DNA of 64,000 nucleotides from a virus. Each line of letters opens with the position of its first letter. Within the stretch, counting starts at the first letter, position 1. The translations under genes were made by a program, and so were the position numbers. Of this stretch, positions 1 through 64,000 are shown one piece after another. Location of the stretch: IMG/VR virus record IMGVR_UViG_3300035698_026482, positions 1-64,000 of that record; one strand, written 5' to 3'. The notes below the pieces were generated by a model, which saw only the letters and a list, made by a program, of their open reading frames with translations, searched no databases and was not told the origin of the DNA.

Positions 1-773
1 CCAACCGTGATAGAACCAGTCTGGCTTACACCGGCGGCGCCTTCATCGGTCCATAGACCGCCTCCACCTCCGCCAGATCCAGTTACGGCGTGAATTGTGA
101 CAGCACCGTTTGAGGCGCTGGTGATGCGTACATTGTCGCCAGCGACGAAAGCGGATGTGCCATCCACCAGGCGCGTATGTGAGCCAGAGAAGCCTAATGA
201 GGCAGATATAAAGCCATCGATGCCAGCGTCGCCGCCAACCGTGATAGATCCCGTTTGACTGACACCGGCGGCGCCTTCATCGGTCCACAAATTTGCATCG
301 CCAGTGTCGACAAAGACGCCAGTTACGGCATGGATTGTGACAGCGCCATTACTGGCGCTGGTGATACGCACATTGTCGCCCGCGACAAACGCAGACGTAC
401 CATCAATGAGGCGTGTAAGTGAACCAGAAAAGCCGAGCGAGGCAGATACAAAGCCGGCGATGCCCGCATCGCCACCGATCGTGATAGAACCCGTTTGACT
501 GACGCCTTGTGTGCCCTCATCAGTCCACAAGCTAGCATCGCCAGGATCAGTGCCTGTGACAGCATGAAATGTCACAGCCCCATTACTTTCGCTGGTAATG
601 CGTATATTATCGCCAGCAACGAATGCAGATGTGCCGTCGGCTAGGCGCGTGTGTGAACCGCTAAATCCAAGGCTTGCAGTGACTACACCTGAAATGTGAA
701 CAGACGCATCTGTTCCTACGACAGTGAATGCCTTGAAACCGAAGTCACTGTTATATTTGATGATAATCGCCAC
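1..773 (-). CDS. Gly/Ser/Thr-rich repeat protein, probable tail fibre or virion protein (runs off window end)
   Basis: Open minus-strand frame from GTG at 773 to the window edge (MAIIIKYNSDFGFKAFTVVGTDASVHISG...). It contains three 78-80 aa repeats: SASLGFSGSxTRLxDGTSAFVAGDNVRITSASNGAVTIHAVTG...LWTDEGAAGVSQTGSITVGG. It is absent from the ORF track because it has no stop in the window. Confidence 0.7.
   Translation of the reverse strand, partial: MAIIIKYNSDFGFKAFTVVGTDASVHISGVVTASLGFSGSHTRLADGTSAFVAGDNIRITSESNGAVTFHAVTGTDPGDASLWTDEGTQGVSQTGSITIGGDAGIAGFVSASLGFSGSLTRLIDGTSAFVAGDNVRITSASNGAVTIHAVTGVFVDTGDANLWTDEGAAGVSQTGSITVGGDAGIDGFISASLGFSGSHTRLVDGTSAFVAGDNVRITSASNGAVTIHAVTGSGGGGGGLWTDEGAAGVSQTGSITV
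7..690. repeat. Three imperfect in-frame tandem repeats (periods 234 and 240 bp)
   Basis: The gtgataga...tgactgac(a/g)cc block recurs at 7, 241 and 481. Confidence 0.9.
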
Positions 774-839
774 GGACCACCCTAACTATTGTGGGCGGCG
801 CTGGCGGTGCCATTTGCTATTCTATTTTAAGTGCTATTC

Positions 840-1034
840 TTATATTTTTGCGCTGCTAAAGACGACGTTGCCGCTTGGGACAGTGAATTTATTAGTTGCC
901 TTAATCAACCAGAGACCTATATGAAAATCGATAGGGGCAGAAACATGAAATTTATATATGTCTGCGATGTGGACGTTGCTGCGTATGAACCACAGCGTAG
1001 ACATATATCGTTTCGGATGTTGAGATTGCTTCAT
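840..1034 (-). CDS. Microprotein, FxS[AC] family (array C)
   Basis: 64 aa; RYMSTLWF near the N-terminus; ends VFSSAKI*. Confidence 0.75.
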   Translation of the reverse strand: MKQSQHPKRYMSTLWFIRSNVHIADIYKFHVSAPIDFHIGLWLIKATNKFTVPSGNVVFSSAKI

Positions 1035-1035
1035 G

Positions 1036-1221
1036 TCATATACTCATGGTATTCGATGAACCAATAGCCGCACTAGAAAAGTGTAGTTGCGCGCCCTGAG
1101 CTCGCCTAGACGCAATAATCCACTTCGCGAAAGTAGCGGTATCATCAGCGATGCTCAGTACGTCCCCGGCGTACTTGCCTAGGCGCCCCATCAACCACAT
1201 GTCATTATAAACAGTCATCAT
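1036..1221 (-). CDS. Microprotein, FxS[AC] family (array C)
   Basis: 61 aa from MMTVYNDMW; ends HFSSAAIGSSNTMSI*. Confidence 0.75.
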   Translation of the reverse strand: MMTVYNDMWLMGRLGKYAGDVLSIADDTATFAKWIIASRRAQGAQLHFSSAAIGSSNTMSI

Positions 1222-1243
1222 GTTCCCATTGTTTATCGACAGG

Positions 1244-1414
1244 TCACTTCGCCCTATTTTTAATGACGGCGCTGACAAAAATAAGCTTCATATGTCCTTC
1301 GATGTGATATCGATGAAGCAACCATCTTACCATTGAATATGCGGAATCGGCATCACAAAATAGAATTCTTGTTTCTGCGCAGATCCATGTAGTATTATAG
1401 CGGATGCGGTGCAT
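1244..1414 (-). CDS. Microprotein, FxS[AC] family (array C)
   Basis: 56 aa from MHRIRYNTTW; ends IFVSAVIKNRAK*. Confidence 0.75.
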   Translation of the reverse strand: MHRIRYNTTWICAETRILFCDADSAYSMVRWLLHRYHIEGHMKLIFVSAVIKNRAK

Positions 1415-1419
1415 TTTTA

Positions 1420-1605
1420 TTAAGGCAATAATGTTGCAAGCGAACAGGATGAAAAGCAACATAACTGTGGATCAACGGACGTTGAATAACTTATGAAGAA
1501 TGCAATTGTTGTAGCATCATCGCTACATGTTATTAGTTTGCAATAATCTGAACTACAGTTTTGTTGTGATGCATTAAACCACATAACGCTATTATAAATT
1601 GTCAT
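1420..1605 (-). CDS. Microprotein, FxS[AC] family (array C)
   Basis: 61 aa from MTIYNSVMW; ends CFSSCSLATLLP*; ATGA overlap with the upstream gene. Confidence 0.75.
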   Translation of the reverse strand: MTIYNSVMWFNASQQNCSSDYCKLITCSDDATTIAFFISYSTSVDPQLCCFSSCSLATLLP

Positions 1606-1778
1606 ATTGACGAACGTCTTCGTAACGGACAGGACGAAAAATAGTACCGATAGCTGTTCTTTACGCCCGGTCTCTTCAAAAACTTTACAAGGGTGTGAGA
1701 ATCATCGTAATCGTATATTATCCCAACGCCTTTATTGACGTTCGTATAAAGCCACATGATATTATCGTAAGATGTCAT
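1602..1778 (-). CDS. Microprotein, FxS[AC] family (array C; below ORF-track cutoff)
   Basis: 58 aa, translated by hand: MTSYDNIMWLYTNVNKGVGIIYDYDDSHTLVKFLKRPGVKNSYRYYFSSCPLRRRSSI*. Confidence 0.75.
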   Translation of the reverse strand: MTSYDNIMWLYTNVNKGVGIIYDYDDSHTLVKFLKRPGVKNSYRYYFSSCPLRRRSSI

Positions 1779-1953
1779 AACATATTACTATTGCTGGTAC
1801 GACAGCCGACACAAAGTAATAAGAACAATCATGAGGGCCTGCCAATTGTTTCGGTGTACTATGATCATTGCGAACGTAAGGCCATGCCGGGGCCGGCCCA
1901 CTGTAATTGTAATACTCATTATCAATGAACCATTGAGTTTTGTACATGACCAT
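1762..1953 (-). CDS. Microprotein, FxS[AC] family (array C)
   Basis: 63 aa from MVMYKTQWF; contains YFVSAVV near the C-terminus. Confidence 0.75.
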   Translation of the reverse strand: MVMYKTQWFIDNEYYNYSGPAPAWPYVRNDHSTPKQLAGPHDCSYYFVSAVVPAIVICYDILR

Positions 1954-1957
1954 AATG

Positions 1958-2113
1958 CTAGAGTTTTGCAGAAATAAATGCATAAAGAGACGATGTAAAC
2001 CCAAGCCATTCAGCCATCTCGCAAGGCAAGTCTTCATCATATATTATAATACATTTATCGGGTTCTTGCGAATCATAGACTCGATGTGCGAACCATTGCG
2101 TTTTGTACTTCAT
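1958..2113 (-). CDS. Microprotein, FxS[AC] family (array C)
   Basis: 51 aa from MKYKTQWF; ends AFISAKL*; ATGA overlap. Confidence 0.75.
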   Translation of the reverse strand: MKYKTQWFAHRVYDSQEPDKCIIIYDEDLPCEMAEWLGFTSSLYAFISAKL

Positions 2114-2283
2114 TGACTTACAATTGTTGCAGACACGAACCATGGCCTACGTTGACCTGTGAGTTGATATGCGTATGTTACCATGACAGCAGCCTCTACG
2201 TTAATTGTCCAGCTGCTGGACGAGCGATGCACGTCGGGCGGAAAGCTAGGTGGGCGAAGGTATTGAATGCGATACGTTTTCAT
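2110..2283 (-). CDS. Microprotein, FxS[AC] family (array C; below ORF-track cutoff)
   Basis: 57 aa, translated by hand: MKTYRIQYLRPPSFPPDVHRSSSSWTINVEAAVMVTYAYQLTGQRRPWFVSATIVSQ*. Confidence 0.75.
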   Translation of the reverse strand: MKTYRIQYLRPPSFPPDVHRSSSSWTINVEAAVMVTYAYQLTGQRRPWFVSATIVSQ

Positions 2284-2285
2284 GT

Positions 2286-2489
2286 TCAACGCTGCGTGAT
2301 CTGATGTATTGGCGCTGAAGAGAATTCAAGATGTGTCGATGAGCCTGTCCTGTAACTGCAGCTCACATAGTAATATAGTAACAGTGAACTTTTACCTGGC
2401 CAAACGTTAGTGGCCCATGTTTTCTTTGCCATACGTTCGTTCCCAGGGCACGAAGACAAAATATCATATATGTGAATATCTCTATTCAT
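2286..2489 (-). CDS. Microprotein, FxS[AC] family (array C)
   Basis: 67 aa from MNRDIHIY, overlapping the endonuclease stop; ends EFSSAPIHQITQR*. Confidence 0.7.
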   Translation of the reverse strand: MNRDIHIYDILSSCPGNERMAKKTWATNVWPGKSSLLLYYYVSCSYRTGSSTHLEFSSAPIHQITQR

Positions 2490-3525
2490 ACACGCCTGCT
2501 TTGAGCTCGCCGATGAAGTGAACACCGGGTGTGGGATTCGAGATGATGTCGTAGAGTTTACCCACGCATTCGCCCCTGAATCTACCGCGCTGCAGCCATT
2601 GATCGTATGAAATGCGAATTAGGCAATACCCTAACCGTGGTAATGTCACGTTTAGTTCATGATCTTTTAATTGATTCTTTTCTAGCTTTTGATTTTTGAA
2701 TATGGCTTTAAAATGATGTTGGCCGTCATATTCAATAACAATTTTTAATTGTTCGCTACAAATGTCAAAATAGCGACGTTGTGAACTGACTGATTTAAAC
2801 GATGCATGCTTTTTTCGCACATTAAGCCGAAAATCAGCCGCATCAATTAGCGCATTAACTAAACGATGCAATTCAATTTGAGGTTTTGATGTATGCACAC
2901 CCGTTTTCTGCATTGCATCAATGCATTTAGCAAATTCTTCTGGATTCTCTTCACGCCAACGCTTAAGATTCGTCGACCGTTGAGCTTGAATTTCTGGCCG
3001 CATTGATGTAATTTTTGCGACCCTAGAACTACGTTGGCGCGCTGTATCAGTTTGGTTAAGTTCACCTAACAATTTGGATCGGCGATCTCGTTCGTCGGGA
3101 TTCGACATAATCGCATCAGATACTGTCTGACCCATCTTTACGCGATATTCTGTTAAATCATCGCCATTTGCTTTGGCTCGATTAATCCAGTCGCTATTAT
3201 ATTTGTTTTGTTCGCTGTATCGCTCTGTAGTTGCAGCACACTTTATTGGACCATAGGCTTCAATATACTCATCTTTTGCAAGTCCATGTTCACGTTTAAC
3301 ATGCGCTGTCAGGCTTTTTGCGGCGAGATTACAAATTGCGCAGCGCACAAAATCAACGCCTTCAATGCGTCCCTTGAACTTGCATTTCGGTTCATGCGTC
3401 CTTAGCGCGCCTAGGACGTTGTATTGCTTTCCGCAATGCTGACAACATCCAGGTCTTGACGGACGATCTTCCTGATCGGAAGCATTTGTCCGCATGTCGT
3501 TCTGAACTTGTGATTCGGTGTGCAT
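2482..3525 (-). CDS. Zinc-finger plus Vsr/DUF559-like putative homing endonuclease
   Basis: N-terminal CxxC..H zinc fingers; C-terminal FDI...KIVIEYDGQHHF...GYCLIRISY. Follows an IntN-bearing dnaE fragment. The start may be ATG 3495. Confidence 0.75.
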   Translation of the reverse strand: MHTESQVQNDMRTNASDQEDRPSRPGCCQHCGKQYNVLGALRTHEPKCKFKGRIEGVDFVRCAICNLAAKSLTAHVKREHGLAKDEYIEAYGPIKCAATTERYSEQNKYNSDWINRAKANGDDLTEYRVKMGQTVSDAIMSNPDERDRRSKLLGELNQTDTARQRSSRVAKITSMRPEIQAQRSTNLKRWREENPEEFAKCIDAMQKTGVHTSKPQIELHRLVNALIDAADFRLNVRKKHASFKSVSSQRRYFDICSEQLKIVIEYDGQHHFKAIFKNQKLEKNQLKDHELNVTLPRLGYCLIRISYDQWLQRGRFRGECVGKLYDIISNPTPGVHFIGELKAGVYE

Positions 3526-4103
3526 TCTATCGTGCTCCCATCGTCGAAGGTGTATTTGATAACCTCGAGTGTGCCATGGTCATGTAATGCCTTGACCTCA
3601 ACAAAGATATCTTTGCCTGTTGTTTCATCTCGTGACCGAACATATTCACCGGCATTCATATCAATTATACTACGGGTTGCAACGTATGTACCACTAGAGT
3701 CATATGTATTTATACGCGCAGAAGCCGTGACCGACCGATTGAAGCCGTAGCCACTAAAAAACTGCATCTTATCCCAGAGCTCTTCGACCTGATGATCTGT
3801 AAGCCCCATTTCCATTGCGCCCTTCTTAAATTCAGCCTTGATTCGAAAGCCTTCTGCGGCCTTTTTAGAGTTAACGTCAGTACCAATCGATTTCTTCACG
3901 AGAATACTGCGAAGTCTATCGCAATCGTCCCAACTAAGCCCAAACTCCTTTCCGATAAGCATAAAACTTTCCTGGAAGCAGTTGTGAACAACAATGTCGT
4001 TTGCAATGAAATTCGAATTATTTTTAATTGTTAAATCGTAAACACGTTGTGGCGCTTTCAATTTTTTGATTGATGAAAGTCGTAATGTCTTTGTTTTTTG
4101 CAT
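3411..4103 (-). CDS. dnaE: DNA polymerase III alpha fragment 4: IntC (3981-4103), 82-aa DnaE extein, IntN (3411-3734)
   Basis: VYDLTIKNNSNFIANDIVVHN|CFQESFML (the DnaE YQEQ region) ... FSGYGFNR|SVTASARI...IECTPNHKFRT (intein block B). Confidence 0.88.
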   Translation of the reverse strand: MQKTKTLRLSSIKKLKAPQRVYDLTIKNNSNFIANDIVVHNCFQESFMLIGKEFGLSWDDCDRLRSILVKKSIGTDVNSKKAAEGFRIKAEFKKGAMEMGLTDHQVEELWDKMQFFSGYGFNRSVTASARINTYDSSGTYVATRSIIDMNAGEYVRSRDETTGKDIFVEVKALHDHGTLEVIKYTFDDGSTIECTPNHKFRTTCGQMLPIRKIVRQDLDVVSIAESNTTS

Positions 4104-4959
4104 ATGTTTTAAGTTCCGTTAAGAAGTGCTGCGATTCAGAATGCCAAACTCTTATAATATTGAATCCGCAATTTATTGCATGTGTCGTGTATCGCCTATC
4201 AATGTGATATTGTGCTTTCATGCGAGGAGATAATGCGTATAATTTCGGGTTGCCGTGCCAATAGTCTCCATCGAACTCAATAATCAAATTAAACTCAGGT
4301 ATAAAAATATCGTATTGGTGTCCACACGCATCGATCATATACCCTTGCTTGACTGTAAAATCAGTAAACTTCTCTAGAGCTCCGACAAATTCACATTCTG
4401 CAATAGAAACGCTCTCTTGTTTTTTCCTGGTCGCAGCGGCTGCTTTCGCAATTTGGCTATATTCTTCACGCTTTTTAGTATTGCAATGAATTCGCGTTTT
4501 GTGAACCTTGAGTCCTCGGGCGCTATATGTTTTTTTTGTATCGCATAGCTCGCATACCGTGCGAGGCTTATTATTATCAGTCGATGAGCAGTACGACTTA
4601 TGGGCTTTAAGCGATGTGTTTTTCGAAAAAACCTGTTGGCATTTACCACATTTGAACTCGCCAAATTTTACAACATTTTTGTACTGCTTCGATTCATTTT
4701 GATTTGCTATCCATGCGTCTGTTAATTTCCTGCCTGCGTACCTGGCACTGAGGCCCTTATCTCTACATTCGTATGAGCAATATTTTGCGCTTTCGCGACC
4801 CGCTTTAAATTGCTCATTACAAACGGGGCAATTAAAATCATTTTTCTTTTTTGTTTGATTTATGCCTCGTAATTTAGCTCCGCAGGCGGTCGAGCACGTT
4901 TTATTTCTGCGCGATGAAAATAGGCTGTTACAAATTGGGCAATGCTCTTGGAGTATCAT
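4024..4959 (-). CDS. Zinc-finger plus Vsr/DUF559-like putative homing endonuclease
   Basis: CSxxC and C2H2 motifs; YDIFIPEFNLIIEFDGDYWHG...GFNIIRVW. Lies between the two halves of a split intein. Confidence 0.8.
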   Translation of the reverse strand: MILQEHCPICNSLFSSRRNKTCSTACGAKLRGINQTKKKNDFNCPVCNEQFKAGRESAKYCSYECRDKGLSARYAGRKLTDAWIANQNESKQYKNVVKFGEFKCGKCQQVFSKNTSLKAHKSYCSSTDNNKPRTVCELCDTKKTYSARGLKVHKTRIHCNTKKREEYSQIAKAAAATRKKQESVSIAECEFVGALEKFTDFTVKQGYMIDACGHQYDIFIPEFNLIIEFDGDYWHGNPKLYALSPRMKAQYHIDRRYTTHAINCGFNIIRVWHSESQHFLTELKTYAKNKDITTFINQKIESATTCLRFNN

Positions 4960-5615
4960 GTGCCGATAAGTATATGTTCGGTTGTTAATGCCCTAGCCTC
5001 AATCCACCCAATGGTAGTGAGAATAGGATGATCTTCTGTGCATTTCAATGTGCGACCATCATCAAAGCACAATTCAATTACATTTTTTAGTCCATTATCA
5101 TGCCATCCAATAATCGTATCACATTCGAACGAGCTTAATTCTGTGTTATAAGATAAAACTTCGTAAGGCTTTCTTGACTCAACCAGATCGCTAATTTTCT
5201 TTTTTTCCCCAGATGCAAGTGTCACAAAAGTATCACCAGTGATACACATATGTCCATACGTGTCACCAAGCACCTTTTCGATTGCCGGGTGAATATACTC
5301 TAGCTTTTCGCCGGCCTCAACTCTTTCCTTATCAGTGACGTAGGCCTTGTCAACGCCTGCGCTTAGCGGTCCTGGACGATAAATCGAAGATAGAGCAGCA
5401 AGATCGACAATCGAGCGAGGCTTAGCTTTTTGCATGAGATTTTGCATGCCTCTCTCTGTCGCCTGAAACACTGCGGCCCATTTACCATCATGAAAGACGT
5501 TTTCATACACACGCTGATCATTAAGATCGCAAGATTCGGCGTCTAGATTTTCATTGAACCACGCCTTGATATCCGTAAACTCAGGCACAATCTTTTTTGT
5601 AATCTTGGGCTTCAT
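4956..5615 (-). CDS. dnaE: DNA polymerase III alpha fragment 3: DnaE extein plus IntN (4956-5246)
   Basis: VFQ...DLAALSSIYRPGPL...LGDTYGHM|CITGDTFVTLASG...LKCTEDHPILT. Confidence 0.9.
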   Translation of the reverse strand: MKPKITKKIVPEFTDIKAWFNENLDAESCDLNDQRVYENVFHDGKWAAVFQATERGMQNLMQKAKPRSIVDLAALSSIYRPGPLSAGVDKAYVTDKERVEAGEKLEYIHPAIEKVLGDTYGHMCITGDTFVTLASGEKKKISDLVESRKPYEVLSYNTELSSFECDTIIGWHDNGLKNVIELCFDDGRTLKCTEDHPILTTIGWIEARALTTEHILIGT

Positions 5616-5624
5616 ATATCTATT

Positions 5625-7247
5625 TTACATCTGGTTGTCATAAATGTACGCCAGATTATGCATTCCCCATATCTTAACAACACCATTGACTTCGGCAACC
5701 TGTGCTTCTGTTAACCCACCCGGTTTATCTGCACGATATTTGAATCGATTAAATCGTTGTGAAAAGTCTGTCCACCAAAATCGAAGTTGCGGTCTTAAAT
5801 CGACCTTCGCGAATCCTGATTTCTCGTATCCAATGCCAGATCCGCCTAGACGTGTGTCAACATACGTTATAAGTGATCCGTGTGATTTGCAGCGTGATAA
5901 AAGCTTGCTCATGCCGCCGACGACCTGCGTGTTAAGTTGAAATGCTATTCTGGCGACTTCTGTGTAGTTTTTCCACTTTTTGTGAAATGGTCTTCTCAAT
6001 GTGGCGGCGCCAACGAGCTGGTCTTCGCAATATAGTCCATATGCATGTGAACAAGGTGTAGATCCGCCTATATGTGTTTCATTCAAAAATGCATGAGCGA
6101 GCTTATTTTCGATCTTTTTTATTGTGCAATGACGAGCGTAAATTCGTTTAGAATTTCCTAAGCGATGCGCGATCATCGATTTAATGATGGGTTGCTTAAA
6201 TTTCCATTCATCTTCGAAAATCTGAAATAGGCTCACATGCTTTTCTTTGCATGCTTTCCATTTTTGAATGTGAGCGTCTTGGTCAATTCGCAATTCATTA
6301 TGCCAATAAAGTCCATGACATTCAATTGCAAACTGTTTTGATTCGACCCATATATCAAGTTCTTTGGGCGATATAACTGTTCGATCATCAAGCACGGCGT
6401 TGTGCGTCAAGCAAACGTAATCATAAACGTCTCGTTGCCATTTACTGCTTGGTGTACATTTCGGACATGCATCGTCAGTGAATAATGCAGATAATGCTCG
6501 CTTCATTTGTGCATTGCAATTACGACATTTGATGTCAACACGCTGTGTTACACAGTTATATTGACGAACTATTTCATTGCTGTCAAACTCGAATAGTTCG
6601 TATGCTGATGCTAAACGCTCTAGGATAACGCCTTCATTCAGCTTTCTTTTTTCGCTTATTTTTTGTTTGATCTCATCAGCATTTTTGCCATGCGTCCAAT
6701 GAGATCCAGATAAAAGCGTCTTACTAATTGCTTTGCCCAATGTTACAAGGCCATCATGTGTACTTTTATCATGACCAGCATGCCATTGTGTTCTTTTACC
6801 GCTAGCGAATTTTTGCTTCATCGATATTGAGCGTTTAATTGCTGCAAGGGCAATATTTTCATGCGTTTCCTTTGTGCGTCCAGCGTTCCAATGACCACCG
6901 CGTTCAACAATATTCTTTTTTATCGCTTTTGATATTTTTGCGACGCTGACATTGTTATCTTTTGTAAGCCCCGCATTCCACGCTGGCTTATAATTTTTCT
7001 TACGTGAAATAGCGGCTTTTTCTGCGCCCCATATTTTTGAACAAGGCAGACAATATGGCTGGTAGCCCTTTTGCAACGTTACAAATTTAGTGGCTGTCTT
7101 ACATTTGCCGCATGAGCCCATATCGGGAAATAACGCATCATAAACATTTTGTGATGTTAGACCATGTGCTCGAGAAGCGTGAATCCGCAATGAATTGTAT
7201 GATTTACAATTCTTTCCACAGTCCGGGCACTTCAACAATGTCGTCAT
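5625..7247 (-). CDS. Putative homing endonuclease (C2H2 finger, WNxG repeats, Vsr-like nuclease, C-terminal GNAT-like domain)
   Basis: DRTVISPKELDIWV...FAIECHGLYWH; IYARHC; EVARIAF...VVGGMSKLL. Confidence 0.75.
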   Translation of the reverse strand: MTTLLKCPDCGKNCKSYNSLRIHASRAHGLTSQNVYDALFPDMGSCGKCKTATKFVTLQKGYQPYCLPCSKIWGAEKAAISRKKNYKPAWNAGLTKDNNVSVAKISKAIKKNIVERGGHWNAGRTKETHENIALAAIKRSISMKQKFASGKRTQWHAGHDKSTHDGLVTLGKAISKTLLSGSHWTHGKNADEIKQKISEKRKLNEGVILERLASAYELFEFDSNEIVRQYNCVTQRVDIKCRNCNAQMKRALSALFTDDACPKCTPSSKWQRDVYDYVCLTHNAVLDDRTVISPKELDIWVESKQFAIECHGLYWHNELRIDQDAHIQKWKACKEKHVSLFQIFEDEWKFKQPIIKSMIAHRLGNSKRIYARHCTIKKIENKLAHAFLNETHIGGSTPCSHAYGLYCEDQLVGAATLRRPFHKKWKNYTEVARIAFQLNTQVVGGMSKLLSRCKSHGSLITYVDTRLGGSGIGYEKSGFAKVDLRPQLRFWWTDFSQRFNRFKYRADKPGGLTEAQVAEVNGVVKIWGMHNLAYIYDNQM

Positions 7248-7968
7248 TTTCAGTTAGCTCCTTCACAGACTTTGTAGTGCCATCAGATAGATTCACCACT
7301 GAATTACCTAACAGGTTGAATGTTTGTTCGCCTAGTTTAATTTCAAACATGTCGCCTTCCTTTTTCCATTTGCGTCTAAGAATCAGGTCGATTGCACGAT
7401 CAATTACGCGTAATGTCTTAAGACCCAAAAGGTCGAATTTGATCCAACCAAATTTCTCAAGGTGCCTATAGTGCAGCCCCTCTGTCCAGGGAGTTTGAAT
7501 CTCGCCGCGAATTTTAATAACAGGCATTCTTGCTTGAATGTTCTCCGATACAATAACACCACCTGCATGACGACCGATCGCCTTATTTTGCTTGAACAGA
7601 ACCTTGATGTGTTCACCAACTTGCGGATACTTTTCGATATATTCTCGGAAGCCCTTTGAATGCGCCATGGCATCATCAAAGCGTAGCACGAAAACGTTCT
7701 TGTCATCGCCCTTCTTTTGCGTTGCCCGCATGACCTCACGCTCAACACCCTTGGTCGCTTGGTTCGTCTCGGAGAAATCAATGCCATAAAACTTTGAAAT
7801 ATCCTTTACCAGCGACTTCAGTTGTAGTGTATTATAGTTAGAAATCGGCACAACGTTTTCAGTGCCAAATTTATCACGAAGCAAGTGCTTTAATTTGTCA
7901 TTATCGGCAACATCGGAATTATGCGATGCTATTGACAACCCTTGTTTCAAAAAAGAATGACGAATCAT
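7204..7968 (-). CDS. dnaE: DNA polymerase III alpha fragment 2: 17-aa IntC plus DnaE palm region
   Basis: MIRHSFLKQGLSIASHN|SDVAD...GRHAGGVIV...KFDLLGLKTL. The start at 7968 is supported by a consensus promoter immediately upstream; the ORF track starts at 8007. Confidence 0.88.
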   Translation of the reverse strand: MIRHSFLKQGLSIASHNSDVADNDKLKHLLRDKFGTENVVPISNYNTLQLKSLVKDISKFYGIDFSETNQATKGVEREVMRATQKKGDDKNVFVLRFDDAMAHSKGFREYIEKYPQVGEHIKVLFKQNKAIGRHAGGVIVSENIQARMPVIKIRGEIQTPWTEGLHYRHLEKFGWIKFDLLGLKTLRVIDRAIDLILRRKWKKEGDMFEIKLGEQTFNLLGNSVVNLSDGTTKSVKELTENDDIVEVPGLWKEL

Positions 7969-9576
7969 ATGAGTATTATACATCACGATAACTTCATTTG
8001 TCAACATTGCGATTATAGCTCGGCGTCAGCACGAGGATTTGCGCAACATAATAAGAAAAAGCATAATATCGAAAGTGAATCATTGTTTTGCAATGTATAT
8101 GAAACACACGCCCAATTACACAAATGCGCCGGATGCAATGCCCAATCGAAATTTGTCGGTTTTACGCATGGATACGAGCAGATTTGTGGGAAGTGCAAAA
8201 GAAAAAAAGCTTTCGAAAAATTGACGCCGTGGAACAAGGGTTTAACAAAATCAACTAGTGGAAAGGTTAAAAAAGCTGCGGCGTCAATGCGTAAGCATTA
8301 CGATAAAAATAAGCACTGGTCGAAGGGTCTAAAAAAAGAAACATCAAGCATTATTGCATCGCGAAGTCATGCTGTATCGAAATCATTAAAAAAATATTAT
8401 GATGAGAACGAACATTGGTCAACGGGACTAACAAAACATACGCATACAGGGATTGCAAAGAGAAGCATTACAAACGCCGCCGTGCAAAAAGGGAAAAAGT
8501 TTTCCAAAGCGCATAAGCTTAAGCTTTCTAATGCGAAAATACTAAGCGAAAAAATTGTCGACTATCGGTTGCATGAGCATGGATTCAATCGATTAGCAGC
8601 GTATGAACATTCGCAAAAGAAGTTGCTTGTCGAGTGCATCAAATGCGAAACGCAATTTGAAAAAACATACGGCAACATTATAAACAGCGGTGGACGATGC
8701 ACAATATGTGACCCAGCATATCAAAACCAATCGTCGAAATGGCAAACAGAAATCTACGATTTCATTATTTCACAGTTCTCGGGTGATGTTATTTTAAACG
8801 ATCGTACATTATTGGGCGGTTATGAATTGGACATTTTTATCCCTTCGCTTAATTTCGCCATTGAATGTCATGGAATATATTGGCATAGCGAAGCAGCGGG
8901 AAGGTTTGATAAAAACTATCATCAAATGAAGTATCAACTTGCTCGTGAACATGGCGTTGAATTATTTCAAATTTATGAGGACGAATGGACTCAAAAAAGT
9001 GAACTTATTAAGGCGATGATTCTGCATCGACTAGGTCATAGCACGCATGTATATGCAAGAAAGCTTAATTTGCAAATCGATACGCCAAACAAAAAAGACG
9101 TTGATGATTTTATTAACAGCAATCATCTAGATGGCTCAACACGATGTCGTCATAGAATTGTACTCAGTGATGCTAATGATGAAATCTTCGGGGCCTTGAC
9201 GTTACGAAAAATCAGCTGGGGCAAATTTAAGGGTGAATTTGAAATTGCGCGCATGTGTTTCAAGCGCGGAACCAAGGTCATTGGCGGAAGCGCGCGCTTG
9301 ATCGCACACGCCAAACATCTACTTCCTGGGGACAAACTTATAACGTATGCTGATAATCGCCTTGGCGGACGGCATCATTGCTATAAAAGTAATGGCTTCG
9401 TATATTCACATTCGACGACGCCTCGATGGTGGTGGACAAATCTTACTGATCGGATGGATCGATTTCATGTTCGTGCAGATAAGGCACGTGGGCTATCAGA
9501 AAATGAAAACGCCGCATTACACGGCGTTGTCAGGATTTATGGATGTAGCAACGAATGTTACATTTATAATCCTTAG
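7969..9576 (+). CDS. Putative homing endonuclease (same family as 5625-7247), antisense to dnaE
   Basis: CQHC..H finger; PWNKGLTK repeats; DRTLLGGYELDIFIP...FAIECHGIYWHS; YARKL; EIARMCF. ATG 7969 is back-to-back with ATG 7968; ATG 7957 is an alternative start. Confidence 0.75.
   Translation: MSIIHHDNFICQHCDYSSASARGFAQHNKKKHNIESESLFCNVYETHAQLHKCAGCNAQSKFVGFTHGYEQICGKCKRKKAFEKLTPWNKGLTKSTSGKVKKAAASMRKHYDKNKHWSKGLKKETSSIIASRSHAVSKSLKKYYDENEHWSTGLTKHTHTGIAKRSITNAAVQKGKKFSKAHKLKLSNAKILSEKIVDYRLHEHGFNRLAAYEHSQKKLLVECIKCETQFEKTYGNIINSGGRCTICDPAYQNQSSKWQTEIYDFIISQFSGDVILNDRTLLGGYELDIFIPSLNFAIECHGIYWHSEAAGRFDKNYHQMKYQLAREHGVELFQIYEDEWTQKSELIKAMILHRLGHSTHVYARKLNLQIDTPNKKDVDDFINSNHLDGSTRCRHRIVLSDANDEIFGALTLRKISWGKFKGEFEIARMCFKRGTKVIGGSARLIAHAKHLLPGDKLITYADNRLGGRHHCYKSNGFVYSHSTTPRWWWTNLTDRMDRFHVRADKARGLSENENAALHGVVRIYGCSNECYIYNP
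7975..8004 (-). promoter_or_regulatory. Consensus sigma70 promoter for dnaE fragment 2 (probably leaderless mRNA)
   Basis: Minus strand TTGACA-N18-TATAAT, followed by 6 nt and then ATG at 7968. Confidence 0.75.
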
Positions 9577-11894
9577 TTTTTCATATACCCAAGCGTATGT
9601 TCAATCGTGTTTGAATCATCGTATTCAATTACATCGAATGGTACAACGTTGAATGTATGTGATCCCTCAACTGAGATGTCGACAAATTCTGTTTCTGTAT
9701 CTAGTGTGTCGACGGACACAACTCTTGCATTACCCTGCATTGATTTTAAATCAATGCCTGCTGCCAGATCTTTCGCAAAAACAACATTATTATCGATATC
9801 TAAAAAACGATGCTTTTCAACGCAAGCAATGCCTCCAAGACATCCATTAAGCTCAATTGTAATCAGTAGCGGCACATCGGTTTTATTTTCCCTAAGCTGA
9901 ACATGCGTAACGCATCTGGGAGTACCATCGGCGTCAAGCACCTCATCACCCTTACCAATGTCACCGATCGGGCTGTATGACCCGTCAGCCATCACAACCA
10001 TATGGTTACTTGCAATACAATCAATATCGGGATATGACGAACGTGCCAGAGAGATAAACCTAGCGAACAACAAATTGTACTTAATAGGATCTACATGTGT
10101 GATGTATAACACGTAACACAATAGTGATCCTGCCGCGGAATTATGAACTGCTTTTCCTTCAATGTTATAAGTGTGTGAAGGCTCAACACATAAGTCAATA
10201 ACCTTGCCTTGATAAGGCCTAATTGTTCTTTTTATTAGTTTGCTATCATCGTGTTTGGCGACGCCAACAACATCATCTAAATCTGTTAGATTTTGTGCCT
10301 CGACCCATCCTCGATTTGACGTTAAAAATTCATGATCAAGTGTACACGTAATTGTTTTACCATCATCGAATTCAAGATCAATTACATCCTCATTGATATC
10401 ATAAGTAAAAACATCAGTGACTTGTCCGATATTGTCATATGCATCAATGACGTCTTCGCCTATTGTAATTGTATCAAGGCGTTTAGGTCCATCAGACGTA
10501 AGCACATTTGATTCAGGAACAAAACACCCTCTACCGGGGCCCACCAGCATATTTTCGTTGGCAAGCTCCATGATTGACTTCATTGTCAAAAAGTAGAGCG
10601 AGAAGTTCTTTTGCTTAATAACCTCAAGTTCTTCCTCTATGCGAGCAACATATTCCGGCTTATCTGCCAGTCCGCGTTTGGTCAGTCCCTCATACGCTGC
10701 GCTTGTAAGTGCTTCATGTTCGCCTTGACCCTTTGGAACAACATACGATGGAAGCTTCACAGAGACGTTTGGACTCGTGTCACCAATCATATCATGGGCA
10801 ATATCATAAGTGCGCTCGATTGCATCAGCAACCAGCTGATCGTCGTAAAAGCTAAGCGACATCTTAGCATTGCGCCCCCTAAGCATGCGCTTTCCGTCCT
10901 TATACGCACCCCACATCTGCTCTGCATTTTTTGGATATAGCTCGCACTCAAGCTCGTCGATAGACTGGGGCAATGCTCCAGGTTCAAATTTATCTTTGCT
11001 TACCCATCCCAGCTTTTTATACATCTCACGATCCTTCCACAGATGTGGTCCAGGATAATGCGAGTCTGCAGTTGCAATGAGCGGCAATTGCGTTCTTTTG
11101 GCTAACTCAATCAAGTGCATGTTGACGAGGTGTTGCGGGCCTAACTTATTGAACTGTAGCTCAAGAAAGAAGTTCTCGCGACCGACTGCGTGCACAATAC
11201 TATCAGTCGTATTCGCCAGATCACGCTGGATTGCTTCAAATGTCTTTTGATCACCTACGCCAGGAACCATTTGATCCCATGTCAAATGCTGGTGGTGTCG
11301 CATTACGTCGTAACTTAGCGGACCTGCCAAACATGCAGAATTTACCACCAGACCCTCTGAGTGTAACTTTAGCAGCTTATAGTCAATTCTTGGGAATCTG
11401 TAGAACCCGTCGCTGTAGCTTTTTGAGACCAATGCGAAAAGATTTTCTAATCCCTTTTGTGACTTGGCAACAACAACAAGATGATGACGACGTCGAACAG
11501 GATCATACCACTTCGTCTGTTTTGATTCTTCCTCATTTTCGATAACGCTGCCGGCATCGTCGTCTGATACCTCTACGAGTCCTCGCTTGTTTTTTGCTTT
11601 TCGTTCGCGGGAAGCGTCATATTCGATTTTCCACTGCGTCAAGTCAGGATGAACATAAAACTCTACTCCTGGTATGAATTTAAACGCGCGGCCGAGCTTA
11701 TCCAATTCCCATTGATGGGATTGCGCATGTGAATATGAATTCATATGGCCGTGATCAGTTATGGCCATTGCGTTCATGCCATTTTCTAAAGCAAAATCAA
11801 AATGCTCTTTGGGATATCCAAGGCCATCATAGGTGCTAAAACCGGAATGTCCATGAAGTCCGACAAATCGTTTTGGCGGTCTTACAATGGACAC
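9573..11894 (-). CDS. dnaE: DNA polymerase III alpha fragment 1: PHP domain, cis mini-intein (10140-10526), IntN (9573-10019)
   Basis: FVGLHGHSGFSTYDG, AITDHG, ATADSHY; GPGRG|CFVPES...VHN|SAAGSL; YPDID|CIASNH... Confidence 0.95.
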   Translation of the reverse strand: MSIVRPPKRFVGLHGHSGFSTYDGLGYPKEHFDFALENGMNAMAITDHGHMNSYSHAQSHQWELDKLGRAFKFIPGVEFYVHPDLTQWKIEYDASRERKAKNKRGLVEVSDDDAGSVIENEEESKQTKWYDPVRRRHHLVVVAKSQKGLENLFALVSKSYSDGFYRFPRIDYKLLKLHSEGLVVNSACLAGPLSYDVMRHHQHLTWDQMVPGVGDQKTFEAIQRDLANTTDSIVHAVGRENFFLELQFNKLGPQHLVNMHLIELAKRTQLPLIATADSHYPGPHLWKDREMYKKLGWVSKDKFEPGALPQSIDELECELYPKNAEQMWGAYKDGKRMLRGRNAKMSLSFYDDQLVADAIERTYDIAHDMIGDTSPNVSVKLPSYVVPKGQGEHEALTSAAYEGLTKRGLADKPEYVARIEEELEVIKQKNFSLYFLTMKSIMELANENMLVGPGRGCFVPESNVLTSDGPKRLDTITIGEDVIDAYDNIGQVTDVFTYDINEDVIDLEFDDGKTITCTLDHEFLTSNRGWVEAQNLTDLDDVVGVAKHDDSKLIKRTIRPYQGKVIDLCVEPSHTYNIEGKAVHNSAAGSLLCYVLYITHVDPIKYNLLFARFISLARSSYPDIDCIASNHMVVMADGSYSPIGDIGKGDEVLDADGTPRCVTHVQLRENKTDVPLLITIELNGCLGGIACVEKHRFLDIDNNVVFAKDLAAGIDLKSMQGNARVVSVDTLDTETEFVDISVEGSHTFNVVPFDVIEYDDSNTIEHTLGYMKN

Positions 11895-11930
11895 TCTGGC
11901 GCCTCCTTCTTTTTGCTTAATTTGTTCATA

Positions 11931-12227
11931 TTAGTTCAATTTGCCTTGTTGAAATGCATTAACCCACGCGTAAATTGTCGGGGCATGGCAGCCAAATTCT
12001 TTTGCTAGCGTCGTTGCCGATTCACCAGCGAGTTTTCGTGTAGCCGCAACGACTTTCATATCATTCGTAAATTTTCGTTTTTGTTTAGACCTAGGAACAA
12101 GATCTGCGACCCACTTATGAACTACGGTCGGATTAACGTTTAAAATTTCGCCAACCTTATATGTGCTGTGATGCAGCTCATATAATATTCTCGCTGCTTT
12201 TTTGGTTCGGGCAGTATGACGCCTCAT
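11931..12227 (-). CDS. Tandem helix-turn-helix protein (IS3 OrfA-like HTH repeats), probable regulator
   Basis: KVGEILNVNPTVVHKWV and TLAKEFGCHAPTIYAWV. Confidence 0.7.
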   Translation of the reverse strand: MRRHTARTKKAARILYELHHSTYKVGEILNVNPTVVHKWVADLVPRSKQKRKFTNDMKVVAATRKLAGESATTLAKEFGCHAPTIYAWVNAFQQGKLN

Positions 12228-12409
12228 AATGTCTTATTATACATCACCCTTCGTGAGGAGAACACGCTTTTATTGCGAATCCTTTTTTTGTCTCCGTAAA
12301 GATCACGAGTCCAGCGACGCCAAGACCGGGCAAATTCATATGTCCACGCGGAAGAAAACCCGTACAGCCTGTGCTCTTGCAAAAAATTGTCTGCGGGCAG
12401 GATCCTCAT
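12224..12409 (-). CDS. FSSR-motif microprotein (array A)
   Basis: 61 aa from MRILPADNFL; ends VFSSRRVMYNKTL*; ATGA overlaps at both ends. Confidence 0.8.
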   Translation of the reverse strand: MRILPADNFLQEHRLYGFSSAWTYEFARSWRRWTRDLYGDKKRIRNKSVFSSRRVMYNKTL

Positions 12410-12601
12410 CTGCTTATCCTACGTGAGGAGAACACATGGCTTGTACCCTCGTGGGTTGGATCACCGTAATAATCATTCGTCTTCCAGGCCCATACAAGTT
12501 GACGATCGGGGGGGGAGGTAGCCTCGACGGTGGTTTACTGCCCTGCTGCTATCAATATAAAGGATAAGGTCGCCTAGGAACCATTTCATTGCACGTGTCA
12601 T
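12406..12601 (-). pseudogene. FSSR-motif microprotein frameshifted at a C8 run (array A)
   Basis: Removing one G from G8 at 12508-12515 gives MTRAMKWFLGDLIL...HVFSSRRISR*, with an ATGA overlap into 12409. Confidence 0.75.
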
Positions 12602-12762
12602 GCGCTCACCTTTCGTGAAGACCATTGATTGACTTGATGGGCCGGGGTCGAGCCCATTGTTTTCATCGTCGTGCTCATCCAATAACGTTGCGCTTGATTA
12701 CCCATATAGTTTAAGAGATACATGTCATCACATCGCCATGGCAATTTTTCAACAACCCACAT
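12598..12762 (-). CDS. FSSR-motif microprotein, WSSRK variant (array A)
   Basis: 54 aa from MWVVEKLPWRCDDMYLL; ends QWSSRKVSA*. Confidence 0.8.
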   Translation of the reverse strand: MWVVEKLPWRCDDMYLLNYMGNQAQRYWMSTTMKTMGSTPAHQVNQWSSRKVSA

Positions 12763-12968
12763 TAGCTGCTCACCTTGCGTGATGAGAACATCATGCTGGC
12801 GTAGCTGCAGATCCATGAATAGGGTGAACAAAATGACTCACGCGACCAACCAAGATCCTCTGGGGACGAGCTCGGCTCATCATTTTTTGTGCACCAAGTA
12901 TATGCTTGCGGCTTGAAAAAATCGTCACGAAGCAACTGATCGTATCCGTTCAGCCAAGTTGTTTTCAT
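12762..12968 (-). CDS. FSSR-motif microprotein (array A)
   Basis: 68 aa from MKTTWLNGYDQLL; ends MFSSRKVSS*. Confidence 0.8.
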   Translation of the reverse strand: MKTTWLNGYDQLLRDDFFKPQAYTWCTKNDEPSSSPEDLGWSRESFCSPYSWICSYASMMFSSRKVSS

Positions 12969-13129
12969 ACATTTACCTTGCGTGAAGACCATTGATAGGC
13001 CCGATGGGCCGGGGTCGAGCCCATTGTTTTCAGCACGTTGCTCATCCAATAACGTTGTATTTCATTGCCCATATTACGCAAAAGATACATGTCATCAGGT
13101 CGCCTCGGAAATCCCACAACGGCCCACAT
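12965..13129 (-). CDS. FSSR-motif microprotein, WSSRK variant (array A); paralog of 12598-12762
   Basis: 54 aa from MWAVVGFPRRPDDMYLL; ends QWSSRKVNV*. Confidence 0.8.
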   Translation of the reverse strand: MWAVVGFPRRPDDMYLLRNMGNEIQRYWMSNVLKTMGSTPAHRAYQWSSRKVNV

Positions 13130-13416
13130 TAGTTGGCCACCTTCCGCGATGAGAATATTGAAATACAAAAGGCGCCGCCCGGCATGCCTCTATCAACGCA
13201 ATAAGGCATGCCGCCGCCGGCGTGTTTGGATGAGGCTGTTTCATATTTTGATGCCTTGCATGTATATCTTAAATTCGTGATTATGTAAGAACCGCCCATG
13301 CGATTCTCATGATACTGGAAATATGAATCGTCTACTGCAATGCATGCATATAGATCAGGCCAATGAACATACGGCCAATGTTTTATTTGCCTTGGCGCTG
13401 GATTTACGACCTTCAT
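13129..13416 (-). CDS. FSSR-motif microprotein (array A)
   Basis: 95 aa; ends IFSSRKVAN*; TAATG overlap. Confidence 0.8.
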   Translation of the reverse strand: MKVVNPAPRQIKHWPYVHWPDLYACIAVDDSYFQYHENRMGGSYIITNLRYTCKASKYETASSKHAGGGMPYCVDRGMPGGAFCISIFSSRKVAN

Positions 13417-13637
13417 CTATTCACCCTGCGGCTTGAAAATATAAGCGCCTCTATATGCCCATCATGTAGTGGCGCCGTGTATGTGCATTTATCGTTAAAC
13501 TGCCATCCGCATTGCTTTGCAGTCTGTGTTTTATTATCGAAGTCCCATATACACGCTTGCTGACTTGACAGATGAATTGGTATGTCTAGTGAATAGGGCC
13601 ACCCGCGCAAGAGAATATCACCCGATAACAGTTTCAT
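13413..13637 (-). CDS. FSSR-motif microprotein (array A)
   Basis: 74 aa from MKLLSGDILL; ends IFSSRRVNR*. Confidence 0.8.
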   Translation of the reverse strand: MKLLSGDILLRGWPYSLDIPIHLSSQQACIWDFDNKTQTAKQCGWQFNDKCTYTAPLHDGHIEALIFSSRRVNR

Positions 13638-13837
13638 GTGCTCACCTTCCTGGACGAGAAGATAAGATATTTGTGATACTGTAATCTGTACGCTGCTGCT
13701 TTCGTCGAAGCCGCTTTTGCCTGGGTGGGACTCATTTTTCCTACATCAATATAGTATGCGCGGCGACGGCGGCGGCTGTATATCCACTTGTCATATTGCC
13801 ATTTTTCAATTAGCGCATCCTGAATTTTGTATTTCAT
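13634..13837 (-). CDS. FSSR-motif microprotein (array A)
   Basis: 67 aa from MKYKIQDALI; ends IFSSRKVST*. Confidence 0.8.
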   Translation of the reverse strand: MKYKIQDALIEKWQYDKWIYSRRRRRAYYIDVGKMSPTQAKAASTKAAAYRLQYHKYLIFSSRKVST

Positions 13838-14073
13838 ACATTCACCTTTCGTGAGGAGAAAATGATCATACGTCCATATGGATGGTAATTCGTTGCATCT
13901 AACGACCACGGCGGCAAAATATGATACATTTTATCTGTACTTGTTGGCCAGAATTGATGATCTCCCGCGAGCATATTCATACATTCACCTTTCGTGAGGA
14001 GAAAATGATCATACGTCCATATGGATGGTAATTCGTTGCATCTAACGAGCCCGGCGTCAAAATATGATACATT
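13833..14073. repeat. Near-identical direct repeat of about 98 bp, period 143 bp
   Basis: ttcatacattcacctttcgtgaggagaaaatgatcatacgtccatatggatggtaattcgttgcatctaacga occurs at 13833 and 13976. Confidence 0.95.
13834..13980 (-). CDS. FSSR-motif microprotein (array A; below ORF-track cutoff)
   Basis: 48 aa: MNMLAGDHQFWPTSTDKMYHILPPWSLDATNYHPYGRMIIFSSRKVNV*. Confidence 0.8.
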   Translation of the reverse strand: MNMLAGDHQFWPTSTDKMYHILPPWSLDATNYHPYGRMIIFSSRKVNV

Positions 14074-14117
14074 TCAAACATTTTCAATACCATGTGATCG
14101 TCTAGCTTGAGTTTCAT
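13977..14117 (-). CDS. FSSR-motif microprotein (array A; below ORF-track cutoff)
   Basis: 46 aa: MKLKLDDHMVLKMFEMYHILTPGSLDATNYHPYGRMIIFSSRKVNV*. Confidence 0.8.
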   Translation of the reverse strand: MKLKLDDHMVLKMFEMYHILTPGSLDATNYHPYGRMIIFSSRKVNV

Positions 14118-14335
14118 ATTGTCACCTTGCGTGAAGAAAATGCCCAGGCAATAGTTTCCCCTGCGAAGTCGTTATCATGATTAAGATACGTGGTCTCGTA
14201 AGCAACATGTTCCTCGCCGCGCGAAAGCTTATAGCCTATGCGACGACCGTGCTGCCCGGTCTGACCGTGCATGACAACTGCCTCTACGCGGATTGAATTA
14301 AAAACAACAGCTAAGTCATCGTGATATGCAATCAT
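14114..14335 (-). CDS. FSSR-motif microprotein (array A)
   Basis: 73 aa from MIAYHDDLAV; ends AFSSRKVTI*. Confidence 0.8.
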   Translation of the reverse strand: MIAYHDDLAVVFNSIRVEAVVMHGQTGQHGRRIGYKLSRGEEHVAYETTYLNHDNDFAGETIAWAFSSRKVTI

Positions 14336-14550
14336 CGTGCTACACGCCTTGAAGAAAATGCAGTAATATGCTGATCAGTAACACCCCATCTAATCAGATT
14401 CTTAGTTATGACTAAAGGTAACGACGATGTTTTGGCGCCCGATTTAAATTCTGTAGGATGCTGCCCAAAAAATGCGATTTTTGAATCAGCAATATGAAGT
14501 CTTAAGAAGAAATCACCTTCATGCCAGCGAAATTTAATTTGAGGAACCAT
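14332..14550 (-). CDS. FSSR-motif microprotein (array A)
   Basis: 72 aa containing WHEGDFFL; ends AFSSRRVAR*. Confidence 0.8.
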   Translation of the reverse strand: MVPQIKFRWHEGDFFLRLHIADSKIAFFGQHPTEFKSGAKTSSLPLVITKNLIRWGVTDQHITAFSSRRVAR

Positions 14551-14800
14551 TACCTAGCGATCTGCTTGAAAATACAAGCACTTCATCGATGCTCGGACAG
14601 CCGAATGTCGTGAAATCATTTTGCGGGGACCAAGTGCAATAATTGCACCAGCGCCAGCCGCGTGATTCGGGTGTCACGTAACGATCGCCCATATCAAGCC
14701 ATAATGACGCCGCGCCATACCAGCGTGATTCAAGCGCTTCGGGATTATCGTGTATGTTGCCCTGTATGAGCATGTCGTTGAGCATAATTTTCATCTCCAT
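14534..14800 (-). CDS. FSSR-motif microprotein (array A)
   Basis: 88 aa containing MLNDMLI; ends VFSSRSLGNGSSN*. Confidence 0.8.
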   Translation of the reverse strand: MEMKIMLNDMLIQGNIHDNPEALESRWYGAASLWLDMGDRYVTPESRGWRWCNYCTWSPQNDFTTFGCPSIDEVLVFSSRSLGNGSSN

Positions 14801-14801
14801 A

Positions 14802-14996
14802 CTAAGCGCGCACCTTCCTTGAGGAAAATGTAATGTTGTTTTCTGAATACTTTGAGCCTATCCAGAAAATTGTCGCCATGTGATGTGTCGACGATCCAGG
14901 TGGCGCTGCCCAATGCGTTGGATGCTGTATATACGAATCCTTGTGATTAACGAGCACGTAATCTCCTCGAGCTAAATGCGAAATTGAAATCGTCAA
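14802..14996 (-). CDS. FSSR-motif microprotein (array A)
   Basis: Ends TFSSRKVRA*. The start is either TTG 14996 or GTG 14957, the latter preceded by GAGGAG. Confidence 0.75.
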   Translation of the reverse strand: MTISISHLARGDYVLVNHKDSYIQHPTHWAAPPGSSTHHMATIFWIGSKYSENNITFSSRKVRA

Positions 14997-15180
14997 GGCT
15001 TAAGCAACATCTCCATTCGGCAGTCGCACATTGACTCCAGCCATTGCTTACAGGTGTACTTGGCGTCAACCATTGACAAGGTGTTGCTTCCACGTCGGTC
15101 CATTTATTTGGATAATAATGTAGATTATACATTAGAATATTATCTCCCAAGGCAATAAACGAGACATATCGGCGCTTCAT
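14947..15180 (-). CDS. FSSR-motif microprotein (array A)
   Basis: 77 aa containing IALGDNIL; ends AFSSRRLRAR*. Confidence 0.8.
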   Translation of the reverse strand: MKRRYVSFIALGDNILMYNLHYYPNKWTDVEATPCQWLTPSTPVSNGWSQCATAEWRCCLSLDDFNFAFSSRRLRAR

Positions 15181-15402
15181 CGTGCCACCGACCTCGATGA
15201 AAATTGCCAACAAACATATTCGCTAAAATAAAAAAGCTCTTTGTCATCGTATTTGTGTCCGTATACGATTATGCCTCGAGAAGGACGATTCAAGGCGTCA
15301 AGATGATCACCTCGCATACTTGTGGTGTAACATCGTTTCACATCATCAGTCGCTATCGCATGATCAGTCGCCTATCGCATGATCATTTTGATATACAATC
15401 AT
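15177..15402 (-). pseudogene. FSSR-motif microprotein disrupted by a 19-bp tandem duplication (array A)
   Basis: Removing GATCATGCGATAGGCGACT restores MIVYQNDHAIATDDV...CWQFSSRSVAR*, with ATGA overlaps at both ends. Confidence 0.75.
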
Positions 15403-15590
15403 CCTGTGATTTTCCGTGAGCTAAAAATAATAGAATCACCAATAAAAGCATTGGTATAATGCCGCATGGGGGTGTAGTAAATCGCTACGATCTCGCCGGT
15501 ACGATGAAAACACATATCAACGGTATCATCAGCGTTAACGCGCCGCATAGCAACGTTAACATCAATTGCAGCGCGCCATAACATGTTCAT
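15399..15590 (-). CDS. FSSR-motif microprotein (first gene of array A)
   Basis: Ends IFSSRKITG*; the start may be the second ATG at 15584. Confidence 0.8.
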   Translation of the reverse strand: MNMLWRAAIDVNVAMRRVNADDTVDMCFHRTGEIVAIYYTPMRHYTNAFIGDSIIFSSRKITG

Positions 15591-15599
15591 ATTGTATCA
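15591..15599 (-). promoter_or_regulatory. Candidate extended -10 promoter heading array A
   Basis: TG-A-TACAAT followed by 6 nt and then ATG 15584; no clear -35. Confidence 0.45.
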
Positions 15600-15629
15600 T
15601 ATGCTGACACAGATATACACGTTCAGCGA

Positions 15630-16829
15630 TTATTGATTAAGCCAGAGACCTGCGTTTTTTAACGCATTAATCGTTGTGGGTTCTTTTGTGTAAACCGTGT
15701 CTAAGTCAGCAACACCATACCCGGGACACCCCGAATCGCGCGGTTGGTGATCTTCTGTTTCGTCAGCACCGATTTTGGAAACATCTGCGCGCTTATCAGA
15801 ATAGTGTTTCCATACTGCTTTTGCTTGACCTGAGATTATTTCGCGGTCAGGCATCAAGCCATCGCCCTGTAATGTTGCCCATTCCATCGCCACGTCATAA
15901 ATGAATGGTCCCCATCCCTTAACCGCTGACGCCTCAGCGACGACCCACGCGTCACATTCCTTTGACCACCATATTTTGATCTCGGCAATAGAAGTATCAT
16001 CATTACCTAGCACGAATTCTATGCTTGATGGACGTTTATTGGTCGAGTCGGTCCACCATGTAACATAGAAGCCTTGCTCGATATCATTTATGCTGCGTGC
16101 AGCTTCCACTAGCTCTCGTGCGGGAGATTCGAGTGTAAGCTCTTTTTCTTTTTTGGCATGCGCCGCATCGTACAGCTTCTTAATATACCCATTACGCCGA
16201 AGGGCTTTAAAGGCCAGATTCTCAACAGAAAATTCGCCCGCTGAGTCTAGACCTGCTTGTCGCATTTTCTTGACCTTTTGTTTGGCCACATCAAAGCATG
16301 TATCGCTACAGTCGGGATCATCGAGTGCATAGTCAATCATATTCATCAATGACTCTGCTTTATCATTGATTGATTTTTCATCAATCGTGTGTAATTTACG
16401 TTCAGGACGTATAAGCCATTTATCACGTGAGACATCGTACACACCTGTTGAATGGTGTGGTTCGCTTACGTCTTGGGCGTAAAGTTCGACCTCATATCCC
16501 TTGGCGGTTACTTCAAATTGATCATTCCAGATTGTCTTTTTTGCATTCATCAAATTTCGTACAAGCTCAACGTTGTTTGATACTGCTGCGAAATCTAACA
16601 AAATATGAAGATCAATATCGCTATATTCGCTCCAGTTAAAATTCGCCAATGAACCAGTAAAAATAACACCCACGATTGGGATATCAATTTCTAGGAAGTC
16701 GACAAATTCCTGCGCGATATCAAGCAACGTTGCTCGAACTACCGGATCCAAGCGCATGCCTCGCCAAACGTCAGGACTTAGTTCATCTTTAATTTTGAAG
16801 CTGTCTAAATCAACTGCGCGTGACATCAT
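15630..16829 (-). CDS. Nucleotidyltransferase (Pol beta superfamily) fused to a C-terminal GNAT-like domain
   Basis: FTGSLANFNWSEYSDIDLHI (GS..DxD) and VELYAQD; C-terminal KGWGPFIYDVAME...AKAVWKHY. Confidence 0.7.
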   Translation of the reverse strand: MMSRAVDLDSFKIKDELSPDVWRGMRLDPVVRATLLDIAQEFVDFLEIDIPIVGVIFTGSLANFNWSEYSDIDLHILLDFAAVSNNVELVRNLMNAKKTIWNDQFEVTAKGYEVELYAQDVSEPHHSTGVYDVSRDKWLIRPERKLHTIDEKSINDKAESLMNMIDYALDDPDCSDTCFDVAKQKVKKMRQAGLDSAGEFSVENLAFKALRRNGYIKKLYDAAHAKKEKELTLESPARELVEAARSINDIEQGFYVTWWTDSTNKRPSSIEFVLGNDDTSIAEIKIWWSKECDAWVVAEASAVKGWGPFIYDVAMEWATLQGDGLMPDREIISGQAKAVWKHYSDKRADVSKIGADETEDHQPRDSGCPGYGVADLDTVYTKEPTTINALKNAGLWLNQ

Positions 16830-16840
16830 TACGTCTATTC

Positions 16841-17212
16841 TTATCGGTAAAATGTTTCTAGAAGAACATTATGGATTAATTGACGCACCTTAACTTCTGC
16901 GAGTTGTTGCTCGACGCGCTGACTAAGATATTTCACTTGGTCGTCACTAAATGCTGCATCACCGCCTTGGCCGATAAGGCCAATTGCGGTAAGTAATAGC
17001 GCCCTCAACATGCTTCCCGGAACGCTATGTGTGCGGGAAGCATCTGCCGCCAATGATGGCAAGTTTCGAGCGATAGACCCTGGATCACCCACCCATTTCA
17101 TTTTTGCAATACGAGCAATATGTTTTGCCGCCTTATCGACTTGTGGGTTGGCCTTCGGTTTCGATGGCTCTTTGCGCTTAAGCTTGTTTGGGTCAAATGC
17201 ACTGGGACGCAT
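16841..17212 (-). CDS. Hypothetical protein (C-terminal VRQLIHNVLLE motif)
   Basis: 123-aa ORF that fills the gap in the operon. Confidence 0.7.
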   Translation of the reverse strand: MRPSAFDPNKLKRKEPSKPKANPQVDKAAKHIARIAKMKWVGDPGSIARNLPSLAADASRTHSVPGSMLRALLLTAIGLIGQGGDAAFSDDQVKYLSQRVEQQLAEVKVRQLIHNVLLETFYR

Positions 17213-17228
17213 ATCCCTACATATATCG

Positions 17229-17363
17229 CTATACTAGACGACGTGAGCTAAAACAAAAAACTTCCGGCGAATATCTAATATGCACATCAGAAAATAAACC
17301 GCCAGCTTGCCAATAGCTACAGTTACCACGGTTAATCAGATAATCGTACTTAGTAATCCTCAT
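17229..17363 (-). CDS. Solo FSSR-motif microprotein (below ORF-track cutoff)
   Basis: 44 aa: MRITKYDYLINRGNCSYWQAGGLFSDVHIRYSPEVFCFSSRRLV*. Confidence 0.75.
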   Translation of the reverse strand: MRITKYDYLINRGNCSYWQAGGLFSDVHIRYSPEVFCFSSRRLV

Positions 17364-17799
17364 CTAGGCGCTTATGATTCTTTTCGTTTTTATTCATATA
17401 CGCCGTAATAAGTTCTTCGGGTTGAATACCCACGAAAATCAGCAATTCAAAGGTGTAATGTAACGAGTCGGCGACTTCTTCTAAAAAGGCGGCCTTATCA
17501 AACTCAGGAACGTCAGTATTGCGATGAGGCTTCCAGTTTTTAAAATGCTGAATTGATTCGAACATTTCTTCGACTGATTTTAAGCCAGCTTCGCGACAAG
17601 CTTGTTGATCGCGCTTTGAGCTAATGTCAACCGGCCAGTCGGGCATATAGTATCCCTTTACCGCTGCGCGCGATTTATATCGCTTCATTAGCGCTTCTTG
17701 TAAGGCAAACACGTCACGAAGATCTGTTGTCTGTTGCCTCACCTCTTCTATATCGCTTTCAGCAAGTGCTATTGGTAATGGTGGAGGTGTTCCGCCCAT
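17350..17799 (-). CDS. All-alpha NTP pyrophosphatase (MazG / dimeric dUTPase-like)
   Basis: EEMFESIQHFKNWKPH...FLEEVADSLHY...YMNKNEKNHKR. Confidence 0.75.
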   Translation of the reverse strand: MGGTPPPLPIALAESDIEEVRQQTTDLRDVFALQEALMKRYKSRAAVKGYYMPDWPVDISSKRDQQACREAGLKSVEEMFESIQHFKNWKPHRNTDVPEFDKAAFLEEVADSLHYTFELLIFVGIQPEELITAYMNKNEKNHKRLDEDY

Positions 17800-17800
17800 T

Positions 17801-18127
17801 TTATGCCTTTTTCGAATGCTCGATAATTTCGCCAAATTCAGCACTAGCAGTTGCAGCCCCCTTTTTGGCATCTTTCTCTGCGGCTTCTGCGCGATCTACA
17901 AGGTCATTACAAAATTGCTCAACGCCCCGGGCCGACTTATCAGTAATGAACAAGTATCCATCGTCTTTTTCTTCAAATTGCAACATTCGCATAAGATCAA
18001 GAATATCTGTTCCTGTCATAATTGCTGCATTTACAATTTGCATAAATCCCGCAATTGACGGATCGCTAAGGCGAAATTCTTTGGGTTCAGCTGGTGTTGG
18101 ATTATTTGTTGCTTGATCTTGTGTCAT
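17801..18127 (-). CDS. Hypothetical protein
   Basis: 108-aa ORF, tightly packed in the operon. Confidence 0.7.
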   Translation of the reverse strand: MTQDQATNNPTPAEPKEFRLSDPSIAGFMQIVNAAIMTGTDILDLMRMLQFEEKDDGYLFITDKSARGVEQFCNDLVDRAEAAEKDAKKGAATASAEFGEIIEHSKKA

Positions 18128-18129
18128 GT

Positions 18130-18822
18130 TTATTCTCCGCGCTTGCCTGCATGCTTAATTTTCCATTTTTGCATGTCGATGACGTTATCATAGAGTGTGG
18201 GTGTAAAATCTGTTATGATATCCCAAACTGTGGCGTGCACAGCTTCCATTGTATCACTTGCGTCGACAATGTAAACGCGCTCGCCTTTTGGGCGTGAGCG
18301 CGCCCACTCATCGTATGCATTTCTCACTGCAAGTTGAAATTCATTGTCTTTTTCATAATCATCCAAATCGGTTTTTGGAAATGGGGGACCATCAAGAATA
18401 ATGGTGATATCTGGTTCTGCAACGAGATCCAGTTCGCAGTTAAGCTCTTCGGCCGACAACCCCGACGCTCGACCGTATGCATATGATGATGCATTCCAAC
18501 GATCAAATACAAGCGCGTCATATTTTGTAAGAAAAACGGGTAAATAACGTTCTTGATAAATCAATCGATTTGCAATTTGTAATCCCTGAAACGTCGACGG
18601 GTATTTTTTCGCTCTGCCATCACGTAACATTTCATAGATTCGTGTATGTGTATGTTCATCGCGAATCGGCGTTTCAATGTATGCCGATTCTTCCCATCCC
18701 ACCTGTCCTGATAACGCCTGCGTTAGCAATTTCACTTGTGTCTGTTTGCCAACGCGATCAGGACCTTCTATTGCGATCGTTAAATGACATTTTGGATTGT
18801 CGATTAAGTCTTTAATCTTCAT
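18130..18822 (-). CDS. tmk: Thymidylate kinase
   Basis: IAIEGPDRVGKQTQ P-loop; LVFDRWNASSYAYG; PDITIILD. Confidence 0.9.
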   Translation of the reverse strand: MKIKDLIDNPKCHLTIAIEGPDRVGKQTQVKLLTQALSGQVGWEESAYIETPIRDEHTHTRIYEMLRDGRAKKYPSTFQGLQIANRLIYQERYLPVFLTKYDALVFDRWNASSYAYGRASGLSAEELNCELDLVAEPDITIILDGPPFPKTDLDDYEKDNEFQLAVRNAYDEWARSRPKGERVYIVDASDTMEAVHATVWDIITDFTPTLYDNVIDMQKWKIKHAGKRGE

Positions 18823-18848
18823 GTGTTATTATGCTATCCCTGGATCGT

Positions 18849-19091
18849 CTAGGTTGTCTCGTGAGGGACCTTATTACGTGCTGTGGCATATCCATCGGCA
18901 TACCACCCCTCACCCTTCAAGACGAACGTCGTGCTTCTGGAGAATTGCTTCTCTGGGGAGTTTAACCCACAAGCAGGGCACGTCACATCTGCATATAGGG
19001 ATGCAGGATCAACCTTGACTTTAGCAAGGACCAATTCTTCAAATTCGTGGGCGCACGATTCAGAGACGCATTTAAAATTATAGAGAGGCAC
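18849..19091 (-). CDS. FmdB-family zinc-ribbon protein
   Basis: MPLYNFKC..C...FE...CPACG...FVLKGEGWYADGY. Confidence 0.85.
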   Translation of the reverse strand: MPLYNFKCVSESCAHEFEELVLAKVKVDPASLYADVTCPACGLNSPEKQFSRSTTFVLKGEGWYADGYATARNKVPHETT

Positions 19092-19126
19092 AAGTTAAAT
19101 GTACTCGATACCAGCCCATTTGTTCA

Positions 19127-19336
19127 CTAAGGCAATCCCGTAATCTCTACAATATCGCCGTGCTTTTTAAACACGTCAACAAGTGAATACGGCATTCTCA
19201 CATAATATGCTGCCTTCGTTTCCTTAACGATATTAACGTCGCAGGTCTTGTTGCTTAACGCGCGAATGTATCTACCCACACACTTAAATGCCTCGTCGAA
19301 TTCGTCCTCTCGAACGGTAATCTTATAGTGATTCAT
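19127..19336 (-). CDS. Hypothetical protein
   Basis: 69 aa from MNHYKITV; ATGA overlap with the nrdJ C-fragment. Confidence 0.65.
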   Translation of the reverse strand: MNHYKITVREDEFDEAFKCVGRYIRALSNKTCDVNIVKETKAAYYVRMPYSLVDVFKKHGDIVEITGLP

Positions 19337-20310
19337 CCACATACCTCTGCCCCACAATTGACACACATTTCACATCCACCAATATATTGAACTGTATCTT
19401 TTTGGCCACAAGAAACGCAAATATTGCTTGTTTCCGCACCGTCAGGGATGAATTTCTTAAGCGTGCGAGCCATGACGCTAGCGAAGCTTGACATATCAGC
19501 CTCTTTATCTTTTCTAAGCTGTTCAACGACGTATTGGGCCGGGGTGCCATGTCGTAGCATTGTTGAAAGCAGACGTGTGGCAAGACTATAGTTCGGGTTG
19601 TCGAATTGCCTTACAATATCCTTGATCTTCGTGGGATCATCCTTATCACCGTAAATCAAATCATATTTGCCGCCGTGCTTAAATGATCGCTTGGCAATAA
19701 TTGCTTTCTTAATCTTGCTCGGAATCTCCACGTTCTCAGAAAGGCCGCCAAATACCTCGTATGCACGCCCATCAAGAATACCGACAAACACTGTCCACTC
19801 TTCGCCCTTAATCGATGTTCTGTGAACTTCGCACTGGAGCTCTGCCGGGCGGCGAGGTGCATGATGGTCAGTGAAAATCAGCTCTTCAGTTTCATCCTTA
19901 ACGATGACGCCCGATCTGCATCCGTCTCTATAAATGGTAATACCTTTGCACCCGGTTTCCCACCCCATCATGTAAAGATCCTTGACAACGTCTACTGAAA
20001 TATCTTTTGGCAAGTTTGTTGTGTTATGACAAACTGCACTATTAGCAATATAATTGTGATGCTCTGGCACAGAGAAATCATAAGTCTGTTTTAGGCCGAG
20101 GCTTTTAACTGTCTCAACAATCATATGATCTTTTGCTAATTCCATGTTCGCAAACAGCGGGTATCTAGCCCAGGACGCCAGCGCATATATGTCTGGATTA
20201 ATGACGTTTTCTCTTATGTTTTCTTTTTCGATATTCGACAAAAATGCAATAGCATTTTCTTTTGATGATCTTGGGCCAATTGGAAGTCGTCCTTTTAGTA
20301 GATAATTCAT
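19333..20310 (-). CDS. nrdJ: Class II ribonucleotide reductase C-terminal fragment: IntC (20023-20310) plus extein with zinc ribbon
   Basis: TYDFSVPEHHNYIANSAVCHN|TTNLP...GCKGITIYRDGCR...CVSCG..CVNCG; AGGAGG Shine-Dalgarno before ATG 20310. Confidence 0.9.
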   Translation of the reverse strand: MNYLLKGRLPIGPRSSKENAIAFLSNIEKENIRENVINPDIYALASWARYPLFANMELAKDHMIVETVKSLGLKQTYDFSVPEHHNYIANSAVCHNTTNLPKDISVDVVKDLYMMGWETGCKGITIYRDGCRSGVIVKDETEELIFTDHHAPRRPAELQCEVHRTSIKGEEWTVFVGILDGRAYEVFGGLSENVEIPSKIKKAIIAKRSFKHGGKYDLIYGDKDDPTKIKDIVRQFDNPNYSLATRLLSTMLRHGTPAQYVVEQLRKDKEADMSSFASVMARTLKKFIPDGAETSNICVSCGQKDTVQYIGGCEMCVNCGAEVCG

Positions 20311-20311
20311 T

Positions 20312-21316
20312 TTAATTTCCTCCTGCAATCAATTTCTTGATGTGCTTTACATTTAATTCATTCTCTGTGATTATTACAAATTGGTCGCCAAGGAGTGCAC
20401 GGGCGGCGACGAATTTATCTTGATTAACGACATCGGTGACTTTAAAGGCAGGCTTTATTTCTACGATAATTCTATCGGTACCGATCAATAATTCAAAATC
20501 AGGATAATAGTGTCGCTGTTGAGCCACATCGGACCTGAAGTATTTTATGCGATCGGGCGACGACACGAACTCCAGATTCGTCTCGCCTATTAGGTGATCA
20601 CATATTTCACAGAAATTTATTTCCCAAGAAGATCGACAAAAAAGTTTTTGATCAATGTTTTTGAAGATATACCACTCTTTTTCGGTTCCAAGATACCCAT
20701 TTTGATGGTTTAACATAGAACCCTTAAATCGAATAGAAAGATACTCGGAATATGCTTTTTCGACATCATCAGGGCTAGAGTATTCAAACTCTTGTGGTAG
20801 ATGGGCGCGCTTCCACTTAAGCACGTCTTTGTTGCCAAAGCCGATATCAGAATAATAATTGACAACTAACGTCTGTGTGACTTTATCGATGGGCACATCG
20901 TAGTAGTTGCTTATTTTTAATTTCATTCTTCTTTCATATTCAGCTTGAATGTTTTTGTGTTTTGAATGAATTCCTTTCTTGACTTTTTTGCCATGATCAT
21001 GTGAGCGCATGTTATGTCTTGCATATTCTAATAATTCCTGTGCAGTCCCAGTCTCGCCCATGTTTTTGGACCAGTTTATCATGCCCGCCTGTGCCCTATC
21101 AGAAAACGTTGTGCCCTTGGCATCCATAGATTTCTTCCATTTGGAATAAGCTTTTTTTGTAAAGCCAGATCTTATTTTAGAATAACAAGATTTAAGATCA
21201 TCAATTGGCCACAAGTCTAAATCCTCTCTGGACTTGTGGCTGTTATTGACTATCGTCGTTTTCATGGTTTTAATAAACCGATCAGAATAATTTTTCATAT
21301 CAAGCTCTTTTGCCAT
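20312..21316 (-). CDS. TnsA-like PD-(D/E)XK putative homing endonuclease between split-intein halves
   Basis: CRSSWEINF...YYPDF...IVEIKP...FVIITE. Confidence 0.75.
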   Translation of the reverse strand: MAKELDMKNYSDRFIKTMKTTIVNNSHKSREDLDLWPIDDLKSCYSKIRSGFTKKAYSKWKKSMDAKGTTFSDRAQAGMINWSKNMGETGTAQELLEYARHNMRSHDHGKKVKKGIHSKHKNIQAEYERRMKLKISNYYDVPIDKVTQTLVVNYYSDIGFGNKDVLKWKRAHLPQEFEYSSPDDVEKAYSEYLSIRFKGSMLNHQNGYLGTEKEWYIFKNIDQKLFCRSSWEINFCEICDHLIGETNLEFVSSPDRIKYFRSDVAQQRHYYPDFELLIGTDRIIVEIKPAFKVTDVVNQDKFVAARALLGDQFVIITENELNVKHIKKLIAGGN

Positions 21317-21340
21317 GCTATGTCTAAATATAGCATGGCA
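21311..21340 (-). promoter_or_regulatory. Hairpin sequestering the endonuclease start codon, with an ATATTTAG motif at the loop
   Basis: Perfect 10-bp inverted repeat TGCCATGCTA-N10-TAGCATGGCA; the 3' arm contains ATG 21316. Confidence 0.7.
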
Positions 21341-21344
21341 AGAG

Positions 21345-24300
21345 TTATTTTATAACAACGTCACCTGACACAAGGTCGCCTGCGGTAATCCACACCTGTC
21401 TTTCATCAACAAAGCATGCAATAGGCTCATTCGGCGTGCACTTCAATTCTACGCCGTTAGAAAACTTAATCGATACAACTTCCTTGACGCCGTTATCATA
21501 TGTTTGATCTGGTTTAACAAAATCGCCTGACATTGTTTCTACTTTGGCTGTCCCGTTATAAGCCTGGAAGCCCTGCTGATGATTTTCAACATCAACAATT
21601 TCATCATAATACAGCAAGCCTTGATCAGTTGAAATCAGCGTATCTTTTGGAATACAATTGCTGATCGCATGATCGACCCACTTTTGTGCAACTGACTGTA
21701 ATTTCACTTTTTGACGCCAGTCGATTTCCTGTGAAGTAGCGCCCCAATATGGACTCCCTTCTACACCGTCGTCTGATACGTGATCATTGGCCCATTTTTC
21801 AATATCGCCTTCGCTCCAGTTGTTTGCGTGCATCCATTTGATCACGCCTGGATGAATGACATTGAAATGTTGCCAGGTGTCGCCTGAATCATCAATGGAA
21901 TCAACGCGAACACCAGCATCCTCTGGATTGACTTTCTTTTTTCTAAGATACTTTAGGAAAATCGTTGGCTCGATGCCTGACGTTGTTTGACACAAAATTG
22001 ATACTGATCCACAGGGTGCGGTCGTCGTGTTCGCAATATTTCGCCGACCAAATTTATCCCATTTTGCCTGAACTGGTGCAGGCAATGCATCATATATCCG
22101 ATTAAGAAAAGGATGTTCAGTTTCAAGCGCGCGATCGCACACTGGGAACGCGCCACGTTCCTCAGCCATCGTAATGGACGATGTATAACTTGCAAGGGCA
22201 AGATTCTTGTATAGCTTTTCAACTAGCTTAATCGAATCATCAGAGCCATAAGTTAGATTCACCATCGCGATAGTGTCGCCAACGGCTGTTACGCCAAGAC
22301 CAGTCCGACGACCGTTTTCTGCCTGTAATCGAATCTTATTCCATAACTCAAGTTCTATGCGCTTAACATTATCAGGCTCAGGATCTGCTTTAATTTTTCC
22401 AAGAATTCCATCAATTTTTTCAAGCTCTAGCTCGACGAGATCGTCCATAAGGCGCTGGGCCTTCTGGGCGACTTCATTATATTTCTTCCATTGAAACTTT
22501 GCGTTCGGAGTGAATGCGTCTTTTACAAATGATGCTAGATTAATCACCATCAATCTACAAGAATCATTTGGGCTAAGAATAATCTCGCCGCAATTCCGCG
22601 AATTTATTAATGATATCATAGGCTTACCAAAATCGCTAAGTGATTCTGCGCCTATTATATAGAAGTTGTGAAAATCATCAACAGTCCCGTTGTAAACATC
22701 TTCAATACCATCATCTTCAATTGATATAATTCGGTGATTATGCGTTACTGCTGAAGTCTTGAGCTCGTCCCAGGAATTGAATCCAAATTTTGTACTTTTG
22801 CCTAGACGTCTAGCAATTTTTCGTTCCTTACATAGTGCGCCCCATTCTTTAAGCCGCGGTTCACGATCAAGTGAATGCTTAAGCTCGGTGTATACTTCAA
22901 GTTGTTGAAGCTTCTTACCTTCGGCTTTTGATTCCCACACACGATGAATACCTTCGATACGCTTTTCGTGAATCTTCTTATCGCTATTCACGTATTTCAA
23001 TGAACATGCATGTGAACAAAATCCGGTTTCACGATTATTAACATCTGCTTGAAATTGTGATTCGCAACATTCACATGTTTTTTCAACAAGGATATCTTTA
23101 CCATTAATTGTAAGCGGCAAATCGGTTTGCGTACGCCAAAATTCCATTCGAATGAGTGGGTCTTTTGAAGTTGATGCAACATTTCTACCAGTAACACCTG
23201 CGTGGCGTGCAGCATTAAAAAGAAAATGCGACATATCGGCACCTAGACTTTGTTTTCTAAAATCAACAAAGTACCGAGGCCACGATCGTCGTTGCGCTTC
23301 TGCGATATATTCATTTACTTGCGGAATATAATTTAACTCTTTTATCCACGATGACACCGCATCAAATAATTCATCATTTGTTATATCACAGCCATTGCCA
23401 TTCATTATGCCAGAGCTTGCCTCCGACAACTTTGTTTTATACGCTGCACAGCGAACGGGATCGGCAAGAACCTTGTGAATCGGGTTCTTTGCACCGAGCA
23501 TATCACGACGATGCAGATCATCATGATCAGCTTTTGTCATACATCGTAGATTATCGATAGCATTATTTTTTCCACTATAATCAATATGATGAATCACATT
23601 GCGCTTTGGAATTTCGCCATTAAAATGTTCGTATATAAGACGATGCTCGCTTTTTCCACGTCCTACTCTGTTCCATGAGCGCAGCCACCAATAGTCTTGT
23701 GCATTTTTACCTTTATTTTTGGTTATTTTCGCCTGGTGTTTAATTGCGACATGCATGCTGTCGCCAACTCGCAAGCTTGAAACTTCTTCATATTCGCCTC
23801 TTGCAGTGAGAAATTTGTGATTTTTGGTTGCGCGGAGTATGGTACCGTCATCCAACGTAATCTTAACAATTTCTGCGGCGTGCTTTGTTAGTCTAGGACG
23901 ACGCATTGTTCTGATCGCAATTTTGCCATCGCTATCAACACAATAAACTGGAACATCTGATCCTTCGCTCGCAAGTTGCTTAATCGTTACGGCCGTTCTA
24001 CCGTCTGCAACGGCTACAAGCGTATCACCAGTAATACATGGATTAGTCGACGTCGAACCATAGCCCGAGTGACTATATACGTCAGCCGGCGTCATCCTTG
24101 TACATGTATCCCAAAACAACACGCCCGGCTCGGCTGCTGCGTGCGCATGCTTAATGATGTCGTCCCAAAGGTCTTTTGCGCTGGTCCACTCTTCAACTTC
24201 TGGATTTTCTGTTTCGTCAACAGGCCAACGAAGCTGGACTTGTTCATCATTGCGAACAGCGTTCATGAACTCATCTGACATACGAATCGAAACATTCGCA

Positions 24301-24947
24301 CCAGTCACCTTATCACGATGCGCATATCCGCATTTCTGGCATTTCGTCTTTTGGTCTTTGATCCCAATAAACGTGCGAATCTGAGGATGATGGCAGGAAA
24401 CAGTGAGCATCAATGCTCCTCTGCGACCGCCCTGCGCTACTTCCCGACAAGAATTGCTAAAGCGCTCCATAAACACGCCGATCCCGTCTGTCGTTTGTGC
24501 CGAGTTCGCAGTTGGCAATCCACGAGGTCTAATATGAGAAATATCAAATCCTACGCCGCCTCGACGTTTCATAATTTGAACCTGCTCCTGATCAGTGAGC
24601 ATAATACCACCGTATGAATCATGGGGCGATTCAATGACAAAACAATTCGAAAGCGATTGATGCTTGAATTTATTGCCAATACCAGACATTGGACTACCTT
24701 GCGGGATTACATACTTGAATCCGTCTAGTAACTCAAAGATCTCCTGTTCACTCATCGGGTTTTTGAACTTTGCTTCAGCTCGCGCAAATTCACCCGCAAG
24801 ACGTCGATGCATTCCCTCTGGCGTTAACTCCAGATATCCGAAGCTATCGTCATGCAATGCGTATTTTGAGGCCCAGACATCAGCAGCCATATCGTCGCCG
24901 TCAAAGTAAGTTAACGATGCTTTGTATGCGTCATTTTTAGAATGCAT
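21345..24947 (-). CDS. nrdJ: Class II ribonucleotide reductase N-terminal fragment with a cis HNH intein (22593-24038) and terminal IntN (21345-21656)
   Basis: SLSNCFV, GGVGFDISHIRP, RRGALM, STNP|CITGDT...SRN|CGEI, TTAPCGSVSI, DHAISN|CIPKDT. Confidence 0.95.
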   Translation of the reverse strand: MHSKNDAYKASLTYFDGDDMAADVWASKYALHDDSFGYLELTPEGMHRRLAGEFARAEAKFKNPMSEQEIFELLDGFKYVIPQGSPMSGIGNKFKHQSLSNCFVIESPHDSYGGIMLTDQEQVQIMKRRGGVGFDISHIRPRGLPTANSAQTTDGIGVFMERFSNSCREVAQGGRRGALMLTVSCHHPQIRTFIGIKDQKTKCQKCGYAHRDKVTGANVSIRMSDEFMNAVRNDEQVQLRWPVDETENPEVEEWTSAKDLWDDIIKHAHAAAEPGVLFWDTCTRMTPADVYSHSGYGSTSTNPCITGDTLVAVADGRTAVTIKQLASEGSDVPVYCVDSDGKIAIRTMRRPRLTKHAAEIVKITLDDGTILRATKNHKFLTARGEYEEVSSLRVGDSMHVAIKHQAKITKNKGKNAQDYWWLRSWNRVGRGKSEHRLIYEHFNGEIPKRNVIHHIDYSGKNNAIDNLRCMTKADHDDLHRRDMLGAKNPIHKVLADPVRCAAYKTKLSEASSGIMNGNGCDITNDELFDAVSSWIKELNYIPQVNEYIAEAQRRSWPRYFVDFRKQSLGADMSHFLFNAARHAGVTGRNVASTSKDPLIRMEFWRTQTDLPLTINGKDILVEKTCECCESQFQADVNNRETGFCSHACSLKYVNSDKKIHEKRIEGIHRVWESKAEGKKLQQLEVYTELKHSLDREPRLKEWGALCKERKIARRLGKSTKFGFNSWDELKTSAVTHNHRIISIEDDGIEDVYNGTVDDFHNFYIIGAESLSDFGKPMISLINSRNCGEIILSPNDSCRLMVINLASFVKDAFTPNAKFQWKKYNEVAQKAQRLMDDLVELELEKIDGILGKIKADPEPDNVKRIELELWNKIRLQAENGRRTGLGVTAVGDTIAMVNLTYGSDDSIKLVEKLYKNLALASYTSSITMAEERGAFPVCDRALETEHPFLNRIYDALPAPVQAKWDKFGRRNIANTTTAPCGSVSILCQTTSGIEPTIFLKYLRKKKVNPEDAGVRVDSIDDSGDTWQHFNVIHPGVIKWMHANNWSEGDIEKWANDHVSDDGVEGSPYWGATSQEIDWRQKVKLQSVAQKWVDHAISNCIPKDTLISTDQGLLYYDEIVDVENHQQGFQAYNGTAKVETMSGDFVKPDQTYDNGVKEVVSIKFSNGVELKCTPNEPIACFVDERQVWITAGDLVSGDVVIK

Positions 24948-24965
24948 TATATCAGTGTCCTATTT

Positions 24966-26990
24966 CTACTCAGACGCTACCGGAGCTGAATCGACATTTT
25001 CTGTCTTTGGTAGCGGATTTGTTGGAATTGACTTATCCTTTCGGATTTGGCTCCACTTTTGTCGAAGTGTTTCCTTAAGTGAGCGTTCGTCGCTTTGTTG
25101 CGATTCAAGTAATGATAATGAATCGGCACCTTCGGTTACGCTAATCGTCGATGTTGCAGTATTAATTTTGGCAGGATAAACAATACCATCGCTTCCTGCT
25201 CTGTTTTTTGCAACAAAGAGGCGACCGAGGCCAGATGCTTTTTCTTCTGGCTTACGTGAAAGTGATAGAACAACATCGGCAACCATGGCCTTACCATATG
25301 CTTCCGACATATTTTCTAGGCCAACGACATCAGCGTTTGCTGAATCGCGATTGGCCTGAGAGGCTGTCCAAATCGGGAGATCAAATGTCATAGCCAAATT
25401 GCGGAGCTCTTCATAAATAAGCTTCAACTCGAATCTTGGCGCATCATATTTTCGAGTTGATCGCATAATATCGGCGTAATCAATTAAAAGAACATCAGGT
25501 TTAAGTCCTTGTAAAATACAACGTTCGATATGCGCCCGTAATGTTTGAATTGTCGCCGTCCCAGTTGGGTAACCCTTGACGATAAGCTTTCCAAGCTTCA
25601 TTTCGTCTTCCATCCGCATAACTTCGTCTTTATATTCTGGAATTCTATTACTTTCAATTCCCGTAAGATGCGAATCGTAACGTAAACCAATCGATGTTTC
25701 ACTTAGCTCCATCGTATAATGGATCACGTTTTTTCTTGCTAACAACGCTTCTGCGCCGAAATGCACCAACGCGTGTGAGTTATGCGAAAGAATACCATTC
25801 GAAAGATACGAATGCACATTAGCAACCTGTAGGTCGCAGAGGCGTTCGGGAGGCTTATCAAGCTTTTTAAGTTCGACGATAATTTGTGGACCGTCTTTTG
25901 TTCGAATTTGATCGTGAATTTCAAGCTTTTCGACATAGCGCCAGCCAGGCAGCTGATCGCTTTCGGGTGCACATTCATCTACGTAGACAAGATGTTTATC
26001 AGCACAATCAAGCGAAGTCGAATGAGTGGCGACACGGAGCAAGATTTCTGGCTTAGTCCATCGAATGGCTTCAATTTTATGCCATGCTGGTCCATCATCT
26101 AGAGTTTTAACACGAATATTCAACGTTCTGATATCTCGAACAGTATCACCATCTTGATCCAGATCTGTTGATGTACTCAGGCACCCAAGGTTGGTGAAAA
26201 GCTCACCCATTTGCACTTTTCTTTCAACTGTATTGCGGGCCTCGACGATATGACCCTGTTGGGTTGAAAAATCATCCCATGGATCATACGCTGTTCCGCC
26301 AATGACAATTTGATCATATTGAATGTCGATATAGGTCGTATTCCTCGAACATTTTCCGACGCCAGTGTTGGCAACAACAACGCCCAGTTCACCACGGCCC
26401 AGACCGCCTCGAAGAATTCTTGGGCCATCAATTTCAGGAATTCCCGTTGGCACAGGATGACGTTCGTTTTCGACAAATCGTGCTGCACGATCCGCTGTGA
26501 AATCATGCCCAATACTCTCGCAACAGCCCTTATTGACTGCTCTATTCAGATCATCAACGATCTGATCGTAGTTTGCATCTTCGACTCGATCAACAATACG
26601 TTCGAGCGACTCTTTGATTTCTTGCTTACGACAAAAATCAAGCGTCTTCTCTTTTACGTACGGTAGATCATTTACATTTGGGTTTGAGCGGACCGAAGTT
26701 AGATAGCCGACGACTTGATTTTTGAGAATTTCATCATTATCTTCCTTTAGACTTTCCCGAATTAGCGTAATCAAATTCTCAAATGATGGGAAGCATTTAT
26801 AGCGGTTGTAATAGTCAAAATAGTGTTGCGCAAGATATTGAAGATATCTAAATTCGAAATACTCAACTCGCATTACCTCTTGAACTTGTGATGCCCAACG
26901 GTGATCGACGATTAAAGCTTGTACAATTTTCTCTTGAAATGATTTGCCGTAGCCTGAGAATGTGATAGGTGCTTCTGTACGCTTTTCCAT
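24966..26990 (-). CDS. dnaB: DnaB-like replicative helicase with a cis intein (25779-26351)
   Basis: VVANTGVGK|CSRN...LSHN|SHAL; YTMELS; LLIDYADIM; WTASQANR; KNRAG. Confidence 0.93.
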   Translation of the reverse strand: MEKRTEAPITFSGYGKSFQEKIVQALIVDHRWASQVQEVMRVEYFEFRYLQYLAQHYFDYYNRYKCFPSFENLITLIRESLKEDNDEILKNQVVGYLTSVRSNPNVNDLPYVKEKTLDFCRKQEIKESLERIVDRVEDANYDQIVDDLNRAVNKGCCESIGHDFTADRAARFVENERHPVPTGIPEIDGPRILRGGLGRGELGVVVANTGVGKCSRNTTYIDIQYDQIVIGGTAYDPWDDFSTQQGHIVEARNTVERKVQMGELFTNLGCLSTSTDLDQDGDTVRDIRTLNIRVKTLDDGPAWHKIEAIRWTKPEILLRVATHSTSLDCADKHLVYVDECAPESDQLPGWRYVEKLEIHDQIRTKDGPQIIVELKKLDKPPERLCDLQVANVHSYLSNGILSHNSHALVHFGAEALLARKNVIHYTMELSETSIGLRYDSHLTGIESNRIPEYKDEVMRMEDEMKLGKLIVKGYPTGTATIQTLRAHIERCILQGLKPDVLLIDYADIMRSTRKYDAPRFELKLIYEELRNLAMTFDLPIWTASQANRDSANADVVGLENMSEAYGKAMVADVVLSLSRKPEEKASGLGRLFVAKNRAGSDGIVYPAKINTATSTISVTEGADSLSLLESQQSDERSLKETLRQKWSQIRKDKSIPTNPLPKTENVDSAPVASE

Positions 26991-26996
26991 TTATTC

Positions 26997-27947
26997 CTAT
27001 ATCGAGCACATTGTGTAAAAGAAGGAATCGACGTTAAAATCGCCGAGGCCTAATCCTACGAGCTCTCTAATCAAGTTAATCTTATTCTTAACCGGCTCAA
27101 AAGTATCGAGTGCGAAGTCAGCCTTACGCATTTGTTCTGGTGCCAGCATAGAGTTGTTTAATTCGATCAAGCGCATATTTCGCTTGATCATCTCTTTGGA
27201 TTCTAGAATGGTTTTAAATGCTTTAACTTTTGATGATTCAGAAAGTGTTTTGCATTCAGTCATTAGTGAATCTATATCAAAATCATCATTGCTTGCCATC
27301 GCCGGAAAGCGCTTTGCAATTGTTTTGAATCCTACGCCTTTAACACCAGGAATGTTGTCAGAGGAGTCTCCGCATAACGCCTTTGCTAAAGAAAAGTTGT
27401 TTGGCGAAATGCTAAACTCCTTTACAACGTCTTCACTTGAAACGAATATCTTTTTGCCTGGGCGAAATATTCTTGTCTTGTCATTTAGCAGCTGATAATA
27501 GTCTTTATCAGATGAAACGATTATTTTCTCTTCGTCCTTAAATCTGCCTCTGCAATAATATGCGATAATATCATCAGCTTCGCATTCACCAACATAAATT
27601 TGATTTACTGGCACATGCTTTAAGCAACGCGTAATAGCCTTAATCTGATCATCCCTATTTTCATTGCTATCTGGAATATCTTCACCATAAAATCGATTCA
27701 TTCTTGCAGGCTTGCGTCCAGCCTTATAATCTGGATAAATTTGCTTACGACGAAGTGAACCACCGCCTTCCCAGACAACGATAAGCTTTTTCGCATTTGT
27801 CATCTCAACAAGACTTTTTATCGTATACATAAATCCCACAAATCCTCCCATATGCACGCCAGTTGACGACATTGCAGGATGTGCACAGTAATGGCGAGTA
27901 AAAAGATTCATCGAATCGATTATTAAAATAGGTCTTTCAGTCTTCAT
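26997..27947 (-). CDS. 5'-3' exonuclease / RNase H (FEN / Pol I 5' nuclease family)
   Basis: LIIDSMN, YKAGRK, EADDII, SSDKDYYQL, GDSSDNIPGVKGVG. Confidence 0.92.
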   Translation of the reverse strand: MKTERPILIIDSMNLFTRHYCAHPAMSSTGVHMGGFVGFMYTIKSLVEMTNAKKLIVVWEGGGSLRRKQIYPDYKAGRKPARMNRFYGEDIPDSNENRDDQIKAITRCLKHVPVNQIYVGECEADDIIAYYCRGRFKDEEKIIVSSDKDYYQLLNDKTRIFRPGKKIFVSSEDVVKEFSISPNNFSLAKALCGDSSDNIPGVKGVGFKTIAKRFPAMASNDDFDIDSLMTECKTLSESSKVKAFKTILESKEMIKRNMRLIELNNSMLAPEQMRKADFALDTFEPVKNKINLIRELVGLGLGDFNVDSFFYTMCSI

Positions 27948-27955
27948 TTATCGCC

Positions 27956-28156
27956 TCAAATGCCAGGCCAAAGCTTGCCATAGCGTTTCATGCCAGCCTT
28001 CGTCAGTTCATCGAAAAGTTTTCTATTTGATTTCGGTGCAGGCAGATGCATATCACAAGCGTAGAGGCATGCCTCTAGCCAGCCTTGTGCCTCTGTGGCC
28101 ACGCGGGCGGTATCGACGAGCTGGTCAGCTTTCGATTTAAATCGTGGACCGCCCAT
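27956..28156 (-). CDS. Hypothetical protein
   Basis: 66-aa ORF in the operon. Confidence 0.55.
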   Translation of the reverse strand: MGGPRFKSKADQLVDTARVATEAQGWLEACLYACDMHLPAPKSNRKLFDELTKAGMKRYGKLWPGI

Positions 28157-28159
28157 TAG

Positions 28160-28363
28160 TTAATCTGTTCCATATTCGTTTTGGTTGACATCAGAATTTT
28201 CGTACAGACGAGCAGCCGGCTCTTCGGCATAATCAGCTAAATGAGAAGATGTATAAACCGGTTCATCAGTAACAGCCGTACTCTCATTTATGATGCCAAC
28301 AACTTCGCCTGTTGGCAGCGAATCACGCATTAGTAGATACAGAAATGTTTTTAGTTTACTCAC
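28160..28363 (-). CDS. Hypothetical protein
   Basis: 67-aa ORF with an AGGAG Shine-Dalgarno. Confidence 0.65.
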   Translation of the reverse strand: MSKLKTFLYLLMRDSLPTGEVVGIINESTAVTDEPVYTSSHLADYAEEPAARLYENSDVNQNEYGTD

Positions 28364-28380
28364 TTAATTCTCCTAGAAGC

Positions 28381-28548
28381 TCAGTATTCATCTTCGTCAC
28401 CATCGTCCTCTGGCGGTGGTATCAGCTCTGGGCACGACATGCACGCAATCCAACCAGCGCCCCACGGAATTAGTGAATCCAGGCCGCACTCTGGACAATT
28501 CACGTCACGACGGCGTGGCTGTATTTCATCCTGAACTTCTGCCGTCAT
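28381..28548 (-). CDS. Small zinc-ribbon protein (below ORF-track cutoff)
   Basis: 55 aa: MTAEVQDEIQPRRRDVNCPECG...CMSC...EDEY*. Confidence 0.6.
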   Translation of the reverse strand: MTAEVQDEIQPRRRDVNCPECGLDSLIPWGAGWIACMSCPELIPPPEDDGDEDEY

Positions 28549-28640
28549 CTTCTTCATAATCCTTCACGTTTTGTAATATTAATTCAGCGAAGCGGCGTTG
28601 CCACTCGGGCCATGAAGCCACCCACTTTTCAATATCTAGT

Positions 28641-29120
28641 TTACGCGCCTGAAGAGCCGAATCCTTTTTCACCACGTGTTGATTCCTCTGTTGTTTCTGA
28701 CCATACAAATCCCACGTCATTATCAAATTTCGACTTTGCGATAACAGGATACCACACAATTTGTGCTATACGATCGCCTGGTGTCGCTGTGAACGTTCGC
28801 AGCGTAGAGTTATATAGCACTACACCAATTTCGCCTCTGTATCCTGGGTCAATAATGCCGCCCACAGGCCAAATACCCTCAAGCGCAAGCCCTGATCGCC
28901 CTTCAATTTTAAGCAAAGATCGCAGGTTGGCTATCTTAAAGTCACCTTGCATTGTGTATACGCCCGGGTCTGTGGCTAGCTGTATTCCTGTTTTTACTAC
29001 AGCCGTCATTCCGGCGCCAATTTCAGTCAGTTCAGACGCATAAAGATCAAACCCAACGTCATCAAGCGCCTGTGTCGGCAATATTGCCTGGTCACTAATT
29101 TTCTTGACTGATATCTTCAT
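28641..29120 (-). CDS. dut: Trimeric dUTPase
   Basis: GFDL, GRSGLA, GIIDPGYRGEIGV, GDRIAQ, RGEKGFGSSG. Confidence 0.95.
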   Translation of the reverse strand: MKISVKKISDQAILPTQALDDVGFDLYASELTEIGAGMTAVVKTGIQLATDPGVYTMQGDFKIANLRSLLKIEGRSGLALEGIWPVGGIIDPGYRGEIGVVLYNSTLRTFTATPGDRIAQIVWYPVIAKSKFDNDVGFVWSETTEESTRGEKGFGSSGA

Positions 29121-29290
29121 TTTGTTTCTATAATTCGATTAGAGAAAACAGTGCTAGAATCATCGTAAAATTTATGAGGGTGTGCTCGTCTTGGGTCTAG
29201 CGCAAGATCATAGTCTGTTTTAAATGGCATTGGCTTTTCCCAAAATTCGCCATTTATAATTGCTGCATCATTTAAATTCATTTGTAGCAT
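29117..29290 (-). CDS. Solo FSSR-like microprotein, FSNR variant (below ORF-track cutoff)
   Basis: 57 aa: MLQMNLNDAAII...STVFSNRIIETK*; ATGA overlap into dut. Confidence 0.7.
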   Translation of the reverse strand: MLQMNLNDAAIINGEFWEKPMPFKTDYDLALDPRRAHPHKFYDDSSTVFSNRIIETK

Positions 29291-29295
29291 TTCGT

Positions 29296-30483
29296 TTATA
29301 CCGCCTCTTCACCGATTTGTGCCGCTTTGGCAGCATCTGATTCCAAAAGCTCTTCTGCGTCCATCTCCGATTCAAGCGTTGGGACAACGAACTCCTTAAT
29401 GAATGCCTTATCGAGAAGTTCATCGATATATGGGCGCCACGTTGAGTTTTGTAACACTTGCTCAAATTCATGCTTGTAGAATTTCTTTTGATGAAGCTCT
29501 TTCCCGTCTGGGGAGGTTACCATGAACTCTTTCCATGTGCCGTTGCCACCGCATCGCACCTTCGTTCCGTCCTTAAGCGTAATTTCACCAACTCGATTGA
29601 TATGTGCAAGCAGATATTCATGCTCCTTAATACCAACGCCAAAATGAATTTCAAATTCGGCTTTGCGTCGAGGGGCCGCCACTTTATTTTTCATTGTTGT
29701 GGCAATGACCTTGATACCGATGACGTCCTTTGCGTCATCGCCTGTACCCTTAATTTGTGATCCACTTGTTAGCTTAATTCTAACTGAGGCATGGAACGGA
29801 ATTGCTTTGCCGCCCGGTGTTGTGTCGGGATCGCCGTACAACACGCCAATGGCCGTCTTCATTTGATTCAAGCATACGAGTGTGATATCCTGGTGCCCGA
29901 GCGTCGCGGTTATCTTGCGAAAGCCCTTCGCAAGCGTTCTTGCCTGTAGACCGATAGTTTCCTTGTCATATTCACCTAGCAATTCAGCCTTAGGCGAACA
30001 TGCAGCAACTGAATCCCAGACAATAACGATTGGAATATCTTTGCTCATTTCCTTGGCCCGTGAAATTGCTCGTTCCATAATCATAAAAACGTTTTCAGTG
30101 CACGTTTCTTCAACATAAACAAAGCGCTTTGCAACGTCGACGCCAAGCTGCGCTAGCAAATCTACATTTGTTGCGTTTTCAGAGTCAATATAGATAACCA
30201 TACCGCCCATTGCTTGTGTATTACGTGTAATCTGCAGCGCAAGGTGCGATTTCCCGATTGCTGGTGGCCCGTAAATTTCGATAATGCGACCTTCTGGAAC
30301 GCCTCCATGGCGTCTATTCGAAATTAGATAATCAAGTGCAATTGATCCGGTAGGAATCCACCGCTTGACAATTGTTGGGGCATCTAAATCTGTTGCCAGA
30401 TTATATGCAATGCGTTCGCCTGCTTCTTTATTAAGGGACTTGATTAGATCCGCTGTGAAATCATCTTCTTTTTTCTTTGACAC
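29296..30483 (-). CDS. recA: RecA/UvsX recombinase
   Basis: GRIIEIYGPPAIGKS, YIDSE, VWDSVAA, TPGGKAIPFHASVRI; GTG start with GGAG Shine-Dalgarno. Confidence 0.95.
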   Translation of the reverse strand: MSKKKEDDFTADLIKSLNKEAGERIAYNLATDLDAPTIVKRWIPTGSIALDYLISNRRHGGVPEGRIIEIYGPPAIGKSHLALQITRNTQAMGGMVIYIDSENATNVDLLAQLGVDVAKRFVYVEETCTENVFMIMERAISRAKEMSKDIPIVIVWDSVAACSPKAELLGEYDKETIGLQARTLAKGFRKITATLGHQDITLVCLNQMKTAIGVLYGDPDTTPGGKAIPFHASVRIKLTSGSQIKGTGDDAKDVIGIKVIATTMKNKVAAPRRKAEFEIHFGVGIKEHEYLLAHINRVGEITLKDGTKVRCGGNGTWKEFMVTSPDGKELHQKKFYKHEFEQVLQNSTWRPYIDELLDKAFIKEFVVPTLESEMDAEELLESDAAKAAQIGEEAV

Positions 30484-30562
30484 TTTATCTCCGTATTTTT
30501 TGCACTTCTCAAGTACCGAAACAGGTCGAGGGCACACTTATGCCCTCGACCGTTAAGCATGT

Positions 30563-31369
30563 TTAGCCGTTTAAGAGGCTATCGAACTCATCTTCCAATG
30601 ATGCAGTTTTTGGTGCCGCTGCACCGCCAGCTGCCTGCTCACGTGAGGGCGTTGAGCCTCCACGTGTTACTGCGCGTCCGCTTGGACCGCCATCTACGAA
30701 GCTGTCTAGCGCACCCGATAACTTATCATATGAGCAAATTGGGTAGATCTCATTAAGATCGGGAACGCCGCCAAGAATGGCCTTCAATGTATCTGCATCA
30801 TCTGATAGCGGTGTTTTTGTGGGCTTGCACGTTGCGCTCACATCCCTAATAATCGTACCGTCAGGAAACTTCTTGCCTGAATCGGTGATCTTAACAGTGA
30901 GATCCCTACCTTCTTCGATGTTTGTGATATCGCCCCAGTCAGTATCAACAAGATATCCGAGCAGTTGCTTGTACACGCTTTGGCCAATTGACCAAATTTT
31001 AACTTCGGTGTTGTTGTCACCGTCTCGTATAATAACAGGCACGAATGCCCGCATTTTTGGTCGAAGCTTCTTTGCCAAGGCAAGATTATCTTCGGTTCGA
31101 TCTGCAAAAAGCAGATCGCGTAATTCGCGAACAGGATCCGGTGATCCTAGCGAAGGTGCAACCATTCTTCCGCCGAGTCCGTAATAGAACCAGCGCTCCA
31201 TAAATGGGCGTTCAGGTGCATCAACATCCTCGGGCCAAGGTACAATTCGTACGGTATAGGTTCCATAATCGGGTTTCCAAAGGTGTGATGGGAAATTACC
31301 ACCCTTACCTTTACCCTGGTTGTTCATTTTATCAAGTTTCGCCTTAAGCGCTGCAACGTCAATAGCCAT
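30563..31369 (-). CDS. Single-stranded DNA-binding protein (T4 gp32-like)
   Basis: LWKPDYG..VRIVP, KIWSIGQ, DITNIEEGRD, and an acidic C-tail EDEFDSLL; lies next to recA. Confidence 0.8.
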   Translation of the reverse strand: MAIDVAALKAKLDKMNNQGKGKGGNFPSHLWKPDYGTYTVRIVPWPEDVDAPERPFMERWFYYGLGGRMVAPSLGSPDPVRELRDLLFADRTEDNLALAKKLRPKMRAFVPVIIRDGDNNTEVKIWSIGQSVYKQLLGYLVDTDWGDITNIEEGRDLTVKITDSGKKFPDGTIIRDVSATCKPTKTPLSDDADTLKAILGGVPDLNEIYPICSYDKLSGALDSFVDGGPSGRAVTRGGSTPSREQAAGGAAAPKTASLEDEFDSLLNG

Positions 31370-31506
31370 TATATTTTCCTTTTTCCTTTTTCCTTTTGTT
31401 TTCGACTTTTATTGGTGGTTAATCCCACCTCCATGAGTGCTCGTCGTTGCACCCTAGAATTCCATACCTGTATACCTTAAGCCACAGGCTCGCCTTTGTT
31501 CATATC

Positions 31507-32109
31507 TCAGTCGATATAAGTGCCGCCGCCGAATGACTCGGCATTGCGGATATTTCTCTTTTTGTTGCGCTTTTTGGCTCCGCGCTTATCTGCCTTGGAC
31601 GGATGCGTAGGACCAGTTCCGATGGGTGTAATAACCCCTCTAATGTTTCCAGCTTCAACGCCGGCTCCAGCGCCAGCGGAAACGGCATTCATCTCATAAA
31701 GAGCCTGTCTAATGAATGCTCGAAGAGCTTTTTCTTGACCGTCCCTCATGTTTTCTAAATATAGACGGCCATACCTTTCCGCCCCCATCGACTTGCCCTC
31801 ACGTGATCTCACGGGAGAAAAAGACTCTGCTTGGTGAAATCTTTCAACATCATATCGCGGTGTGTTCCATTCATCCCAATCGGCAATATCGCCGGATTCA
31901 TCTTCACCAGATAATTCATTTGACCATTCATCTTTATTGATCTCGTCGCCGTATGTCTGTGACATAATTGCATCGGCAACTGACCATTTTGCAGTTTGAG
32001 GCTGTCCAGATTGACCGGCCATTGGCACTGGCTGCATCGGGGTGCCTTGGTTCGTACGCGGCGCCGAAAATGCACCCACGCCTAATCCTCTTCCTGATCT
32101 ATACGCCAT
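31507..32109 (-). CDS. Hypothetical protein (LRAFIRQALYE motif)
   Basis: 200-aa ORF. Confidence 0.7.
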   Translation of the reverse strand: MAYRSGRGLGVGAFSAPRTNQGTPMQPVPMAGQSGQPQTAKWSVADAIMSQTYGDEINKDEWSNELSGEDESGDIADWDEWNTPRYDVERFHQAESFSPVRSREGKSMGAERYGRLYLENMRDGQEKALRAFIRQALYEMNAVSAGAGAGVEAGNIRGVITPIGTGPTHPSKADKRGAKKRNKKRNIRNAESFGGGTYID

Positions 32110-32115
32110 TATCTT

Positions 32116-32868
32116 CTAACTATCTTCGACGCTGTTATACAATATGTCGGCATGCGTGAATGTTGGATGTTTCGGCCGAGTTGAAAATTCGCCACACGCA
32201 CATTCAAGTGCCTGCGCGGTCACACGCATTCTATGACCCTGATCATAGGTGAATCTTGTCGCATATGATAGATCAGCGGGGTACATTATGTTGTCAATAT
32301 CATCAGAGTGCCCTAATCCAAGGGCATGTCCTGTTTCATGTGCCAATAGCTCGCCGGAGTCTATTGAAACTGATAGCATTATGCGATTGCACCAATCATT
32401 GTTTGCAGACGAAAAGAAGCCACCATATTTTGAGTCATCATCAAAGTCGCCAATTTTCTCAACGATAAAAAGGTGCAGACTGCAAACGCTATTATGTTCT
32501 TCGCCTAGCATTAGAAATTCACCGAGCTGGGCGCCGACATCAACGGCTTGATAAAAATCTTCATGCACCACAATTGAATCAATAAACAAACTGATTCCGT
32601 GTTCGCCAAGATATTGATTTGCAGCAGCAAAGGTTGAATCAAGTGATCGCCTTTCAATTGTTCGATCGACAACGTGAACAACGACGGGAATATCAAAGGC
32701 TGAATGATTATCTAATTCTGCTTCAAGGGCCGCATTTATTTTTCCTGTAATAAACACGCCGCAGAAAATGAATACGAAAAAACAGGCGACAACGATAGTC
32801 CAGCCTATAATCCCCATATGACTAAATACACCACAGATATAAAACAGCGGGTGCCAAATTAAGGGCAC
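32116..32868 (-). CDS. Membrane-anchored matrixin-like zinc metalloprotease
   Basis: HETGHALGLGH (HExxHxxGxxH) plus NIMYP Met-turn; N-terminal hydrophobic helix. Confidence 0.85.
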   Translation of the reverse strand: MPLIWHPLFYICGVFSHMGIIGWTIVVACFFVFIFCGVFITGKINAALEAELDNHSAFDIPVVVHVVDRTIERRSLDSTFAAANQYLGEHGISLFIDSIVVHEDFYQAVDVGAQLGEFLMLGEEHNSVCSLHLFIVEKIGDFDDDSKYGGFFSSANNDWCNRIMLSVSIDSGELLAHETGHALGLGHSDDIDNIMYPADLSYATRFTYDQGHRMRVTAQALECACGEFSTRPKHPTFTHADILYNSVEDS

Positions 32869-32890
32869 CCGCTGTTAAATTTAAGCCAAA

Positions 32891-33262
32891 TTAAAGTGTT
32901 TCGTCGCTAGATTCATCTGTGCCGTCAAGCTCAGATTTGGCGCTAAAAACAGCAGCGCGTTCTTCGACGGCCTTTTCAAAGCCCGCTATCAGATCTGTGC
33001 ATTTCTCTTGCATGTCTTCAAATTCATGAATTGAACCATCAATCATGCCTCTAAATTTGCCATCACCAACGTAAATAGCGAGACCCTGGGATTGAATCTC
33101 ACCCACTGCGGCGCACCAAAGCAGCGACTGTGACTCTAGACGAGCCACTTCAGCCTGCAAATCAGTGACCTGGGATTCCAGTTCTGCTTGATGCGCGCAT
33201 CCTCCTGTCAACAGCGCTGCAGATAAACATGCGGCAACCAAAAAATTATTGTTCTTCTTCAT
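32891..33262 (-). CDS. Predicted lipoprotein with a coiled coil
   Basis: MKK-hydrophobic stretch-LTGG|C lipobox. Confidence 0.7.
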   Translation of the reverse strand: MKKNNNFLVAACLSAALLTGGCAHQAELESQVTDLQAEVARLESQSLLWCAAVGEIQSQGLAIYVGDGKFRGMIDGSIHEFEDMQEKCTDLIAGFEKAVEERAAVFSAKSELDGTDESSDETL

Positions 33263-33416
33263 TTATATCCTCTGTGTCCTTTATATCGAGTGATGTCAAT
33301 TTACTACGACGTGAGTGTTTGATTATCCATGTTACGGCACCTGCGCAAAATATGGCAGCAAACAGTATCAGCGTCAATGATGCAAGAAACATGTTCCAAA
33401 ATTCTAGGTCAGCCAT
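33246..33416 (-). CDS. Small single-pass membrane protein (below ORF-track cutoff)
   Basis: 56 aa: MADLEFWNMFLASLTLILFAAIFCAGAVTWIIK...; TAATG overlap. Confidence 0.6.
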   Translation of the reverse strand: MADLEFWNMFLASLTLILFAAIFCAGAVTWIIKHSRRSKLTSLDIKDTEDINEEEQ

Positions 33417-34054
33417 TAATATTCCATATCTTTTTCCATCTCGCAGGCAAGACGATCAGCCATATGAATTAAAATCGCAAGTTTTGGTTCCTTCATTCCA
33501 TATGCCTTGTTTTCTTGTGCATACGGGCCGTCATTGAGGCGAATGCCTAGATACTCTTCTTCAGTCGCCTTAATACCGTAGTGAATAAGAATATTCATCG
33601 TATGATCAACATTTGTCATGTATTGAATATTCTCGTTCGTCTTATAAAATTGTCCTAGCTTTTCGCGATGCCAATCAGATTCTTGCGTAATGTAATAGTC
33701 GGCACCGTTCGGACCAGGTTGACCCACTTTGCCGAAATCGTGAAAAATTGCCGCAAAAATAACGCTTTCATTTGACAACCCATCAAAAACATCGAATGTG
33801 TTTCGTAGCGTTAACGCATTTTTGCATACTCGTAACGTATGATCAACAAGCCCACCAGGATATGCCGCATGAAAATCTTTTCGTGATGATGCAGGTGCAG
33901 TTGCAATGCGAACGCCCATTTCATCGAGCATCACCTTAATTGCAGGTGATCGATCGCCAAGACGACTACATAAATCTTCCAGCTTGCTAAAGTTTGTAGT
34001 AATCTGCTCCTGTGTAAGATAATCATTGTCGCTCATATTATTTTTCCCAAGCAA
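33416..34054 (-). CDS. HD-domain phosphohydrolase (YhaM-like)
   Basis: HAAYPGGLVDHTLRV...IFHDFGKVG...IHMAD. Confidence 0.85.
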   Translation of the reverse strand: MLGKNNMSDNDYLTQEQITTNFSKLEDLCSRLGDRSPAIKVMLDEMGVRIATAPASSRKDFHAAYPGGLVDHTLRVCKNALTLRNTFDVFDGLSNESVIFAAIFHDFGKVGQPGPNGADYYITQESDWHREKLGQFYKTNENIQYMTNVDHTMNILIHYGIKATEEEYLGIRLNDGPYAQENKAYGMKEPKLAILIHMADRLACEMEKDMEY

Positions 34055-34076
34055 GCATTACGTCTTATAGCTTAAA

Positions 34077-34733
34077 TTAAAGTACCTTACGGTTTTTAGA
34101 TTGTTTAGACGTAGCAGATGAAATATTACTTGGGACGAAATCTATGTTGACATCAACGCTAATTTCAAACGTCGGAACATACGTGTGCTGAACCAAATTA
34201 TGGGTCTTCATATCCTGGGCCGTAAGATACCACTCAGCGTGGCCTTTTTCATGAATTAGCTTCAAAAAATAATCGTCGTTATGACCGCAGTTTGCTGCCA
34301 TCATTTTAAACACCTTCTTATTAAGCATATCGGCGTGTTCAGCAGAGGCCTTGAGTTCTTCAACCTTACCTCGAGCATGAGATGAAACATCATGAATCAT
34401 CATTACCGAATCTGGATCTGCAAACCGTAGACCTTCTGCGCCAAATGTTGCAAGAATAGATCCACAAGACATCGCCTTACCTTCAATGATTGTTGCGACG
34501 GGAAGTTCGGCGTGCTTAATAGCCGAAATCATTGTTAATAAGGCGTGAACAGATCCTCCAAATGAGTCAATAACAACGGGAATTACTTTCTGTCCTGTGT
34601 TATGCGCAGTTGAAATTTCTGCTTGAAATAATTTTGCAGACTCAGTAGTAAAATCGTTTACACGGACGACGACTGGCGGGGCTGAGAATTCAAGCTTATG
34701 AATGAGATGCGAAATGTTTTGTTTGATTTTCAT
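34077..34733 (-). CDS. clpP: ClpP-like serine protease
   Basis: IDSFGGSV, GKAMSCG, MMIHDVS, WYLTAQ. Confidence 0.85.
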   Translation of the reverse strand: MKIKQNISHLIHKLEFSAPPVVVRVNDFTTESAKLFQAEISTAHNTGQKVIPVVIDSFGGSVHALLTMISAIKHAELPVATIIEGKAMSCGSILATFGAEGLRFADPDSVMMIHDVSSHARGKVEELKASAEHADMLNKKVFKMMAANCGHNDDYFLKLIHEKGHAEWYLTAQDMKTHNLVQHTYVPTFEISVDVNIDFVPSNISSATSKQSKNRKVL

Positions 34734-35953
34734 ACGTCGTCTCTAAGGTTTGTTGTATTAATCGGAAACTCAATATCGAAATTGTCAATCCCTGATCCCG
34801 CAGCCTCCATTAGTGGAACATACATCTTCTCGTCAGGATGTACATCAAGGATTAGCGCATCGTGCAACACAAAAAGAGGTTTCGTCTGGAGATCTTCTTT
34901 TTTAATATAGTCTACAATTTTGGTGAATCCCAAAAGAGCTACATCGACACCAGATGATTGCATGTACGAGTTATAAAGAATATGATCGACGTTTAGGCTT
35001 TCGACGCGACGCCCGTAACAATTGCGTATAAACCCATCATTTTCTTCATGTTCAGATCTCAACTTGTTCGTGAAGCCTGTCACATCAAAATGGTCACGAA
35101 GGCGATCAACTAGCCAATCTGCAGATCCGGGTTCAACGTGCTCGCTTAGCATTTTTGCGCCGCCACCGTAAATCGTTGCAAGTACAGCAAGTTTAGCAAT
35201 TTGACGAGGTACATCGCCCAGTACATGCGTTCCTATATCTGTATAAATGTCAGAAGCTGGCTTAAGACCTGCTTCATATGCAGCTATTCTTGCCTCAAGC
35301 GACATATAATCAAGCATGAGGATTTCACCATGTTCCCATCTTGATTGAATTACTTGACGATGGTCTTTTCGCAACGTTAAAATATTGGGTCCCTCGGATA
35401 CAACAAGACGACCCGTACGGGTACCGAGCTGATTATATTTGATTTGCTTGGCATATCCATCATCTAATGGACAAAACGATTTCAATGCTTCGGTGTTTCT
35501 ACTGGCAATATCAACATATTTCCACCATTTACCTTCATCGATTTTTGCCCTTACCAGAGATCCCAGGAGACGTTGTGAGGGCTCAAAGACAGAGACATAG
35601 TAACCTATATCATTACCGCTTAAAGCCCTCTTGACGTCACCAATGAGCTCGTGCAGTAGCTCACGATAGCGATCACCAGGGATAACGCGCCACCACGGTA
35701 CGTCTGCAGGCAATGCACCCAACACAGACATCGCTTTTATGTGAGGCTCATCAGGAAAAGTTGAATCAAGTCCAGATAAGCTCAGCAGCGAATCAATGCT
35801 TTTTGCGTATTCAGGACCAGCCCCAAGGATCCACGCGCCATCATCTGGAATTTTTGCCGATCGAAGCTTGCCTGTATCTAAATCCGCGACAACGTATTGT
35901 GGCGCGCCGACGGCTTGAGGCGATAGCCAAACTTCCATTCTCAAATGGTACAA
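34730..35953 (-). CDS. Compact family-A DNA polymerase (polymerase domain only)
   Basis: TRTGRL, motif A LDYMSLEARI, motif B RQIAKLAVLATIYG, motif C LHDALILDV. Confidence 0.8.
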   Translation of the reverse strand: MYHLRMEVWLSPQAVGAPQYVVADLDTGKLRSAKIPDDGAWILGAGPEYAKSIDSLLSLSGLDSTFPDEPHIKAMSVLGALPADVPWWRVIPGDRYRELLHELIGDVKRALSGNDIGYYVSVFEPSQRLLGSLVRAKIDEGKWWKYVDIASRNTEALKSFCPLDDGYAKQIKYNQLGTRTGRLVVSEGPNILTLRKDHRQVIQSRWEHGEILMLDYMSLEARIAAYEAGLKPASDIYTDIGTHVLGDVPRQIAKLAVLATIYGGGAKMLSEHVEPGSADWLVDRLRDHFDVTGFTNKLRSEHEENDGFIRNCYGRRVESLNVDHILYNSYMQSSGVDVALLGFTKIVDYIKKEDLQTKPLFVLHDALILDVHPDEKMYVPLMEAAGSGIDNFDIEFPINTTNLRDDV

Positions 35954-35970
35954 AACATGTAGAACGTTTT

Positions 35971-38943
35971 TTAGCTTTTCATTAGTTCTGCCAATTCGGC
36001 GAGAGCGGCCTCAGTTCTATTGACTGAAGATTCATAGCGGCCGTATCCTTGAAGCGGTGTCATTTGAAACGCAGATTTGAACGCGCCTGGCTCAAGTGTA
36101 TGTTGCAGCGACGTTATTGCATACAAATTATCTAAATCGGTGCCTGTTTGCGCATCGACGAAGAACTGTTGTGTAAATGCCAAAAGAGGACAGCCCATTG
36201 TTGTTACACTCAGCTCTGCCGGCACTGTCTTTAGCGGTACACCACCTCGACCAGACCCTTCTGGTGTAATAGATCCCGCGCGGTCTGTTCGAAGCATGTT
36301 GACAGTAGACAATGCTGGGTTTTGCATTGACTGTAATCCTAGCTGCTCGACGGCAGTGTTTTGTGCGCCGTAAATAATATTTGGAGCTGTTGAGCGCACA
36401 AAATCCTTTACCGCCCGAGGGCCGCCAACAAGGCGATAATGTGTATAACGAGGGCCTTCTGGATCATTATCCGATGCTTCTGTTCCTGGCACACCTTCAA
36501 GTATACCAGTTGCAACGCCTGCCTTCACGTAAACGTTAGCCCTTAGCTGTTGCATACCCATATCTTTTTTGTCAACGCTATCTGTGAAACTAATCGCGCT
36601 TAAATCAGAATCTCTTGACGCCGCCAGCATTTGACCTTGTGTTTCATACGCCGTAGCAGCCTTGTCAAATACATGAATACGCAAAATTGTTTTTTCATCT
36701 GCAGTATGAAGATTTTGGTTTATTGATGCATCTAGCACACGGGCAGGCAGTGTTTCCATGTGGAGATCAATTTGAGGCATCTTAAAAACGCCATCTGATA
36801 CACCCATCTTGATTAACTTTTGTTCTGAATCAGTAGCCGCTCTTGCGTCTTTATCTTTGCCACGATACTTCGATGAATTTGGGCTAACTTTGCCCTCTTT
36901 ATCTTTTTTATAGATCGTCGACATACCATAGCTTATTGCAGCCATATTGTCAAGAAATGTTTGTGTGATGAAATTCATAAATTCACCAACTGCGATGCCT
37001 GCGCCACGACGCTCCATAACAAACGTGTCAAATTCTCTTCTTAATTCATCTTTGCGAATCAAAAATCCAGCAACAGACGTATTGCGAGCTGCGCCTGCTG
37101 ACGCATTTAGCGGATAGAATAATATCTGAATATCGTCGAACCTGAGCGTGTTCGCAAGCGGCGCACCCACAAATGCCATGATAACTTTGCCTAGCGAAAC
37201 ATATTCAGACTGCTCGTCTAAAATCGTCGAATACTCGCCGACGGTAAGATTTGATACGCTCTCAAAAAAATATGGATCAACTAGCGCGCCAAAATCAGGG
37301 TTCTCAATTGATTGAAATTTTTTGTTTATGACACCAGCAATCGAAGTGCGTAGTCGTTTAACAGCACTGCCTTCACCGGATTTTCCGCTACCGTATAAAT
37401 CCTTAAGCGTGGTCGACAATTCATCTGCATCATTTGATCCAAGACTTTCAAGGCGCTTAATCGTTGACGCAAGTTGCCGGCGTAATTTGGGATCTAAATC
37501 TGGACTGCCGTTTGTTGATTGCGCAGAGTCTAATACCTGGCTGCCAAGCACGCTCTTTGTACCTGCAGATCCGCCGCCTTTTTTCGAAGTTAAAGAATCT
37601 CTAAGATCTGTGACTCGTTCTTGCAATTCTGCAATATGATCAGCTGCTCTTTGTGTTTCCATATCGCTACCAATCATTGTTGAGCGATATTCATTGATGC
37701 CCTTCATTGCAAGTTCAAGCGTTATCTGAACTGATCCATCGTCTTGCAAATTAAAACTAGAGTTGACAATACCGTACTTTTCCTTGACGCGCATCGCGTT
37801 TAATAATGCGCCCCACGGATTTTGTAAATAATCATGAGGACTTTGGCTTGACATCGGGTGATGCCATCCGTACTCAAGCAGAAACTCAGTTTTTCCGTAT
37901 AAATCCGGCTTAACAAAGTCGGCGACCTCATGCAAGCGCGATCGATCATGTACAGTTAATGTAACCTGCGCAGTTTTAAAACTCATGAAGCCCGTTGTTG
38001 CCGCGACGTTGATATTAACACGTTCTAGTGACATCAACGGACGAAACGGATCTAGAATATCAGTGGGACGCAGCGAAGGTGCATTTATCTCCTGGAAATT
38101 GCCCGACGGGCCAACTGGTGCCATTGTTTGTGGCGCAAGAAATAGCTCCATACCTGCCACACCAGTCGCATCATTTCCTTCGTCAATAGTATCGTTTCCC
38201 GCAGACGCCATACTATGATCGGGAGTATCACCATTTATGGTTGCAGAACCTAAAACGAATTTGAGTGAAGAAGGTGCGCTCAGACGACCGTCGGCGCTTA
38301 AGGCGGATCGGCCAGTTTGCATTGTTAATTCAACGTAGGGAACTGCCCTGGAAAACTCAATCGCTGGAATAGCATTCATAAACAGCGTTAGCGCGGCAAC
38401 GTTTTTTGTGCCCGGTGATATGCCAATCGGATGAACCATCAATGAAGAGAGACCCGGTGTCAGCCGCGTAGGTTCTTTCGCATTGATAAATTCATCTGAA
38501 ATGTTTAGCATTTCATTTACGGACTCGACGCTGCCTACTTGTAGTTCTTTATTCGCAATATCTTTTGATGAGTTAATAGCTATTACGCGAAGAAGATTTT
38601 CTTCTGCCTGCGTTTTTTCATCACCCTCAAGACCCGTCATCTGTTCTTCAATATGTCGAACAAGATCCCGCGTTGTATATGCACCTTTTATCGTATCAAG
38701 TACAGCACGCTTAACAATATCATGAATTGCTCCCACGCCAAGGGCATCTTTATTTGCTTGCGCAGTTATAGGATCCAGCGCATTTTCAGAGCTGTCGACA
38801 ACAGATGCAATTAAATCATCGGGTGTACCAAGACTAAAAAATGGCGCTAGTCCAGTTCCGCCTTCTTGTCCTGGATTACCGCCAACGATAATGTTTAGGA
38901 TTGATTCGCGTGAATTTAAATCACCTGATTTACCTGATCCCAT
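35971..38943 (-). CDS. Large virion protein, probable baseplate hub or tail-associated
   Basis: 990 aa in the tail cluster; LLEYGW, KYGIVN..F and C-terminal MGCPLL..QQFFVD...YAITSLQHTL resemble hub-like folds. Confidence 0.55.
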   Translation of the reverse strand: MGSGKSGDLNSRESILNIIVGGNPGQEGGTGLAPFFSLGTPDDLIASVVDSSENALDPITAQANKDALGVGAIHDIVKRAVLDTIKGAYTTRDLVRHIEEQMTGLEGDEKTQAEENLLRVIAINSSKDIANKELQVGSVESVNEMLNISDEFINAKEPTRLTPGLSSLMVHPIGISPGTKNVAALTLFMNAIPAIEFSRAVPYVELTMQTGRSALSADGRLSAPSSLKFVLGSATINGDTPDHSMASAGNDTIDEGNDATGVAGMELFLAPQTMAPVGPSGNFQEINAPSLRPTDILDPFRPLMSLERVNINVAATTGFMSFKTAQVTLTVHDRSRLHEVADFVKPDLYGKTEFLLEYGWHHPMSSQSPHDYLQNPWGALLNAMRVKEKYGIVNSSFNLQDDGSVQITLELAMKGINEYRSTMIGSDMETQRAADHIAELQERVTDLRDSLTSKKGGGSAGTKSVLGSQVLDSAQSTNGSPDLDPKLRRQLASTIKRLESLGSNDADELSTTLKDLYGSGKSGEGSAVKRLRTSIAGVINKKFQSIENPDFGALVDPYFFESVSNLTVGEYSTILDEQSEYVSLGKVIMAFVGAPLANTLRFDDIQILFYPLNASAGAARNTSVAGFLIRKDELRREFDTFVMERRGAGIAVGEFMNFITQTFLDNMAAISYGMSTIYKKDKEGKVSPNSSKYRGKDKDARAATDSEQKLIKMGVSDGVFKMPQIDLHMETLPARVLDASINQNLHTADEKTILRIHVFDKAATAYETQGQMLAASRDSDLSAISFTDSVDKKDMGMQQLRANVYVKAGVATGILEGVPGTEASDNDPEGPRYTHYRLVGGPRAVKDFVRSTAPNIIYGAQNTAVEQLGLQSMQNPALSTVNMLRTDRAGSITPEGSGRGGVPLKTVPAELSVTTMGCPLLAFTQQFFVDAQTGTDLDNLYAITSLQHTLEPGAFKSAFQMTPLQGYGRYESSVNRTEAALAELAELMKS

Positions 38944-38946
38944 AAG

Positions 38947-39240
38947 CTATCCCATCACAAGCAGTACATCGTCAAGCAGCGGGATTCGCAAATATGTGCC
39001 GGGTGGTACTTGCGAGGCCCATCCAATATTACTAGCTGCAGCAATTACCCACCAATAGCGACCATCACCGTATTCATTACCAGCAATTGTATCCAGGCGT
39101 TCGAGCCCTGAAAGCGTTGTTTCTCGAAATTGAATTGTTCCAGAGGCGATGCCAGCCCTGATTGCTTTGATTGCGCTGGAAGTTCCAAAACGCTTTCCCA
39201 GCGCCAGTACTGGAGTCCGGGCATATCTGCTTACAGACAT
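38947..39240 (-). CDS. LysM / tail-X-like baseplate protein
   Basis: RLDTIAGNEYGDGRYWWVIAAASNIG..VPPGTYLRIP. Confidence 0.75.
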   Translation of the reverse strand: MSVSRYARTPVLALGKRFGTSSAIKAIRAGIASGTIQFRETTLSGLERLDTIAGNEYGDGRYWWVIAAASNIGWASQVPPGTYLRIPLLDDVLLVMG

Positions 39241-42165
39241 TTATATACCTCCATTATTGGAGCTTTTATTTTGGTGTTTATCCATAATGGCAGCAGCGTT
39301 TCCATTTACATCGTATACGTCTTCTGCAAATGTGTTCATAACCTGTCCTGTTGGGTAAACAGGCGCTCTATTAAAGCCGTTCGAGTCAAGTCCTGGCGGA
39401 ATATCGTGCACGACAGCAAACGAAATATCAACCCTACAAATTTGTGGCGCACGACTACCGTGTATTCCCGTTGACCATGATCCGTTTGCTGTTGCTTCGT
39501 TCCAATCAAAATTCATTGACGTTATAAATCCAGCCGTGCCTTTGCCTTGCACATTTTTAAACGAACGCACAATTGCATTTGACTGTCCACCGAAGTCGAA
39601 GAACTTTGTTTTATCGTCGCTTGAAGCGGGTGTGTCGGCGCGCTCAATCAGGTCCTTGGCTGTTAACCCCTCTAAATTCGCTGCAACCAGCTCTGCGGTG
39701 AGTTTCAACAAATCACCAGGAATCATCATGTGATATTTGTTTAATTCGTCGTCTGTTGTTACCGGCGATACAACATATAGTTTTGCATGTTCGCCAAGAA
39801 ATTCGCCGACGGTGTCCCTACTTTCTATTTTAACTCTTATTCCGCCCTTTCGAACAATAGCCTCTAATTTTCTTGCAGCTTTTGCGTCGTCAGACTTGCT
39901 TCCAAGGCCTGCAGACAAAACATCTTTTTTAGAAAAGCTTTTCGGGTTAACGGCCTGAAGGTATGCGAATTTACCCGTTTGCCAACCCAGGGTTTCAATT
40001 TCTTTTTTCTGCTTTTCCCACTCTTCGGCGATCTTAACAGTGTCAGGCGCCGGCGCCTTAGATGATAGAAAATCGTCCTCGTCAACGCCGAATAGGCGCG
40101 CTAGCGCAAGGTTCGAATAATTTGACTTAAACAAGTCGCCAAGTCGAAGTCTGCACAACGGTGATGCAGCGGGGATTTGCGAAAATGGTTGTCTAAATTT
40201 GCGACCGTTCGAATCAGTAACCAGACGTCCCTTTGTCCATTGCGGATATACAAGCGTAACAAGCTTATTGATTTTCACGTACATGTCATCAAAGTCTTCT
40301 TCGTTTGTCGCAACGACATGAAATGACAGACTAAATGTTCTTGCAGTGTTCACATACGTCATGATTGGGTCTACGCGACCATATGGTGACATCGTATTAT
40401 AGTTCGGCGCATAGCTTTCATTGACGCTGGCTATGAAAGCATGAAACGCTACAAACTCGTTTGTGCGAAGATCATGAAAGTAGAATGGCACGTATTCTGA
40501 ATCCAGTGCCGCTTCAATTGTCTCTGCATCCTCCTGAGAAAGTCTTGGCTTATTAAAAATTGACTTTTGTAGACCCTGTAAGTCAGGCCCCAACATCCGC
40601 TGGTGGGCGATGCCTAGGGTATTAATGCCCCTTCGCTTGCCAATATTAACGCCAGCAGTGAACATTGATCGTGGCATAATAAGCGCAGCCGGTGCTGAAC
40701 CCTGTCGCCATGCAAGCGCATTTTGGGCGGTTTGATCCCTACTTTTTCCTTGACGCGTTGTCGGATTCGTTGCTAAGGCATCAACAAGCGAACCGCGAGG
40801 CGCAATTTTTTTGCCATCGATCTTTTCAATGCCGCGCTCTTCCGCAGTCAATGCTCGATCACCAATTTGCGCAATGATATTAAGAAACGCGATGATCTTA
40901 GACGTTCTCAGGATGTCCACAAGACCCAGGACGGACTGTGCGCCGGCGACTATATTACCACCACTAATCTTCTTGAATGCATCCACGATGGACGTGATGA
41001 TTCGTGCGCCTGACTGGATTATCACTCGAACCATATTGGCATAAAAGCCAGGGCTTCTTGTTACCCTGCGAAAACTGGTGCCATCAAAGTCAAAAAAGAC
41101 CTTAAGCCCCGTCTTTGCAGCTTCGTTATAATCGCGATCGAGATGAATTATTCCAATATCAGTTAGTGAAATTAGGGCGCCCTTTTGATTATTGCTACGG
41201 CCATACTCGCCCATCGTTAATTTGTCGACCGATGATTTTACGGGTCGGCGGCCGGCGCGCGCTGCGCCGATCAATGAAAATATTCCCAAAAGCGCACGTG
41301 TTGCTAATTGCAATGCAATAATGAGAATTACTGCGAGGCCCGTCATGCCAAGCGGTAAAAAGCCGTCAAATGGCTCATTACAACTATTCATTTGACCAAA
41401 TGATGCATGTCCAGACCCGATAATATCACGAAGTCTTGAGCGACGGCCTCTAGCGCCAAGGCCAACACCCGGTGCGCCAGGCACATCTTCGGCATACATG
41501 CTGGTGCCATCTATTCGCCCGCCCAACTGTGCTTGTCCAGGAAGTAGTGATGCTAATGACACGCCAGGACTAGTCGGATCACCTTCAATAAATTCGCCCG
41601 TGGCCCTGAGCATGAGGGATAACCCGACCTTACGAAGCTCTTCGAACTGCGCGGGTGCACCCGGTTCCGACGTTCCAAATCCTCTGGGCATTACTGCAAA
41701 GGTGTCTGGAATTTTGCCATCCTTAAAGAAATGATTGCCTGGCGAAAAGCGGTTCGTTTTCAGAACGGCTGACGTGGCATTCACAATTGTCTCTGCAGTC
41801 GGATCATCTTCAGGTCTTGCGACGTCGACAATTGTCCCATTAGTGTCTGGCGAAGCACCCTTAATCGCAGACAATATGTCTAACGCTGTGACGTCTGTCG
41901 ACGTCGTTGTTTGTAGAATTTCTTGAAGTTTTGTGAACTCTGCAACGGATAAATTGCGATAAAACTCACCAAGCTCATGCTTTTCAATTTGTTCTTGTGT
42001 GGCGAATGTTTCATCGTCAAGATACTTGTTCCCTGTATCGACGTCTGTTTGTTGCTTTCGCAAAAAATCAGCTAACGTTTTCTTAACAGGTCTAATAAAA
42101 TCATCGCCATCCTTGACGTGACCTTCATTTCCTGTTTTGGTAAGCTCTGGAACAAGTTTTGGCAC
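39241..42165 (-). CDS. Large tail or baseplate protein (tube-initiator-like domain)
   Basis: PFYFHDLRTNE...YGRVDPIMTY.NT.RTFSLSF...LVYPQW...PLCRLRLGDL; lies between the tape measure and the LysM gene. Confidence 0.55.
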   Translation of the reverse strand: MPKLVPELTKTGNEGHVKDGDDFIRPVKKTLADFLRKQQTDVDTGNKYLDDETFATQEQIEKHELGEFYRNLSVAEFTKLQEILQTTTSTDVTALDILSAIKGASPDTNGTIVDVARPEDDPTAETIVNATSAVLKTNRFSPGNHFFKDGKIPDTFAVMPRGFGTSEPGAPAQFEELRKVGLSLMLRATGEFIEGDPTSPGVSLASLLPGQAQLGGRIDGTSMYAEDVPGAPGVGLGARGRRSRLRDIIGSGHASFGQMNSCNEPFDGFLPLGMTGLAVILIIALQLATRALLGIFSLIGAARAGRRPVKSSVDKLTMGEYGRSNNQKGALISLTDIGIIHLDRDYNEAAKTGLKVFFDFDGTSFRRVTRSPGFYANMVRVIIQSGARIITSIVDAFKKISGGNIVAGAQSVLGLVDILRTSKIIAFLNIIAQIGDRALTAEERGIEKIDGKKIAPRGSLVDALATNPTTRQGKSRDQTAQNALAWRQGSAPAALIMPRSMFTAGVNIGKRRGINTLGIAHQRMLGPDLQGLQKSIFNKPRLSQEDAETIEAALDSEYVPFYFHDLRTNEFVAFHAFIASVNESYAPNYNTMSPYGRVDPIMTYVNTARTFSLSFHVVATNEEDFDDMYVKINKLVTLVYPQWTKGRLVTDSNGRKFRQPFSQIPAASPLCRLRLGDLFKSNYSNLALARLFGVDEDDFLSSKAPAPDTVKIAEEWEKQKKEIETLGWQTGKFAYLQAVNPKSFSKKDVLSAGLGSKSDDAKAARKLEAIVRKGGIRVKIESRDTVGEFLGEHAKLYVVSPVTTDDELNKYHMMIPGDLLKLTAELVAANLEGLTAKDLIERADTPASSDDKTKFFDFGGQSNAIVRSFKNVQGKGTAGFITSMNFDWNEATANGSWSTGIHGSRAPQICRVDISFAVVHDIPPGLDSNGFNRAPVYPTGQVMNTFAEDVYDVNGNAAAIMDKHQNKSSNNGGI

Positions 42166-42174
42166 TATCTGTTA

Positions 42175-42453
42175 TTATCCCTTTTTGATTATATCTACGC
42201 GCTCGGGATCGCGCTCTGCCATCACACCTAGAAATGCTTCAATAAAATCTGGCTTTTCAATCATTTCCAAAATGGGCTCAATTGCACCAGACTGCATTCC
42301 TGTAACAAAATCAAGTGCAAGTGACTCAACTTTTTCGCGTTGATCTTCCGGAAGGGACGCACAAATCTGCTTGTACATCGGATCATTTTTTAGCATCTTA
42401 CGAAGATCACTAATGTCCAATTTTTCTAATTGCTTTTTAATTGCGGGATCCAT
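42175..42453 (-). CDS. Hypothetical protein
   Basis: 92-aa ORF downstream of the tape measure. Confidence 0.7.
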   Translation of the reverse strand: MDPAIKKQLEKLDISDLRKMLKNDPMYKQICASLPEDQREKVESLALDFVTGMQSGAIEPILEMIEKPDFIEAFLGVMAERDPERVDIIKKG

Positions 42454-42468
42454 TTGTATTCCTATCTA

Positions 42469-45400
42469 TTATGGTCGTGCCTTAGGCGCGCCCTTTCCAC
42501 TAGATCCATCGATCTTAAACCAACGGCCCTTATGAATTTGTGCTGCAATATCCTCTGTGTCCATTTTAACGTCAAGCTTGATGTTAATATTGACTTTATC
42601 ATTGGTGATTGTAAACTTATCCTTGACGCCCATTGACTTTGCCAGCGCCTTAAGCTTAGGCTTGATGTCTACGGTTTGTATATTTGCCAATGATTTGTTA
42701 GTGATGTTGACTGATTCAACCATCGAACTAACAACGGTCGCAATACCTGTGTACTTGTCCTTCACCTTGTCCAGGATTTTATACACATTATCAACTGACA
42801 TTGAAGCATTTGACATGCTAGTAATTGCATCATCTCCGAACTTCGGTAACTCCATTATCGAAAATGCATCATTGATAATGATTAGGCGTCCGTTAACGCC
42901 TTCAATGCTCGCAACCGTTTCATCTGTAATCTGACCCGTGGTTTTACCAAAGTCTACAATTGTCGTGACAAATGATCCGTATGGTGCTAGCCAATCGTTG
43001 ATCACCTTAGCGTCAACTTGACCCCTAGCTAAGATCATTTTGCCGATCGTGTCAGTTGAGTTTCTTATGACCCTGAATAGGCCCTCAAGTTTGCCGAATG
43101 CCTCAGTCAGCGCTCCTGCATCCAGCGTCTTGGTTTCGGTAAGAATGCTATTGAGTGCCTTAGGCACCAATGCGAACCCGTTAATCGTGTCTGTCAACTT
43201 TTCGAACCCAACGACATCAGTCGTTTTAAACGCGTCCATAACAGTTTCCATATGCTTTTGAATTTTAAGTAATGCAGGCTTGAGCGTTGACTCGAATGTC
43301 GACTCCATCTCTTTAAGTTTTTCTGGATCGATAGCCGTAATTTCGTTAAGAAATCCTAGATCCTTAGGACCAACAGAATCCTTTACACCCTTCAACGTCG
43401 CATCATTTATTTCTGCTGTTATTTTGCCTACGCGCTCACCAATTATTTTAGGATCGATAAACGAACCACCCATTTCGGACTGCAGTTGCGCAGCGGCTTG
43501 CTTACGAAATTCTGCGCTTTTAGCGAGGGCATCGTCACCCCGGAGCTTTGAAAAATCTGTGCCGCTATCTTTTGCGAGCTTTGCAGCTCTAGCATTCATT
43601 AGATCATCTTGCTTGCGTTGCTGGCTTTGTAGCGCAATCTTTTCATCTTCAATCGCGATTGTTACGCCCTGCGCTCGTAGTTTATTAATTTCATTTAACG
43701 CGTTGATTTCGCCTGACTGCAATTTACCTGCCAGTTCGCGATTTGTGATTTTTGCAAACTGCTCTTCGTCGAGCGCCTTCATTCGCGCGTCGTGTTGTTG
43801 GGCAATTTCCTTATTAATCTTAGCTGTCTGACCAAAGAAAACGTCAAGCTTTTCAGCCATCCATCCTGAAATGTTGAAATATTTGTCGAGTAATAGACCT
43901 ATGCCTATTCCGCTGAGCGCAGCGGTTAAAATTCCGCCAATTAATGCAGCCCCCGTAGCGCCGACGGCAGCGGCACCGATACCGATGGCCGTCGTCGCAG
44001 CTTTTTTCAAGCCCGACACAAGTACAGACCCTAAGCGCTTAATCCAGCCAGGCTTAATGACGCCGCCATTCAGGCCTTCAGCTATACCTTTTGCGCCAGC
44101 GAGGCCAACGCTTTTCGTTGCATTAAATAATATTTTTGAGGCACCCTGCAGCGCTGATACTGATAGCCCTGCAATAATAGCTTTTGTTAGCCCAGCCAAT
44201 AAAATTTTCTCAGCGACCCATGGCCACCACTCGTTAAAGAAGGCTATCATTGGCGGCTTAATTTTTTCCCACGCAGTTTCAATCATGAGCATGAAAGCGC
44301 TGGTTAATTGCCCGATGACTGGGCCTGTAAATGCATCAATTATAGGTTGGAGGAATTCTTGTATTGGCCCAGCGGCATCAATTTTGGGTAATGCGCCATC
44401 CTTAATCCAGTTCGCTATGAACATGAACGTATCACGTAGACCCTCAAGTGCCATTTTCGCCATGCCGGCGATGATATTGACCATCGCCTTACCGAATGTC
44501 TTGAGACCATTTAGGAATTTTGAACCAGCGCCGGCCCTGGAATCGAAAAAATCGAAGAACTTCTCCTTTAATTTCGCCATTAGCGTTGGAAAAGAGTTGG
44601 CTGCATCATCTCCCCCAACATCTTTGAAGAATTGCTTGAAAATGCCTACGATACCTGATGTCAGTTCTTTGAACTTCTTGGTATCAAACATCTCGCGAAG
44701 GCCCTTAACCATATCGGCGACGCCAGGAAATGCCTCAACAAAGGTTCGTCCGAGCTCCATACCAGCGTGTCGTGTGATACGAAGGGCTTTTCTAATATCC
44801 CACATCAGTCCGCGGAAATCTTTCGACCATTTGACGCCGCGCTCAAATCCCTTGAAGAATTGGGTAAAGAAGCCACCTTGCATGCTACCGGTTTTAACAA
44901 GACGTTCAATTGAATCTGCAAGTTTACCCATGGCCTCTTGTTGAGTCATGGTCTTTTTCTGGTTATTGCCTTGCTGCTTCTCGATCTGGGACATGGACAT
45001 GCCCTGATTCTTCAACGAGAATGCCATTTTTGTTGCAGACTCATCAAGGCCGGTTTGCTGGGAAAGAAGCTTTAATTCTTGGCGTGAAAGCTTTTCTGCG
45101 TCAATGCCCGCCATCGCCATTGACTTGCGAAGCATATCAACGCGCTTCGTGGGATCCTGCTCACGCATCATCTCCATTGCATCAACATTTGCACCAAAGC
45201 TTTGGGCGAGCATTGCTGCACCACGCGCCGCGTCTTCAAAGTTATCATATGCGTCGATGACGCCGATGACATCCTTAATTTCAAGGCCCAACTTACGCAC
45301 GTATACTGACGCACGAGACATCTCGTGTGCAGTCATATTGCCAAAATGGGAAACATCCTCAGTCATCTCAGTAATGTCTCTCGCGATCACCTTGTGGCTC

Positions 45401-46338
45401 ATGCCAAACGCGTCGCCCATTCCTGTCGATGCAACTGTAATTTCATTAAGGACGTCGGTCATCGTACGCCCTTGTGCTTTGGCAGTGATGCCAATGGCCT
45501 TCATTTGATCTTCAGAAATGCCAAGACCTTTCTGATAAGCTATAATAGCCTCTGCATTTTGAACAAGCTCTTCACCAAATAGATGAAAGGTGTTACCCAT
45601 ACCCTTAGCAATATCATGAACAGCCGTTAAACGCTCGGCCCAGTTGCCAAGAACGCGATAAACGCTTAAGCCAGTTTCCGCAAGCTGACCGCCGACCTCT
45701 TGATACATTCCACGAATATTCTTCGAAATATCGTCTGAGAATGATCCGAAATCTTTTCTAATCGCTTCACGAGCCCTCTGGAATTCACCGCCGCCGGGCA
45801 TTGAGTTGGCCATGTCGACCAATCCGCCAAGCATTTTAAACGGCAATGATATAATAGATTTGCCGACCTCGAATAATGCGCCAGCTATTCCCATAATTGA
45901 ACTAACAGCAGCCTGCCCAATTCCAATAATTCCGCTAAATGCGCTGGTGATGCCTGATAATCCTGCGACTACCATCGTTGTAGCAGTTGGAAACTTATCT
46001 GCAAAAATACCAGACAGTTCATTAACCGTGCTCTTGAACCCCTTGGCAGGCATCTTACCTTTCGAAAGCTCGTCAGCCAATTTTTTCACAGAATCAGTAG
46101 CTGTTTTGGATTTATCGCCTAGACCACTTGATGCTTCTGCGGCGCCCTCAAGCGCCTTATTCATTTTACCGATATCAGAAACAATCTTATCTAACTCAAC
46201 CCCCTCATGCACGCCTTGAAGGGCCTGTGCAATAGAGAGCTGGTTTTTCAGATCGTTAGTGATTTTAGCTTGATTGCGTTGCTGTGATGCAATCGCCTTA
46301 TTTAATTCAAGCTGTATTTTAAGATTATCTACGGCCAC
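42469..46338 (-). CDS. Tail tape measure protein
   Basis: 1289 aa, Ala/Gly/Lys-rich and helical with hydrophobic segments; lies downstream of the tail chaperones. Confidence 0.8.
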   Translation of the reverse strand: MAVDNLKIQLELNKAIASQQRNQAKITNDLKNQLSIAQALQGVHEGVELDKIVSDIGKMNKALEGAAEASSGLGDKSKTATDSVKKLADELSKGKMPAKGFKSTVNELSGIFADKFPTATTMVVAGLSGITSAFSGIIGIGQAAVSSIMGIAGALFEVGKSIISLPFKMLGGLVDMANSMPGGGEFQRAREAIRKDFGSFSDDISKNIRGMYQEVGGQLAETGLSVYRVLGNWAERLTAVHDIAKGMGNTFHLFGEELVQNAEAIIAYQKGLGISEDQMKAIGITAKAQGRTMTDVLNEITVASTGMGDAFGMSHKVIARDITEMTEDVSHFGNMTAHEMSRASVYVRKLGLEIKDVIGVIDAYDNFEDAARGAAMLAQSFGANVDAMEMMREQDPTKRVDMLRKSMAMAGIDAEKLSRQELKLLSQQTGLDESATKMAFSLKNQGMSMSQIEKQQGNNQKKTMTQQEAMGKLADSIERLVKTGSMQGGFFTQFFKGFERGVKWSKDFRGLMWDIRKALRITRHAGMELGRTFVEAFPGVADMVKGLREMFDTKKFKELTSGIVGIFKQFFKDVGGDDAANSFPTLMAKLKEKFFDFFDSRAGAGSKFLNGLKTFGKAMVNIIAGMAKMALEGLRDTFMFIANWIKDGALPKIDAAGPIQEFLQPIIDAFTGPVIGQLTSAFMLMIETAWEKIKPPMIAFFNEWWPWVAEKILLAGLTKAIIAGLSVSALQGASKILFNATKSVGLAGAKGIAEGLNGGVIKPGWIKRLGSVLVSGLKKAATTAIGIGAAAVGATGAALIGGILTAALSGIGIGLLLDKYFNISGWMAEKLDVFFGQTAKINKEIAQQHDARMKALDEEQFAKITNRELAGKLQSGEINALNEINKLRAQGVTIAIEDEKIALQSQQRKQDDLMNARAAKLAKDSGTDFSKLRGDDALAKSAEFRKQAAAQLQSEMGGSFIDPKIIGERVGKITAEINDATLKGVKDSVGPKDLGFLNEITAIDPEKLKEMESTFESTLKPALLKIQKHMETVMDAFKTTDVVGFEKLTDTINGFALVPKALNSILTETKTLDAGALTEAFGKLEGLFRVIRNSTDTIGKMILARGQVDAKVINDWLAPYGSFVTTIVDFGKTTGQITDETVASIEGVNGRLIIINDAFSIMELPKFGDDAITSMSNASMSVDNVYKILDKVKDKYTGIATVVSSMVESVNITNKSLANIQTVDIKPKLKALAKSMGVKDKFTITNDKVNINIKLDVKMDTEDIAAQIHKGRWFKIDGSSGKGAPKARP

Positions 46339-46393
46339 GTGAATGCGTCCTGGTTACGCTTTAATACGTATCAAACAAGTCGCACTCTCGGAA

Positions 46394-46693
46394 TTACATT
46401 GGCCACGGAATTCCGGTCATTGCTTCAAAGTCTTTCGCCGAAGCGTTTTTAAGACCAAGTTTTTGAATAACACTTTGCGCAGTAGCACCTTCACGCCCTA
46501 ATTCGTGCTGGAACTTCTTTGAAGCAACCATTGCCGTAGCAAGCTTTTCAATCTCTTCACGATTGCCACGAATTTTAAGCCGGGTCTTTTGACCAACAAG
46601 CCACGCCGCCACGCCTGCAATAAAAAGTTTGCCAGTTGTGGACAAACGGTAAAAATGCCTTTCGTCAAGGCGTGGTGCGTCTTCTTGTTTCAT
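46394..46693 (-). CDS. Hypothetical protein
   Basis: 99-aa ORF. Confidence 0.7.
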   Translation of the reverse strand: MKQEDAPRLDERHFYRLSTTGKLFIAGVAAWLVGQKTRLKIRGNREEIEKLATAMVASKKFQHELGREGATAQSVIQKLGLKNASAKDFEAMTGIPWPM

Positions 46694-46710
46694 GCTACTA
46701 AATATACCGA

Positions 46711-46962
46711 TTATGTGAAGCGTCTTAAGCGAGCTGGTGCATGAGGTCGTTGACCTCTAAAGTTACGTTCTGATGGTGAATTATCATGCGTGCCCTTCGT
46801 ATACGCCTGTCCATCCTCACTATTTTCCGAGTGTTTTTGTATCTCTCTGTTAATTCGATTGATAAACCACCCGCGATGCTGTAGTGGTAACTTCCTCACA
46901 TCTTGGTGTGTAAAGCCAAGGTAATACATTAACAAAAATTCCTGTTCGAGTTGAACGTTCAC
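46711..46962 (-). CDS. Tail assembly chaperone, second ORF (possibly made only as a frameshift fusion)
   Basis: FLLMYYLGFT...LP...RGWFINRI; its frame is open upstream through the T7 run of the preceding gene. Confidence 0.65.
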   Translation of the reverse strand: MNVQLEQEFLLMYYLGFTHQDVRKLPLQHRGWFINRINREIQKHSENSEDGQAYTKGTHDNSPSERNFRGQRPHAPARLRRFT

Positions 46963-46984
46963 AATATAGTCAGCACCATGCCCG

Positions 46985-47875
46985 TTATGCGTCAGGCCAA
47001 AAAAACGTGGTCCCGATAGGGACCTCTACCTCGTTTGTCTCTCCGCAGGCGCCACATGTAAAGTCAGCTTTCATGTCGATGCCTGGTTGATACTGTTCAA
47101 TGTGATTTCGCAAGACGCGTGAGTCGCGGACAGGCATATTATTGATGAACTTAGTAATATACATCCTGTCAGTTTTGCCGTCGACTGACACAATCAAGCG
47201 TGCCAACTGAGAGGTTATAATATTATCAACAGCGGTCTGCAACTTCTTTTTGCGTTGTTCTGCGTCACGCGACAGCTCTTCTTCATCTCGACCAGTAAGA
47301 AAGCGAAACTGGATTCTCTTCTTTGATACTGGTAGATCAAGTGAGAATAGATTTTCGCCAGGAGCTTCTGGCGTAAGTTCGAGCCATTTGATCGGTAGTT
47401 CATTCAAATCGAATTCGCTCGTCTCACGGTTGTTACAATCTGGACACCCAACTTCAATCGCGTACTCGGCGCCGTAACCTGTAATTCGAAGTGCCACCAT
47501 TAATGCGTTACGATCGGCAAGTAGAAGATCATTTGGATTGATTTTCTTATTGCTTAAGCATGATCGCAAAAGATGAGTAATAACAGTACCCTTTTTAATC
47601 AGGGCTCTTGACGTAAGGATATCTTCATCCTTGGCTGTCATTGCCCTAATTTCAAGACCTTCGCAGTTGTGCAAAAGGCTGTCGGCGCCGTATACAAAGC
47701 CTCTGGAGGGTAGTGGCACAACATCGATAGGAATCTCATATCCAAAATCATCGCCGCTGGGCGTGCCTGCATGCATTCCTGGGATGTTTGTTGGTGGTGT
47801 ATGTTGCTGCTCTTGTCCTGGGGGTGGTGTCCCGCCCTGGAAAACCTTATTAGCGCCGCGTGTATCACTAGTCAT
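46985..47875 (-). CDS. Tail or baseplate assembly chaperone (T4 gp26/gp51-like)
   Basis: LPSRG..Y, IRAMTAKDEDIL, LRITGYG, CPDC and CGAC zinc motifs, FFWP end. Confidence 0.75.
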   Translation of the reverse strand: MTSDTRGANKVFQGGTPPPGQEQQHTPPTNIPGMHAGTPSGDDFGYEIPIDVVPLPSRGFVYGADSLLHNCEGLEIRAMTAKDEDILTSRALIKKGTVITHLLRSCLSNKKINPNDLLLADRNALMVALRITGYGAEYAIEVGCPDCNNRETSEFDLNELPIKWLELTPEAPGENLFSLDLPVSKKRIQFRFLTGRDEEELSRDAEQRKKKLQTAVDNIITSQLARLIVSVDGKTDRMYITKFINNMPVRDSRVLRNHIEQYQPGIDMKADFTCGACGETNEVEVPIGTTFFWPDA

Positions 47876-47979
47876 ATAATAGTTCCTTGAGTCGCCTCTC
47901 AGTAGATCCTACCAAAACAGGCGATACGCGTACATATAGCCTCATCTAAAACATGGACAAGACGCGTACAAATTCGAAA

Positions 47980-48678
47980 CTAGTTATTAGAATTAGGAAT
48001 ACGCTTTAGCGCAGTCGCAATTAGTTGCTTATGATTTTTGTCTTTGGTTTTTTCAACCTGCTGCTTAAAATAGTTTCTATTTTTATTAAACCAGCGTACA
48101 AATCGTTCATCGCCACGTAACGCGGTCTCAAGCCATTCAAGTTCGTCTTTTTTATCTTCTTTACTGAATTTCTTGCTTTTTCGATGGCGCTTGAATTGTT
48201 GCGCACCGCCTGCGATAAGAAGAAAGGGCAATGCAAGTATTGTCATCGATCCGTGAACAATGTTCTCTAGACCAGAATAAAGCTCTTCAGACGTATTAAT
48301 CCACTCTTCGCCAGCACGACTTGATTGACGCTCTTCCATATCATGTTTGATATGTTTAGAGATAGGCTCTAATTCATCCTGTAGCTCACCCATCAACATT
48401 TTTTGTAGATTTGCATCAGCCAAATCAATGTCGTGATCATTTGCATATGAAGCAAGTGATTGTTGCAGCTTTTTTAGTTTCTCACTCTTGACGAGCTTAA
48501 CAGCCTCTGCTGGATCCATCTTGAACGTTTGCTTGCAAATAGAAAGCAGTTGACCGATGATGCTATCCCATTCGTCAGATTTGACGATCTCTAAGGCATC
48601 TTCCTTAGATTCATTGATACGAAGACGAATTTCTTCGCGAATAATTTCGCGTGCTCTATGTTCAGTCAACTTTGTCAT
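47980..48678 (-). CDS. Hypothetical protein with an N-terminal IIREE motif
   Basis: MTKLTEHRAREIIREEIRLRINE. Confidence 0.7.
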   Translation of the reverse strand: MTKLTEHRAREIIREEIRLRINESKEDALEIVKSDEWDSIIGQLLSICKQTFKMDPAEAVKLVKSEKLKKLQQSLASYANDHDIDLADANLQKMLMGELQDELEPISKHIKHDMEERQSSRAGEEWINTSEELYSGLENIVHGSMTILALPFLLIAGGAQQFKRHRKSKKFSKEDKKDELEWLETALRGDERFVRWFNKNRNYFKQQVEKTKDKNHKQLIATALKRIPNSNN

Positions 48679-48865
48679 TCTTCTTTTCTTCCAATGCAAA
48701 ATGGGCCGCTGCAGACTTGCAATTACTAAACGCCATAAAAATGCGGCGTCGGGCCAATTTCAAATCATATTTCGTGTCGTCAGACGATTCACCAATAGCG
48801 TCGAGCTCTTGATTTGCACGAATTAGATGCTTGCACGCCTCTAAAAGGCGTATCCTCGGATCCAC
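48662..48865 (-). CDS. Hypothetical protein
   Basis: 67-aa ORF with a GTG start. Confidence 0.5.
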   Translation of the reverse strand: MDPRIRLLEACKHLIRANQELDAIGESSDDTKYDLKLARRRIFMAFSNCKSAAAHFALEEKKNDKVD

Positions 48866-48942
48866 TTTTTTTGGCTCTTTGCGGCCAAAAATTAGATCCC
48901 AAAGTCTCGGTAAGGTTTTCCCAATGTCGATACCCTCCCATG

Positions 48943-49692
48943 CTAAAAGCTAAGAATCCTTCTGTGAACGTCATAGAGAACTTCCTCAAGAGTGGTGCCC
49001 GGAATGCCTACACGATTCTTGTTTTCCTCAATCCACGTTCTAAGATTATTACGTTCGGGCTCACCCATTTCACGAAGGGTGATATTAATTGCCTCATTGT
49101 ATGTGGCGTAGCTTCCATCCCACATATGTGCTAGTTCATCAATTCTAGCGATTGTCTGATTCGAAACATTTGCATCCAAATCACCTGCCACCTCAAATCG
49201 TCGTTCTGCATACACGTCATAGTTTGGGTCTAGACCAGGTGTACCGCCAAAACCGACGCCTGAAAGCATGCCTACGGTGATATTTCCGCCGGCGCCGTAA
49301 TTCGGGTTTGTAATTTGCGTAATTTTGCCGCCGACGTGCTCTGTTAGGCGTGTAACGAGCCCCTTGGCAAAATCAGCGCGCTTCTTATTATAGACGCCGT
49401 CAATATCTTCAAAGACAATTTTTACGTTGCCATCCTTGGCGTTAATATAAAAATCAGCTTCAAAACCAGCTTCTGATAATACGTCGACGCAGACGCCACC
49501 GAAATCAGACAGTTCATTTTCTGTATGAACTCGCTTGGATTCTTTTAACAATGACCTTTTTGTTCGATCAGACGTTTCCGTCATAATCTTAGTGGCAGCC
49601 TCTGATCCATCGCCGCCTGATTCACCAATAGCCCAATCGAAAAGATGAACTGGTAGATCGCTGCTGGCGCTTTCGTTATATGAATTATTCAT
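48943..49692 (-). CDS. Hypothetical acidic protein
   Basis: 249-aa ORF. Confidence 0.7.
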   Translation of the reverse strand: MNNSYNESASSDLPVHLFDWAIGESGGDGSEAATKIMTETSDRTKRSLLKESKRVHTENELSDFGGVCVDVLSEAGFEADFYINAKDGNVKIVFEDIDGVYNKKRADFAKGLVTRLTEHVGGKITQITNPNYGAGGNITVGMLSGVGFGGTPGLDPNYDVYAERRFEVAGDLDANVSNQTIARIDELAHMWDGSYATYNEAINITLREMGEPERNNLRTWIEENKNRVGIPGTTLEEVLYDVHRRILSF

Positions 49693-49741
49693 GAGGTCTC
49701 TCGTACCCCAGTAAGTATCAAGAAGAATCGTCTTTCTTCAG

Positions 49742-50689
49742 CTAGGGAACGTTGGGACTGGGCAGGTTATTGCACGCAGTATCAATAACCATTAACGCAT
49801 CTTCGAAAAACTGCTCATATGATGGTGCGCAGATGTCGCCGATAAACCCGTTTGTGAACATATTCGTGAACTGTGTAAGAATAGGCGCTTGTGCCATCCA
49901 CGTATTTTCACAGTCTGGCGAATCAGGTACACTGATTAACGACAAAATGACAACATTCTTTTCATCTTGTTCTAGATACAACATATGCTCAAACGAAATT
50001 GCGGCATTTTGCTGTGATGCAGCATCCTCATCGGTAATAATAACCACTACGAGTAATGCATCATCGCGATTAAAGCCTTCATTACATTGACCTGGTGAAT
50101 TTAAGAAGCCCTCTAGCGCTGCAATCGTTGCAGAAATAGGCTCTTCAAGACCACTGCCTGTGGCACCCACATTCGCTGCACATGTAAACGCAGAACTAAT
50201 ATCATCATCCTGCGTCATGTAATTATTACCTGCGACATATGGACCACATGTCGAGGTGCTTGTTGTTGTTACTAATGCACCAAGCTTTTGACATGGTCCA
50301 GGATTATCATCAAAATCGTCTGTGGTGACAACTCCAAGATGAATGCTTTCGAGTTCGACGATATAATTTTCAATCTGATTTGCAAATGCCGGAAATGACT
50401 CAATGAGCTTTTGTTGATTATCAAACATGGATCCAGAATTGTCGATCACAAAAAGAAAATCAACGTTCTTGCACGTTAATAGATTCCCGTCTGGATCAAC
50501 ATTCATGCCACCCGATCCATCGATATCAAGCTTGTCAGCAGGCGCATCGCCGCTTTCGCTTGCTTCGCTTCCAGACATAACATCTGGTTGTTTGCCAACG
50601 CTTAATGCAAATTCGGCATCGTTTGGATTACATGCAAGTGACAATGTAGCAATAATACCAAGCAACGCCGTTTTTAATTTTCTTATCAT
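49742..50689 (-). CDS. vWA-domain lipoprotein of the type common in myxobacteria
   Basis: Lipobox LSLA|C; VDFLFVIDNSGSM (MIDAS DxSxS), LGVVTTDD, GFNRDDALLVVVIITDED. Confidence 0.7.
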   Translation of the reverse strand: MIRKLKTALLGIIATLSLACNPNDAEFALSVGKQPDVMSGSEASESGDAPADKLDIDGSGGMNVDPDGNLLTCKNVDFLFVIDNSGSMFDNQQKLIESFPAFANQIENYIVELESIHLGVVTTDDFDDNPGPCQKLGALVTTTSTSTCGPYVAGNNYMTQDDDISSAFTCAANVGATGSGLEEPISATIAALEGFLNSPGQCNEGFNRDDALLVVVIITDEDAASQQNAAISFEHMLYLEQDEKNVVILSLISVPDSPDCENTWMAQAPILTQFTNMFTNGFIGDICAPSYEQFFEDALMVIDTACNNLPSPNVP

Positions 50690-50891
50690 AGCTATTTCCC
50701 GTGCCTGTATAATAACACTACACAGTTACGGTTCACAGTAAAATAAGTTTATCACATTTCAGCACCAGAGACTCCATATGTTCATGTGAACCATCGTGAT
50801 GCGGCGCGCATCATCTGCCATCGTCTACTGTTCGCTTTTTTTATAACGAATAGGAACGTACGTGGGCAACGTGTAGATGTTAGGGTAGGCT

Positions 50892-51077
50892 TTAAAGCTT
50901 ACGACTAGAAAATATCTGTTGACTTCCAAGTAACATACTTCGTAGTTTTTTATCATACCTGATATGGGGTGCAGCAAAATAGTCCGTGTATATAAGCTGA
51001 CCCTTTAATTTGTCAAGGAAGTAGCGAGAAAAATACATATCGTCTGGGCGAATATAGCTGCTAAATTGAGATGTCAT
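50892..51077 (-). CDS. FSSR-motif microprotein (array B)
   Basis: 61 aa containing IRPDDMYF; ends IFSSRKL*. Confidence 0.8.
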   Translation of the reverse strand: MTSQFSSYIRPDDMYFSRYFLDKLKGQLIYTDYFAAPHIRYDKKLRSMLLGSQQIFSSRKL

Positions 51078-51078
51078 G

Positions 51079-51282
51079 TTATATTTTTCTGCTTGAAAAG
51101 CATGTTTCGCCGCTGTACCATGCATCGCCAAATGTTTCTCGCAAAAATTGACCTGGAAACATAACACGAAAATAGCAAAGGTTAAGCAGTGAACCAAACT
51201 CACCGCGCAAGGAACCGCTATGTTCATTAGAATAAATGTATAAATCGCCCGTAACAACAGGGATTTTGTTATGATTTATCAT
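51079..51282 (-). CDS. FSSR-motif microprotein (array B)
   Basis: 67 aa containing VVTGDLYI; ends CFSSRKI*. Confidence 0.8.
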   Translation of the reverse strand: MINHNKIPVVTGDLYIYSNEHSGSLRGEFGSLLNLCYFRVMFPGQFLRETFGDAWYSGETCFSSRKI

Positions 51283-51541
51283 TTGGCGGACTGGTAAGCA
51301 TTTCAACTAATGCATAAACTGCTTCCTCATTATGTTTAATTAATTCTGTTCTAAGATCGATTTCTGCCCTAATAACATCTCGCGGCGGCTCAGCAGCGAT
51401 TTCATACTGATAAGCTTGTTCGTTCATGCGATGAATAATATGTCTAAGCTTGGCTGTACGAACTAGTTCCCACTCCCACGTTGCGCGACGCCCATGATGA
51501 CTAATATATTTCACCCACGTATATTTTTCTGTTTTTATCAT
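51269..51541 (-). CDS. Hypothetical protein inside array B that lacks the motif
   Basis: 90-aa ORF. Confidence 0.65.
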   Translation of the reverse strand: MIKTEKYTWVKYISHHGRRATWEWELVRTAKLRHIIHRMNEQAYQYEIAAEPPRDVIRAEIDLRTELIKHNEEAVYALVEMLTSPPNDKS

Positions 51542-51544
51542 TTG

Positions 51545-51712
51545 CTAAATCTTTCTTGAGATAAATCTGCGCCATAATGAATAGCCAACATCTGCATAGC
51601 TTAAAATCGTGTTCGGTGGGGCGGTTCTAAATTCAATCTCATGATGCTTCTGTTCATTATAAAACGGCAAGAAAAAGTAGAAATAATGATCTGCAGGCCT
51701 AATTTTCATCAT
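51545..51712 (-). CDS. FSSR-like microprotein, FISRK variant (array B; below ORF-track cutoff)
   Basis: 55 aa: MMKIRPADHYFY...LWRRFISRKI*. Confidence 0.75.
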   Translation of the reverse strand: MMKIRPADHYFYFFLPFYNEQKHHEIEFRTAPPNTILSYADVGYSLWRRFISRKI

Positions 51713-51900
51713 GTGCGCCTTGAACTAAAAATCCATTTGCGCAACATCATTCCGTCAGATGCCAGGTTTTCACCATAACTCGCTCCCTGTGACATAATAT
51801 CGCCGAAATAAGCTTCATCACGCATGTATGAAACATGCATTCCGCTCGTCTGTATCCAATGTATCAAAAAGAAACATGCATCGTTTTTATATGGCCTCAT
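51709..51900 (-). CDS. FSSR-motif microprotein (array B)
   Basis: 63 aa from MRPYKNDACFF; ends IFSSRRT*. Confidence 0.8.
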   Translation of the reverse strand: MRPYKNDACFFLIHWIQTSGMHVSYMRDEAYFGDIMSQGASYGENLASDGMMLRKWIFSSRRT

Positions 51901-52106
51901 ATCGCTAGTTTTCTTGAGCTAAAAACGTACCCAACTGAGAAGAGGTCGTATTTGCAGGCGCCCGTATAGTAGTATGTTCGGTATCTTGCAATTACGTTAT
52001 CAAGTATATCTTGGTAAAAGATAGCGTCATCATAATCCATCCATTCTCTTAGCGACATGTTTCGTTTTGGATTGAGAAGCTGTTTGTATAATTCATTCGC
52101 GCTCAT
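51897..52106 (-). CDS. FSSR-motif microprotein (array B)
   Basis: 69 aa; ends VFSSRKLAI*. Confidence 0.8.
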   Translation of the reverse strand: MSANELYKQLLNPKRNMSLREWMDYDDAIFYQDILDNVIARYRTYYYTGACKYDLFSVGYVFSSRKLAI

Positions 52107-52275
52107 AAATTCGTCTTGATGAAAACACGTCAGATGATATTAGCGTCGACAAATCAGCCCATTGGGTAACATTGCCAGCAGTCCACGTGCGGCGGATTCC
52201 GCCAATATAATCAATTCCCGCTGCAAGCATCACGAAATCGTTATGCTTAATCAATGTGTAATTCATTTGCATCAT
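52093..52275 (-). CDS. FSSR-motif microprotein (array B)
   Basis: 60 aa containing IKHNDFVM; ends VFSSRRIYERE*. Confidence 0.8.
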   Translation of the reverse strand: MMQMNYTLIKHNDFVMLAAGIDYIGGIRRTWTAGNVTQWADLSTLISSDVFSSRRIYERE

Positions 52276-52499
52276 CTATTCACCCTTCGTGATGAGAAAT
52301 AATATGCCACTAATTCATGATATCCCGTACGCAAGACAAAATTAGTACCGTATTTATATTCGTACAGTAGCGGCGCATCACCAAAAAAAGCAATCGCGTC
52401 ATCGTCGGATATCAATTTTTCGACACGACATTTTTCACAGCCACGAGTCATTATTCCTGACATTACATGGATTGAATAGTCATCCTTGTATGCAATCAT
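52272..52499 (-). CDS. FSSR-motif microprotein (array B)
   Basis: 75 aa from MIAYKDDYSI; ends YFSSRRVNR*. Confidence 0.8.
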   Translation of the reverse strand: MIAYKDDYSIHVMSGIMTRGCEKCRVEKLISDDDAIAFFGDAPLLYEYKYGTNFVLRTGYHELVAYYFSSRRVNR

Positions 52500-52702
52500 T
52501 ATTCGGCTTTTGTTATTATTTTTCGTGACGAGAAAACGTCAAGCATGTGCTCATACGTCCGTAGTCCGAACTTGCCTACGTAATCAGCCTGGAAATAATC
52601 GATAACTGTTCCGACAAAGTAATTGTCGGGATCTGTTACGTCAAGCTTTTCATTGCCATGAAAATAGATGTACAAATCATTAAGTTCTACGGGTACCCGC
52701 AT
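52499..52702 (-). CDS. FSSR-motif microprotein (array B)
   Basis: 67 aa from MRVPVELNDLYI; ends VFSSRKIITKAE*. Confidence 0.8.
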   Translation of the reverse strand: MRVPVELNDLYIYFHGNEKLDVTDPDNYFVGTVIDYFQADYVGKFGLRTYEHMLDVFSSRKIITKAE

Positions 52703-52874
52703 TTGATACCCTTCGCGATGAGAAAACGTAGCAGTAATTGTTGTGTGCATAATGTGATGCGGATCTAGCGGATCTCGTGTATGTTATATGGGTGGTATAT
52801 ACGTTGCACACGTCAGCGAACTGTGGAGGGCTATACCGATACACACACGCTTTATCGCCAGTTCTGGAATTCAT
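52680..52874 (-). CDS. FSSR-motif microprotein (array B)
   Basis: 64 aa from MNSRTGDKAC; ends VFSSRRVSNAGTRRT*. Confidence 0.78.
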   Translation of the reverse strand: MNSRTGDKACVYRYSPPQFADVCNVYTTHITYTRSARSASHYAHNNYCYVFSSRRVSNAGTRRT

Positions 52875-53086
52875 GTTGTGCTAATCTTTCGTGACGAGAA
52901 AGTTTCAATGTGAAAACCCGAAGGCGTCCAGGCACTTAATTGTGGATTGCGTAAGGTCATCGAGTCCTTTGTTAACGGATAATATGAATACCTTGTCCTG
53001 CCGGGTCTTGATGGACATCGCCAGTAGACGATTATTCCATACGTCGGGGTAACCCTGAACACGTGATCAAGTGACGTTGACAGCAT
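52871..53086 (-). CDS. FSSR-motif microprotein (array B)
   Basis: 71 aa containing SLDHVF; ends TFSSRKISTT*. Confidence 0.8.
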   Translation of the reverse strand: MLSTSLDHVFRVTPTYGIIVYWRCPSRPGRTRYSYYPLTKDSMTLRNPQLSAWTPSGFHIETFSSRKISTT

Positions 53087-53088
53087 TG

Positions 53089-53277
53089 TTATCTATTCGC
53101 TTTCCGTGATGAGAAAATATATTCGTCCGTGTACGAACGTTGAACGCTGCGGGACGTAGCATATGCGATATAAGCACCACCGTTCAGCGTGGTAGCAATT
53201 GAACGATCAAGTACACGGAAATTTGAATCTTCGCGTGACCAGGCTATAAAATAGTGATCGTCGAAAACTATAGGCAT
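53089..53277 (-). CDS. FSSR-motif microprotein (array B)
   Basis: 62 aa from MPIVFDDHYF; ends IFSSRKANR*. Confidence 0.8.
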   Translation of the reverse strand: MPIVFDDHYFIAWSREDSNFRVLDRSIATTLNGGAYIAYATSRSVQRSYTDEYIFSSRKANR

Positions 53278-54869
53278 GCATTCCCTTGTAATTCGAATCG
53301 TGCATTAGGACAGCCATAAATTTTAACAAGACCTCGAGCTGCGGCAACAGCCGCTTGCGACAATCCTTGTGTCTTATCTGCAGTAACGTATAATCGCGGA
53401 TATCTGTTTACAAAATCTGTCCACCAAAATCTAGAGCTTGTTAGACCGGTGTAGGTAAATCCAATATTACTATACCCGACACCTAAGCCTATTCGACGAT
53501 CTGCATAAGTCATAATAGATTTTGTATTATCGATATCGTTTCTTGCGTGCTTTAAAAGCTTTGACAATCCGCCGATAACGTATAGATTAAGTGACGTAGC
53601 ATATCGCGCTATTTCCAAGAAATTCTTTTTGTGCGTCTTTGAAATCGGTGTTCGTAACGAAAGCGCAGCAACAATTTCATTGTCATGAATTAAGGCATAT
53701 GCAGCCTTCGCGTTTCCAGTATCACCATCTAAGTGCGTCGAATTAAAAAATGTCTGGCGTTGGGCGCGCGTAAGTTTCTCGATTCGACATTTTCGTGCAT
53801 AAATTTTTGTGCAATCAACCTTTAGACGATTTCTGATCATCGATTTAACAATCTGTTGTTTGTCACGCCACTCGTCTTCAAAGATATGAAACAGGGGTAA
53901 GTCAATTGCTTCACACAACTGCGTTTTATCCCAATGCGCATCATTATTCGTTAATATTTCTTCAGAATGCCAATATAACCCATTAAATTCAATTGCTAAC
54001 GTATTCGGCACAAGTATATCGATTTCTTTAGGTGCTATTGTATTTCTATCGTTTAATATAGCGTCAGGCCTGAGGGCTTTTACGAAGTCATATACTTCCC
54101 TCTCTGATTTCCACTTTGGCATGCATGAAGGGCAATACTGGCGCCGAAGCATGTATTTGTATGTCCGCTCAAATGTTGTATCACATGTCGTGCATTTAAA
54201 TGTCGCTCGTGAATTCACGCCTGCGTATTCGTCAATTGACGAATATAATTCGAATCCTTTCATTTCAGCACATCGTTCAGCAACGACGTTTTTATCAAGC
54301 ATTTGCGACGCGCTTATTTTCGCTGCGCCAATGATCAGTCCGGGTGTATCGTCTTTTGTCTTATTACGATTCCACGGGACAGTTGTTCCATCAGCAAAAT
54401 TAGCCAGTTTTGTTTCTGACATTTGCTTTATTGATGCGCTCGTATCTTTTGTTAGTCCATTTTGCCATGGAACTAGTCTGCCTTCTGCGTATCCGCGCTG
54501 CAATGTCTCTGCAGTTTTCTTTGCGATGGCCCTAACTCTGCTATCTTGCTTTGTTAAACCCTTATTCCACGAGCCATGTATTTTACGATGCTTTGCCGAT
54601 GCTAGCGTCGCTGCTTTTCGAGCCTTGTCGCTGAATCCATTATGACCAACAACAAACTTTGAAAATGCACGATTATCATCTGTCCAGCGTTGTGCCAATG
54701 ATACAGTTTCGCCGCAGCCGCATGAACATGTGGGAACCTCACCATTATGCAACATATCTGCGAAAATTTTCGACCTAGATACATCGCGATGCGCTTTCGT
54801 GATATGACAGGCCATACCGCGCCGCGTTTTTACGATTGCGCAAATAGGGCACTTGTAATCGACTGGCAT
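53268..54869 (-). CDS. Putative homing endonuclease (same family as 5625-7247), inserted in array B
   Basis: CPIC..H, CSCGCG, WNKGLTK repeats, DRNTIAPKEIDI...AIEFNGLYWHS, YARKC, EIARY. Confidence 0.75.
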   Translation of the reverse strand: MPVDYKCPICAIVKTRRGMACHITKAHRDVSRSKIFADMLHNGEVPTCSCGCGETVSLAQRWTDDNRAFSKFVVGHNGFSDKARKAATLASAKHRKIHGSWNKGLTKQDSRVRAIAKKTAETLQRGYAEGRLVPWQNGLTKDTSASIKQMSETKLANFADGTTVPWNRNKTKDDTPGLIIGAAKISASQMLDKNVVAERCAEMKGFELYSSIDEYAGVNSRATFKCTTCDTTFERTYKYMLRRQYCPSCMPKWKSEREVYDFVKALRPDAILNDRNTIAPKEIDILVPNTLAIEFNGLYWHSEEILTNNDAHWDKTQLCEAIDLPLFHIFEDEWRDKQQIVKSMIRNRLKVDCTKIYARKCRIEKLTRAQRQTFFNSTHLDGDTGNAKAAYALIHDNEIVAALSLRTPISKTHKKNFLEIARYATSLNLYVIGGLSKLLKHARNDIDNTKSIMTYADRRIGLGVGYSNIGFTYTGLTSSRFWWTDFVNRYPRLYVTADKTQGLSQAAVAAARGLVKIYGCPNARFELQGNACL

Positions 54870-54894
54870 CTTACATATTATACATATGTTAGAT
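54868..54894 (-). promoter_or_regulatory. Hairpin overlapping the endonuclease start codon, containing TATAAT
   Basis: ATCTAACATAT-GTATA-ATATGTAAGAT|G, an 11-bp stem with 1 mismatch. Confidence 0.6.
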
Positions 54895-54917
54895 CAATAT
54901 GTTTGGTCCAGCCTGCA

Positions 54918-55151
54918 CTATTGTTTAGCAATGCCGAGACGACGGGATGAGAAAACATCGTATTCCCAATATCCCAGTATGCCTCCCGATGTTGAATATT
55001 CATGCGCGGTTGGCCACGTATCAATGAAATGGTCAAGTGGGAGGGCCCAGTGGTTATAATTCGTTAATATTAACATCCTGGATTGTGCCCAATCAGATAA
55101 AGTCACGTCGTCGAGGGCACCAATATGCGTTGCATTCTGCTTTAGTATCAT
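54918..55151 (-). CDS. FSSR-motif microprotein (first gene of array B)
   Basis: 77 aa from MILKQNA; ends VFSSRRLGIAKQ*; starts just downstream of the tube-gene terminator. Confidence 0.75.
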   Translation of the reverse strand: MILKQNATHIGALDDVTLSDWAQSRMLILTNYNHWALPLDHFIDTWPTAHEYSTSGGILGYWEYDVFSSRRLGIAKQ

Positions 55152-55163
55152 AAGCGTTGGCGG

Positions 55164-55205
55164 GACAAAAGAAATCCCCTTACACTGTATTACAGCGAAG
55201 GGGAT
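55164..55205 (-). terminator. Rho-independent terminator after the tail tube gene
   Basis: ATCCCCTT-CGCTGT-AAT-ACAGTG-T-AAGGGGAT followed by TTCTTTTG. Confidence 0.75.
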
Positions 55206-55225
55206 AATGTTCAGTCTTGATACTG

Positions 55226-55245
55226 CAGCCACTTATAAGTGGCTG
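55226..55245. repeat. Perfect 20-bp palindrome
   Basis: CAGCCACTTATAAGTGGCTG, just past the tube stop codon. Confidence 0.9.
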
Positions 55246-55254
55246 TTATTGTTA

Positions 55255-55743
55255 TTAGTACTGCTGGATGGCGTTGTCAAAGCGTAGGGTCAAGGCGATT
55301 TCACAGGCGTCTGGGGCGCTGTAGTCAAGGTCATTGAAGTTTGCGTCCGTGATGAACACACCTTTCAGATCCCATAGCTGCACAACAGTACCGATAGGGT
55401 CAAGCATCTTAATCTGGCAATCACGCTTGTAAAAATCGGCGTAGCCAGCGCGCCCCGAAACAGACTCATGGTGAACGCGAATCCACTCCATGACCTGTTG
55501 CGCGCCAGACGGTGCGATCGGATCATAAAGAGTAACCGACATTGGTTGAAACTCGTTCTTACCTGCAAGGTAACGAATGCTATTAAGCCAATCTATTTTC
55601 ACTTCGCCTTGAGCCATTTGCGGGCGCGCAGCTGTCTTCATAAGATATGCGTCAATACCTTCAATGTTAAAAAGCCATCGATGTTTGCGCAGTGGCTCAA
55701 ACCGATTGGGGATCATCGTTGCGACATCTAATGTTTCTGCCAT
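55255..55743 (-). CDS. Tail tube protein (T4 gp19-like)
   Basis: MAETL..FEP.RKHRW, LYDPIAPSGAQQVMEWIR, GYADFYKRD, WDLKG.F...F..LDY, LTLRFD. Confidence 0.88.
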   Translation of the reverse strand: MAETLDVATMIPNRFEPLRKHRWLFNIEGIDAYLMKTAARPQMAQGEVKIDWLNSIRYLAGKNEFQPMSVTLYDPIAPSGAQQVMEWIRVHHESVSGRAGYADFYKRDCQIKMLDPIGTVVQLWDLKGVFITDANFNDLDYSAPDACEIALTLRFDNAIQQY

Positions 55744-55791
55744 GATGCATATAACTATTAAATCACCGCAACTCTCAAAGTACAATTTGTT

Positions 55792-55820
55792 GCATAAGCT
55801 ATATATTATAGTTAGTATGC
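55792..55820 (+). promoter_or_regulatory. Hairpin covering the start codon of the plus-strand endonuclease, with an ATAGTTAG motif
   Basis: GCATA-AGCTATA-TAT-TATAGTT-AG-TATGC; ATG at 55817. Confidence 0.6.
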
Positions 55821-57442
55821 GCTCAAGTGGCACGAAAAATAATATAGCTGTTTGCCCGTTCTGCGAGTACTCATCAGGTCTATTATCGAAGTTCGAACAA
55901 CATTTATCTCGTGAACATGACACGTCATCAAAGGAATGTTGGGATCAACAAAACGGCGGGCCGGTCAAATGTGGATGTGGGTGTGACAAAGAAACAAAAT
56001 GGTTAAACTGGCACAAGGGATATTCAGAATCTTTTAAGGGTCACTGGAAGCGTGGCAAAACAAAAGAAAGTGATGCGCGTGTTGCTAGCGCCGCTGCGGG
56101 TATCAAAAAAGGCTTTGATGAAGGTAGGATTCCGTGGTCAAAGGGACTAACCAAGAAAACAGATGATCGTATTGCGAAAATGGCAAAGGCGACCAGCGAT
56201 GGTCTTAAGCGTGCATACGCAACAAAACGTCTAAAATCATGGTCAAAGGGTAAGTCTAGGGGCACACACCCCAGTCTGCAAAAAACCTCTACGACCCTAA
56301 GAAAAACATATGCAAATGGAGATCGTGTGCCTTGGGCAAAGGGTCTAACAAAAGATACAGACGATAGGATCGCAGCTCTCGCATCAAGAAACAGGCTTGA
56401 CATTGATAATATTAAGCAACGCATTGAGACGCCAGGTCTATATCAGCTATTAACAAAGCTTGATGATTATGAATCAACGTCAGACATTGTAGACATAATT
56501 TGTACAACGTGTAATTCGGTCGCGTCGAATAAAATTGGTGTGTTCATTCATGGAAATTCGCAACCAAATTGTCAAACGTGTGCACCAACAGGATCATCTA
56601 TTCCTGAACGTGAGCTAGCTGACTTTATCGAATTCGAATTGGGCGTGTCAATTTCTAGAAATGATCAGACCGTTATTAATCCCTACGAACTAGATGTGTA
56701 TGTGTCACAAAGTAACTTCGCCATTGAGTTCAACGGACTATATTGGCATAATTCAGCAAATAAACCAAGCAAAACGACGCATTCGCATAAGACAAAGCTT
56801 TGTAATCTTAGGGGAATAAAGCTGTTACACGTATTCGGTGATGAGTGGCGAGATCGTACAGAAATTGTTAAGTCTATTATTCGTGCAAAATTAGGTGCAG
56901 GCATGTCGCGCATCGACGCAAGAAAGTGTGTAATTCGCGATGTTATGTTACCCGAGCGTAGGGTGTTCTTTAACGATAATCATATTGACGGCGATACCAA
57001 TGCATCATTTGCGCTTGGTCTTTATCACGGTGATGTACTTGTACAATGTATTTCTATTCGCCGACCCATGCAACAAAAATATAGAACAGCGAAGCTACTT
57101 GAAAACGCCCGCAGTTGCTCTATACTGAACACATATGTTCGAGGGGGATTAAGCCGTTTAAGCAAAGTCGCATTGACTCGCGCCAAGGGTATGGGATACA
57201 GCGGACTTATGACCTATACCGACGAACGTCTAGGTAATGATATGGCGTATCAAAGTTCAGGATGGCAGTATACCGATAGAACTAACGATGTACGTTTCTG
57301 GTGGACAGACAATACACGTAGATATCAACGTATGCAATTTAAGGCTGATAAAAAAAGAGGCCTCTCTGAACGTCAAGTTGCAGAAGAGGCCGGTGTTGTG
57401 AAGATCTACGGTTGTTATAACAAGATCTATGTGATTAGATAA
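55817..57442 (+). CDS. Putative homing endonuclease (same family as 5625-7247), divergent from the tube gene
   Basis: CPFC..H, CGCGC, PWSKGLTK repeats, DQTVINPYELDV...AIEFNGLYWH, DARKC, ENARSC. Confidence 0.75.
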   Translation: MRSSGTKNNIAVCPFCEYSSGLLSKFEQHLSREHDTSSKECWDQQNGGPVKCGCGCDKETKWLNWHKGYSESFKGHWKRGKTKESDARVASAAAGIKKGFDEGRIPWSKGLTKKTDDRIAKMAKATSDGLKRAYATKRLKSWSKGKSRGTHPSLQKTSTTLRKTYANGDRVPWAKGLTKDTDDRIAALASRNRLDIDNIKQRIETPGLYQLLTKLDDYESTSDIVDIICTTCNSVASNKIGVFIHGNSQPNCQTCAPTGSSIPERELADFIEFELGVSISRNDQTVINPYELDVYVSQSNFAIEFNGLYWHNSANKPSKTTHSHKTKLCNLRGIKLLHVFGDEWRDRTEIVKSIIRAKLGAGMSRIDARKCVIRDVMLPERRVFFNDNHIDGDTNASFALGLYHGDVLVQCISIRRPMQQKYRTAKLLENARSCSILNTYVRGGLSRLSKVALTRAKGMGYSGLMTYTDERLGNDMAYQSSGWQYTDRTNDVRFWWTDNTRRYQRMQFKADKKRGLSERQVAEEAGVVKIYGCYNKIYVIR

Positions 57443-57446
57443 CGTT

Positions 57447-57710
57447 TTATCCGATTAGCCATTGTCTTCCGTCCCAATGCAACGAAGGGTATCTTGGGTG
57501 GCGACCTTCGTAGCCAGTCTGTGTGATTATCCAATCATAAACATCGGGCTCTTCAGAGTCCCATCCCCGCATGTTAATCAGCTCGTTCCAAGCGCGTTTA
57601 TCGTGCTGAAGAATGTCGTAGTCATCTTCACGAGCGGTCGGCGGATCGTGAATCTCCTTAAGAAGCTCTTCGCGAATAATACGTCGTATTACTGATTTTT
57701 TGGTTCGCAT
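57447..57710 (-). CDS. IIREE-motif protein (candidate internal head protein)
   Basis: MRTKKSVIRRIIREELLKE. Confidence 0.7.
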   Translation of the reverse strand: MRTKKSVIRRIIREELLKEIHDPPTAREDDYDILQHDKRAWNELINMRGWDSEEPDVYDWIITQTGYEGRHPRYPSLHWDGRQWLIG

Positions 57711-57714
57711 TTTC

Positions 57715-57924
57715 TTACTTCTCAGTTACAAGGCCACTTCTAACGCGAAGCAATGGATTACCCTTGACCCACCATTGAACAGCCTTAACATGATCTTCGC
57801 CTGGCTCGTCGCCCAACGCTGAAGTCAGCTTAGAAGCAACATCGTCAATTGAGTTACCGACCACACCAATCTTGCGACCATTGGCTTGTGTATCAAGCAA
57901 TTTATTTGCCGCTGCCGACGGCAC
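57715..57924 (-). CDS. Hypothetical protein
   Basis: 69-aa ORF. Confidence 0.55.
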   Translation of the reverse strand: MPSAAANKLLDTQANGRKIGVVGNSIDDVASKLTSALGDEPGEDHVKAVQWWVKGNPLLRVRSGLVTEK

Positions 57925-58276
57925 GTGAACCCATCTCTCTGATCAACTCTTCACGAACAATACTTCTAATGCGCGATTTTTTTAATTGTGTCTTTTTAGG
58001 GGTACGTTTACCGAGGCGTCGCCTACGTGATTCATTGAGATCATCAGCGTCTTCATCCTCATCTGCCTCATCACCTTCTTCAAATTCTTCGTACATTTCA
58101 TCAATTGCACGCTGCCTTTGTTCATCGGCACGATTATTGTGACGAGTGAGATCGCCTGCGACAATATCTTGGACTTCCTCGAGGTTGAACTCGATACCCA
58201 TAATTTCGTCACGGGATTCCTGCAAAAGCTTTCGAATAACCTTTCGAAACGGGACTGTAATTTCTTTTTTCTTCAT
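57902..58276 (-). CDS. Acidic IIREE-motif protein
   Basis: FRKVIRKLLQE and IRSIVREELIRE. Confidence 0.7.
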   Translation of the reverse strand: MKKKEITVPFRKVIRKLLQESRDEIMGIEFNLEEVQDIVAGDLTRHNNRADEQRQRAIDEMYEEFEEGDEADEDEDADDLNESRRRRLGKRTPKKTQLKKSRIRSIVREELIREMGSRAVGSGK

Positions 58277-58554
58277 GATAACGCTTCCATTATAGCGGTG
58301 GTCAGGGTTTCAGCTTGACGTTCTAGCCCCTTGTTAATTACATTAACCATTCTTGTTTGGGCTTCGGGCTCACGTTTGGCCCCATTATATGCATTGACAC
58401 AACGATGTGCAATATCAGCAACAAGCGCGTCAACGTCTAACGATCCCCATATCGCATTCGATATTGTTTGGACGTCGTCAGTCGAGAGTGTTTTGTTATA
58501 CACCTCTTTAAGTTCTTGCCGAATTGTGGCACGTAGTCGTTGCTCATCGATCAT
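58273..58554 (-). CDS. IIREE-like protein
   Basis: MIDEQRLRATIRQELKE. Confidence 0.7.
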   Translation of the reverse strand: MIDEQRLRATIRQELKEVYNKTLSTDDVQTISNAIWGSLDVDALVADIAHRCVNAYNGAKREPEAQTRMVNVINKGLERQAETLTTAIMEALS

Positions 58555-59984
58555 GCAAATTCCCACTCGCCGTCGACAGACATTTCACCCACTTGAGGCC
58601 TGATCTTTAGACCAACATTTCCGTAGTTTTTTGCGGCCTTTACAATATCTTTAAATGCGTACGGGATTGCCTTAATATCTACTTCATCAAAAGGCTGCCC
58701 GTCAGGACGTCTAATGTTAACAGGCACCTGGACATACAGGTCATATTCAGTTCCTTCCATCCATTGATCAGGGGTGATCCATGGGCGGTTAGAAAGATCC
58801 TCCCCATGAGGTGCATCCTCAGGCTGCCAGCGATCGCGGCGCGATCGACCTGCCCAGATGTTGTCCATCATATACTCGCCCGTTTCGGGATCTTTGTCTG
58901 CAATCAATTCTAAAAGATCGACCTCATCATGGCGATAACCTTCGTGCACACGCTCCCACATATTTCCATCAGGTGACCACACGTCAGGTTCCGCATATTC
59001 GTCATAGTCATCCTCGAATCGAGGGTCGACATACAGATCTTCGTTATTTTCAATGGCTGCAATTGCATCGCCAACAGACATGCCTGCGTGAACCATTTCA
59101 ATTTCATCATCATCCGCATCTAGAATATAGATGTCGTTTTGAAGTTCGTCTGTTTCATTGTAGCCGCCAAGAAAGTTAATGGCATCATCATAAGACATTT
59201 CGTCTGGGTTATTAATGATGCCCTCGTGAACACGACCTTCTGTACGTCGATTGAATTTTAATTCACGTGGACGACCTCGTTGACCCATACTTGAGCCTCT
59301 AGGTAATTTTTCTGCTGGGTGAACTTCTGTGTCCCTAGGCAAACCCTTACTTCGTTTGTAATCCTGAAACTCGTATGTTTCTATATCTGCAAGGTGTTTT
59401 TCATCAGGATCTTCACGCTCAAATGCTGCGTCTTGGCTTGCGTATAGCTCATCCAGCGCTGCTTCAATTTCTTCGATTGGCGCGTCCTTATAATCATGCC
59501 AAATCCATGTAGGCTTAACGCCTTCCAATTCTTTGTATGTGTCAGAATAGATGCTAAGCAATTCGCTTCTGCGTTCATCATCTGATGGCACCTCTGTCGC
59601 GGGCGACATTTGCATTTCTTCAAGACCAGTTGTCTTGTTTGTCAATTTATCCGGCGTTTGATTGATTTCAACGTGACCTGATTCATTTAACGTCTGTTGT
59701 TGAAAATCCTTTGTCTCGTCGAGATATTCACCATCGACTAATTCTTGATGAACAACGCCTCTAATATTAGCGTCAGTTGAATCAAGCGACGCAGTATCCT
59801 GTCCACGACCAACGCTAAGCGTATCTGCAACAACGTTCAAAACAAAATCTATAACGGCAGCAGAATCGTCGCCCTGCGTTGCTTGTGGCATTACATCCCA
59901 CATCGCAAGCTCGTTTTGCTCCAGCCATTTAAGATATTTCTTTACAGCCCCGCGGACTGCACCTGCATCAACTTCTGTCTTCAA
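58551..59984 (-). CDS. Highly acidic 477-aa protein (candidate internal head protein)
   Basis: D/E-rich, with repeated LNE / VHE|G sites. Confidence 0.7.
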   Translation of the reverse strand: MKTEVDAGAVRGAVKKYLKWLEQNELAMWDVMPQATQGDDSAAVIDFVLNVVADTLSVGRGQDTASLDSTDANIRGVVHQELVDGEYLDETKDFQQQTLNESGHVEINQTPDKLTNKTTGLEEMQMSPATEVPSDDERRSELLSIYSDTYKELEGVKPTWIWHDYKDAPIEEIEAALDELYASQDAAFEREDPDEKHLADIETYEFQDYKRSKGLPRDTEVHPAEKLPRGSSMGQRGRPRELKFNRRTEGRVHEGIINNPDEMSYDDAINFLGGYNETDELQNDIYILDADDDEIEMVHAGMSVGDAIAAIENNEDLYVDPRFEDDYDEYAEPDVWSPDGNMWERVHEGYRHDEVDLLELIADKDPETGEYMMDNIWAGRSRRDRWQPEDAPHGEDLSNRPWITPDQWMEGTEYDLYVQVPVNIRRPDGQPFDEVDIKAIPYAFKDIVKAAKNYGNVGLKIRPQVGEMSVDGEWEFA

Positions 59985-60697
59985 TTGATATGATCCCTTG
60001 CATATTCCACTTGTTTCATTAGATCACGAACTTTTTTAATCAGATCTTCAAGCATTTTATGCGATTGCTTAAAATTTACGTCCTGAGCTTCGAATTGCGC
60101 TGATCCCAGCTTAGTCTCAGCCTTGCCTAGTGATACCCAAACATTATCAAGCTGACCACGAATGGCATTATACTTGCTAATTCGCTGTTGTTTGAATTCT
60201 GCGTTGTCTTCGTCAAGCTCTTTTATCGTGCTTTCTTCGTCAGGCAAATCGTCATAACGAGTGTCCATACGCCCGGGTGTCTTAGACATTGCGTTACGTG
60301 ACGCAGCATACCCGCCTGACATCGTTTCTGTGACAGTGTTATTAGCGCGAAACTTTTTTAGGCTTGCCGCTGCTTCTTCGATAGGCTCGTCAACTTCGAA
60401 TTGTGCCTCGTAATCGCGATCATAATCTTCATCCTCTTTATCAAAGTCTGTAAGCATGTCGACATCGGGCTTTTCGCCTATAGGCAATTCATGAAATTCA
60501 TATGTTGCATCGCCATATGACAGCTCAGTATCATCAGCGTAACGATCTGCTTCATCTTCTGAATCAAACGGGCCAATGCCTTCTGCCGTGCCGTTATCAC
60601 TGATAAGAATTATCCACCATTGCATTCCTGCAATGCCTTCATGAAGCATGATTTCTTCACGAATTATTTGTTGAAGGCTTTTATTTGTAGCGTTCAT
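59981..60697 (-). CDS. Acidic IIREE-motif protein
   Basis: SLQQIIREEIMLHEG. Confidence 0.7.
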   Translation of the reverse strand: MNATNKSLQQIIREEIMLHEGIAGMQWWIILISDNGTAEGIGPFDSEDEADRYADDTELSYGDATYEFHELPIGEKPDVDMLTDFDKEDEDYDRDYEAQFEVDEPIEEAAASLKKFRANNTVTETMSGGYAASRNAMSKTPGRMDTRYDDLPDEESTIKELDEDNAEFKQQRISKYNAIRGQLDNVWVSLGKAETKLGSAQFEAQDVNFKQSHKMLEDLIKKVRDLMKQVEYARDHIN

Positions 60698-61143
60698 TTA
60701 AAGCTTCCTGCCTCTTTCCTCATGCCCATTCGATATAGGTTGGAACGAATTGCTTTTGTTTGCTTATCAGAAAGTGTTTTGCCGCGCATAACTTGATCAC
60801 GTACACTTTGAATAAAATCGTTTTCTTTTTCGGCCAATGCAAGATTTAAAATCTGTAATTGTGCTTGGTTAATGCTTGAAGCTGACTTAAGTCCACGTTC
60901 ACGATCATACTGTCCAGGCTTATCACGATATTGTCCACCGCCGCCGGATCGGGCCATATACGGTTTTGCACGTGAATATGTCAATGCTGCATCTTCAGGT
61001 GCATTACCTGTTGCGCGCCCAATATTACCTTCATCGTCCTTATACATCATTTGGCCTTTGCCATCACGATAAAAGTATACTTCCGATTCAGACAAAAGTT
61101 CTTCACGAATCATCTTGCGTAATTGTGATTCAGTGAGTCGCAT
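60694..61143 (-). CDS. IIREE-motif protein
   Basis: MRLTESQLRKMIREELLSE. Confidence 0.75.
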   Translation of the reverse strand: MRLTESQLRKMIREELLSESEVYFYRDGKGQMMYKDDEGNIGRATGNAPEDAALTYSRAKPYMARSGGGGQYRDKPGQYDRERGLKSASSINQAQLQILNLALAEKENDFIQSVRDQVMRGKTLSDKQTKAIRSNLYRMGMRKEAGSFK

Positions 61144-61149
61144 TACAGT

Positions 61150-61488
61150 CTATCCGTAAAAGCCTTCGCCGTGGCCTTGGGGCATATCATCGCCGTCATC
61201 GGCGCCCCTACTATCAGCTAGATCAAGGTAAAACTCTTCAGCACCAGACATAATACCTCTCATCGAATCAGCGTCGCCAGACATTTCGTCGGCCATATAA
61301 TCGACGTACCATTTAATCATAAAATCAGGCCCATCAGATTGATATGCATCACTGGGCATTTCACCTGAGTCATATAGTTGCTGCAAGTTTTCCATATGCC
61401 AATTTTCATCTGGTGTACTTGCGCTACCGATTTCGCGAAGAAGCTCTTCCCGAATGATTTTACGAATTAATGTTTCTGTGAGTTTCAT
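61150..61488 (-). CDS. Acidic IIREE-motif protein
   Basis: MKLTETLIRKIIREELLRE. Confidence 0.75.
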   Translation of the reverse strand: MKLTETLIRKIIREELLREIGSASTPDENWHMENLQQLYDSGEMPSDAYQSDGPDFMIKWYVDYMADEMSGDADSMRGIMSGAEEFYLDLADSRGADDGDDMPQGHGEGFYG

Positions 61489-61499
61489 AATAATCCCTT

Positions 61500-61976
61500 T
61501 TAGAAACTGGACTCAATCCAGTCTTCAACAGCGTCTTGTGCGACACGGTGGCCGGCTTCGTCGTCATCCATTAAATCAAGCGCACCTGAATCAATCATCA
61601 TATCAACGATTCGCGCAGGATTATCAAGTAACCCTTCATCTTCCAGATCATTTATAGTGAAATCCTCTCGATCAAGCCACAAAAATACCTGTTCGCCAAT
61701 TTGATCTGCGCTAGCACCAGATTCAGGCGCGCCCGAAGGCTCTGTAGCGTTGTCCATTTCACTTTGCATTGCTTCCAATGACGCGGCTAGGTCACCAAAT
61801 TTGCTTGCATATGGGTCACCACCTAAAAATGATACAGCGTCCCAGAGCTTATCGATTGCGTCAAGTAAACTTTCAGACGCAGCCACACGATCAGTACCAC
61901 CCTCAAGCGGTCCTTCAGAAATTTTTTCAAAAACCTCACGAAGAAGCCTTTGTTTTTGATGTTGTTGTAACTTCAT
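61500..61976 (-). CDS. Acidic protein with a related N-terminal motif
   Basis: MKLQQHQKQRLLREVFEKISEG. Confidence 0.7.
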   Translation of the reverse strand: MKLQQHQKQRLLREVFEKISEGPLEGGTDRVAASESLLDAIDKLWDAVSFLGGDPYASKFGDLAASLEAMQSEMDNATEPSGAPESGASADQIGEQVFLWLDREDFTINDLEDEGLLDNPARIVDMMIDSGALDLMDDDEAGHRVAQDAVEDWIESSF

Positions 61977-62278
61977 ACTGTTCCGCCCTTCATCTTAGTA
62001 GTAGTATACAAAGCCTGCGAAATTCTTGCAATGTCATCTGATAACTGTTGTATACGCTTTTTAACGTTGTATGGGATTCTATTCGCTAGCGGTTCGTGGC
62101 CAGCATTAAGCGTATGGCTTAAATCAACTGAAATCGTATCAAGCTCACCAGCTAACGCGAGAAGCTTATTACCAATATTTTCATAACCTTCCGTTAATGA
62201 CGGAACATTCCGTTCATGGACAGCTTCTGCAATCGTGCTTCTAATGATGCTACGCAATCTTTCTTTAGTAATCTTCAC
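61973..62278 (-). CDS. IIREE-like protein
   Basis: MKITKERLRSIIRSTIAEAVHE; GTG start with AGGAG Shine-Dalgarno. Confidence 0.7.
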   Translation of the reverse strand: MKITKERLRSIIRSTIAEAVHERNVPSLTEGYENIGNKLLALAGELDTISVDLSHTLNAGHEPLANRIPYNVKKRIQQLSDDIARISQALYTTTKMKGGTV

Positions 62279-62332
62279 GTTGTCTCCTAACGCCTTTTTA
62301 TGTTTACCCTATGTTTCCCAATTGGGTGGGAC

Positions 62333-62369
62333 AAAAGCCCTCACGAAGTCATGTGAGATTCGTGAGGAC
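62333..62369 (-). terminator. Rho-independent terminator after the tail sheath gene
   Basis: GTCCTCACGAA-N11-TTCGTGAGGGC followed by TTTT. Confidence 0.75.
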
Positions 62370-62376
62370 GTGTGAC

Positions 62377-64000
62377 CTAGCTTAATCCGCCCTGGTTGGT
62401 AATTACGAAATCGAGATCAATGAATTCTGCGACCTTCGTAGGCTTGAGGAAGATTTTTCCTCTAATCGTATTATTTTCAATGTCTGCTTGACTGGTTGTC
62501 GTTGCGTCGATAATCACGCGGAATCCGTCGAGACCCTGTTGTTCTTGAACGCGTTGCAGAATTGGGTTTACCAACGCAGAGAATCGACGAAGCGTTTCTT
62601 CACGATTTGGCTCGAATAGGATGCTATTTGAAACTGTGCGCACTTCACGGCGAATTTCAATAAGCAAGCGGCGAACATTGATTCGATCAAGTGAGCTTTG
62701 CGCACGCTTGAGCGTCTTTTGTCCCCATGTTACAATGCCTTCCGATCCTGGAAAGCTAACGATTGGGTTAATATCAACGTCATATAGATCGTCCATATTC
62801 GCACGTGAAAGCTTGACTGCTGTATCAACAGTAGTTTCAAGCACGCCACGTTTATAACCGGCAGGTGCAAACCATGGACGGGCCACGGAGTCGTTCAATG
62901 ACATGGCACCAAGTGCAACAACCGAAGGTGGTACACGGGTCTCTAGACCATTGAATGGATCGATCATTACAACGTCCGGGTAGTACGCGGCTGCAAAGCT
63001 CGAATCAAGTGCGCGAGCCGAGAAAGCATTTGCTGTATTACCAACAGATTGTGGCTGATCAGCCGAGCTCGTGACAACATTGTTGAGGGAATCTCTTTCC
63101 TCAATATCCATGATTGCCAATGCATCAAATCGTGTTTCTGTCGTATTGATCAATTGATCAGTGATGATTTCATGACGCATACCTGGGATTGCAAGAAGCT
63201 TAACATCAACTTCTGTCGTATTACCCATCAGATCAAGGGCCTTAGTATATGCCTTAACAGTTGGGCCTTCGTTCTGGCCGCGGGCAACATATGTCATCTC
63301 CTCATTAACGGCCTTGTCATTCATTGCGGTGGCGTCAGTATCAAAGATATTAACACCATCATATCCGCCTTGAAGAAAGAATGAGAACTTGACAACATTC
63401 TTAACTGCTAGCGAAGCAAGGTCTGTATCTGCTACAAGCGCCCTTGTTTTATTTGCTGCGTTGCTAACAATGCCACCTGCACGTTGATAAGTCCAATCCG
63501 CAAGATACTTTGTTGATGCGAGACCGTCTGTACCTGTAACAACCTGAATGTTTTCAAGCGAAAAGAGATTGTTGTTATACCTGTCTGCGTCGATAATTCC
63601 GTTTGCGGCTGTATCTAGTGCACCCTCGTTATCGCCAACAAGGAAATTCTGCCATGACGCTTGAAAGTCAGGATAGTATTGCGTGTATGTTCCAACTGTT
63701 GGTTCACTTCGCTTGCCAAGATTTGGTTCTGCTGTCGAAATTTGTGCCTCGAAATGTACGCCCCAATAGAAATCTTTATTGGAGTCTTTCTTTTGTCCCG
63801 TTCCAACCGCAATTGTACGTCTATACGGTACTGGAGGCTCTGCGATAGCGTTCAATACACCTGATGTTGCGGCAAGCGAATCTGCATCATTTGCAGACGT
63901 TGCAAGTGGTGCAGACCCAGATAGTGAAAGGTGGCGAGGGCCGCGAAATCCAATTGGAAGCGCGGTTGCATCAATTTCCTTATCATCGACTTCACTTGTA
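62377..64000 (-). CDS. Contractile tail sheath protein (N-terminus outside the window)
   Basis: LQGGYDG, LLAIPG, FAAAYYP, PWFAPAG..RG, INPI..FPG, WGQKTL, LDRINVRRLL, FEPN, EFIDLDF; the frame is open to the window edge. Confidence 0.93.
   Translation of the reverse strand, partial: TSEVDDKEIDATALPIGFRGPRHLSLSGSAPLATSANDADSLAATSGVLNAIAEPPVPYRRTIAVGTGQKKDSNKDFYWGVHFEAQISTAEPNLGKRSEPTVGTYTQYYPDFQASWQNFLVGDNEGALDTAANGIIDADRYNNNLFSLENIQVVTGTDGLASTKYLADWTYQRAGGIVSNAANKTRALVADTDLASLAVKNVVKFSFFLQGGYDGVNIFDTDATAMNDKAVNEEMTYVARGQNEGPTVKAYTKALDLMGNTTEVDVKLLAIPGMRHEIITDQLINTTETRFDALAIMDIEERDSLNNVVTSSADQPQSVGNTANAFSARALDSSFAAAYYPDVVMIDPFNGLETRVPPSVVALGAMSLNDSVARPWFAPAGYKRGVLETTVDTAVKLSRANMDDLYDVDINPIVSFPGSEGIVTWGQKTLKRAQSSLDRINVRRLLIEIRREVRTVSNSILFEPNREETLRRFSALVNPILQRVQEQQGLDGFRVIIDATTTSQADIENNTIRGKIFLKPTKVAEFIDLDFVITNQGGLS

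Follow-up and report, generated by a model that had tools for sequence, protein, structure and literature searches.

Arrays of microproteins with conserved ends and unalignable middles are under purifying selection in an uncultured jumbo phage and its relatives

An uncultured jumbo phage (a giant bacterial virus), represented by a 183-kb T4-like contig that is 53% complete, carries a family of short genes whose products share two conserved ends and little else. The window (the 64-kb stretch of this contig analyzed here; the remainder is the other 119 kb) holds 40 family genes, all on the minus strand and together coding over ~7.7 kb, and three more lie on the rest of the contig. These microproteins are real genes under purifying selection. 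They may be small, beta-rich accessory proteins of a family that expanded in this lineage, the middle of each varying between a constant first strand and a constant last one; we give this interpretation an even chance of being right. All of the frames that the initial annotation had listed (17 in array A, 12 in array B, 9 in array C, and 2 solo copies) were recovered on the minus strand, as follows.

840..2489, minus strand: array C, nine genes ending in F-[S/V/I]-S-[A/C]-x-[I/L/V], downstream of a dnaE piece
2286-2489, 2110-2283, 1958-2113, 1762-1947, 1602-1778, 1420-1605, 1244-1414, 1036-1221, 840-1034, minus strand: array C genes
12224..15590, minus strand: array A, 17 head-to-tail genes running into an HTH gene and the first dnaE piece
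15399-15590, 15177-15341, 14947-15180, 14802-14996, 14534-14800, 14332-14550, minus strand: array A genes, first part
14114-14335, 13977-14117, 13834-13980, 13634-13837, 13413-13637, 13129-13416, minus strand: array A genes, second part
12965-13129, 12762-12968, 12598-12762, 12406-12601 (frameshifted), 12224-12409, minus strand: array A genes, third part
12508..12515, minus strand: C8 run at which gene 12406-12601 changes frame
12598..13158, minus strand: recent duplicate pair 12598-12762 and 12965-13129, 194 nt that are 78% alike and lie 367 apart
13833..14074, minus strand: recent duplicate pair with a segment exchange within the gene, the last 99 nt 97% alike and the 5' parts unrelated
17229..17363, minus strand: solo member of 44 aa
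29117..29290, minus strand: solo member of 57 aa in the F-S-N-R form, between recA and a dUTPase gene
50892..55151, minus strand: array B, 12 genes downstream of a tail-tube-like gene
54918-55151, 53089-53277, 52871-53086, 52680-52874, 52499-52702, 52272-52499, minus strand: array B genes, first part
52093-52275, 51897-52106, 51709-51900, 51545-51712, 51079-51282, 50892-51077, minus strand: array B genes, second part
53268-54869 and 51269-51541: endonuclease-like gene and non-family 90-aa gene that interrupt array B
G000 92781-93020, 139334-139528, 151088-151306: three further solo copies beyond the window, absent from the initial annotation

Non-family genes lie inside or abut both arrays A and B. 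Sixteen of the 17 array A genes are intact, because gene 12406-12601 is frameshifted at the C8 run, with its G-D-L-I-L start motif in the upstream frame and its FSSR end in the downstream frame; the C8 stretch has identical letters in an independent run.

The shared ending does not occur at background frequency. Among 681 window frames of at least 40 codons, 29 have [FW]SSR among their final 17 residues, compared with a mean of 0.6 in 15 order-4 Markov simulations, and two further cases occur in the other 119 kb. Relaxing the motif gives 31 frame ends in the window (1.5 expected), and F[SVI]S[AC] gives 9 (1.3 expected). Conservation lies at the protein level, as had been proposed, with TCN and AGY codons alternating at both serines (25:7 at the first and 26:7 at the second) and all six codons used for arginine. 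The conserved unit is bipartite, with D-x-h-h-h (h, hydrophobic) close to the N terminus and h-F-S-S-R-x-h close to the C terminus, and D and R are the sole invariant residues apart from Met. Of 45 members, 34 show the D-x-h-h pattern within 20 residues of the start, compared with 6.7 in shuffles; G precedes D in just 12 of 62 members and N or D in 21, the full K-x-G-D form being present in a few. A feature not previously noted is a hydrophobic residue five places past F in 63 of 65 nonredundant members, array C included. Between the ends lie 25 to 80 residues that match no other member in 38 of 42 cases, in agreement with the earlier view that middles lack similarity apart from recent duplicates.

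Orthologue dN/dS was 0.26 overall, 0.28 outside the motif, and 0.05 within it, compared with 0.06 for core genes and 0.76 (range, 0.51 to 0.98) for a neutral control; these values come mainly from the sister lineage, the close strains of this phage having too little variation, and exclude the DnaE-versus-L162 comparison, which was out of frame. Orthologue identity was 62%, compared with 18 to 25% under neutrality. One 100-aa solo member (L164:18498-18800) had a dN/dS of 0.04 to 0.05 across its whole length, and the duplicate pair 12598-12762/12965-13129 had a value of 0.46. The selection test largely refutes the idea that the frames are decaying duplicates or chance frames without function, although their codon-position GC is near random (0.44/0.43/0.42, versus 0.55/0.40/0.39 in core genes), one member is frameshifted, and gene callers missed most members. 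The lack of a core-type GC bias implies that many of the middles may fold poorly. Products of a diversity-generating retroelement, which together with decay we regard as highly improbable, are further disfavored by paralogue differences that are not restricted to adenine (15 of 36 and 11 of 30 without A) and by common indels; neither a reverse transcriptase nor a template repeat is present on the contig (53% complete). The description of a diversifying small-protein family with fixed terminal elements is upheld.

The initial annotation had offered two explanations, namely, (a) a sorting, docking, or processing tag read by one partner and (b) conserved first and last strands of an SH3/KOW-like barrel with variable surfaces. 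The second fits best because conservation is found at both ends, the motif sits anywhere from 5 to 16 residues before the C terminus, and the last residue is free (18 different values), but neither profile comparison nor two weak models confirmed SH3/KOW. The conserved termini resemble a scaffold for a small fold more than they do a tag. The first strand would meet the last strand and turn and thereby close a small fold, possibly with contact between the Asp and the Arg of the two ends. Counted in favor are the whole-length constraint and the joint loss of D and R in most array C members (the D pattern is retained in 3 of 10 array C-type members; Fisher P = 0.0095, with members not independent). 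Two AlphaFold models, of low confidence (pLDDT 55 and 64), are all-beta, with a strand directly after D and another ending at F/L-S; their best matches (Z of 3.9 to 4.1) were to other folds. Counted against are the weakness of these models, the lack of canonical profile similarity, the absent GC bias, and three invariant polar residues (S-S-R), which are more typical of a recognized surface. The middle changes at roughly five times the rate of core genes, and the varied middles would most likely form a binder repertoire for host takeover or counterdefense.

The same S-S-R, near-invariant across 65 members, would suit a docking tag: a single partner from phage or host, such as a protease, a hub, or a site of virion loading, would recognize the motif, either by itself or clasped to the N-terminal strand, and the middle would be cargo or a target-selecting adaptor, by analogy with T4 internal proteins. 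A motif dN/dS close to that of core genes beside unalignable middles, and a tail of exactly 7 residues after F in 29 of 65 members (45%), even where genes do not overlap, are compatible with such a tag. The remaining members, however, vary in tail length and last residue, there are no fixed residues at the free carboxyl end of the kind seen in ssrA-like tags and ClpX C-motifs, and the N-terminal D motif and the whole-length constraint of some members need extra explanation. The partners named earlier are weakened as well, as no clpP occurs in 65 kb of a relative with 20 members, matching site included (it could lie elsewhere), and head-protein-like genes at 57447-62278 of the same genome bear a distinct, N-terminal motif. 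We regard the tag as a doubtful though credible alternative. An unlikely variant likens the family to F-box-type adaptors: both ends would form a clasp by which all members dock on the same machine, of phage or host origin (a protease, a virion-loading site, or a hub linked to a polymerase), the arrays would be interchangeable adaptors shuffled by recombination, and the motif DNA would also serve as shuffling and ribosome-binding site. A Tat motif was ruled out, as the motif here is C-terminal and no hydrophobic helix is present.

Adjacent genes overlap by 1 to 23 nt. At 11 of 21 junctions, 23 nt separate the F codon from the start of the following gene, and at 10 junctions a 5- to 6-nt Shine-Dalgarno match falls inside the K/R-V codons. 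This part of the ending, outside the core motif, is largely the Shine-Dalgarno sequence of the next gene; of the FSSR[K/R] ending first described, the FSSR core holds, and K or R follows directly in 27 of 31 cases in this phage versus 6 of 18 in relatives. The last codons of each gene would supply the ribosome-binding site of the next, which would make the units self-contained. The arrays may also grow, shrink, and form hybrids through unequal recombination at short stretches of DNA likeness around the motif: strains that are 99% alike differ by a 931-nt, three-gene deletion joined within the 5 nt that follow the motif-proline codon, just past the motif codons. A joint of 13002 to 12636 in one contig was set aside; its exactly 30 shared letters, the overlap of a 31-mer assembly graph, mean that it may be an artifact. 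Stop-codon recoding or fusion into long repeats was rejected, as each of the three stop codons occurs and the frame is not the same from junction to junction.

The F-codon spacing, the Shine-Dalgarno matches, the deletion adjoining the motif, and solo copies that lie within operons and overlap neighboring genes could be read as a motif that works in translation (through a nascent-peptide effect on termination and reinitiation) or as a mere cassette for ribosome binding and recombination, with proteins that are largely by-products. Relatives, however, keep the peptide at motif-to-next-start distances of 20 to 84 nt, the serine codons switch families, and middles and N termini are under selection, and we consider this reading very unlikely.

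The family occupies the same three sites in related phage contigs, with 11, 20, and 3 members; the site equivalent to array B lies at L259:1099-3193, and an F-S-S-C gene occupies the array C-equivalent site in L082 and L164. No members were found in more distant loci across 3.1 Mb, queries with HTH, nucleotidyltransferase, vWA, and kinase genes gave no additional relatives, and a DNA pattern scan of IMG/VR gave 0 matches. The negatives of one genome search, which overlooked known members in L082, were left out of account. In distant relatives, the same dnaE-flanking sites hold KOW/SH3-like arrays with a K-x-G-D-L-V start and an L-E-V-I end, and this genome has four canonical K-x-G-D-L-V genes of its own. 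Returning to the fold-frame interpretation, the family may descend from these arrays in degenerate form, a pattern-level proposal that we hold at somewhat under even likelihood. The two share size, overlapping head-to-tail layout, sites, an Asp before a hydrophobic first strand, and hydrophobic end spacing, which at the pattern level also occurs in NusG. The h-h-p-p-p-p-h end matches the K-x-G-D-L-V genes (hydrophobic fractions of 0.61 and 0.75, then 0.14 to 0.46, then L) in the best-scoring register among full overlaps, although anchored scores are negative in absolute terms. The canonical set gave weak matches (E of 0.12 to 1.4) to uL24 and to NusG KOW, which ends in the same spacing, and one array member (L259:2578-2790; 1 of ~75) starts M-K-I-G-D, its score against the canonical profile, 10.8 bits, exceeding those of 300 shuffles. 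On the other hand, the canonical set lacks an invariant S-S-R, hhalign gave 0.3 to 1.7% between the two profiles, with real scores equal to shuffled ones, and the two weak models had no SH3-like chain matches.

Consistent with the earlier statement that no described family bears this signature, Pfam and PHROG searches with 30 members matched no family to more than one member (best E, 0.007), a word search with the family alignment found nothing at E ≤ 10, and a seven-member subfamily profile from a relative matched itself alone among 1.84 and 5.8 billion proteins. ESM Atlas gave no feature match (models with pLDDT of 0.43 and 0.36), Foldseek against viral models gave nothing at E ≤ 0.001, VIA-align of the weak models returned no SH3-like row and only weak beta-sheet and FKBP/parvulin arrangements, and no account of the motif turned up in the literature searched. 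Leave-one-out profile scores were just 4 to 32 bits, so whole-database searches are blind to distant members and their blanks do not show absence.

Overall, a large phage can keep tens of selected microproteins with fewer than 10 residues in common, and one short coding motif may play a part at once in the protein, in starting translation, and in recombination. Should the middles prove to be binders of host targets, they offer a ready screening set for counterdefense or host takeover proteins, probably against myxobacteria-like hosts; if the KOW ancestry is true, the family is tied to K-x-G-D-L-V arrays, which are widespread in large phages but unstudied.

Among known systems, the capsid targeting sequence of T-even internal proteins is N-terminal. 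A conserved removable sequence of that kind was not found in the family, whose N termini share just D-x-h-h, at variable depth. The internal proteins IPI, IPII, and IPIII (PMC3012670; PMC9391042) are similarly diverse small phage proteins with one short conserved element and a model for a counterdefense repertoire, but theirs is a removable targeting sequence on few genes, whereas the FSSR family has two conserved ends, the C-terminal one strongest, and 20 to 43 copies. Jumbo phages G and 121Q carry tandem arrays of >30 genes described as very similar to one another (Hua et al. 2017, PMC5646251), likewise large small-gene arrays formed by duplication; in contrast, no similarity beyond the ends is detectable for 38 of 42 FSSR members, and single scattered copies exist too. 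In the hyperplastic regions of T4-type phages, with PeSL cassettes of an intergenic promoter and stem-loop (Arbiol et al. 2010, PMC2839356), and in T4 microhomology-driven amplification (PMC9391042), small nonessential genes are also gained, lost, and shuffled at short repeats. Unlike PeSL cassettes, the FSSR genes overlap and carry their shared DNA inside the coding motif, and promoter-like sites (16 versus 14.1 expected) and terminators (3 versus 5.9 expected) are at background. The evidence supports an FSSR family that is new to the databases searched, within a kind of system, small-gene phage arrays, that is already known.

The 40 small genes of the FSSR family that the initial annotation had placed in the window were all found, and all lie on the minus strand:

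840-2489, minus strand: array C, 9 genes ending in F-[S/V/I]-S-[A/C]
12224-15590, minus strand: array A, 17 genes
17229 and 29117, minus strand: solo copies
50892-55151, minus strand: array B, 12 genes

F/W-S-S-R stands close to the stop codon 29 times, where 0.6 would be expected; for F-[SVI]-S-[AC] the figures are 9 and 1.3. Three further copies occur outside the window on the same contig. The serines use both codon families and arginine all six codons; therefore, the constraint acts on the peptide, as had been proposed. The middles are indeed mostly without visible similarity, with 38 of 42 members matching no other member outside the ends. Across 65 non-redundant members, the motif is refined to h-F-S-S-R-x-h, the +5 residue being hydrophobic in 63, array C included. 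In 34 of 45 members (6.7 by chance), the first 20 residues include a second element, D-x-h-h; array C lacks the motif Arg, and the Asp is mostly missing there too. The tail beyond F spans 5 to 16 residues (mode, 7), and its final residue is free. The K or R noted after F-S-S-R holds for 27 of 31 members here but for 6 of 18 in relatives. In the window, these codons supply the next gene's Shine-Dalgarno match (5 to 6 nt in 10 junctions), and in 11 of 21 junctions the F codon is followed 23 nt later by the next start. A motif acting at the translation level is a poor fit and improbable. In array A, a C8 run (12508-12515), read identically in an independent run, frameshifts one gene; either a simple lesion or an on/off switch working by strand slippage could account for it.

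The parent contig (182,840 bases; estimated completeness, 53%) belongs to a T4-like jumbo phage, since the window encodes tail sheath, tube, baseplate, recA, split dnaE, and ClpP, and near-identical DNA is present in salt-lake metagenomes. A vWA lipoprotein gene (49742-50689; CglD-like match, E 5.7e-11) and a metalloprotease gene (32116-32868; weak MXAN_2677-like match), both far below the cut-off, hint at a myxobacteria-like host. The dnaE gene is in pieces (2482-11894) that carry inteins and alternate with endonuclease genes. It is split in the related phages L082 and L164 as well, where structural genes and a saccharopine-dehydrogenase-like gene separate the pieces. Directly after array C, a structural-type ORF of three 69-aa repeats (3-773) runs off the contig end. 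An acidic gene cluster (57447-62278), also present in a relative (L260:2075-2329), shares an N-terminal M-K-L-T ... I-I-R-E-E motif, as would be expected of head-packaged proteins.

Relatives were traced by dnaE search. L082 (IMGVR_UViG_3300006056_001428; DnaE, 55%) has 11 members flanking dnaE, and L164 (OFQY01000002.1) has 20 in 65 kb, at the array A, B, and C sites and as solos. In L162 (Ga0307377_10133699; DnaE, 79%), three members precede dnaE; their ends match those in the window, while the middles are replaced (38 to 46% identity). A TAG in the L162 dnaE frame shortly past the G-H-S codons (643-700) is possibly an intron or an assembly error. Members of one L082 subfamily (14726-16240) carry an additional amphipathic, basic helix at the N-terminus and share an invariant Q-L-x-E-H-G hairpin.

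Between L082 and L164, dN/dS was 0.06 for core genes (n = 12; dS, 1.02) and 0.26 for array orthologues (n = 8; dS, 1.10), the latter splitting into 0.05 for the motif and 0.28 for the remainder. Neutrally evolved copies in the same pipeline gave 0.51 to 0.98, with identity of 18 to 25% versus 62% observed. Judged from these sequences, the array genes are real proteins in this lineage; decay or a retroelement origin fits poorly and is highly improbable. The window genome offers a single informative paralogue pair (dN/dS, 0.46). The solo member L164:18498-18800, flanked by a structural gene and a dnaE piece, shows core-like conservation (dN/dS, 0.05 over 100 residues; 92 to 95% identity in three lineages), and its orthologue is absent from the window's own contig.

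The likeliest reading, at about an even chance, is that the two conserved ends frame a small beta fold displaying a fast-changing middle and that the members together supply a range of accessory proteins for binding the host; such a role would follow the precedent of T4 internal proteins (PMC3012670). Two AlphaFold models, both weak (pLDDT, 55 and 64), place a strand directly after the Asp and another ending at F/L-S. The motif could instead, with lower probability, be a tag read by one partner, for which the polar, invariant S-S-R speaks. A classical degron, however, is hard to reconcile with the free C-terminus, and L164, despite its 20 members, has no clpP beside its HD gene or anywhere in the 65 kb read, which disfavors the ClpP at 34077, initially suggested as a possible reader.

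The loci L251 to L254, 99% identical to L082, lack 931 nt containing three genes and carry a hybrid gene instead, its junction within 5 nt after the codon following S-S-R. This junction and one window gene pair alike only in the last 99 nt indicate that the motif DNA is where units recombine and drop out, consistent with microhomology recombination in T4 (PMC9391042); from the one event we infer that this DNA may be a general driver of the process. A 182-aa ORF located behind the first dnaE piece also varies among these strains (99% alike): L252 (2074-2622) and L253 (6798-7346) have it, and L249 and L251 do not.

Jumbo (PMC5646251) and T4-type (PMC2839356) phages were already known to carry small variable genes in tandem arrays. 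The FSSR family had no match in Pfam, PHROG, Atlas, or large-scale profile searches, and neither it, its bipartite signature, nor its clade-wide synteny was found in the libraries or literature searched; the family is real and, as first supposed, undescribed. No members were found in 236 loci of more distant kinship (3.1 Mb on one strand, with some redundancy), several of which have arrays of K-x-G-D-L-V microproteins beside dnaE instead, with up to about 20 per array near dnaE in L124, L127, L135, L143, L155, and L166. These KOW/SH3-like canonical genes, without a Pfam or PHROG family and with weak KOW matches only, are a large unstudied family in themselves. Four coexist with the FSSR family on the window's contig (165487-166059, 170253-170570, and 172929-173513; segments L262 to L264). 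KOW ancestry of the FSSR family is conceivable, if somewhat doubtful, and we do not file the family under KOW. Structural comparison of the models returned no SH3-like chain (best Z, 3.9 to 4.1). Against the SH3/KOW-like barrel of the initial annotation stands the lack of profile similarity between the two sets; in favor of KOW ancestry, the FSSR arrays have sites and layout in common with the canonical arrays, one member bridges the sets, the first-strand pattern is similar, and the C-terminal spacing is the same as in the canonical genes and NusG.

Follow-up and report, generated by a model that had tools for sequence, protein, structure and literature searches.

Is the dnaE gene of this uncultured salt-lake phage a real gene that happens to be distributed over several open reading frames, whose products could be rejoined by protein splicing, or is it a polymerase gene in the process of decay? 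The original prediction had described the locus as a DnaE polymerase broken into at least five genes with three split inteins, one cis intein and four interleaved endonucleases, and had proposed three trans-splicing events in a single enzyme. We consider it likely that this is indeed a multiply fractured phage dnaE, in which mobile units, each composed of an intein and its own free-standing homing-endonuclease gene, have accumulated in one gene.

Materials and Methods

The window, namely the whole stretch of 64,000 nucleotides analysed here, belongs to a record of 182,840 bp, which is approximately 53% complete according to CheckV, so that about 47% of the genome is unassembled. The DnaE pieces were placed on the TIGR00594 profile (1022 positions), and junctions were judged against seven intact IMG/VR relatives, in which the uninterrupted DnaE frame is 1193-1215 aa long. 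Alignment A1 contains IntN-C sequences (n = 17) and alignment A2 the short IntC family (23 relatives, 24 sequences), while the profiles A5, A4 and A3 represent the HEa/HEb family, HEc and HEd, respectively. Break types s1-s5 were counted over 161 IMG/VR loci with DnaE hits. The four sequencing runs that contain the window do so as low-depth DNA contigs.

Results

DnaE is split over four minus-strand open reading frames (Table 1), which are collinear and cover positions 1-760 of the 1022 in TIGR00594, with frag1 spanning 1-363 and 361-403, frag2 412-599, frag3 577-675 and frag4 678-760. The PHP domain, the palm with its catalytic Asp residues and the fingers of a family C polymerase are all present according to Pfam and NCBIfam; in particular, the Pfam matches are PHP with E 3.1e-28 and DNA_pol3_alpha with E 3.5e-26 for frag1, DNA_pol3_alpha with E 8.9e-16 for frag2 and DNA_pol3_finger with E 3.3e-22 for frag3. 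The catalytic motifs of the polymerase, namely PDID, GRHAGG and FDLLGL, the last two carried by the frag2 extein (there as GRHAGGV and FDLLGL), are intact, and so is HGHSGFS in PHP. What is more, the pieces match intact relatives in tblastn with E-values of 1e-8 to 1e-143 and are therefore not chance similarities. The GTG start of frag1 is preceded by a ribosome-binding site, GAAGGAGG, and no obvious one is found ahead of frag3 or frag4. A single 12/12 sigma-70 match lies within 2300-12300, and the total count of promoter-like sites in this region is not above chance.

Table 1. Features of the fractured dnaE locus and of its surroundings (a slash marks the border between extein and intein).
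Feature	Coordinates	Strand	Length	Content
frag1	9573-11894	-	773 aa	PHP and N-terminal palm, cis mini-intein, 40 extein residues to PDID, IntN-A
cis mini-intein	10140-10526	-	129 aa	frag1 residues 457-585; Cys1, block B TLDH
IntN-A	9576-10019	-	148 aa	directly after catalytic PDID; blocks A and B
HEa	7942-9576	+ (antisense)	544 aa from TTG	in-frame ATGs at 7957 and 7969
sigma-70 match	7975-8004	-		TTGACA-18 nt-TATAAT; end lies 6 nt before frag2 Met14 ATG
frag2	7204-8007	-	267 aa from first ATG	IntC-A, palm/thumb extein (residues 31-216), 51-aa tail
IntC-A	7918-8007	-		within frag2 residues 1-30; ends SIASHN/SD
frag2 tail	7207-7359	-	51 aa	residues 217-267; acidic, net charge -7
HEb	5625-7247	-	540 aa	Hef-like EDxHD; at intein-less break
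frag3	4956-5615	-	219 aa	basic 9-10-aa head, fingers extein to TYGHM (residue 123), IntN-B
IntN-B	4959-5246	-	96 aa	Cys1, block B TEDH
HEc	4024-4959	-	311 aa	C2H2 zinc fingers and nuclease core (IIEFDGDYWHGN ... RVW.SE)
frag4	3411-4103	-	230 aa	IntC-B, 82-aa extein (3735-3980, CFQE...YGFNR), IntN-C
IntC-B	3981-4103	-	41 aa	ends VVHN/C
IntN-C	3414-3734	-	107 aa	Ser1, block B TPNH
HEd	2482-3525	-	347 aa	Ros/MucR-like zinc finger and DUF559-like core (QVDI...VEFDG..HF...IRISYDQ)
region 1-2481	1-2481	-		expected place of IntC-C and DnaE C-terminal part; small ORFs and a repeat protein running off the contig start
PolA-like gene	34733-36010			in the same record

The predicted order of the parts was borne out by the reading frames, by Pfam and by the alignment to intact relatives, and all four predicted junction motifs (GRG/SAAG, PDID/SD, TYGHM/CFQE and YGFNR/) proved right when aligned with the seven intact DnaE sequences. 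Namely, GRG/C is followed after 129 aa by HN/SAAG at the cis junction, where intact relatives read GRG SGAG; PDID/C... and ...SHN/SDV at the frag1/frag2 junction correspond to PDID SDV; TYGHM/C... and ...VVHN/CFQE at the frag3/frag4 junction correspond to TYG CIIFQE, which is of equal length; and frag4 ends as YGFNR/SVTAS..., where intact relatives continue YGFNKSHA. Of the four breaks between reading frames, three have exact junctions against these seven relatives, and the fourth, at YGFNR/, is present with its N side alone. As in class 1 inteins, position 1 is a nucleophile throughout (Cys in the cis intein, IntN-A and IntN-B, Ser in IntN-C), the block-B His is kept in all four, and the C-terminal Asn, in the three inteins whose end is in the record, is followed by a nucleophile, as VHN/S (cis), SHN/S (A) and VHN/C (B). 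In the IntN-C family, position 1 is Ser in eight, Cys in seven and Thr in two of the 17 sequences of A1, i.e., always a nucleophile, and IntN-C itself retains all 19 invariant columns of that alignment.

The cis mini-intein, which had been predicted in frag1 and is confirmed here, has a block F, VIDLCVEPSHTYNI, and ends in HN with Ser at +1; its site holds a split allele in the related loci L134 and L108, with identities of 52% in the N part and 68% in the C part. IntN-A aligns with this whole mini-intein minus block G, carries a block-F-like stretch, FVDISVEGSHTFNV, and repeats an H-x-F strand; its block B reads VEKH, with the His kept and the usual Thr replaced. The split of the PDID intein falls behind block F and leaves an IntC-A of about 17 aa. 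Its start is probably Met14 (ATG 7966-7968), giving the 17 aa MIRHSFLKQGLSIASHN. IntC-A has no Pfam or TIGRFAM match at E <= 0.01. A similarly short IntC, of 16-25 aa when counted from the called start, occurs in 17 of the 23 relatives in A2, and the family keeps HN/[ST]D, with H29 and N30 at >=90% of the 24 sequences. Two split pairs are thus complete in the record, A (PDID/SD) and B (TYGHM/CFQE).

The break between frag2 and frag3 is of another kind. The frag2 tail and the frag3 head, MKPKITKKI(V) (9-10 aa, net charge +4), are lacking in the seven intact relatives of the alignment; relatives that share the break have conserved them, the tails being net negative in 12 of 12 cases and the heads net positive in 9 of 11. 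The tail has neither a Cys1 nor a TxxH, so that there is no functional intein at this break. A profile of the tail aligns with IntN from block B to the end (hhalign probability 95.3%, E 2.4e-8), by which measure it is a splicing-dead remnant of the C-terminal half of an IntN, and it probably serves as a docking relic. Many phages have the break itself, some with an endonuclease gene between the halves and some without one.

At each of the four breaks there is one endonuclease-like reading frame, and all four share one nuclease core, the hhalign links running through it being 96.9% for A5-A4, 93.7% for A4-A3 and 75% for A5-A3. HEa, the antisense gene foreseen in the original prediction, is Hef-like with an EDxHD core and a C-terminal GNAT/Mom-like domain; its 5' end overlaps that of frag2 head to head, a layout also seen in L134, L166 and L167. 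HEb is its paralogue (34% identity) and begins with an ATG inside the ENDDI codons of the frag2 tail, in another frame, overlapping frag2 by 44 nt. The extra C-terminal domain of both matches GCN5 (E 4.3e-6) and phrog_1384. The start of HEc overlaps the frag3 stop (ATGA), and homologues lie at the corresponding break in eight other loci. HEd begins with an ATG out of frame within block B of IntN-C, with an overlap of 115 nt, and has homologues of 28-42% identity after IntN-C in 14 loci; its DUF559 match (E 0.0033) is below the cut-off. The endonucleases match phrog_3339, 'homing endonuclease', with E-values of 1.6e-65 and 1.6e-58, and their relatives among 410 phage records include ones annotated as Hef (Hef59 or Hef-like). 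As to the predicted Vsr-like character, it stands directly for HEa and HEb, whose profile A5 matches I-Bth0305I (3r3p; E 5.4e-6, profile 291-365 to chain residues 19-94) and whose catalytic domain is, on this sequence evidence, homologous to I-Bth0305I/Vsr. For HEc and HEd it stands via profile-profile comparison only, as A4 and A3 match neither 3r3p nor Vsr at E <= 10.

Where, then, is the rest of the polymerase? The record has nothing past TIGR00594 position 760, no HHH_6 and no IntC-C, so that the C-terminal part of DnaE (the rest of the fingers, HhH and OB fold; approximately 300 residues) is not in the assembled portion. Consequently, the prediction of at least five dnaE genes holds for four reading frames, the fifth (frag5, IntC plus the C-terminal part) being absent; that of three split inteins holds for pairs A and B, the third consisting of IntN-C and its endonuclease only, half a pair; and that of three trans-splicing events holds for two complete pairs, the third requiring the absent gene. 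No trace of frag5 is found in region 1-2481, the best tblastn E being 1.1. In relatives, frag5 lies downstream of IntN-C in all 15 loci where it was read (in 12 of them also with an HEd homologue), some 0.1-2.5 kb after IntN-C in those examined, and all 15 have a highly conserved IntC-C with LTSN/SH. The array of small reading frames downstream of HEd shares a repeated inter-cistronic element. No second dnaE, and hence no intact one with which the fragments would be redundant, is present in the record, which covers about 53% of the genome.

Relatives support the view of a multiply fractured gene. Namely, L134, L108 and L109 show this same series of breaks, with allelic inteins that are 36-68% identical to those here, and the endonuclease lineage at each break is the one found at that break in L134 and L108/L109. 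L134 has eight dnaE pieces, six split inteins and frag5. The break types also occur singly (s1 in 6, s2 in 15, s3 in 15, s4 in 9 and s5 in 15 of the 161 loci), and 15 of 27 full-coverage metagenome loci, picked for break s5, have 3-5 pieces. The nrdJ gene of this genome is also fractured, in agreement with the split pair predicted there.

Discussion

If the gene is functional, its products could be assembled as follows. After translation, frag1 would excise its mini-intein in cis at GRG/SAAG, and its acidic IntN-A (blocks A, B and F) would capture the basic IntC-A of about 17 aa, joining frag1 and frag2 inside the active-site motif. Similarly, IntN-B and IntC-B would join frag3 to frag4, and IntN-C would join their product to a fifth polypeptide made of IntC-C and the HhH/OB C-terminal part, the gene for which may belong to the 47% of the genome missing from the assembly, unless the contig or the strain has lost it. 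The break between frag2 and frag3 is without an intein, and splicing would therefore give two polypeptides, not one: an N product (PHP, palm and thumb) and a C product (fingers onward), which would remain separate chains held together by the dead split-intein relic, i.e., the acidic frag2 tail and the basic frag3 head. The intein pairs share only 25-40% identity in partial alignments, a divergence that makes their orthogonality plausible and by which mis-pairing would probably be avoided. The endonucleases would cut empty alleles and in this way spread each unit, with no role in assembly.

Could the dnaE of this genome, instead, be decaying, with its C-terminal piece lost, its fragments close to pseudogenes and replication left to a host polymerase or to the PolA-like enzyme? 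Frag5 is missing exactly where all 15 relatives in which it was read have one, and DnaE need not be the sole polymerase, given the PolA-like gene. In addition, one run, X4, has loose ends at 1293 and 3192, meaning that this stretch may vary between strains. Still, we regard decay as unlikely: the four reading frames are open, the catalytic motifs, every intein nucleophile and the block-B His are kept, and IntN-C has not departed from its family at any of the 19 invariant positions. With a record that is only half complete, moreover, the absence of frag5 says little, and halves of split cyanobacterial dnaE are known to reside in separate loci (PMC2677866). A somewhat different possibility is that frag5 does follow HEd directly, in the layout of L134, and that the contig is mis-joined or is a deletion variant near 2480. 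The adjacent layout is that of all relatives examined, the inter-cistronic repeats downstream of HEd are of a type able to mislead assemblers, and among the contigs listed from four other runs none bridges 2473-2657. However, the comparison of contigs across runs yields no alternative joint, on either side the pieces from four runs show 0-1 differences from the window, an exact scan of metagenome contigs with 39 nt of the HEd 3' end gives no match, and 80 metagenome loci with a gene of the frag5 type contain no DNA near-identical to this genome (the best match being 85% over 59 nt). An assembly fault therefore appears to us quite improbable.

Finally, one can argue that the split-intein halves no longer splice and only clamp, in which case the polymerase would be a non-covalent complex of at least five chains. 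The frag2/frag3 break of the same gene already appears to be of this sort, block B of IntN-A is atypical and IntC-A matches the family models below threshold. That said, the three IntN keep the position-1 nucleophile and the block-B His, unlike the relic, both IntC keep HN and a +1 Ser or Cys, the first residue of IntN-C is confined to Cys, Ser or Thr in 17 of 17 sequences, and the short IntC family has conserved HN/[ST]D; we give this alternative very little credence. A spliced, multiply fractured dnaE is thus the reading that we carry into the comparison with known systems.

The I-Bth0305I or EDxHD (Vsr-like) homing endonucleases, including the Hef type, combine an N-terminal DNA-binding region with a C-terminal nuclease (Taylor et al. 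2011, PMC3239194). The proteins here likewise appear two-part, with the HEa/HEb profile matching 3r3p; they differ in having C2H2 or Ros-type zinc fingers as N-terminal modules, in the GNAT/Mom-like addition to HEa/HEb, and in that HEc and HEd are tied to the family by profile-profile comparison only. In Aeromonas phage Aeh1 (nrdA-a / mobE / nrdA-b), a free-standing endonuclease gene interrupts an essential gene and no splicing takes place; the active enzyme assembles with the help of unique tails, C- and N-terminal, at the break, which it requires (Crona et al. 2010, PMC3045599). The frag2/frag3 break resembles it in having extra tails that are absent from intact homologues, their assembly role here being putative. 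In contrast to Aeh1, the frag2 tail is recognisable as the C-terminal half of an IntN, and numerous phages retain the break, whether or not an endonuclease lies between the halves.

As for the inteins themselves, engineered S11-type splits (e.g., of Ssp GyrB) have a very short IntC, the split lying just before the last strand or strands of the Hint fold. To our knowledge, in the natural atypical split inteins published so far the short part is IntN and not IntC. IntC-A shares the short peptide with the engineered splits, yet it is natural and typical of most of its aligned relatives (17/23). IntN-C, on the other hand, resembles the cyanobacterial DnaE intein: it matches the Npu/Ssp IntN structures 5ol7, 7qil, 4kl5 and 2keq (E 3e-12 to 3e-11), and frag4, with both its extein and its intein, matches positions 704-873 of 876 in NF007079, a model of cyanobacterial DnaE-N (E 5.5e-16). 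However, the insertion site in cyanobacteria is a few residues further upstream (...Y/CFNKSHS, as compared with YGFNK/SH), the phage family has Ser, Cys or Thr at position 1 and an intein end of SN/S, and here an endonuclease gene comes after IntN-C.

The closest parallel is provided by the fractured genes, i.e., adjacent gene halves with split-intein parts, separated by a free-standing endonuclease gene of the Vsr-like or GIY-YIG type. They occur in phage-like genes of DNA metabolism, among them DnaE (three loci) and NrdJ, and also include an intein-less, SbcD-like break with short inserted tails (Dassa, London, Stoddard, Schueler-Furman and Pietrokovski 2009, PMC2677866). The DnaE loci described there have one split intein each, with DnaE-1 adding the C-part of one further intein (PMC2677866). 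The present gene is like them in its adjacent reading frames, in exteins that rebuild the host sequence and in the endonuclease at each break. It differs in combining a cis intein, three split inteins (the third half present) and an intein-less break in one gene, as well as in having one antisense endonuclease, one intein split after block F and a last half that is not adjacent in the record. In the literature, we found no description of a natural gene with at least three split inteins. In this sense, the dnaE studied here extends the known fractured-gene layout beyond the published cases that we found, and L134 goes further still.

Fragments of dnaE and their junctions

Four ORFs on the minus strand (frag1 to frag4, see the table) carry consecutive pieces of DnaE and follow the TIGR00594 model (1022 positions) in order, frag1 covering positions 1-363 and 361-403, frag2 412-599, frag3 577-675 and frag4 678-760; Pfam intein models match frag1, frag3 and frag4. 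An uninterrupted DnaE frame of 1193-1215 aa is present in seven IMG/VR relatives (loci L004-L010), whose identity to the pieces is 45-48% for frag1, 54-62% for frag2, 45-55% for frag3 and 26-34% for frag4. The junctions were mapped by adding the fragments singly to an alignment of these seven intact relatives. At the cis mini-intein the junction is exact, namely GRG, then a 129-aa intein, then SAAG. It is equally exact for split pair A, with PDID before IntN-A and SDV after IntC-A, and for pair B, with TYGHM|IntN-B and IntC-B|CFQE (the bar marks the splice junction), the joined length being that of the relatives' TYGCIIFQE. On the N side of pair C one finds YGFNR|IntN-C, where the relatives have YGFNKSHA. 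The four junction motifs named in the original prediction are, in other words, all correct. Its count of at least five genes holds for the four collinear ORFs, but the fifth, i.e. the C-terminal piece expected behind IntC-C (frag5), has left no trace in the record.

Features with their coordinates (window positions unless marked as record positions) and content
Feature	Position	Strand	Content
frag1	9573-11894	minus	PHP, E 3.1e-28; Pol III alpha domain, E 3.5e-26 (Pfam)
frag2	7204-8007	minus	remainder of Pol III alpha domain, E 8.9e-16 (Pfam)
frag3	4956-5615	minus	finger domain, E 3.3e-22 (Pfam)
frag4	3411-4103	minus	consecutive DnaE part
Further HEa/HEb paralogue	53271-54893	minus	aligned, 34% identity
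Further HEa/HEb paralogue	55613-57439	plus	aligned, 34% identity
Further HEa/HEb paralogue	record 73325-75124	minus	by eye, from C-terminal …(I/V)(Y/W)G(C/D).N..Y ending only
Further HEa/HEb paralogue	record 100752-102464	minus	by eye, from the same type of ending only
PolA-like ORF	34733-36010		426 aa; family-A DNA polymerase domain, E 7.3e-16, above cut-off
nrdJ, first ORF			1204 aa; RNR barrel, cis intein with HNH domain, terminal 103-aa IntN
ORF after first part of nrdJ			345 aa; weak TnsA-like match
nrdJ, next ORF			begins with IntC of roughly 96 aa (…VCHN|TTN)
Repeat ORF off contig start	1-785	minus	three ~80-aa repeats (…SASLGFSGS.TRL.DGTSAFVAGDN.RITS.SNGAVT.HAVTG…)

Inteins

The cis mini-intein is complete (Cys1, TLDH, block F, HN and then Ser). 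IntN-B (96 aa, Cys1, TEDH) and IntC-B (41 aa, VVHN|C) are an ordinary split pair, which both TIGR01445 and TIGR01443 match above their cut-offs. IntN-C (107 aa, TPNH) has Ser at position 1 and is similar to the Npu and Ssp DnaE IntN (E about 1e-12); across 17 aligned family members this position is S in 8, C in 7 and T in 2, and such a restriction to S, C or T is the pattern one would expect of a working nucleophile. The 148-aa IntN-A is unusual in that it aligns to the entire cis mini-intein through block F (…FVDISVEGSHTFNV), with block G alone missing, and IntC-A is short, matching this long partner: the Met14 start of frag2 (ATG at 7966-7968) would give an IntC-A of 17 aa. In the alignment of 23 relatives around IntC-A and frag2, 17 have an IntC of just 16-25 residues from the called start to HN|[ST]D (consensus M..HSF....SVVVHN); of the other six, five carry a conventional IntC whose site is seven residues further upstream, and one is truncated. 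Since the sole 12-of-12 sigma-70 match in 10 kb ends 6 nt before the Met14 ATG, a near-leaderless transcript from this start is possible; the perfect promoter has no visible conservation in the two other loci checked, L098 and L134.

Non-allelic intein halves in this genome share 25-40% identity over partial local alignments (50% for one pair, over only 32 residues), while the allelic inteins of L134, a relative on a 309-kb contig, are 36-68% identical to those of the window. The IntN parts are acidic, with charges of -3 to -18, and the IntC parts neutral to basic (0 to +6). The divergence of the non-allelic halves would fit orthogonality, without being proof of it. The GRG|S intein allele is contiguous in the window (10140-10526) and split in L134 and in a second relative, L108; in L134 its halves lie at 5497-5769 and 5857-5961, with ~85 nt and no endonuclease between them. 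The contiguous and split alleles, 52% identical over their N-terminal portion and 68% over the C-terminal one, are a natural cis/trans pair.

The whole record is rich in inteins, with 13 places matching Pfam Intein_splicing (E <= 1). Apart from dnaE and nrdJ, they lie in the gene for a DnaB-like helicase (24969-26990), in a frame of 1688 aa (84096-89159, with four matches) and in one of 967 aa (89196-92096). The nrdJ gene is also fractured (19336-24959), and both halves of the split pair earlier ascribed to it are indeed present.

A break without an intein

The exteins of frag2 and frag3 adjoin without any splicing element, and so the polymerase would be two chains even after all splicing. At this break stand a 51-aa tail of frag2 and a frag3 head, MKPKITKKI(V), neither of which occurs in the intact relatives and both of which are conserved across a large family: 140 frag2-like proteins are found at E <= 1e-3, many from contigs of 100-320 kb, and the frag3-type start is common to the metagenome proteins aligned around IntN-C and frag3-4. 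By profile-profile comparison the tail maps to the half of IntN from block B to the end (probability 95.3%, E 2.4e-8), for which reason a by-eye assignment of the tail to the intein start (block A) was dropped. In these tails TxxH is replaced and the position-1 nucleophile is absent; Pfam finds nothing in 12 of them, the best match being Hint_2 at E 0.084 in one of the 12. The net charge is negative in 12 of 12 tails and positive in 9 of 11 heads, the same pattern as described for split-intein interfaces (PMC2677866). Judging from these features, the tail and head are most likely a splicing-dead split-intein relic that would be kept as a docking clasp. Phage Aeh1, whose NrdA is split by mobE and bears tails at the split, offers a comparable case (PMC3045599).

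Endonucleases at the breaks

Endonuclease-like ORFs lie at the frag1/2 (HEa, antisense), frag2/3 (HEb) and frag3/4 (HEc) breaks and after frag4 (HEd). HEa and HEb are paralogues with 34% identity, both matching phrog_3339 'homing endonuclease' over the full length (E 1.6e-65 and 1.6e-58), and HEb has relatives in 410 phage records, among them some with the annotation Hef59 or Hef-like. The family profile of HEa and HEb matches 3r3p, the I-Bth0305I catalytic domain, at E 5.4e-6; it also matches an acetyltransferase fold of the GCN5 type (E 4.3e-6), the C-terminal domain being GNAT/Mom-like. Hef-type enzymes have been assigned to the Vsr-like EDxHD family (PMC3239194). The description of the interleaved endonucleases as Vsr-like is thus borne out by the 3r3p match for HEa and HEb, but HEc and HEd by themselves match neither 3r3p nor Vsr, their family profiles have no nuclease match, and their link is through a nuclease core common to HEc, HEd and HEa/HEb (hhalign 96.9%, 93.7% and 75%). 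A phmmer search of HEd and HEb against PDB gave zinc-finger and weak GNAT matches only. The DNA-binding parts of HEc and HEd are zinc fingers; the HEc family (4024-4959) has tandem C2H2 fingers (E 8.4e-16 against human ZNF568-type fingers in PDB), and such fingers are unusual as the DNA-binding module of an endonuclease from a phage.

Each sense-strand endonuclease gene has its start codon within the IntN or relic ORF before it, or right at the end of that ORF, and is read in a different frame. HEb starts within the ENDDI codons of the frag2 tail (44-nt overlap), and HEc at the frag3 stop (ATGA). The ATG of HEd lies in the E-C codons of IntN-C block B, with a 115-nt overlap (3411-3525; 15400-15520 in L134), gaATGCac reading E-C in the intein frame and M-H in that of HEd. 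As the first residues of HEd, MH.ESQVQN, are conserved in 12 aligned homologues (Q6 invariant, H2 at >= 90%), this out-of-frame overlap means that the most conserved codons of IntN-C and the N-terminus of HEd constrain each other. An out-of-frame endonuclease in a dnaX intein is reported in the title of a 2026 bioRxiv preprint (10.64898/2026.09.14.751524).

Recurrence of fractures in relatives

Every endonuclease lineage recurs at its own break in other phages. In L134 the polymerase is in eight pieces and the GRG intein is split. A reading of L134 as lacking the catalytic PDID was rejected: a 245-aa ORF at 7239-7976 carries IntC|SGAPDID|IntN, its sole extein being these seven residues with the catalytic aspartates, so that by its sequence it would be a 'micro-extein' gene. 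It is followed by a homologue of HEa, again antisense, by the relic break, where a homologue of HEb lies, and by an additional split (…IFQ|C). The series ends with a TYS|C split, a YGFNK|S split accompanied by a homologue of HEd, and lastly a frag5 starting MSNIKS…LTSN|SHAVAYAID. The architecture of L108 and L109 is similar. Further split-intein sites are seen in the DnaE fingers of relatives, at …VVHN|CGAQRF… and …IFQ|C… (P0018, P0020; L134 12516-14034). Such sites show that different inteins use many positions of dnaE.

We counted pieces in 161 IMG/VR loci, a biased sample comprising the best matches to frag2 or frag4, in which BLAST-visible counts are lower bounds. The whole gene is covered in 122 of them, as one ORF in 91, two in 23, three in 3, four in 3 and six or more in 2, and single break types each recur in 6-15 loci. 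A set of 80 metagenome loci, chosen for carrying the last split, includes 27 in which the whole gene is covered (one piece in 1, two in 11, three in 9, four in 5, five in 1). Both counts show that fractures have stacked up repeatedly in large uncultured phages, and of this the window is a strong case, though not the extreme one.

The missing C-terminal piece and the setting of the record

Wherever frag5 could be read (15 loci), IntC-C and the ~300 residues of the DnaE C-terminus are found downstream of IntN-C, with an HEd homologue between them in 12 (in L015, an HEb-like ORF instead); the signature of IntC-C is …DHQ[FY]YL[AS]NG.LTSN|SH…. What lies beyond HEd in the window is a set of small ORFs and, after these, the repeat protein, whose ORF is cut by the start of the contig. 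The record was searched for frag5 with PF14579 and with TIGR00594 at E <= 10 (nothing beyond frag4 in either case), with regular expressions for HN[SCT]H[ST] and similar motifs, and by tblastn with the C-termini of seven intact relatives and with the frag5 proteins of L134 and L108 (best E 0.04, the nrdJ IntC); none revealed it, nor did permissive tblastn on window 1-2600 (best E 1.1). Metagenome contigs scanned for exact copies of 39 nt from the 3' end of HEd gave 0 matches, none of the 80 metagenome loci that carry a gene of the frag5 type has DNA near-identical to this genome, and synteny with L134, L108, L126 and L151 outside dnaE is too weak to predict the frag5 site.

How is this absence to be understood? 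The record, from IMG/VR, is linear, 182,840 bp long and 53% complete (CheckV), the window being its first 64 kb; with about 47% of the genome outside it, frag5 may lie elsewhere in the genome, as in cyanobacteria. It may instead have been lost from the contig or the strain. Small contigs from four salt-lake metagenome runs, which match the window with 0-1 differences (99% identity or more), are uninformative on the 2480 region, at 150-485 nt, depth 2-5 and zero joints; one of these runs may represent the source sample. Finally, dnaE may be decaying in this genome, an idea that the integrity of its ORFs and of the catalytic and splicing residues speaks against. No family-B polymerase (PolB) was found in the record; a PolA-like ORF is listed in the table.

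By megablast, the stretch 2482-11894 has no match in a set of 50,697 phage records, and tblastn of frag4 against the same set gives only 4 weak ones (27-34% identity), so that there is no cultured close relative among them. In one of the salt-lake runs, loose ends occur at 1293 ('behind') and 3192 ('before'), one contig each, with 255 unmatched letters each; these equal lengths might reflect a strain that has other DNA in place of 1294-3191, the stretch with the small ORFs and the greater part of HEd, although no joint was reported. The small minus-strand ORFs stand in arrays (840-2525, 12224-14140, 51900-55232) and mostly end in …FSS(R/A)(K/R)(V/L)…. This shared ending is due to a repeated element of ~26 nt with 5 copies (family D5; coding strand TCTTCACGCAAGGT…ATGAAA), which covers the stop codon of an ORF together with the ribosome-binding site and start codon of the ORF that follows. 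The repeats at 1-785 are 240 nt long and 80% identical at the DNA level, and their product is probably a structural or fibre protein.

Implications and comparison with known systems

Taken as a whole, we would give an even chance to the following joint reading: a polymerase made from at least five separate polypeptides (eight in L134) by co-evolved, mutually orthogonal split inteins acting in one cell on one enzyme, with one natural split after block F (IntC of ~17 residues), a dead relic re-used as a non-covalent clasp, and contiguous and split alleles that capture the cis-to-trans transition. If the pieces splice, an essential enzyme tolerates 3-6 trans-splicing steps and one non-covalent joint, which would set a new upper bound on gene fragmentation by selfish elements. 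Such loci would then be ready-made sets of split inteins, necessarily orthogonal in vivo, of the kind that engineers currently assemble through screening (PMC7090010). A natural IntC of ~17 aa would be in the size range of synthetic peptides and useful for semi-synthetic protein labelling, and the relic clasp and the cis/split allele pair would be testable snapshots of split-intein origin and decay, raised as an open question in PMC2677866.

In our literature search we came across no natural gene described as having three or more split inteins. One split PolB intein is described in PMC6892783, and a minimal split Pol III without inteins, different from the present case, in a review of jumbo phages (PMC7824862). 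The closest known system is that of the fractured genes of Dassa et al. 2009 (PMC2677866), who describe, in short GOS assemblies, three DnaE loci with one split intein apiece, one of the three also having part of a second intein. However, while the described cases of fractured genes that we found have a single split intein per gene, here several are stacked in dnaE.

Follow-up and report, generated by a model that had tools for sequence, protein, structure and literature searches.

The window analysed here is a stretch of 64,000 nucleotides from the 182.8-kb record of an uncultured large phage. Its minus strand contains a run of short genes, array A, that touch or overlap one another and end in much the same peptide. 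This raises the question of what the repeated gene ends are kept for: the peptide that they encode, the expression of the gene that follows or the exchange of genes. We consider it probable (about 0.8) that the 17 microprotein genes of array A form a coupled, operon-like run in which the gene ends are under a dual constraint. The joint is a very regular form of ordinary translational coupling and not a new mechanism.

Layout of array A and its candidate head promoter

Array A extends from 15584/15590 to 12224 on the minus strand. The 17 head-to-tail motif genes with mostly ATGA or TAATG joints that had been predicted are confirmed: there are 17 units, with ATGA at 12/16 junctions and TAATG at two (13129 and 12762). 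Every unit ends in [F/W]-S-S-R-[K/R/S]-[V/I/L], followed by the stop such that four residues stand after [F/W]SSR in 13/17 units. The A03>A04 junction has a GTG start at 14957 within an 11-nt overlap and GAGGAG five nt upstream, A04>A05 reads TAG-t-ATG and A05>A06 is a 17-nt overlap. The junctions thus show the overlap or near-contact of translationally coupled gene pairs. In the 182.8-kb record, [FW]SSR with a stop within 12 codons occurs at about 31 minus-strand sites, all in frame of 44-121-codon ORFs, and at only three plus-strand sites, all in 23-33-codon ORFs. The features are as follows (all on the minus strand).

15630..16829: nucleotidyltransferase-like (NTase) gene, directly upstream of array A; Pfam match below cut-off
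15591..15619: candidate promoter heading array A; TGTATA 15619-15614, 17-nt spacer, TG-extended -10 TGATACAAT 15599-15591
15399..15584: A01, 61 aa from ATG 15584, ends FSSRKITG; alternative starts 15590 and 15548 (family-like MRRVNADD)
15342..15398: degenerate A01/A02 spacer; mini-ORF of 12 codons in ATGA overlap with the A01 stop, 18/19-nt tandem repeat at 15384-15348
15177..15341: A02, ends FSSRSVAR; start GTG 15341, or ATG 15317 giving MRGDHL...
14947..15180: A03, 77 aa; ATGA-overlapped start, SD GGTCGGTGG (-10.7 kcal/mol)
14802..14957: A04, 51 aa; GTG start, 11-nt overlap, SD GAGGAG from the A03 S-R-R codons
14534..14800: A05, 88 aa; long tail FSSRSLGNGSSN
14332..14550: A06, 72 aa; 17-nt overlap with A05, SD weak (-5.0)
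14114..14335: A07, 73 aa; ATGA junction, N-terminus MIAYHDD like B06 of array B
13977..14117: A08, 46 aa; ATGA junction, SD AAGGTGA
13834..13980: A09, 48 aa; partial paralogue of A08
13634..13837: A10, 67 aa
13413..13637: A11, 74 aa; start preceded by the strongest SD of the array, GGAAGGTGA (-12.6)
13129..13416: A12, 95 aa; sole member with a clear ortholog in L006 (3642-3929, 45% identity)
12965..13129: A13, 54 aa; TAATG junction, paralogue of A15 (67% identity)
12762..12968: A14, 68 aa
12598..12762: A15, 54 aa; TAATG junction
12406..12601: A16, broken as assembled; N-terminal part 12601-12473, motif part (stop 12406) in another frame
12224..12409: A17, 61 aa; long tail FSSRRVMYNKTL, whose codons hold a TATAAT that lies 8 nt ahead of the HTH gene start
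11931..12227: HTH gene, 98 aa; PF13384 HTH_23, 38.6 bits, above cut-off
9573..11894: first DnaE fragment (PHP, pol III alpha, inteins); GTG start, AAGGAGG seven nt upstream

The original prediction had the coupled chain run on into the HTH and dnaE genes. This stands for the first of them, as the HTH start overlaps the A17 stop (ATGA, without a good Shine-Dalgarno (SD) sequence), but not for dnaE, which lies beyond a 36-nt spacer with no overlap and has its own AAGGAGG-N7-GTG. Within the array, the chain first breaks at the A01|A02 spacer, 58-82 nt of degenerate sequence. It is interrupted a second time in unit 16, which is frameshifted as assembled: its two frames meet at a C8 run (12508-12515), and one C fewer would restore a 64-aa member.

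No close relatives were found in the collections searched. The only relative found, L006, was identified by the conserved upstream NTase-like gene; it has an NTase homologue (57% identity) followed by at least 16 genes with 4-nt overlaps.

At the head of array A, TGTATA, a 17-nt spacer and TG-A-TACAAT (15599-15591) are followed by ATG codons at 15590 and 15584. The latter sits 6 nt past the -10 (TACAAT-N6-ATG) and is the candidate leaderless start of A01. The site was not picked up in a generic sigma-70 scan, and between 11500 and 17500 neither promoter-like sites (14 against 14.4 expected) nor terminator-like sites (2 against 5.2) exceed chance. ORFs of at least 40 codons are opened by TAnAAT-N5-7-ATG in 14 cases on the minus strand and in none on the plus strand, and L006 has TTGAAC-N18-TAGAAT-N7-ATG at the equivalent place. 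Both observations support the extended -10 promoter that had been proposed to head the array. A single host-type TG-extended -10 promoter probably transcribes array A, presumably as one transcript, with a first cistron that would be leaderless. The later cistrons would then be translated by termination-reinitiation and/or local initiation if, as we infer, they are coupled. The TATAAT inside A17 may be a separate promoter for the HTH and dnaE genes.

Codon choice at the junctions and the peptide tail

The codons for R-K/R-V (AAGGTG, AGGGTG, GAGGAG) form a strong SD 5-10 nt before the next start at 11/16 junctions of array A, the hexamer-to-start spacing being 5 nt at junctions of the ATGA type, 8 nt at TAATG and 10 nt at A04>A05; a good SD is absent at the other 5/16. 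Scored against a generic 16S tail, which may differ from that of the host, SD binding reaches -8.3 kcal/mol or below at 11/16 junctions versus 12% of 108 well-delimited genome starts. Random 20-mers average -3.7 in anti-SD binding, and SD use in the genome outside array A is weak (mean -4.6 kcal/mol). Synonymous recoding of array A gives a mean anti-SD energy of -3.3 kcal/mol versus -8.1 observed (z = -8.6), and none of 2000 recodings is as strong as the real junctions. Thus, the strong SD stems from codon choice and not from the peptide. Accordingly, Val in the array A motif is encoded by GTG in 11/13 cases versus 14% genome-wide (p = 2e-8), and Lys by AAG in 9/10 versus 46% (p = 0.005).

The array in L006 spells R-R as AGGAGG (recoding test z = -7.2), with AGG at 17/24 motif Arg codons versus 17% in gene bodies (p = 6e-9). 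Codon bias, recoding tests and this AGGAGG solution together support the proposal that motif codons double as the SD of the next gene. The intragenic SD of coupled gene pairs is hence present in array A and repeated in L006.

Concerted evolution, through gene conversion of the junction or its recent common descent, might produce the same codons without selection for ribosome binding. The junctions of A08 and A09 are indeed identical, and AAGGTG serves as a ribosome-binding site in array A only: 9/9 AAGGTG-plus-start sites in the genome fall there. We nevertheless consider this explanation highly improbable, because AAG GTG is conserved next to Phe, Ser and Arg codons whose synonymous sites are scrambled, because z is still -8.3 once the duplicated junction is dropped and because L006 obtains its SD strength through other residues and codons.

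Selection on the tail as a peptide is shown by codon-family switching, which occurs in the window as well as in L006: TCN and AGY both encode Ser at either position, and CGN and AGR both encode Arg. The genome has a second array of this protein family, array B (50892-55232), which shares the fixed start and the FSSR[K/R]Phi end and whose joints are mostly ATGA or TAATG. Array B and solo copies keep F-S-S-R-[K/R]-[I/L/V] without an SD (-3.0 kcal/mol versus -3.1 recoded). In contrast to array A, array B has tails of 2 to 10 residues after Arg, the next residue is mostly Ile or Leu and Lys is mostly AAA; no DNA similarity between the two arrays was found. As the peptide tail is kept without an SD in array B, the peptide and RNA constraints are separable. 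The anatomy of the array, both constraints and their separability are hereby established.

At most junctions of array A, the next ATG overlaps the preceding stop (ATGA/TAATG) and the SD falls within the five codons that close the gene before it, such that peptide tail and RNA signal share the same 15-20 nt. Choices left free by the peptide (Lys as AAG, Val as GTG, Val over Ile/Leu, Arg as AGG and exactly four residues after Arg) are set so that AAGGUGA or AGGAGG stands a constant number of nucleotides before the AUG, in array A as well as in the syntenic L006 array. One family and tail, written with an SD in these two arrays and without it in array B, provides a natural control for separating and quantifying how peptide and RNA constrain one set of codons. 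Arrays A and B are predicted to differ measurably in their dependence on reinitiation.

Alternatively, the FSSRKV codons could serve as an element in the RNA or DNA, such as an anti-SD mimic (UUCUCC) that pairs with the SD and hides it until the upstream ribosome comes, with the peptide as a by-product. The pyrimidine-rich F-S-S codons do pair with the purine-rich SD in several minimum-energy folds, over 8-10 bp at A04>A05 and A10>A11, and junction folds have a mean z of -0.65. However, Ser is AGC or AGT in 4/34 array A codons, in 9/28 of the other copies and at most of the second Ser positions in L006; such codons destroy the pairing with the SD and retain the peptide. Recoding F-S-S and the codons upstream does not expose the SD more (0.39 unpaired versus 0.42 in the real sequence, P = 0.19), and array B retains the peptide with no SD to hide. 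This reading is already disfavoured, and we would give it little credence.

Gene order and the proposed exchange of units

The units had further been proposed to be self-contained, shufflable cassettes, for which gene order in relatives is informative. A12 and R13 of L006 are the single clear ortholog pair, and each is the 12th family gene. Gene length correlates with rank between array A and L006 (rho 0.66, p = 0.007; permutation p = 0.027). Moreover, the four rank pairs adjoining the A12/R13 anchor outscore random pairings (P ~0.01, chosen post hoc). The shared rank and the length-rank correlation point to a collinear array that would have been vertically inherited and would be diverging in place.

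A competing explanation takes the ~27-nt motif-plus-junction above all as a recombination site, at which unequal or illegitimate crossover would duplicate, delete, insert or reorder whole genes in frame with their expression assured, a role like that proposed for the PeSL (promoter-early stem-loop) elements of T4-type phages. Several observations fit it. A08 and A09 have a common 99-nt block, 97% identical, that ends exactly at ATGA, and the duplicates A13 and A15 are bounded by the motif on both sides. Furthermore, the L006 array contains R07, a non-family 2OG-Fe(II) oxygenase-like gene that is flanked on either side by ATGA joints, ends like a family member (GGGTGG...AGATGA) and has no counterpart in the window genome. 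Against it stand the sole clear ortholog at the same rank, the correlation of lengths by rank, the lack of DNA similarity between arrays A and B, the local and tandem nature of both duplications and the lack of a promoter or terminator at junctions. We therefore regard such a recombination site as possible but on balance unlikely. The comparison with the distant L006 bears on shuffling in two ways: R07 is a single whole-gene indel placed at a junction, but order otherwise looks collinear. With the ortholog at the same rank and only two local duplications besides this indel, the cassette proposal is not demonstrated. That the dual-coded joint is a crossover point, where cassettes and, occasionally, foreign genes such as R07 are duplicated, lost or inserted in frame and are immediately expressed from the SD and start that the unit before them provides, appears doubtful to us; array A would in that case be an expandable, self-expressing repertoire of host-directed binding proteins with the tail as docking or recognition signal.

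The microprotein family and known systems

The microproteins are a family not previously described. Members have 46-95 aa, start with M-x(4-6)-D, carry a central W/Y and end in Phi-F-S-S-R-[K/R]-Phi, with variable sequence between. For 10 members, no match at or near any cut-off was found in Pfam-A or PHROGs; a profile search of 1.84 billion representatives matched only L006 proteins, and the ESM Atlas gave no usable match. The AF2 model is of low confidence (pLDDT 62.7), without a significant structural match. In a RiPP precursor array, a conserved recognition segment and a variable core would be accompanied by a maturation enzyme encoded nearby. The microproteins do combine a conserved end with a variable body, but no RiPP-type enzyme adjoins the array; the neighbours weighed were the NTase-like gene and, in L006 only, the small 2OG-Fe(II) oxygenase-like gene, both below cut-off. 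Our best guess is that the microproteins are early host-directed binding proteins whose tail may dock to, or be recognised by, a common partner.

Among known expression systems, gene pairs overlapping by ATGA or TGATG with an intragenic SD were coupled in 13/14 tested cases, the SD contribution being gene-dependent (Huber et al. 2019, PMC6728339). Haloarchaea and Cyanobacteria likewise show little SD at leading or leaderless genes and SD at overlaps (PMC6728339; PMC10666635; review PMC12548453). Array A resembles such pairs in its co-directional genes, its 4-nt and 1-nt stop/start overlaps and its SD in the upstream 3' end. As the mechanism is textbook translational coupling, the joint alone is unsurprising. 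Array A differs in that 17 consecutive paralogous cistrons use one joint, that the SD lies inside a conserved peptide tail and that the family has a second array without the SD layer.

A second comparison is offered by the PeSL of hyperplastic regions in T4-type phages, non-coding promoter-plus-terminator motifs described from comparisons of close relatives (Arbiol et al. 2010, PMC2839356; Comeau et al. 2014, PMC4122927). Both are short repeats between small, fast-evolving phage genes of unassigned function, and both invite the idea that a repeat gives expression signals to the adjoining gene and could mediate modular exchange. The array A repeat, in contrast, lacks the promoter plus stem-loop of PeSL and any promoter or terminator; it is coding and carries an SD and the stop/start. 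Overlapping ORFs of 45-95 codons, such as these, are missed by gene callers and annotators that ignore them.

A tail-bearing microprotein family

Array A consists of 17 consecutive small units arranged head to tail, as originally predicted, and all of them (A01-A17, numbered in the direction of transcription) terminate in [F/W]-S-S-R-[K/R/S]-[V/I/L]. In 13 of the 17 units, exactly two more residues follow this tail before the stop codon. About 31 ORFs with such an end are found in the whole record, every one on the minus strand, which carries nearly all genes. The plus strand has only three tail sites, and the ORFs that contain them are short (23-33 codons).

Tail-bearing ORFs and the gene next to array A
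50892-55232, minus strand: array B, a second array of the same protein family
17229-17363, minus strand: solo family member of 44 aa, end FSSRRLV, about 1.6 kb upstream of array A
15630-16829, minus strand: nucleotidyltransferase-like (NTase) gene, just upstream of array A
15584/15590 to 12224, minus strand: array A, 17 units
Elsewhere in the record, minus strand: two distant solo copies

In the family alignment, an Asp about 6-8 residues past the Met is nearly invariant, and a central Trp or Tyr is frequent. Fixed start, fixed end and variable middle thus mark ORFs of the A01-A17 type as one protein family. Pfam and PHROG hold no family matching the microproteins, and a search of the ESM Atlas with the family gave no usable match; the FSSR[K/R]Phi tail belongs to an undescribed protein family. 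An AF2 model with the family alignment as input is all-beta and of low confidence. Foldseek against the PDB returned no significant structural match for it, only Sm/LSm-like barrels at E ~1, which were not taken as evidence. The R-K-V tail may resemble the basic-hydrophobic C-terminal recognition tags of ClpX.

The source record (IMG/VR, linear, 182,840 bp) includes the window as its first 64 kb and is ~53% complete as estimated by CheckV; the G+C content of the record is 43.7%. A 12-kb Megablast query had no match among phage records, and deposited phages include no close relative. The DnaE fragment adjoining array A shares only ~30% identity with its counterparts in Bacillus phage G and Streptomyces phages.

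Tail codons and the Shine-Dalgarno sequence of the next gene

Shine-Dalgarno (SD) strength was calculated as binding of the 20 nt before a start to a generic 16S 3' tail. Of the 16 junctions in array A, 11 bind at -8.3 kcal/mol or more strongly, a strength seen in only 12% of 108 well-delimited genome starts (mean -4.6 kcal/mol; random 20-mers, mean -3.7 kcal/mol). Codon usage in the tail is biased accordingly: GTG encodes the Val that follows the motif in 11/13 cases, compared to 14% genome-wide (p = 2e-8), and AAG encodes Lys in 9/10, compared to 46% genome-wide (p = 0.005). When the upstream codons were replaced synonymously according to the genome's own codon usage (2000 recodings), mean binding fell from the observed -8.1 to -3.3 kcal/mol (z = -8.6) with 0/2000 recodings as strong, and z is -8.3 once the duplicated A08/A09 junction is left out. 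Furthermore, AAGGTG with a start 4-10 nt downstream occurs nine times in the genome, always within array A. The SD signal of array A resides in codon choice.

A distant relative provides a second case. NTase homologues number thousands, and the best one (57% identity) lies on L006, a Logan contig of 4,575 nt from run SRR9822615 with a G+C content of 57%. Immediately after its NTase gene follow at least 16 small genes with 13 ATGA and 3 GTGA joints, 15 of which terminate in F-S-S-R-R-[V/I]-x-R. Here, the two tail Arg residues are spelled AGG AGG, the canonical SD: motif Arg is AGG in 17/24 cases, compared to 17% in gene bodies (p = 6e-9), and recoding weakens binding from -9.5 to -4.8 kcal/mol (z = -7.2). 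The distance from the SD to the overlapping start is equal in array A and L006. Hence, SD strength is reached via different residues and codons in the two lineages, AAGGTG-type in one and AGG AGG in the other. Codon bias and recoding in array A and L006 bear out the proposal that the R-K/R-V codons double as the SD of the next gene.

In array B and the solo copies, F-S-S-R-[K/R]-[I/L/V] is retained but the SD signal is absent (-3.0 kcal/mol observed, -3.1 after recoding). In these ORFs AAA is commoner than AAG, Ile or Leu replaces Val, and 2-10 residues follow the tail Arg. In both the window record and the L006 phage, the two Ser positions switch between TCN and AGY and the Arg between CGN and AGR. 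This switching of codon families shows selection on the F-S-S-R core at the peptide level, and the reading of the motif as a repeat of nucleotides alone was rejected for the same reason. With 2-10 residues between tail and stop in array B, the tail is unlikely to act on termination as a nascent peptide. The pyrimidine-rich F-S-S codons pair with the SD as a hairpin in some minimum-energy folds; an SD-occluding hairpin selected at the codon level is unsupported, as codon choice does not favor pairing (P = 0.19) and AGY codons break the hairpin.

By analogy with published cases that use an intragenic SD (PMC6728339, PMC10666635, PMC12548453), the array A mechanism is best described as translational coupling of the ordinary kind. 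The joint differs from PeSL cassettes, which are non-coding promoter-terminator repeats (PMC2839356, PMC4122927). The present case stands out by its FSSR[K/R]Phi tail, conserved in an undescribed family, and by the presence in one genome of both an SD-coded and an SD-free array.

Chain breaks and the putative promoter

Most junctions are ATGA or TAATG overlaps, as had been noted: among the 16 junctions counted from A02 onward, A17>HTH included, 12 are ATGA and 2 TAATG. The chain is not seamless and has several interruptions.

Irregular joints and the downstream end of array A
15342-15398, A01/A02 interval: mini-ORF of 12 codons that overlaps the A01 stop, and degenerate sequence containing a tandem repeat of 18/19 nt (15384-15348)
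A03>A04: GTG start, 11-nt overlap
A04>A05: TAG-t-ATG
A05>A06: 17-nt overlap
HTH gene: PF13384 match, ATGA overlap with A17, without a good SD
DnaE fragment: start GTG 11894, 36-nt spacer upstream with its own AAGGAGG

The A01/A02 interval may be a relic of a unit since lost, and A02 may truly start at ATG 15317 (MRGDHL...), in line with the N-terminal pattern of the family. Unit A16 lies in two frames, its N-terminal and motif-bearing halves meeting at a C8 run (12508-12515, minus strand). Without one C, A16 is an intact family member of 64 aa; the run could reflect an assembly error, a pseudogene or slippage-dependent expression. The predicted continuation of the chain into the HTH and dnaE genes holds for the A17>HTH overlap, but the HTH gene lacks a good SD and dnaE stands behind a spacer with an SD of its own. 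The A17 tail is unusually long (…RRVMYNKTL) and its codons contain ATGTATAAT, with TATAAT 8 nt ahead of the HTH ATG (region 12227-12245), possibly a second leaderless-type promoter for HTH and dnaE. The HTH-dnaE spacer also contains a 15-codon mini-ORF (11895-11933) that begins one nt past the HTH stop (TAAtATG) and extends over the AAGGAGG and the GTG start of the DnaE fragment.

The candidate extended -10 promoter predicted at the array head can be read 5' of A01 as TGTATA, 17 nt, TG-A-TACAAT and then ATGAACATG, which places the second ATG (15584) 6 nt after the -10. At the equivalent position, L006 reads TTGAAC-N18-TAGAAT-N7-ATG. In the whole record, TAnAAT-N5-7-ATG heads an ORF of at least 40 codons 14 times on the coding (minus) strand and 0 times on the other (e.g., 5615, 7968, 54869, 75109, 136922, 166904, 172274, 174082, and 176868, minus strand). 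At several of these sites TGn precedes the -10 and the -35 resembles TGTAAA, and together they look like a class of promoters for leaderless mRNAs. In each array, the first unit begins with a short N-terminal extension ahead of the family-type internal Met, which fits recruitment of a leaderless start. Promoter-like and terminator-like sites within array A show no excess over chance. The simplest reading is that a single transcript would run through array A, with a leaderless first cistron at its head and SD-assisted coupled translation of the downstream cistrons. Such an expression model resembles the published pattern in which leading genes rely less on SDs than overlapping genes do (PMC6728339).

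Array order in the relative and the cassette proposal

Only A12 and its L006 counterpart R13 are clear orthologs (45% identity, Z = 39); counted from the NTase gene, each ranks 12th among the family genes of its array. Compared by rank, gene lengths show a correlation at offset 0 (rho 0.66, p = 0.007; permutation p = 0.027) and at no other offset, with rho 0.59 once this anchor pair is removed. Four rank pairs beside the anchor outscore random pairings (P ~0.01, pairs chosen post hoc); the whole rank diagonal scores no higher than random pairings (P = 0.15). These data lean towards a collinear array diverging in place.

The original prediction had proposed that the units are self-contained, shufflable cassettes. 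Three events are bounded by junctions. A08 and A09 have a common 99-nt block, 97% identical, that ends at ATGA; the A13/A15 duplication has the motif at its bounds; and L006 contains R07 (L006:2388-2717), a 2OG-Fe(II) oxygenase-like protein of 109 aa (PF13640 at 25.3 bits, cut-off 27), with family-like ATGA joints on either side. R07 has no homologue in the window record and could modify the conserved Asp or Arg/Lys of the family or simply be an insertion. No DNA similarity links arrays A and B. Taken with the rank data and the junction-bounded events, this leaves shufflable cassettes as a possible but less likely reading.

Searches for relatives covered several sources, and none of them yielded a close one. 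Viral contigs yielded no related loci of the NTase gene, and two DNA junction patterns gave 0 matches and 3 chance matches there. One junction pattern gave at least 120 single chance matches and no arrays across metagenomes, and the surroundings of six other NTase homologues showed neither synteny nor motif ORFs. A profile of the A12/R13 pair recovered L006 alone, as did the family profile its proteins among 1.84 billion representatives.

The NTase-like protein of the window record has 399 aa, compared to ~237 aa in most homologues (cf. L006:378-1091); from residue ~240 on it forms an extra C-terminal domain with no Pfam match. Its gene and a gene for a 123-aa protein lie between the solo family member and array A.
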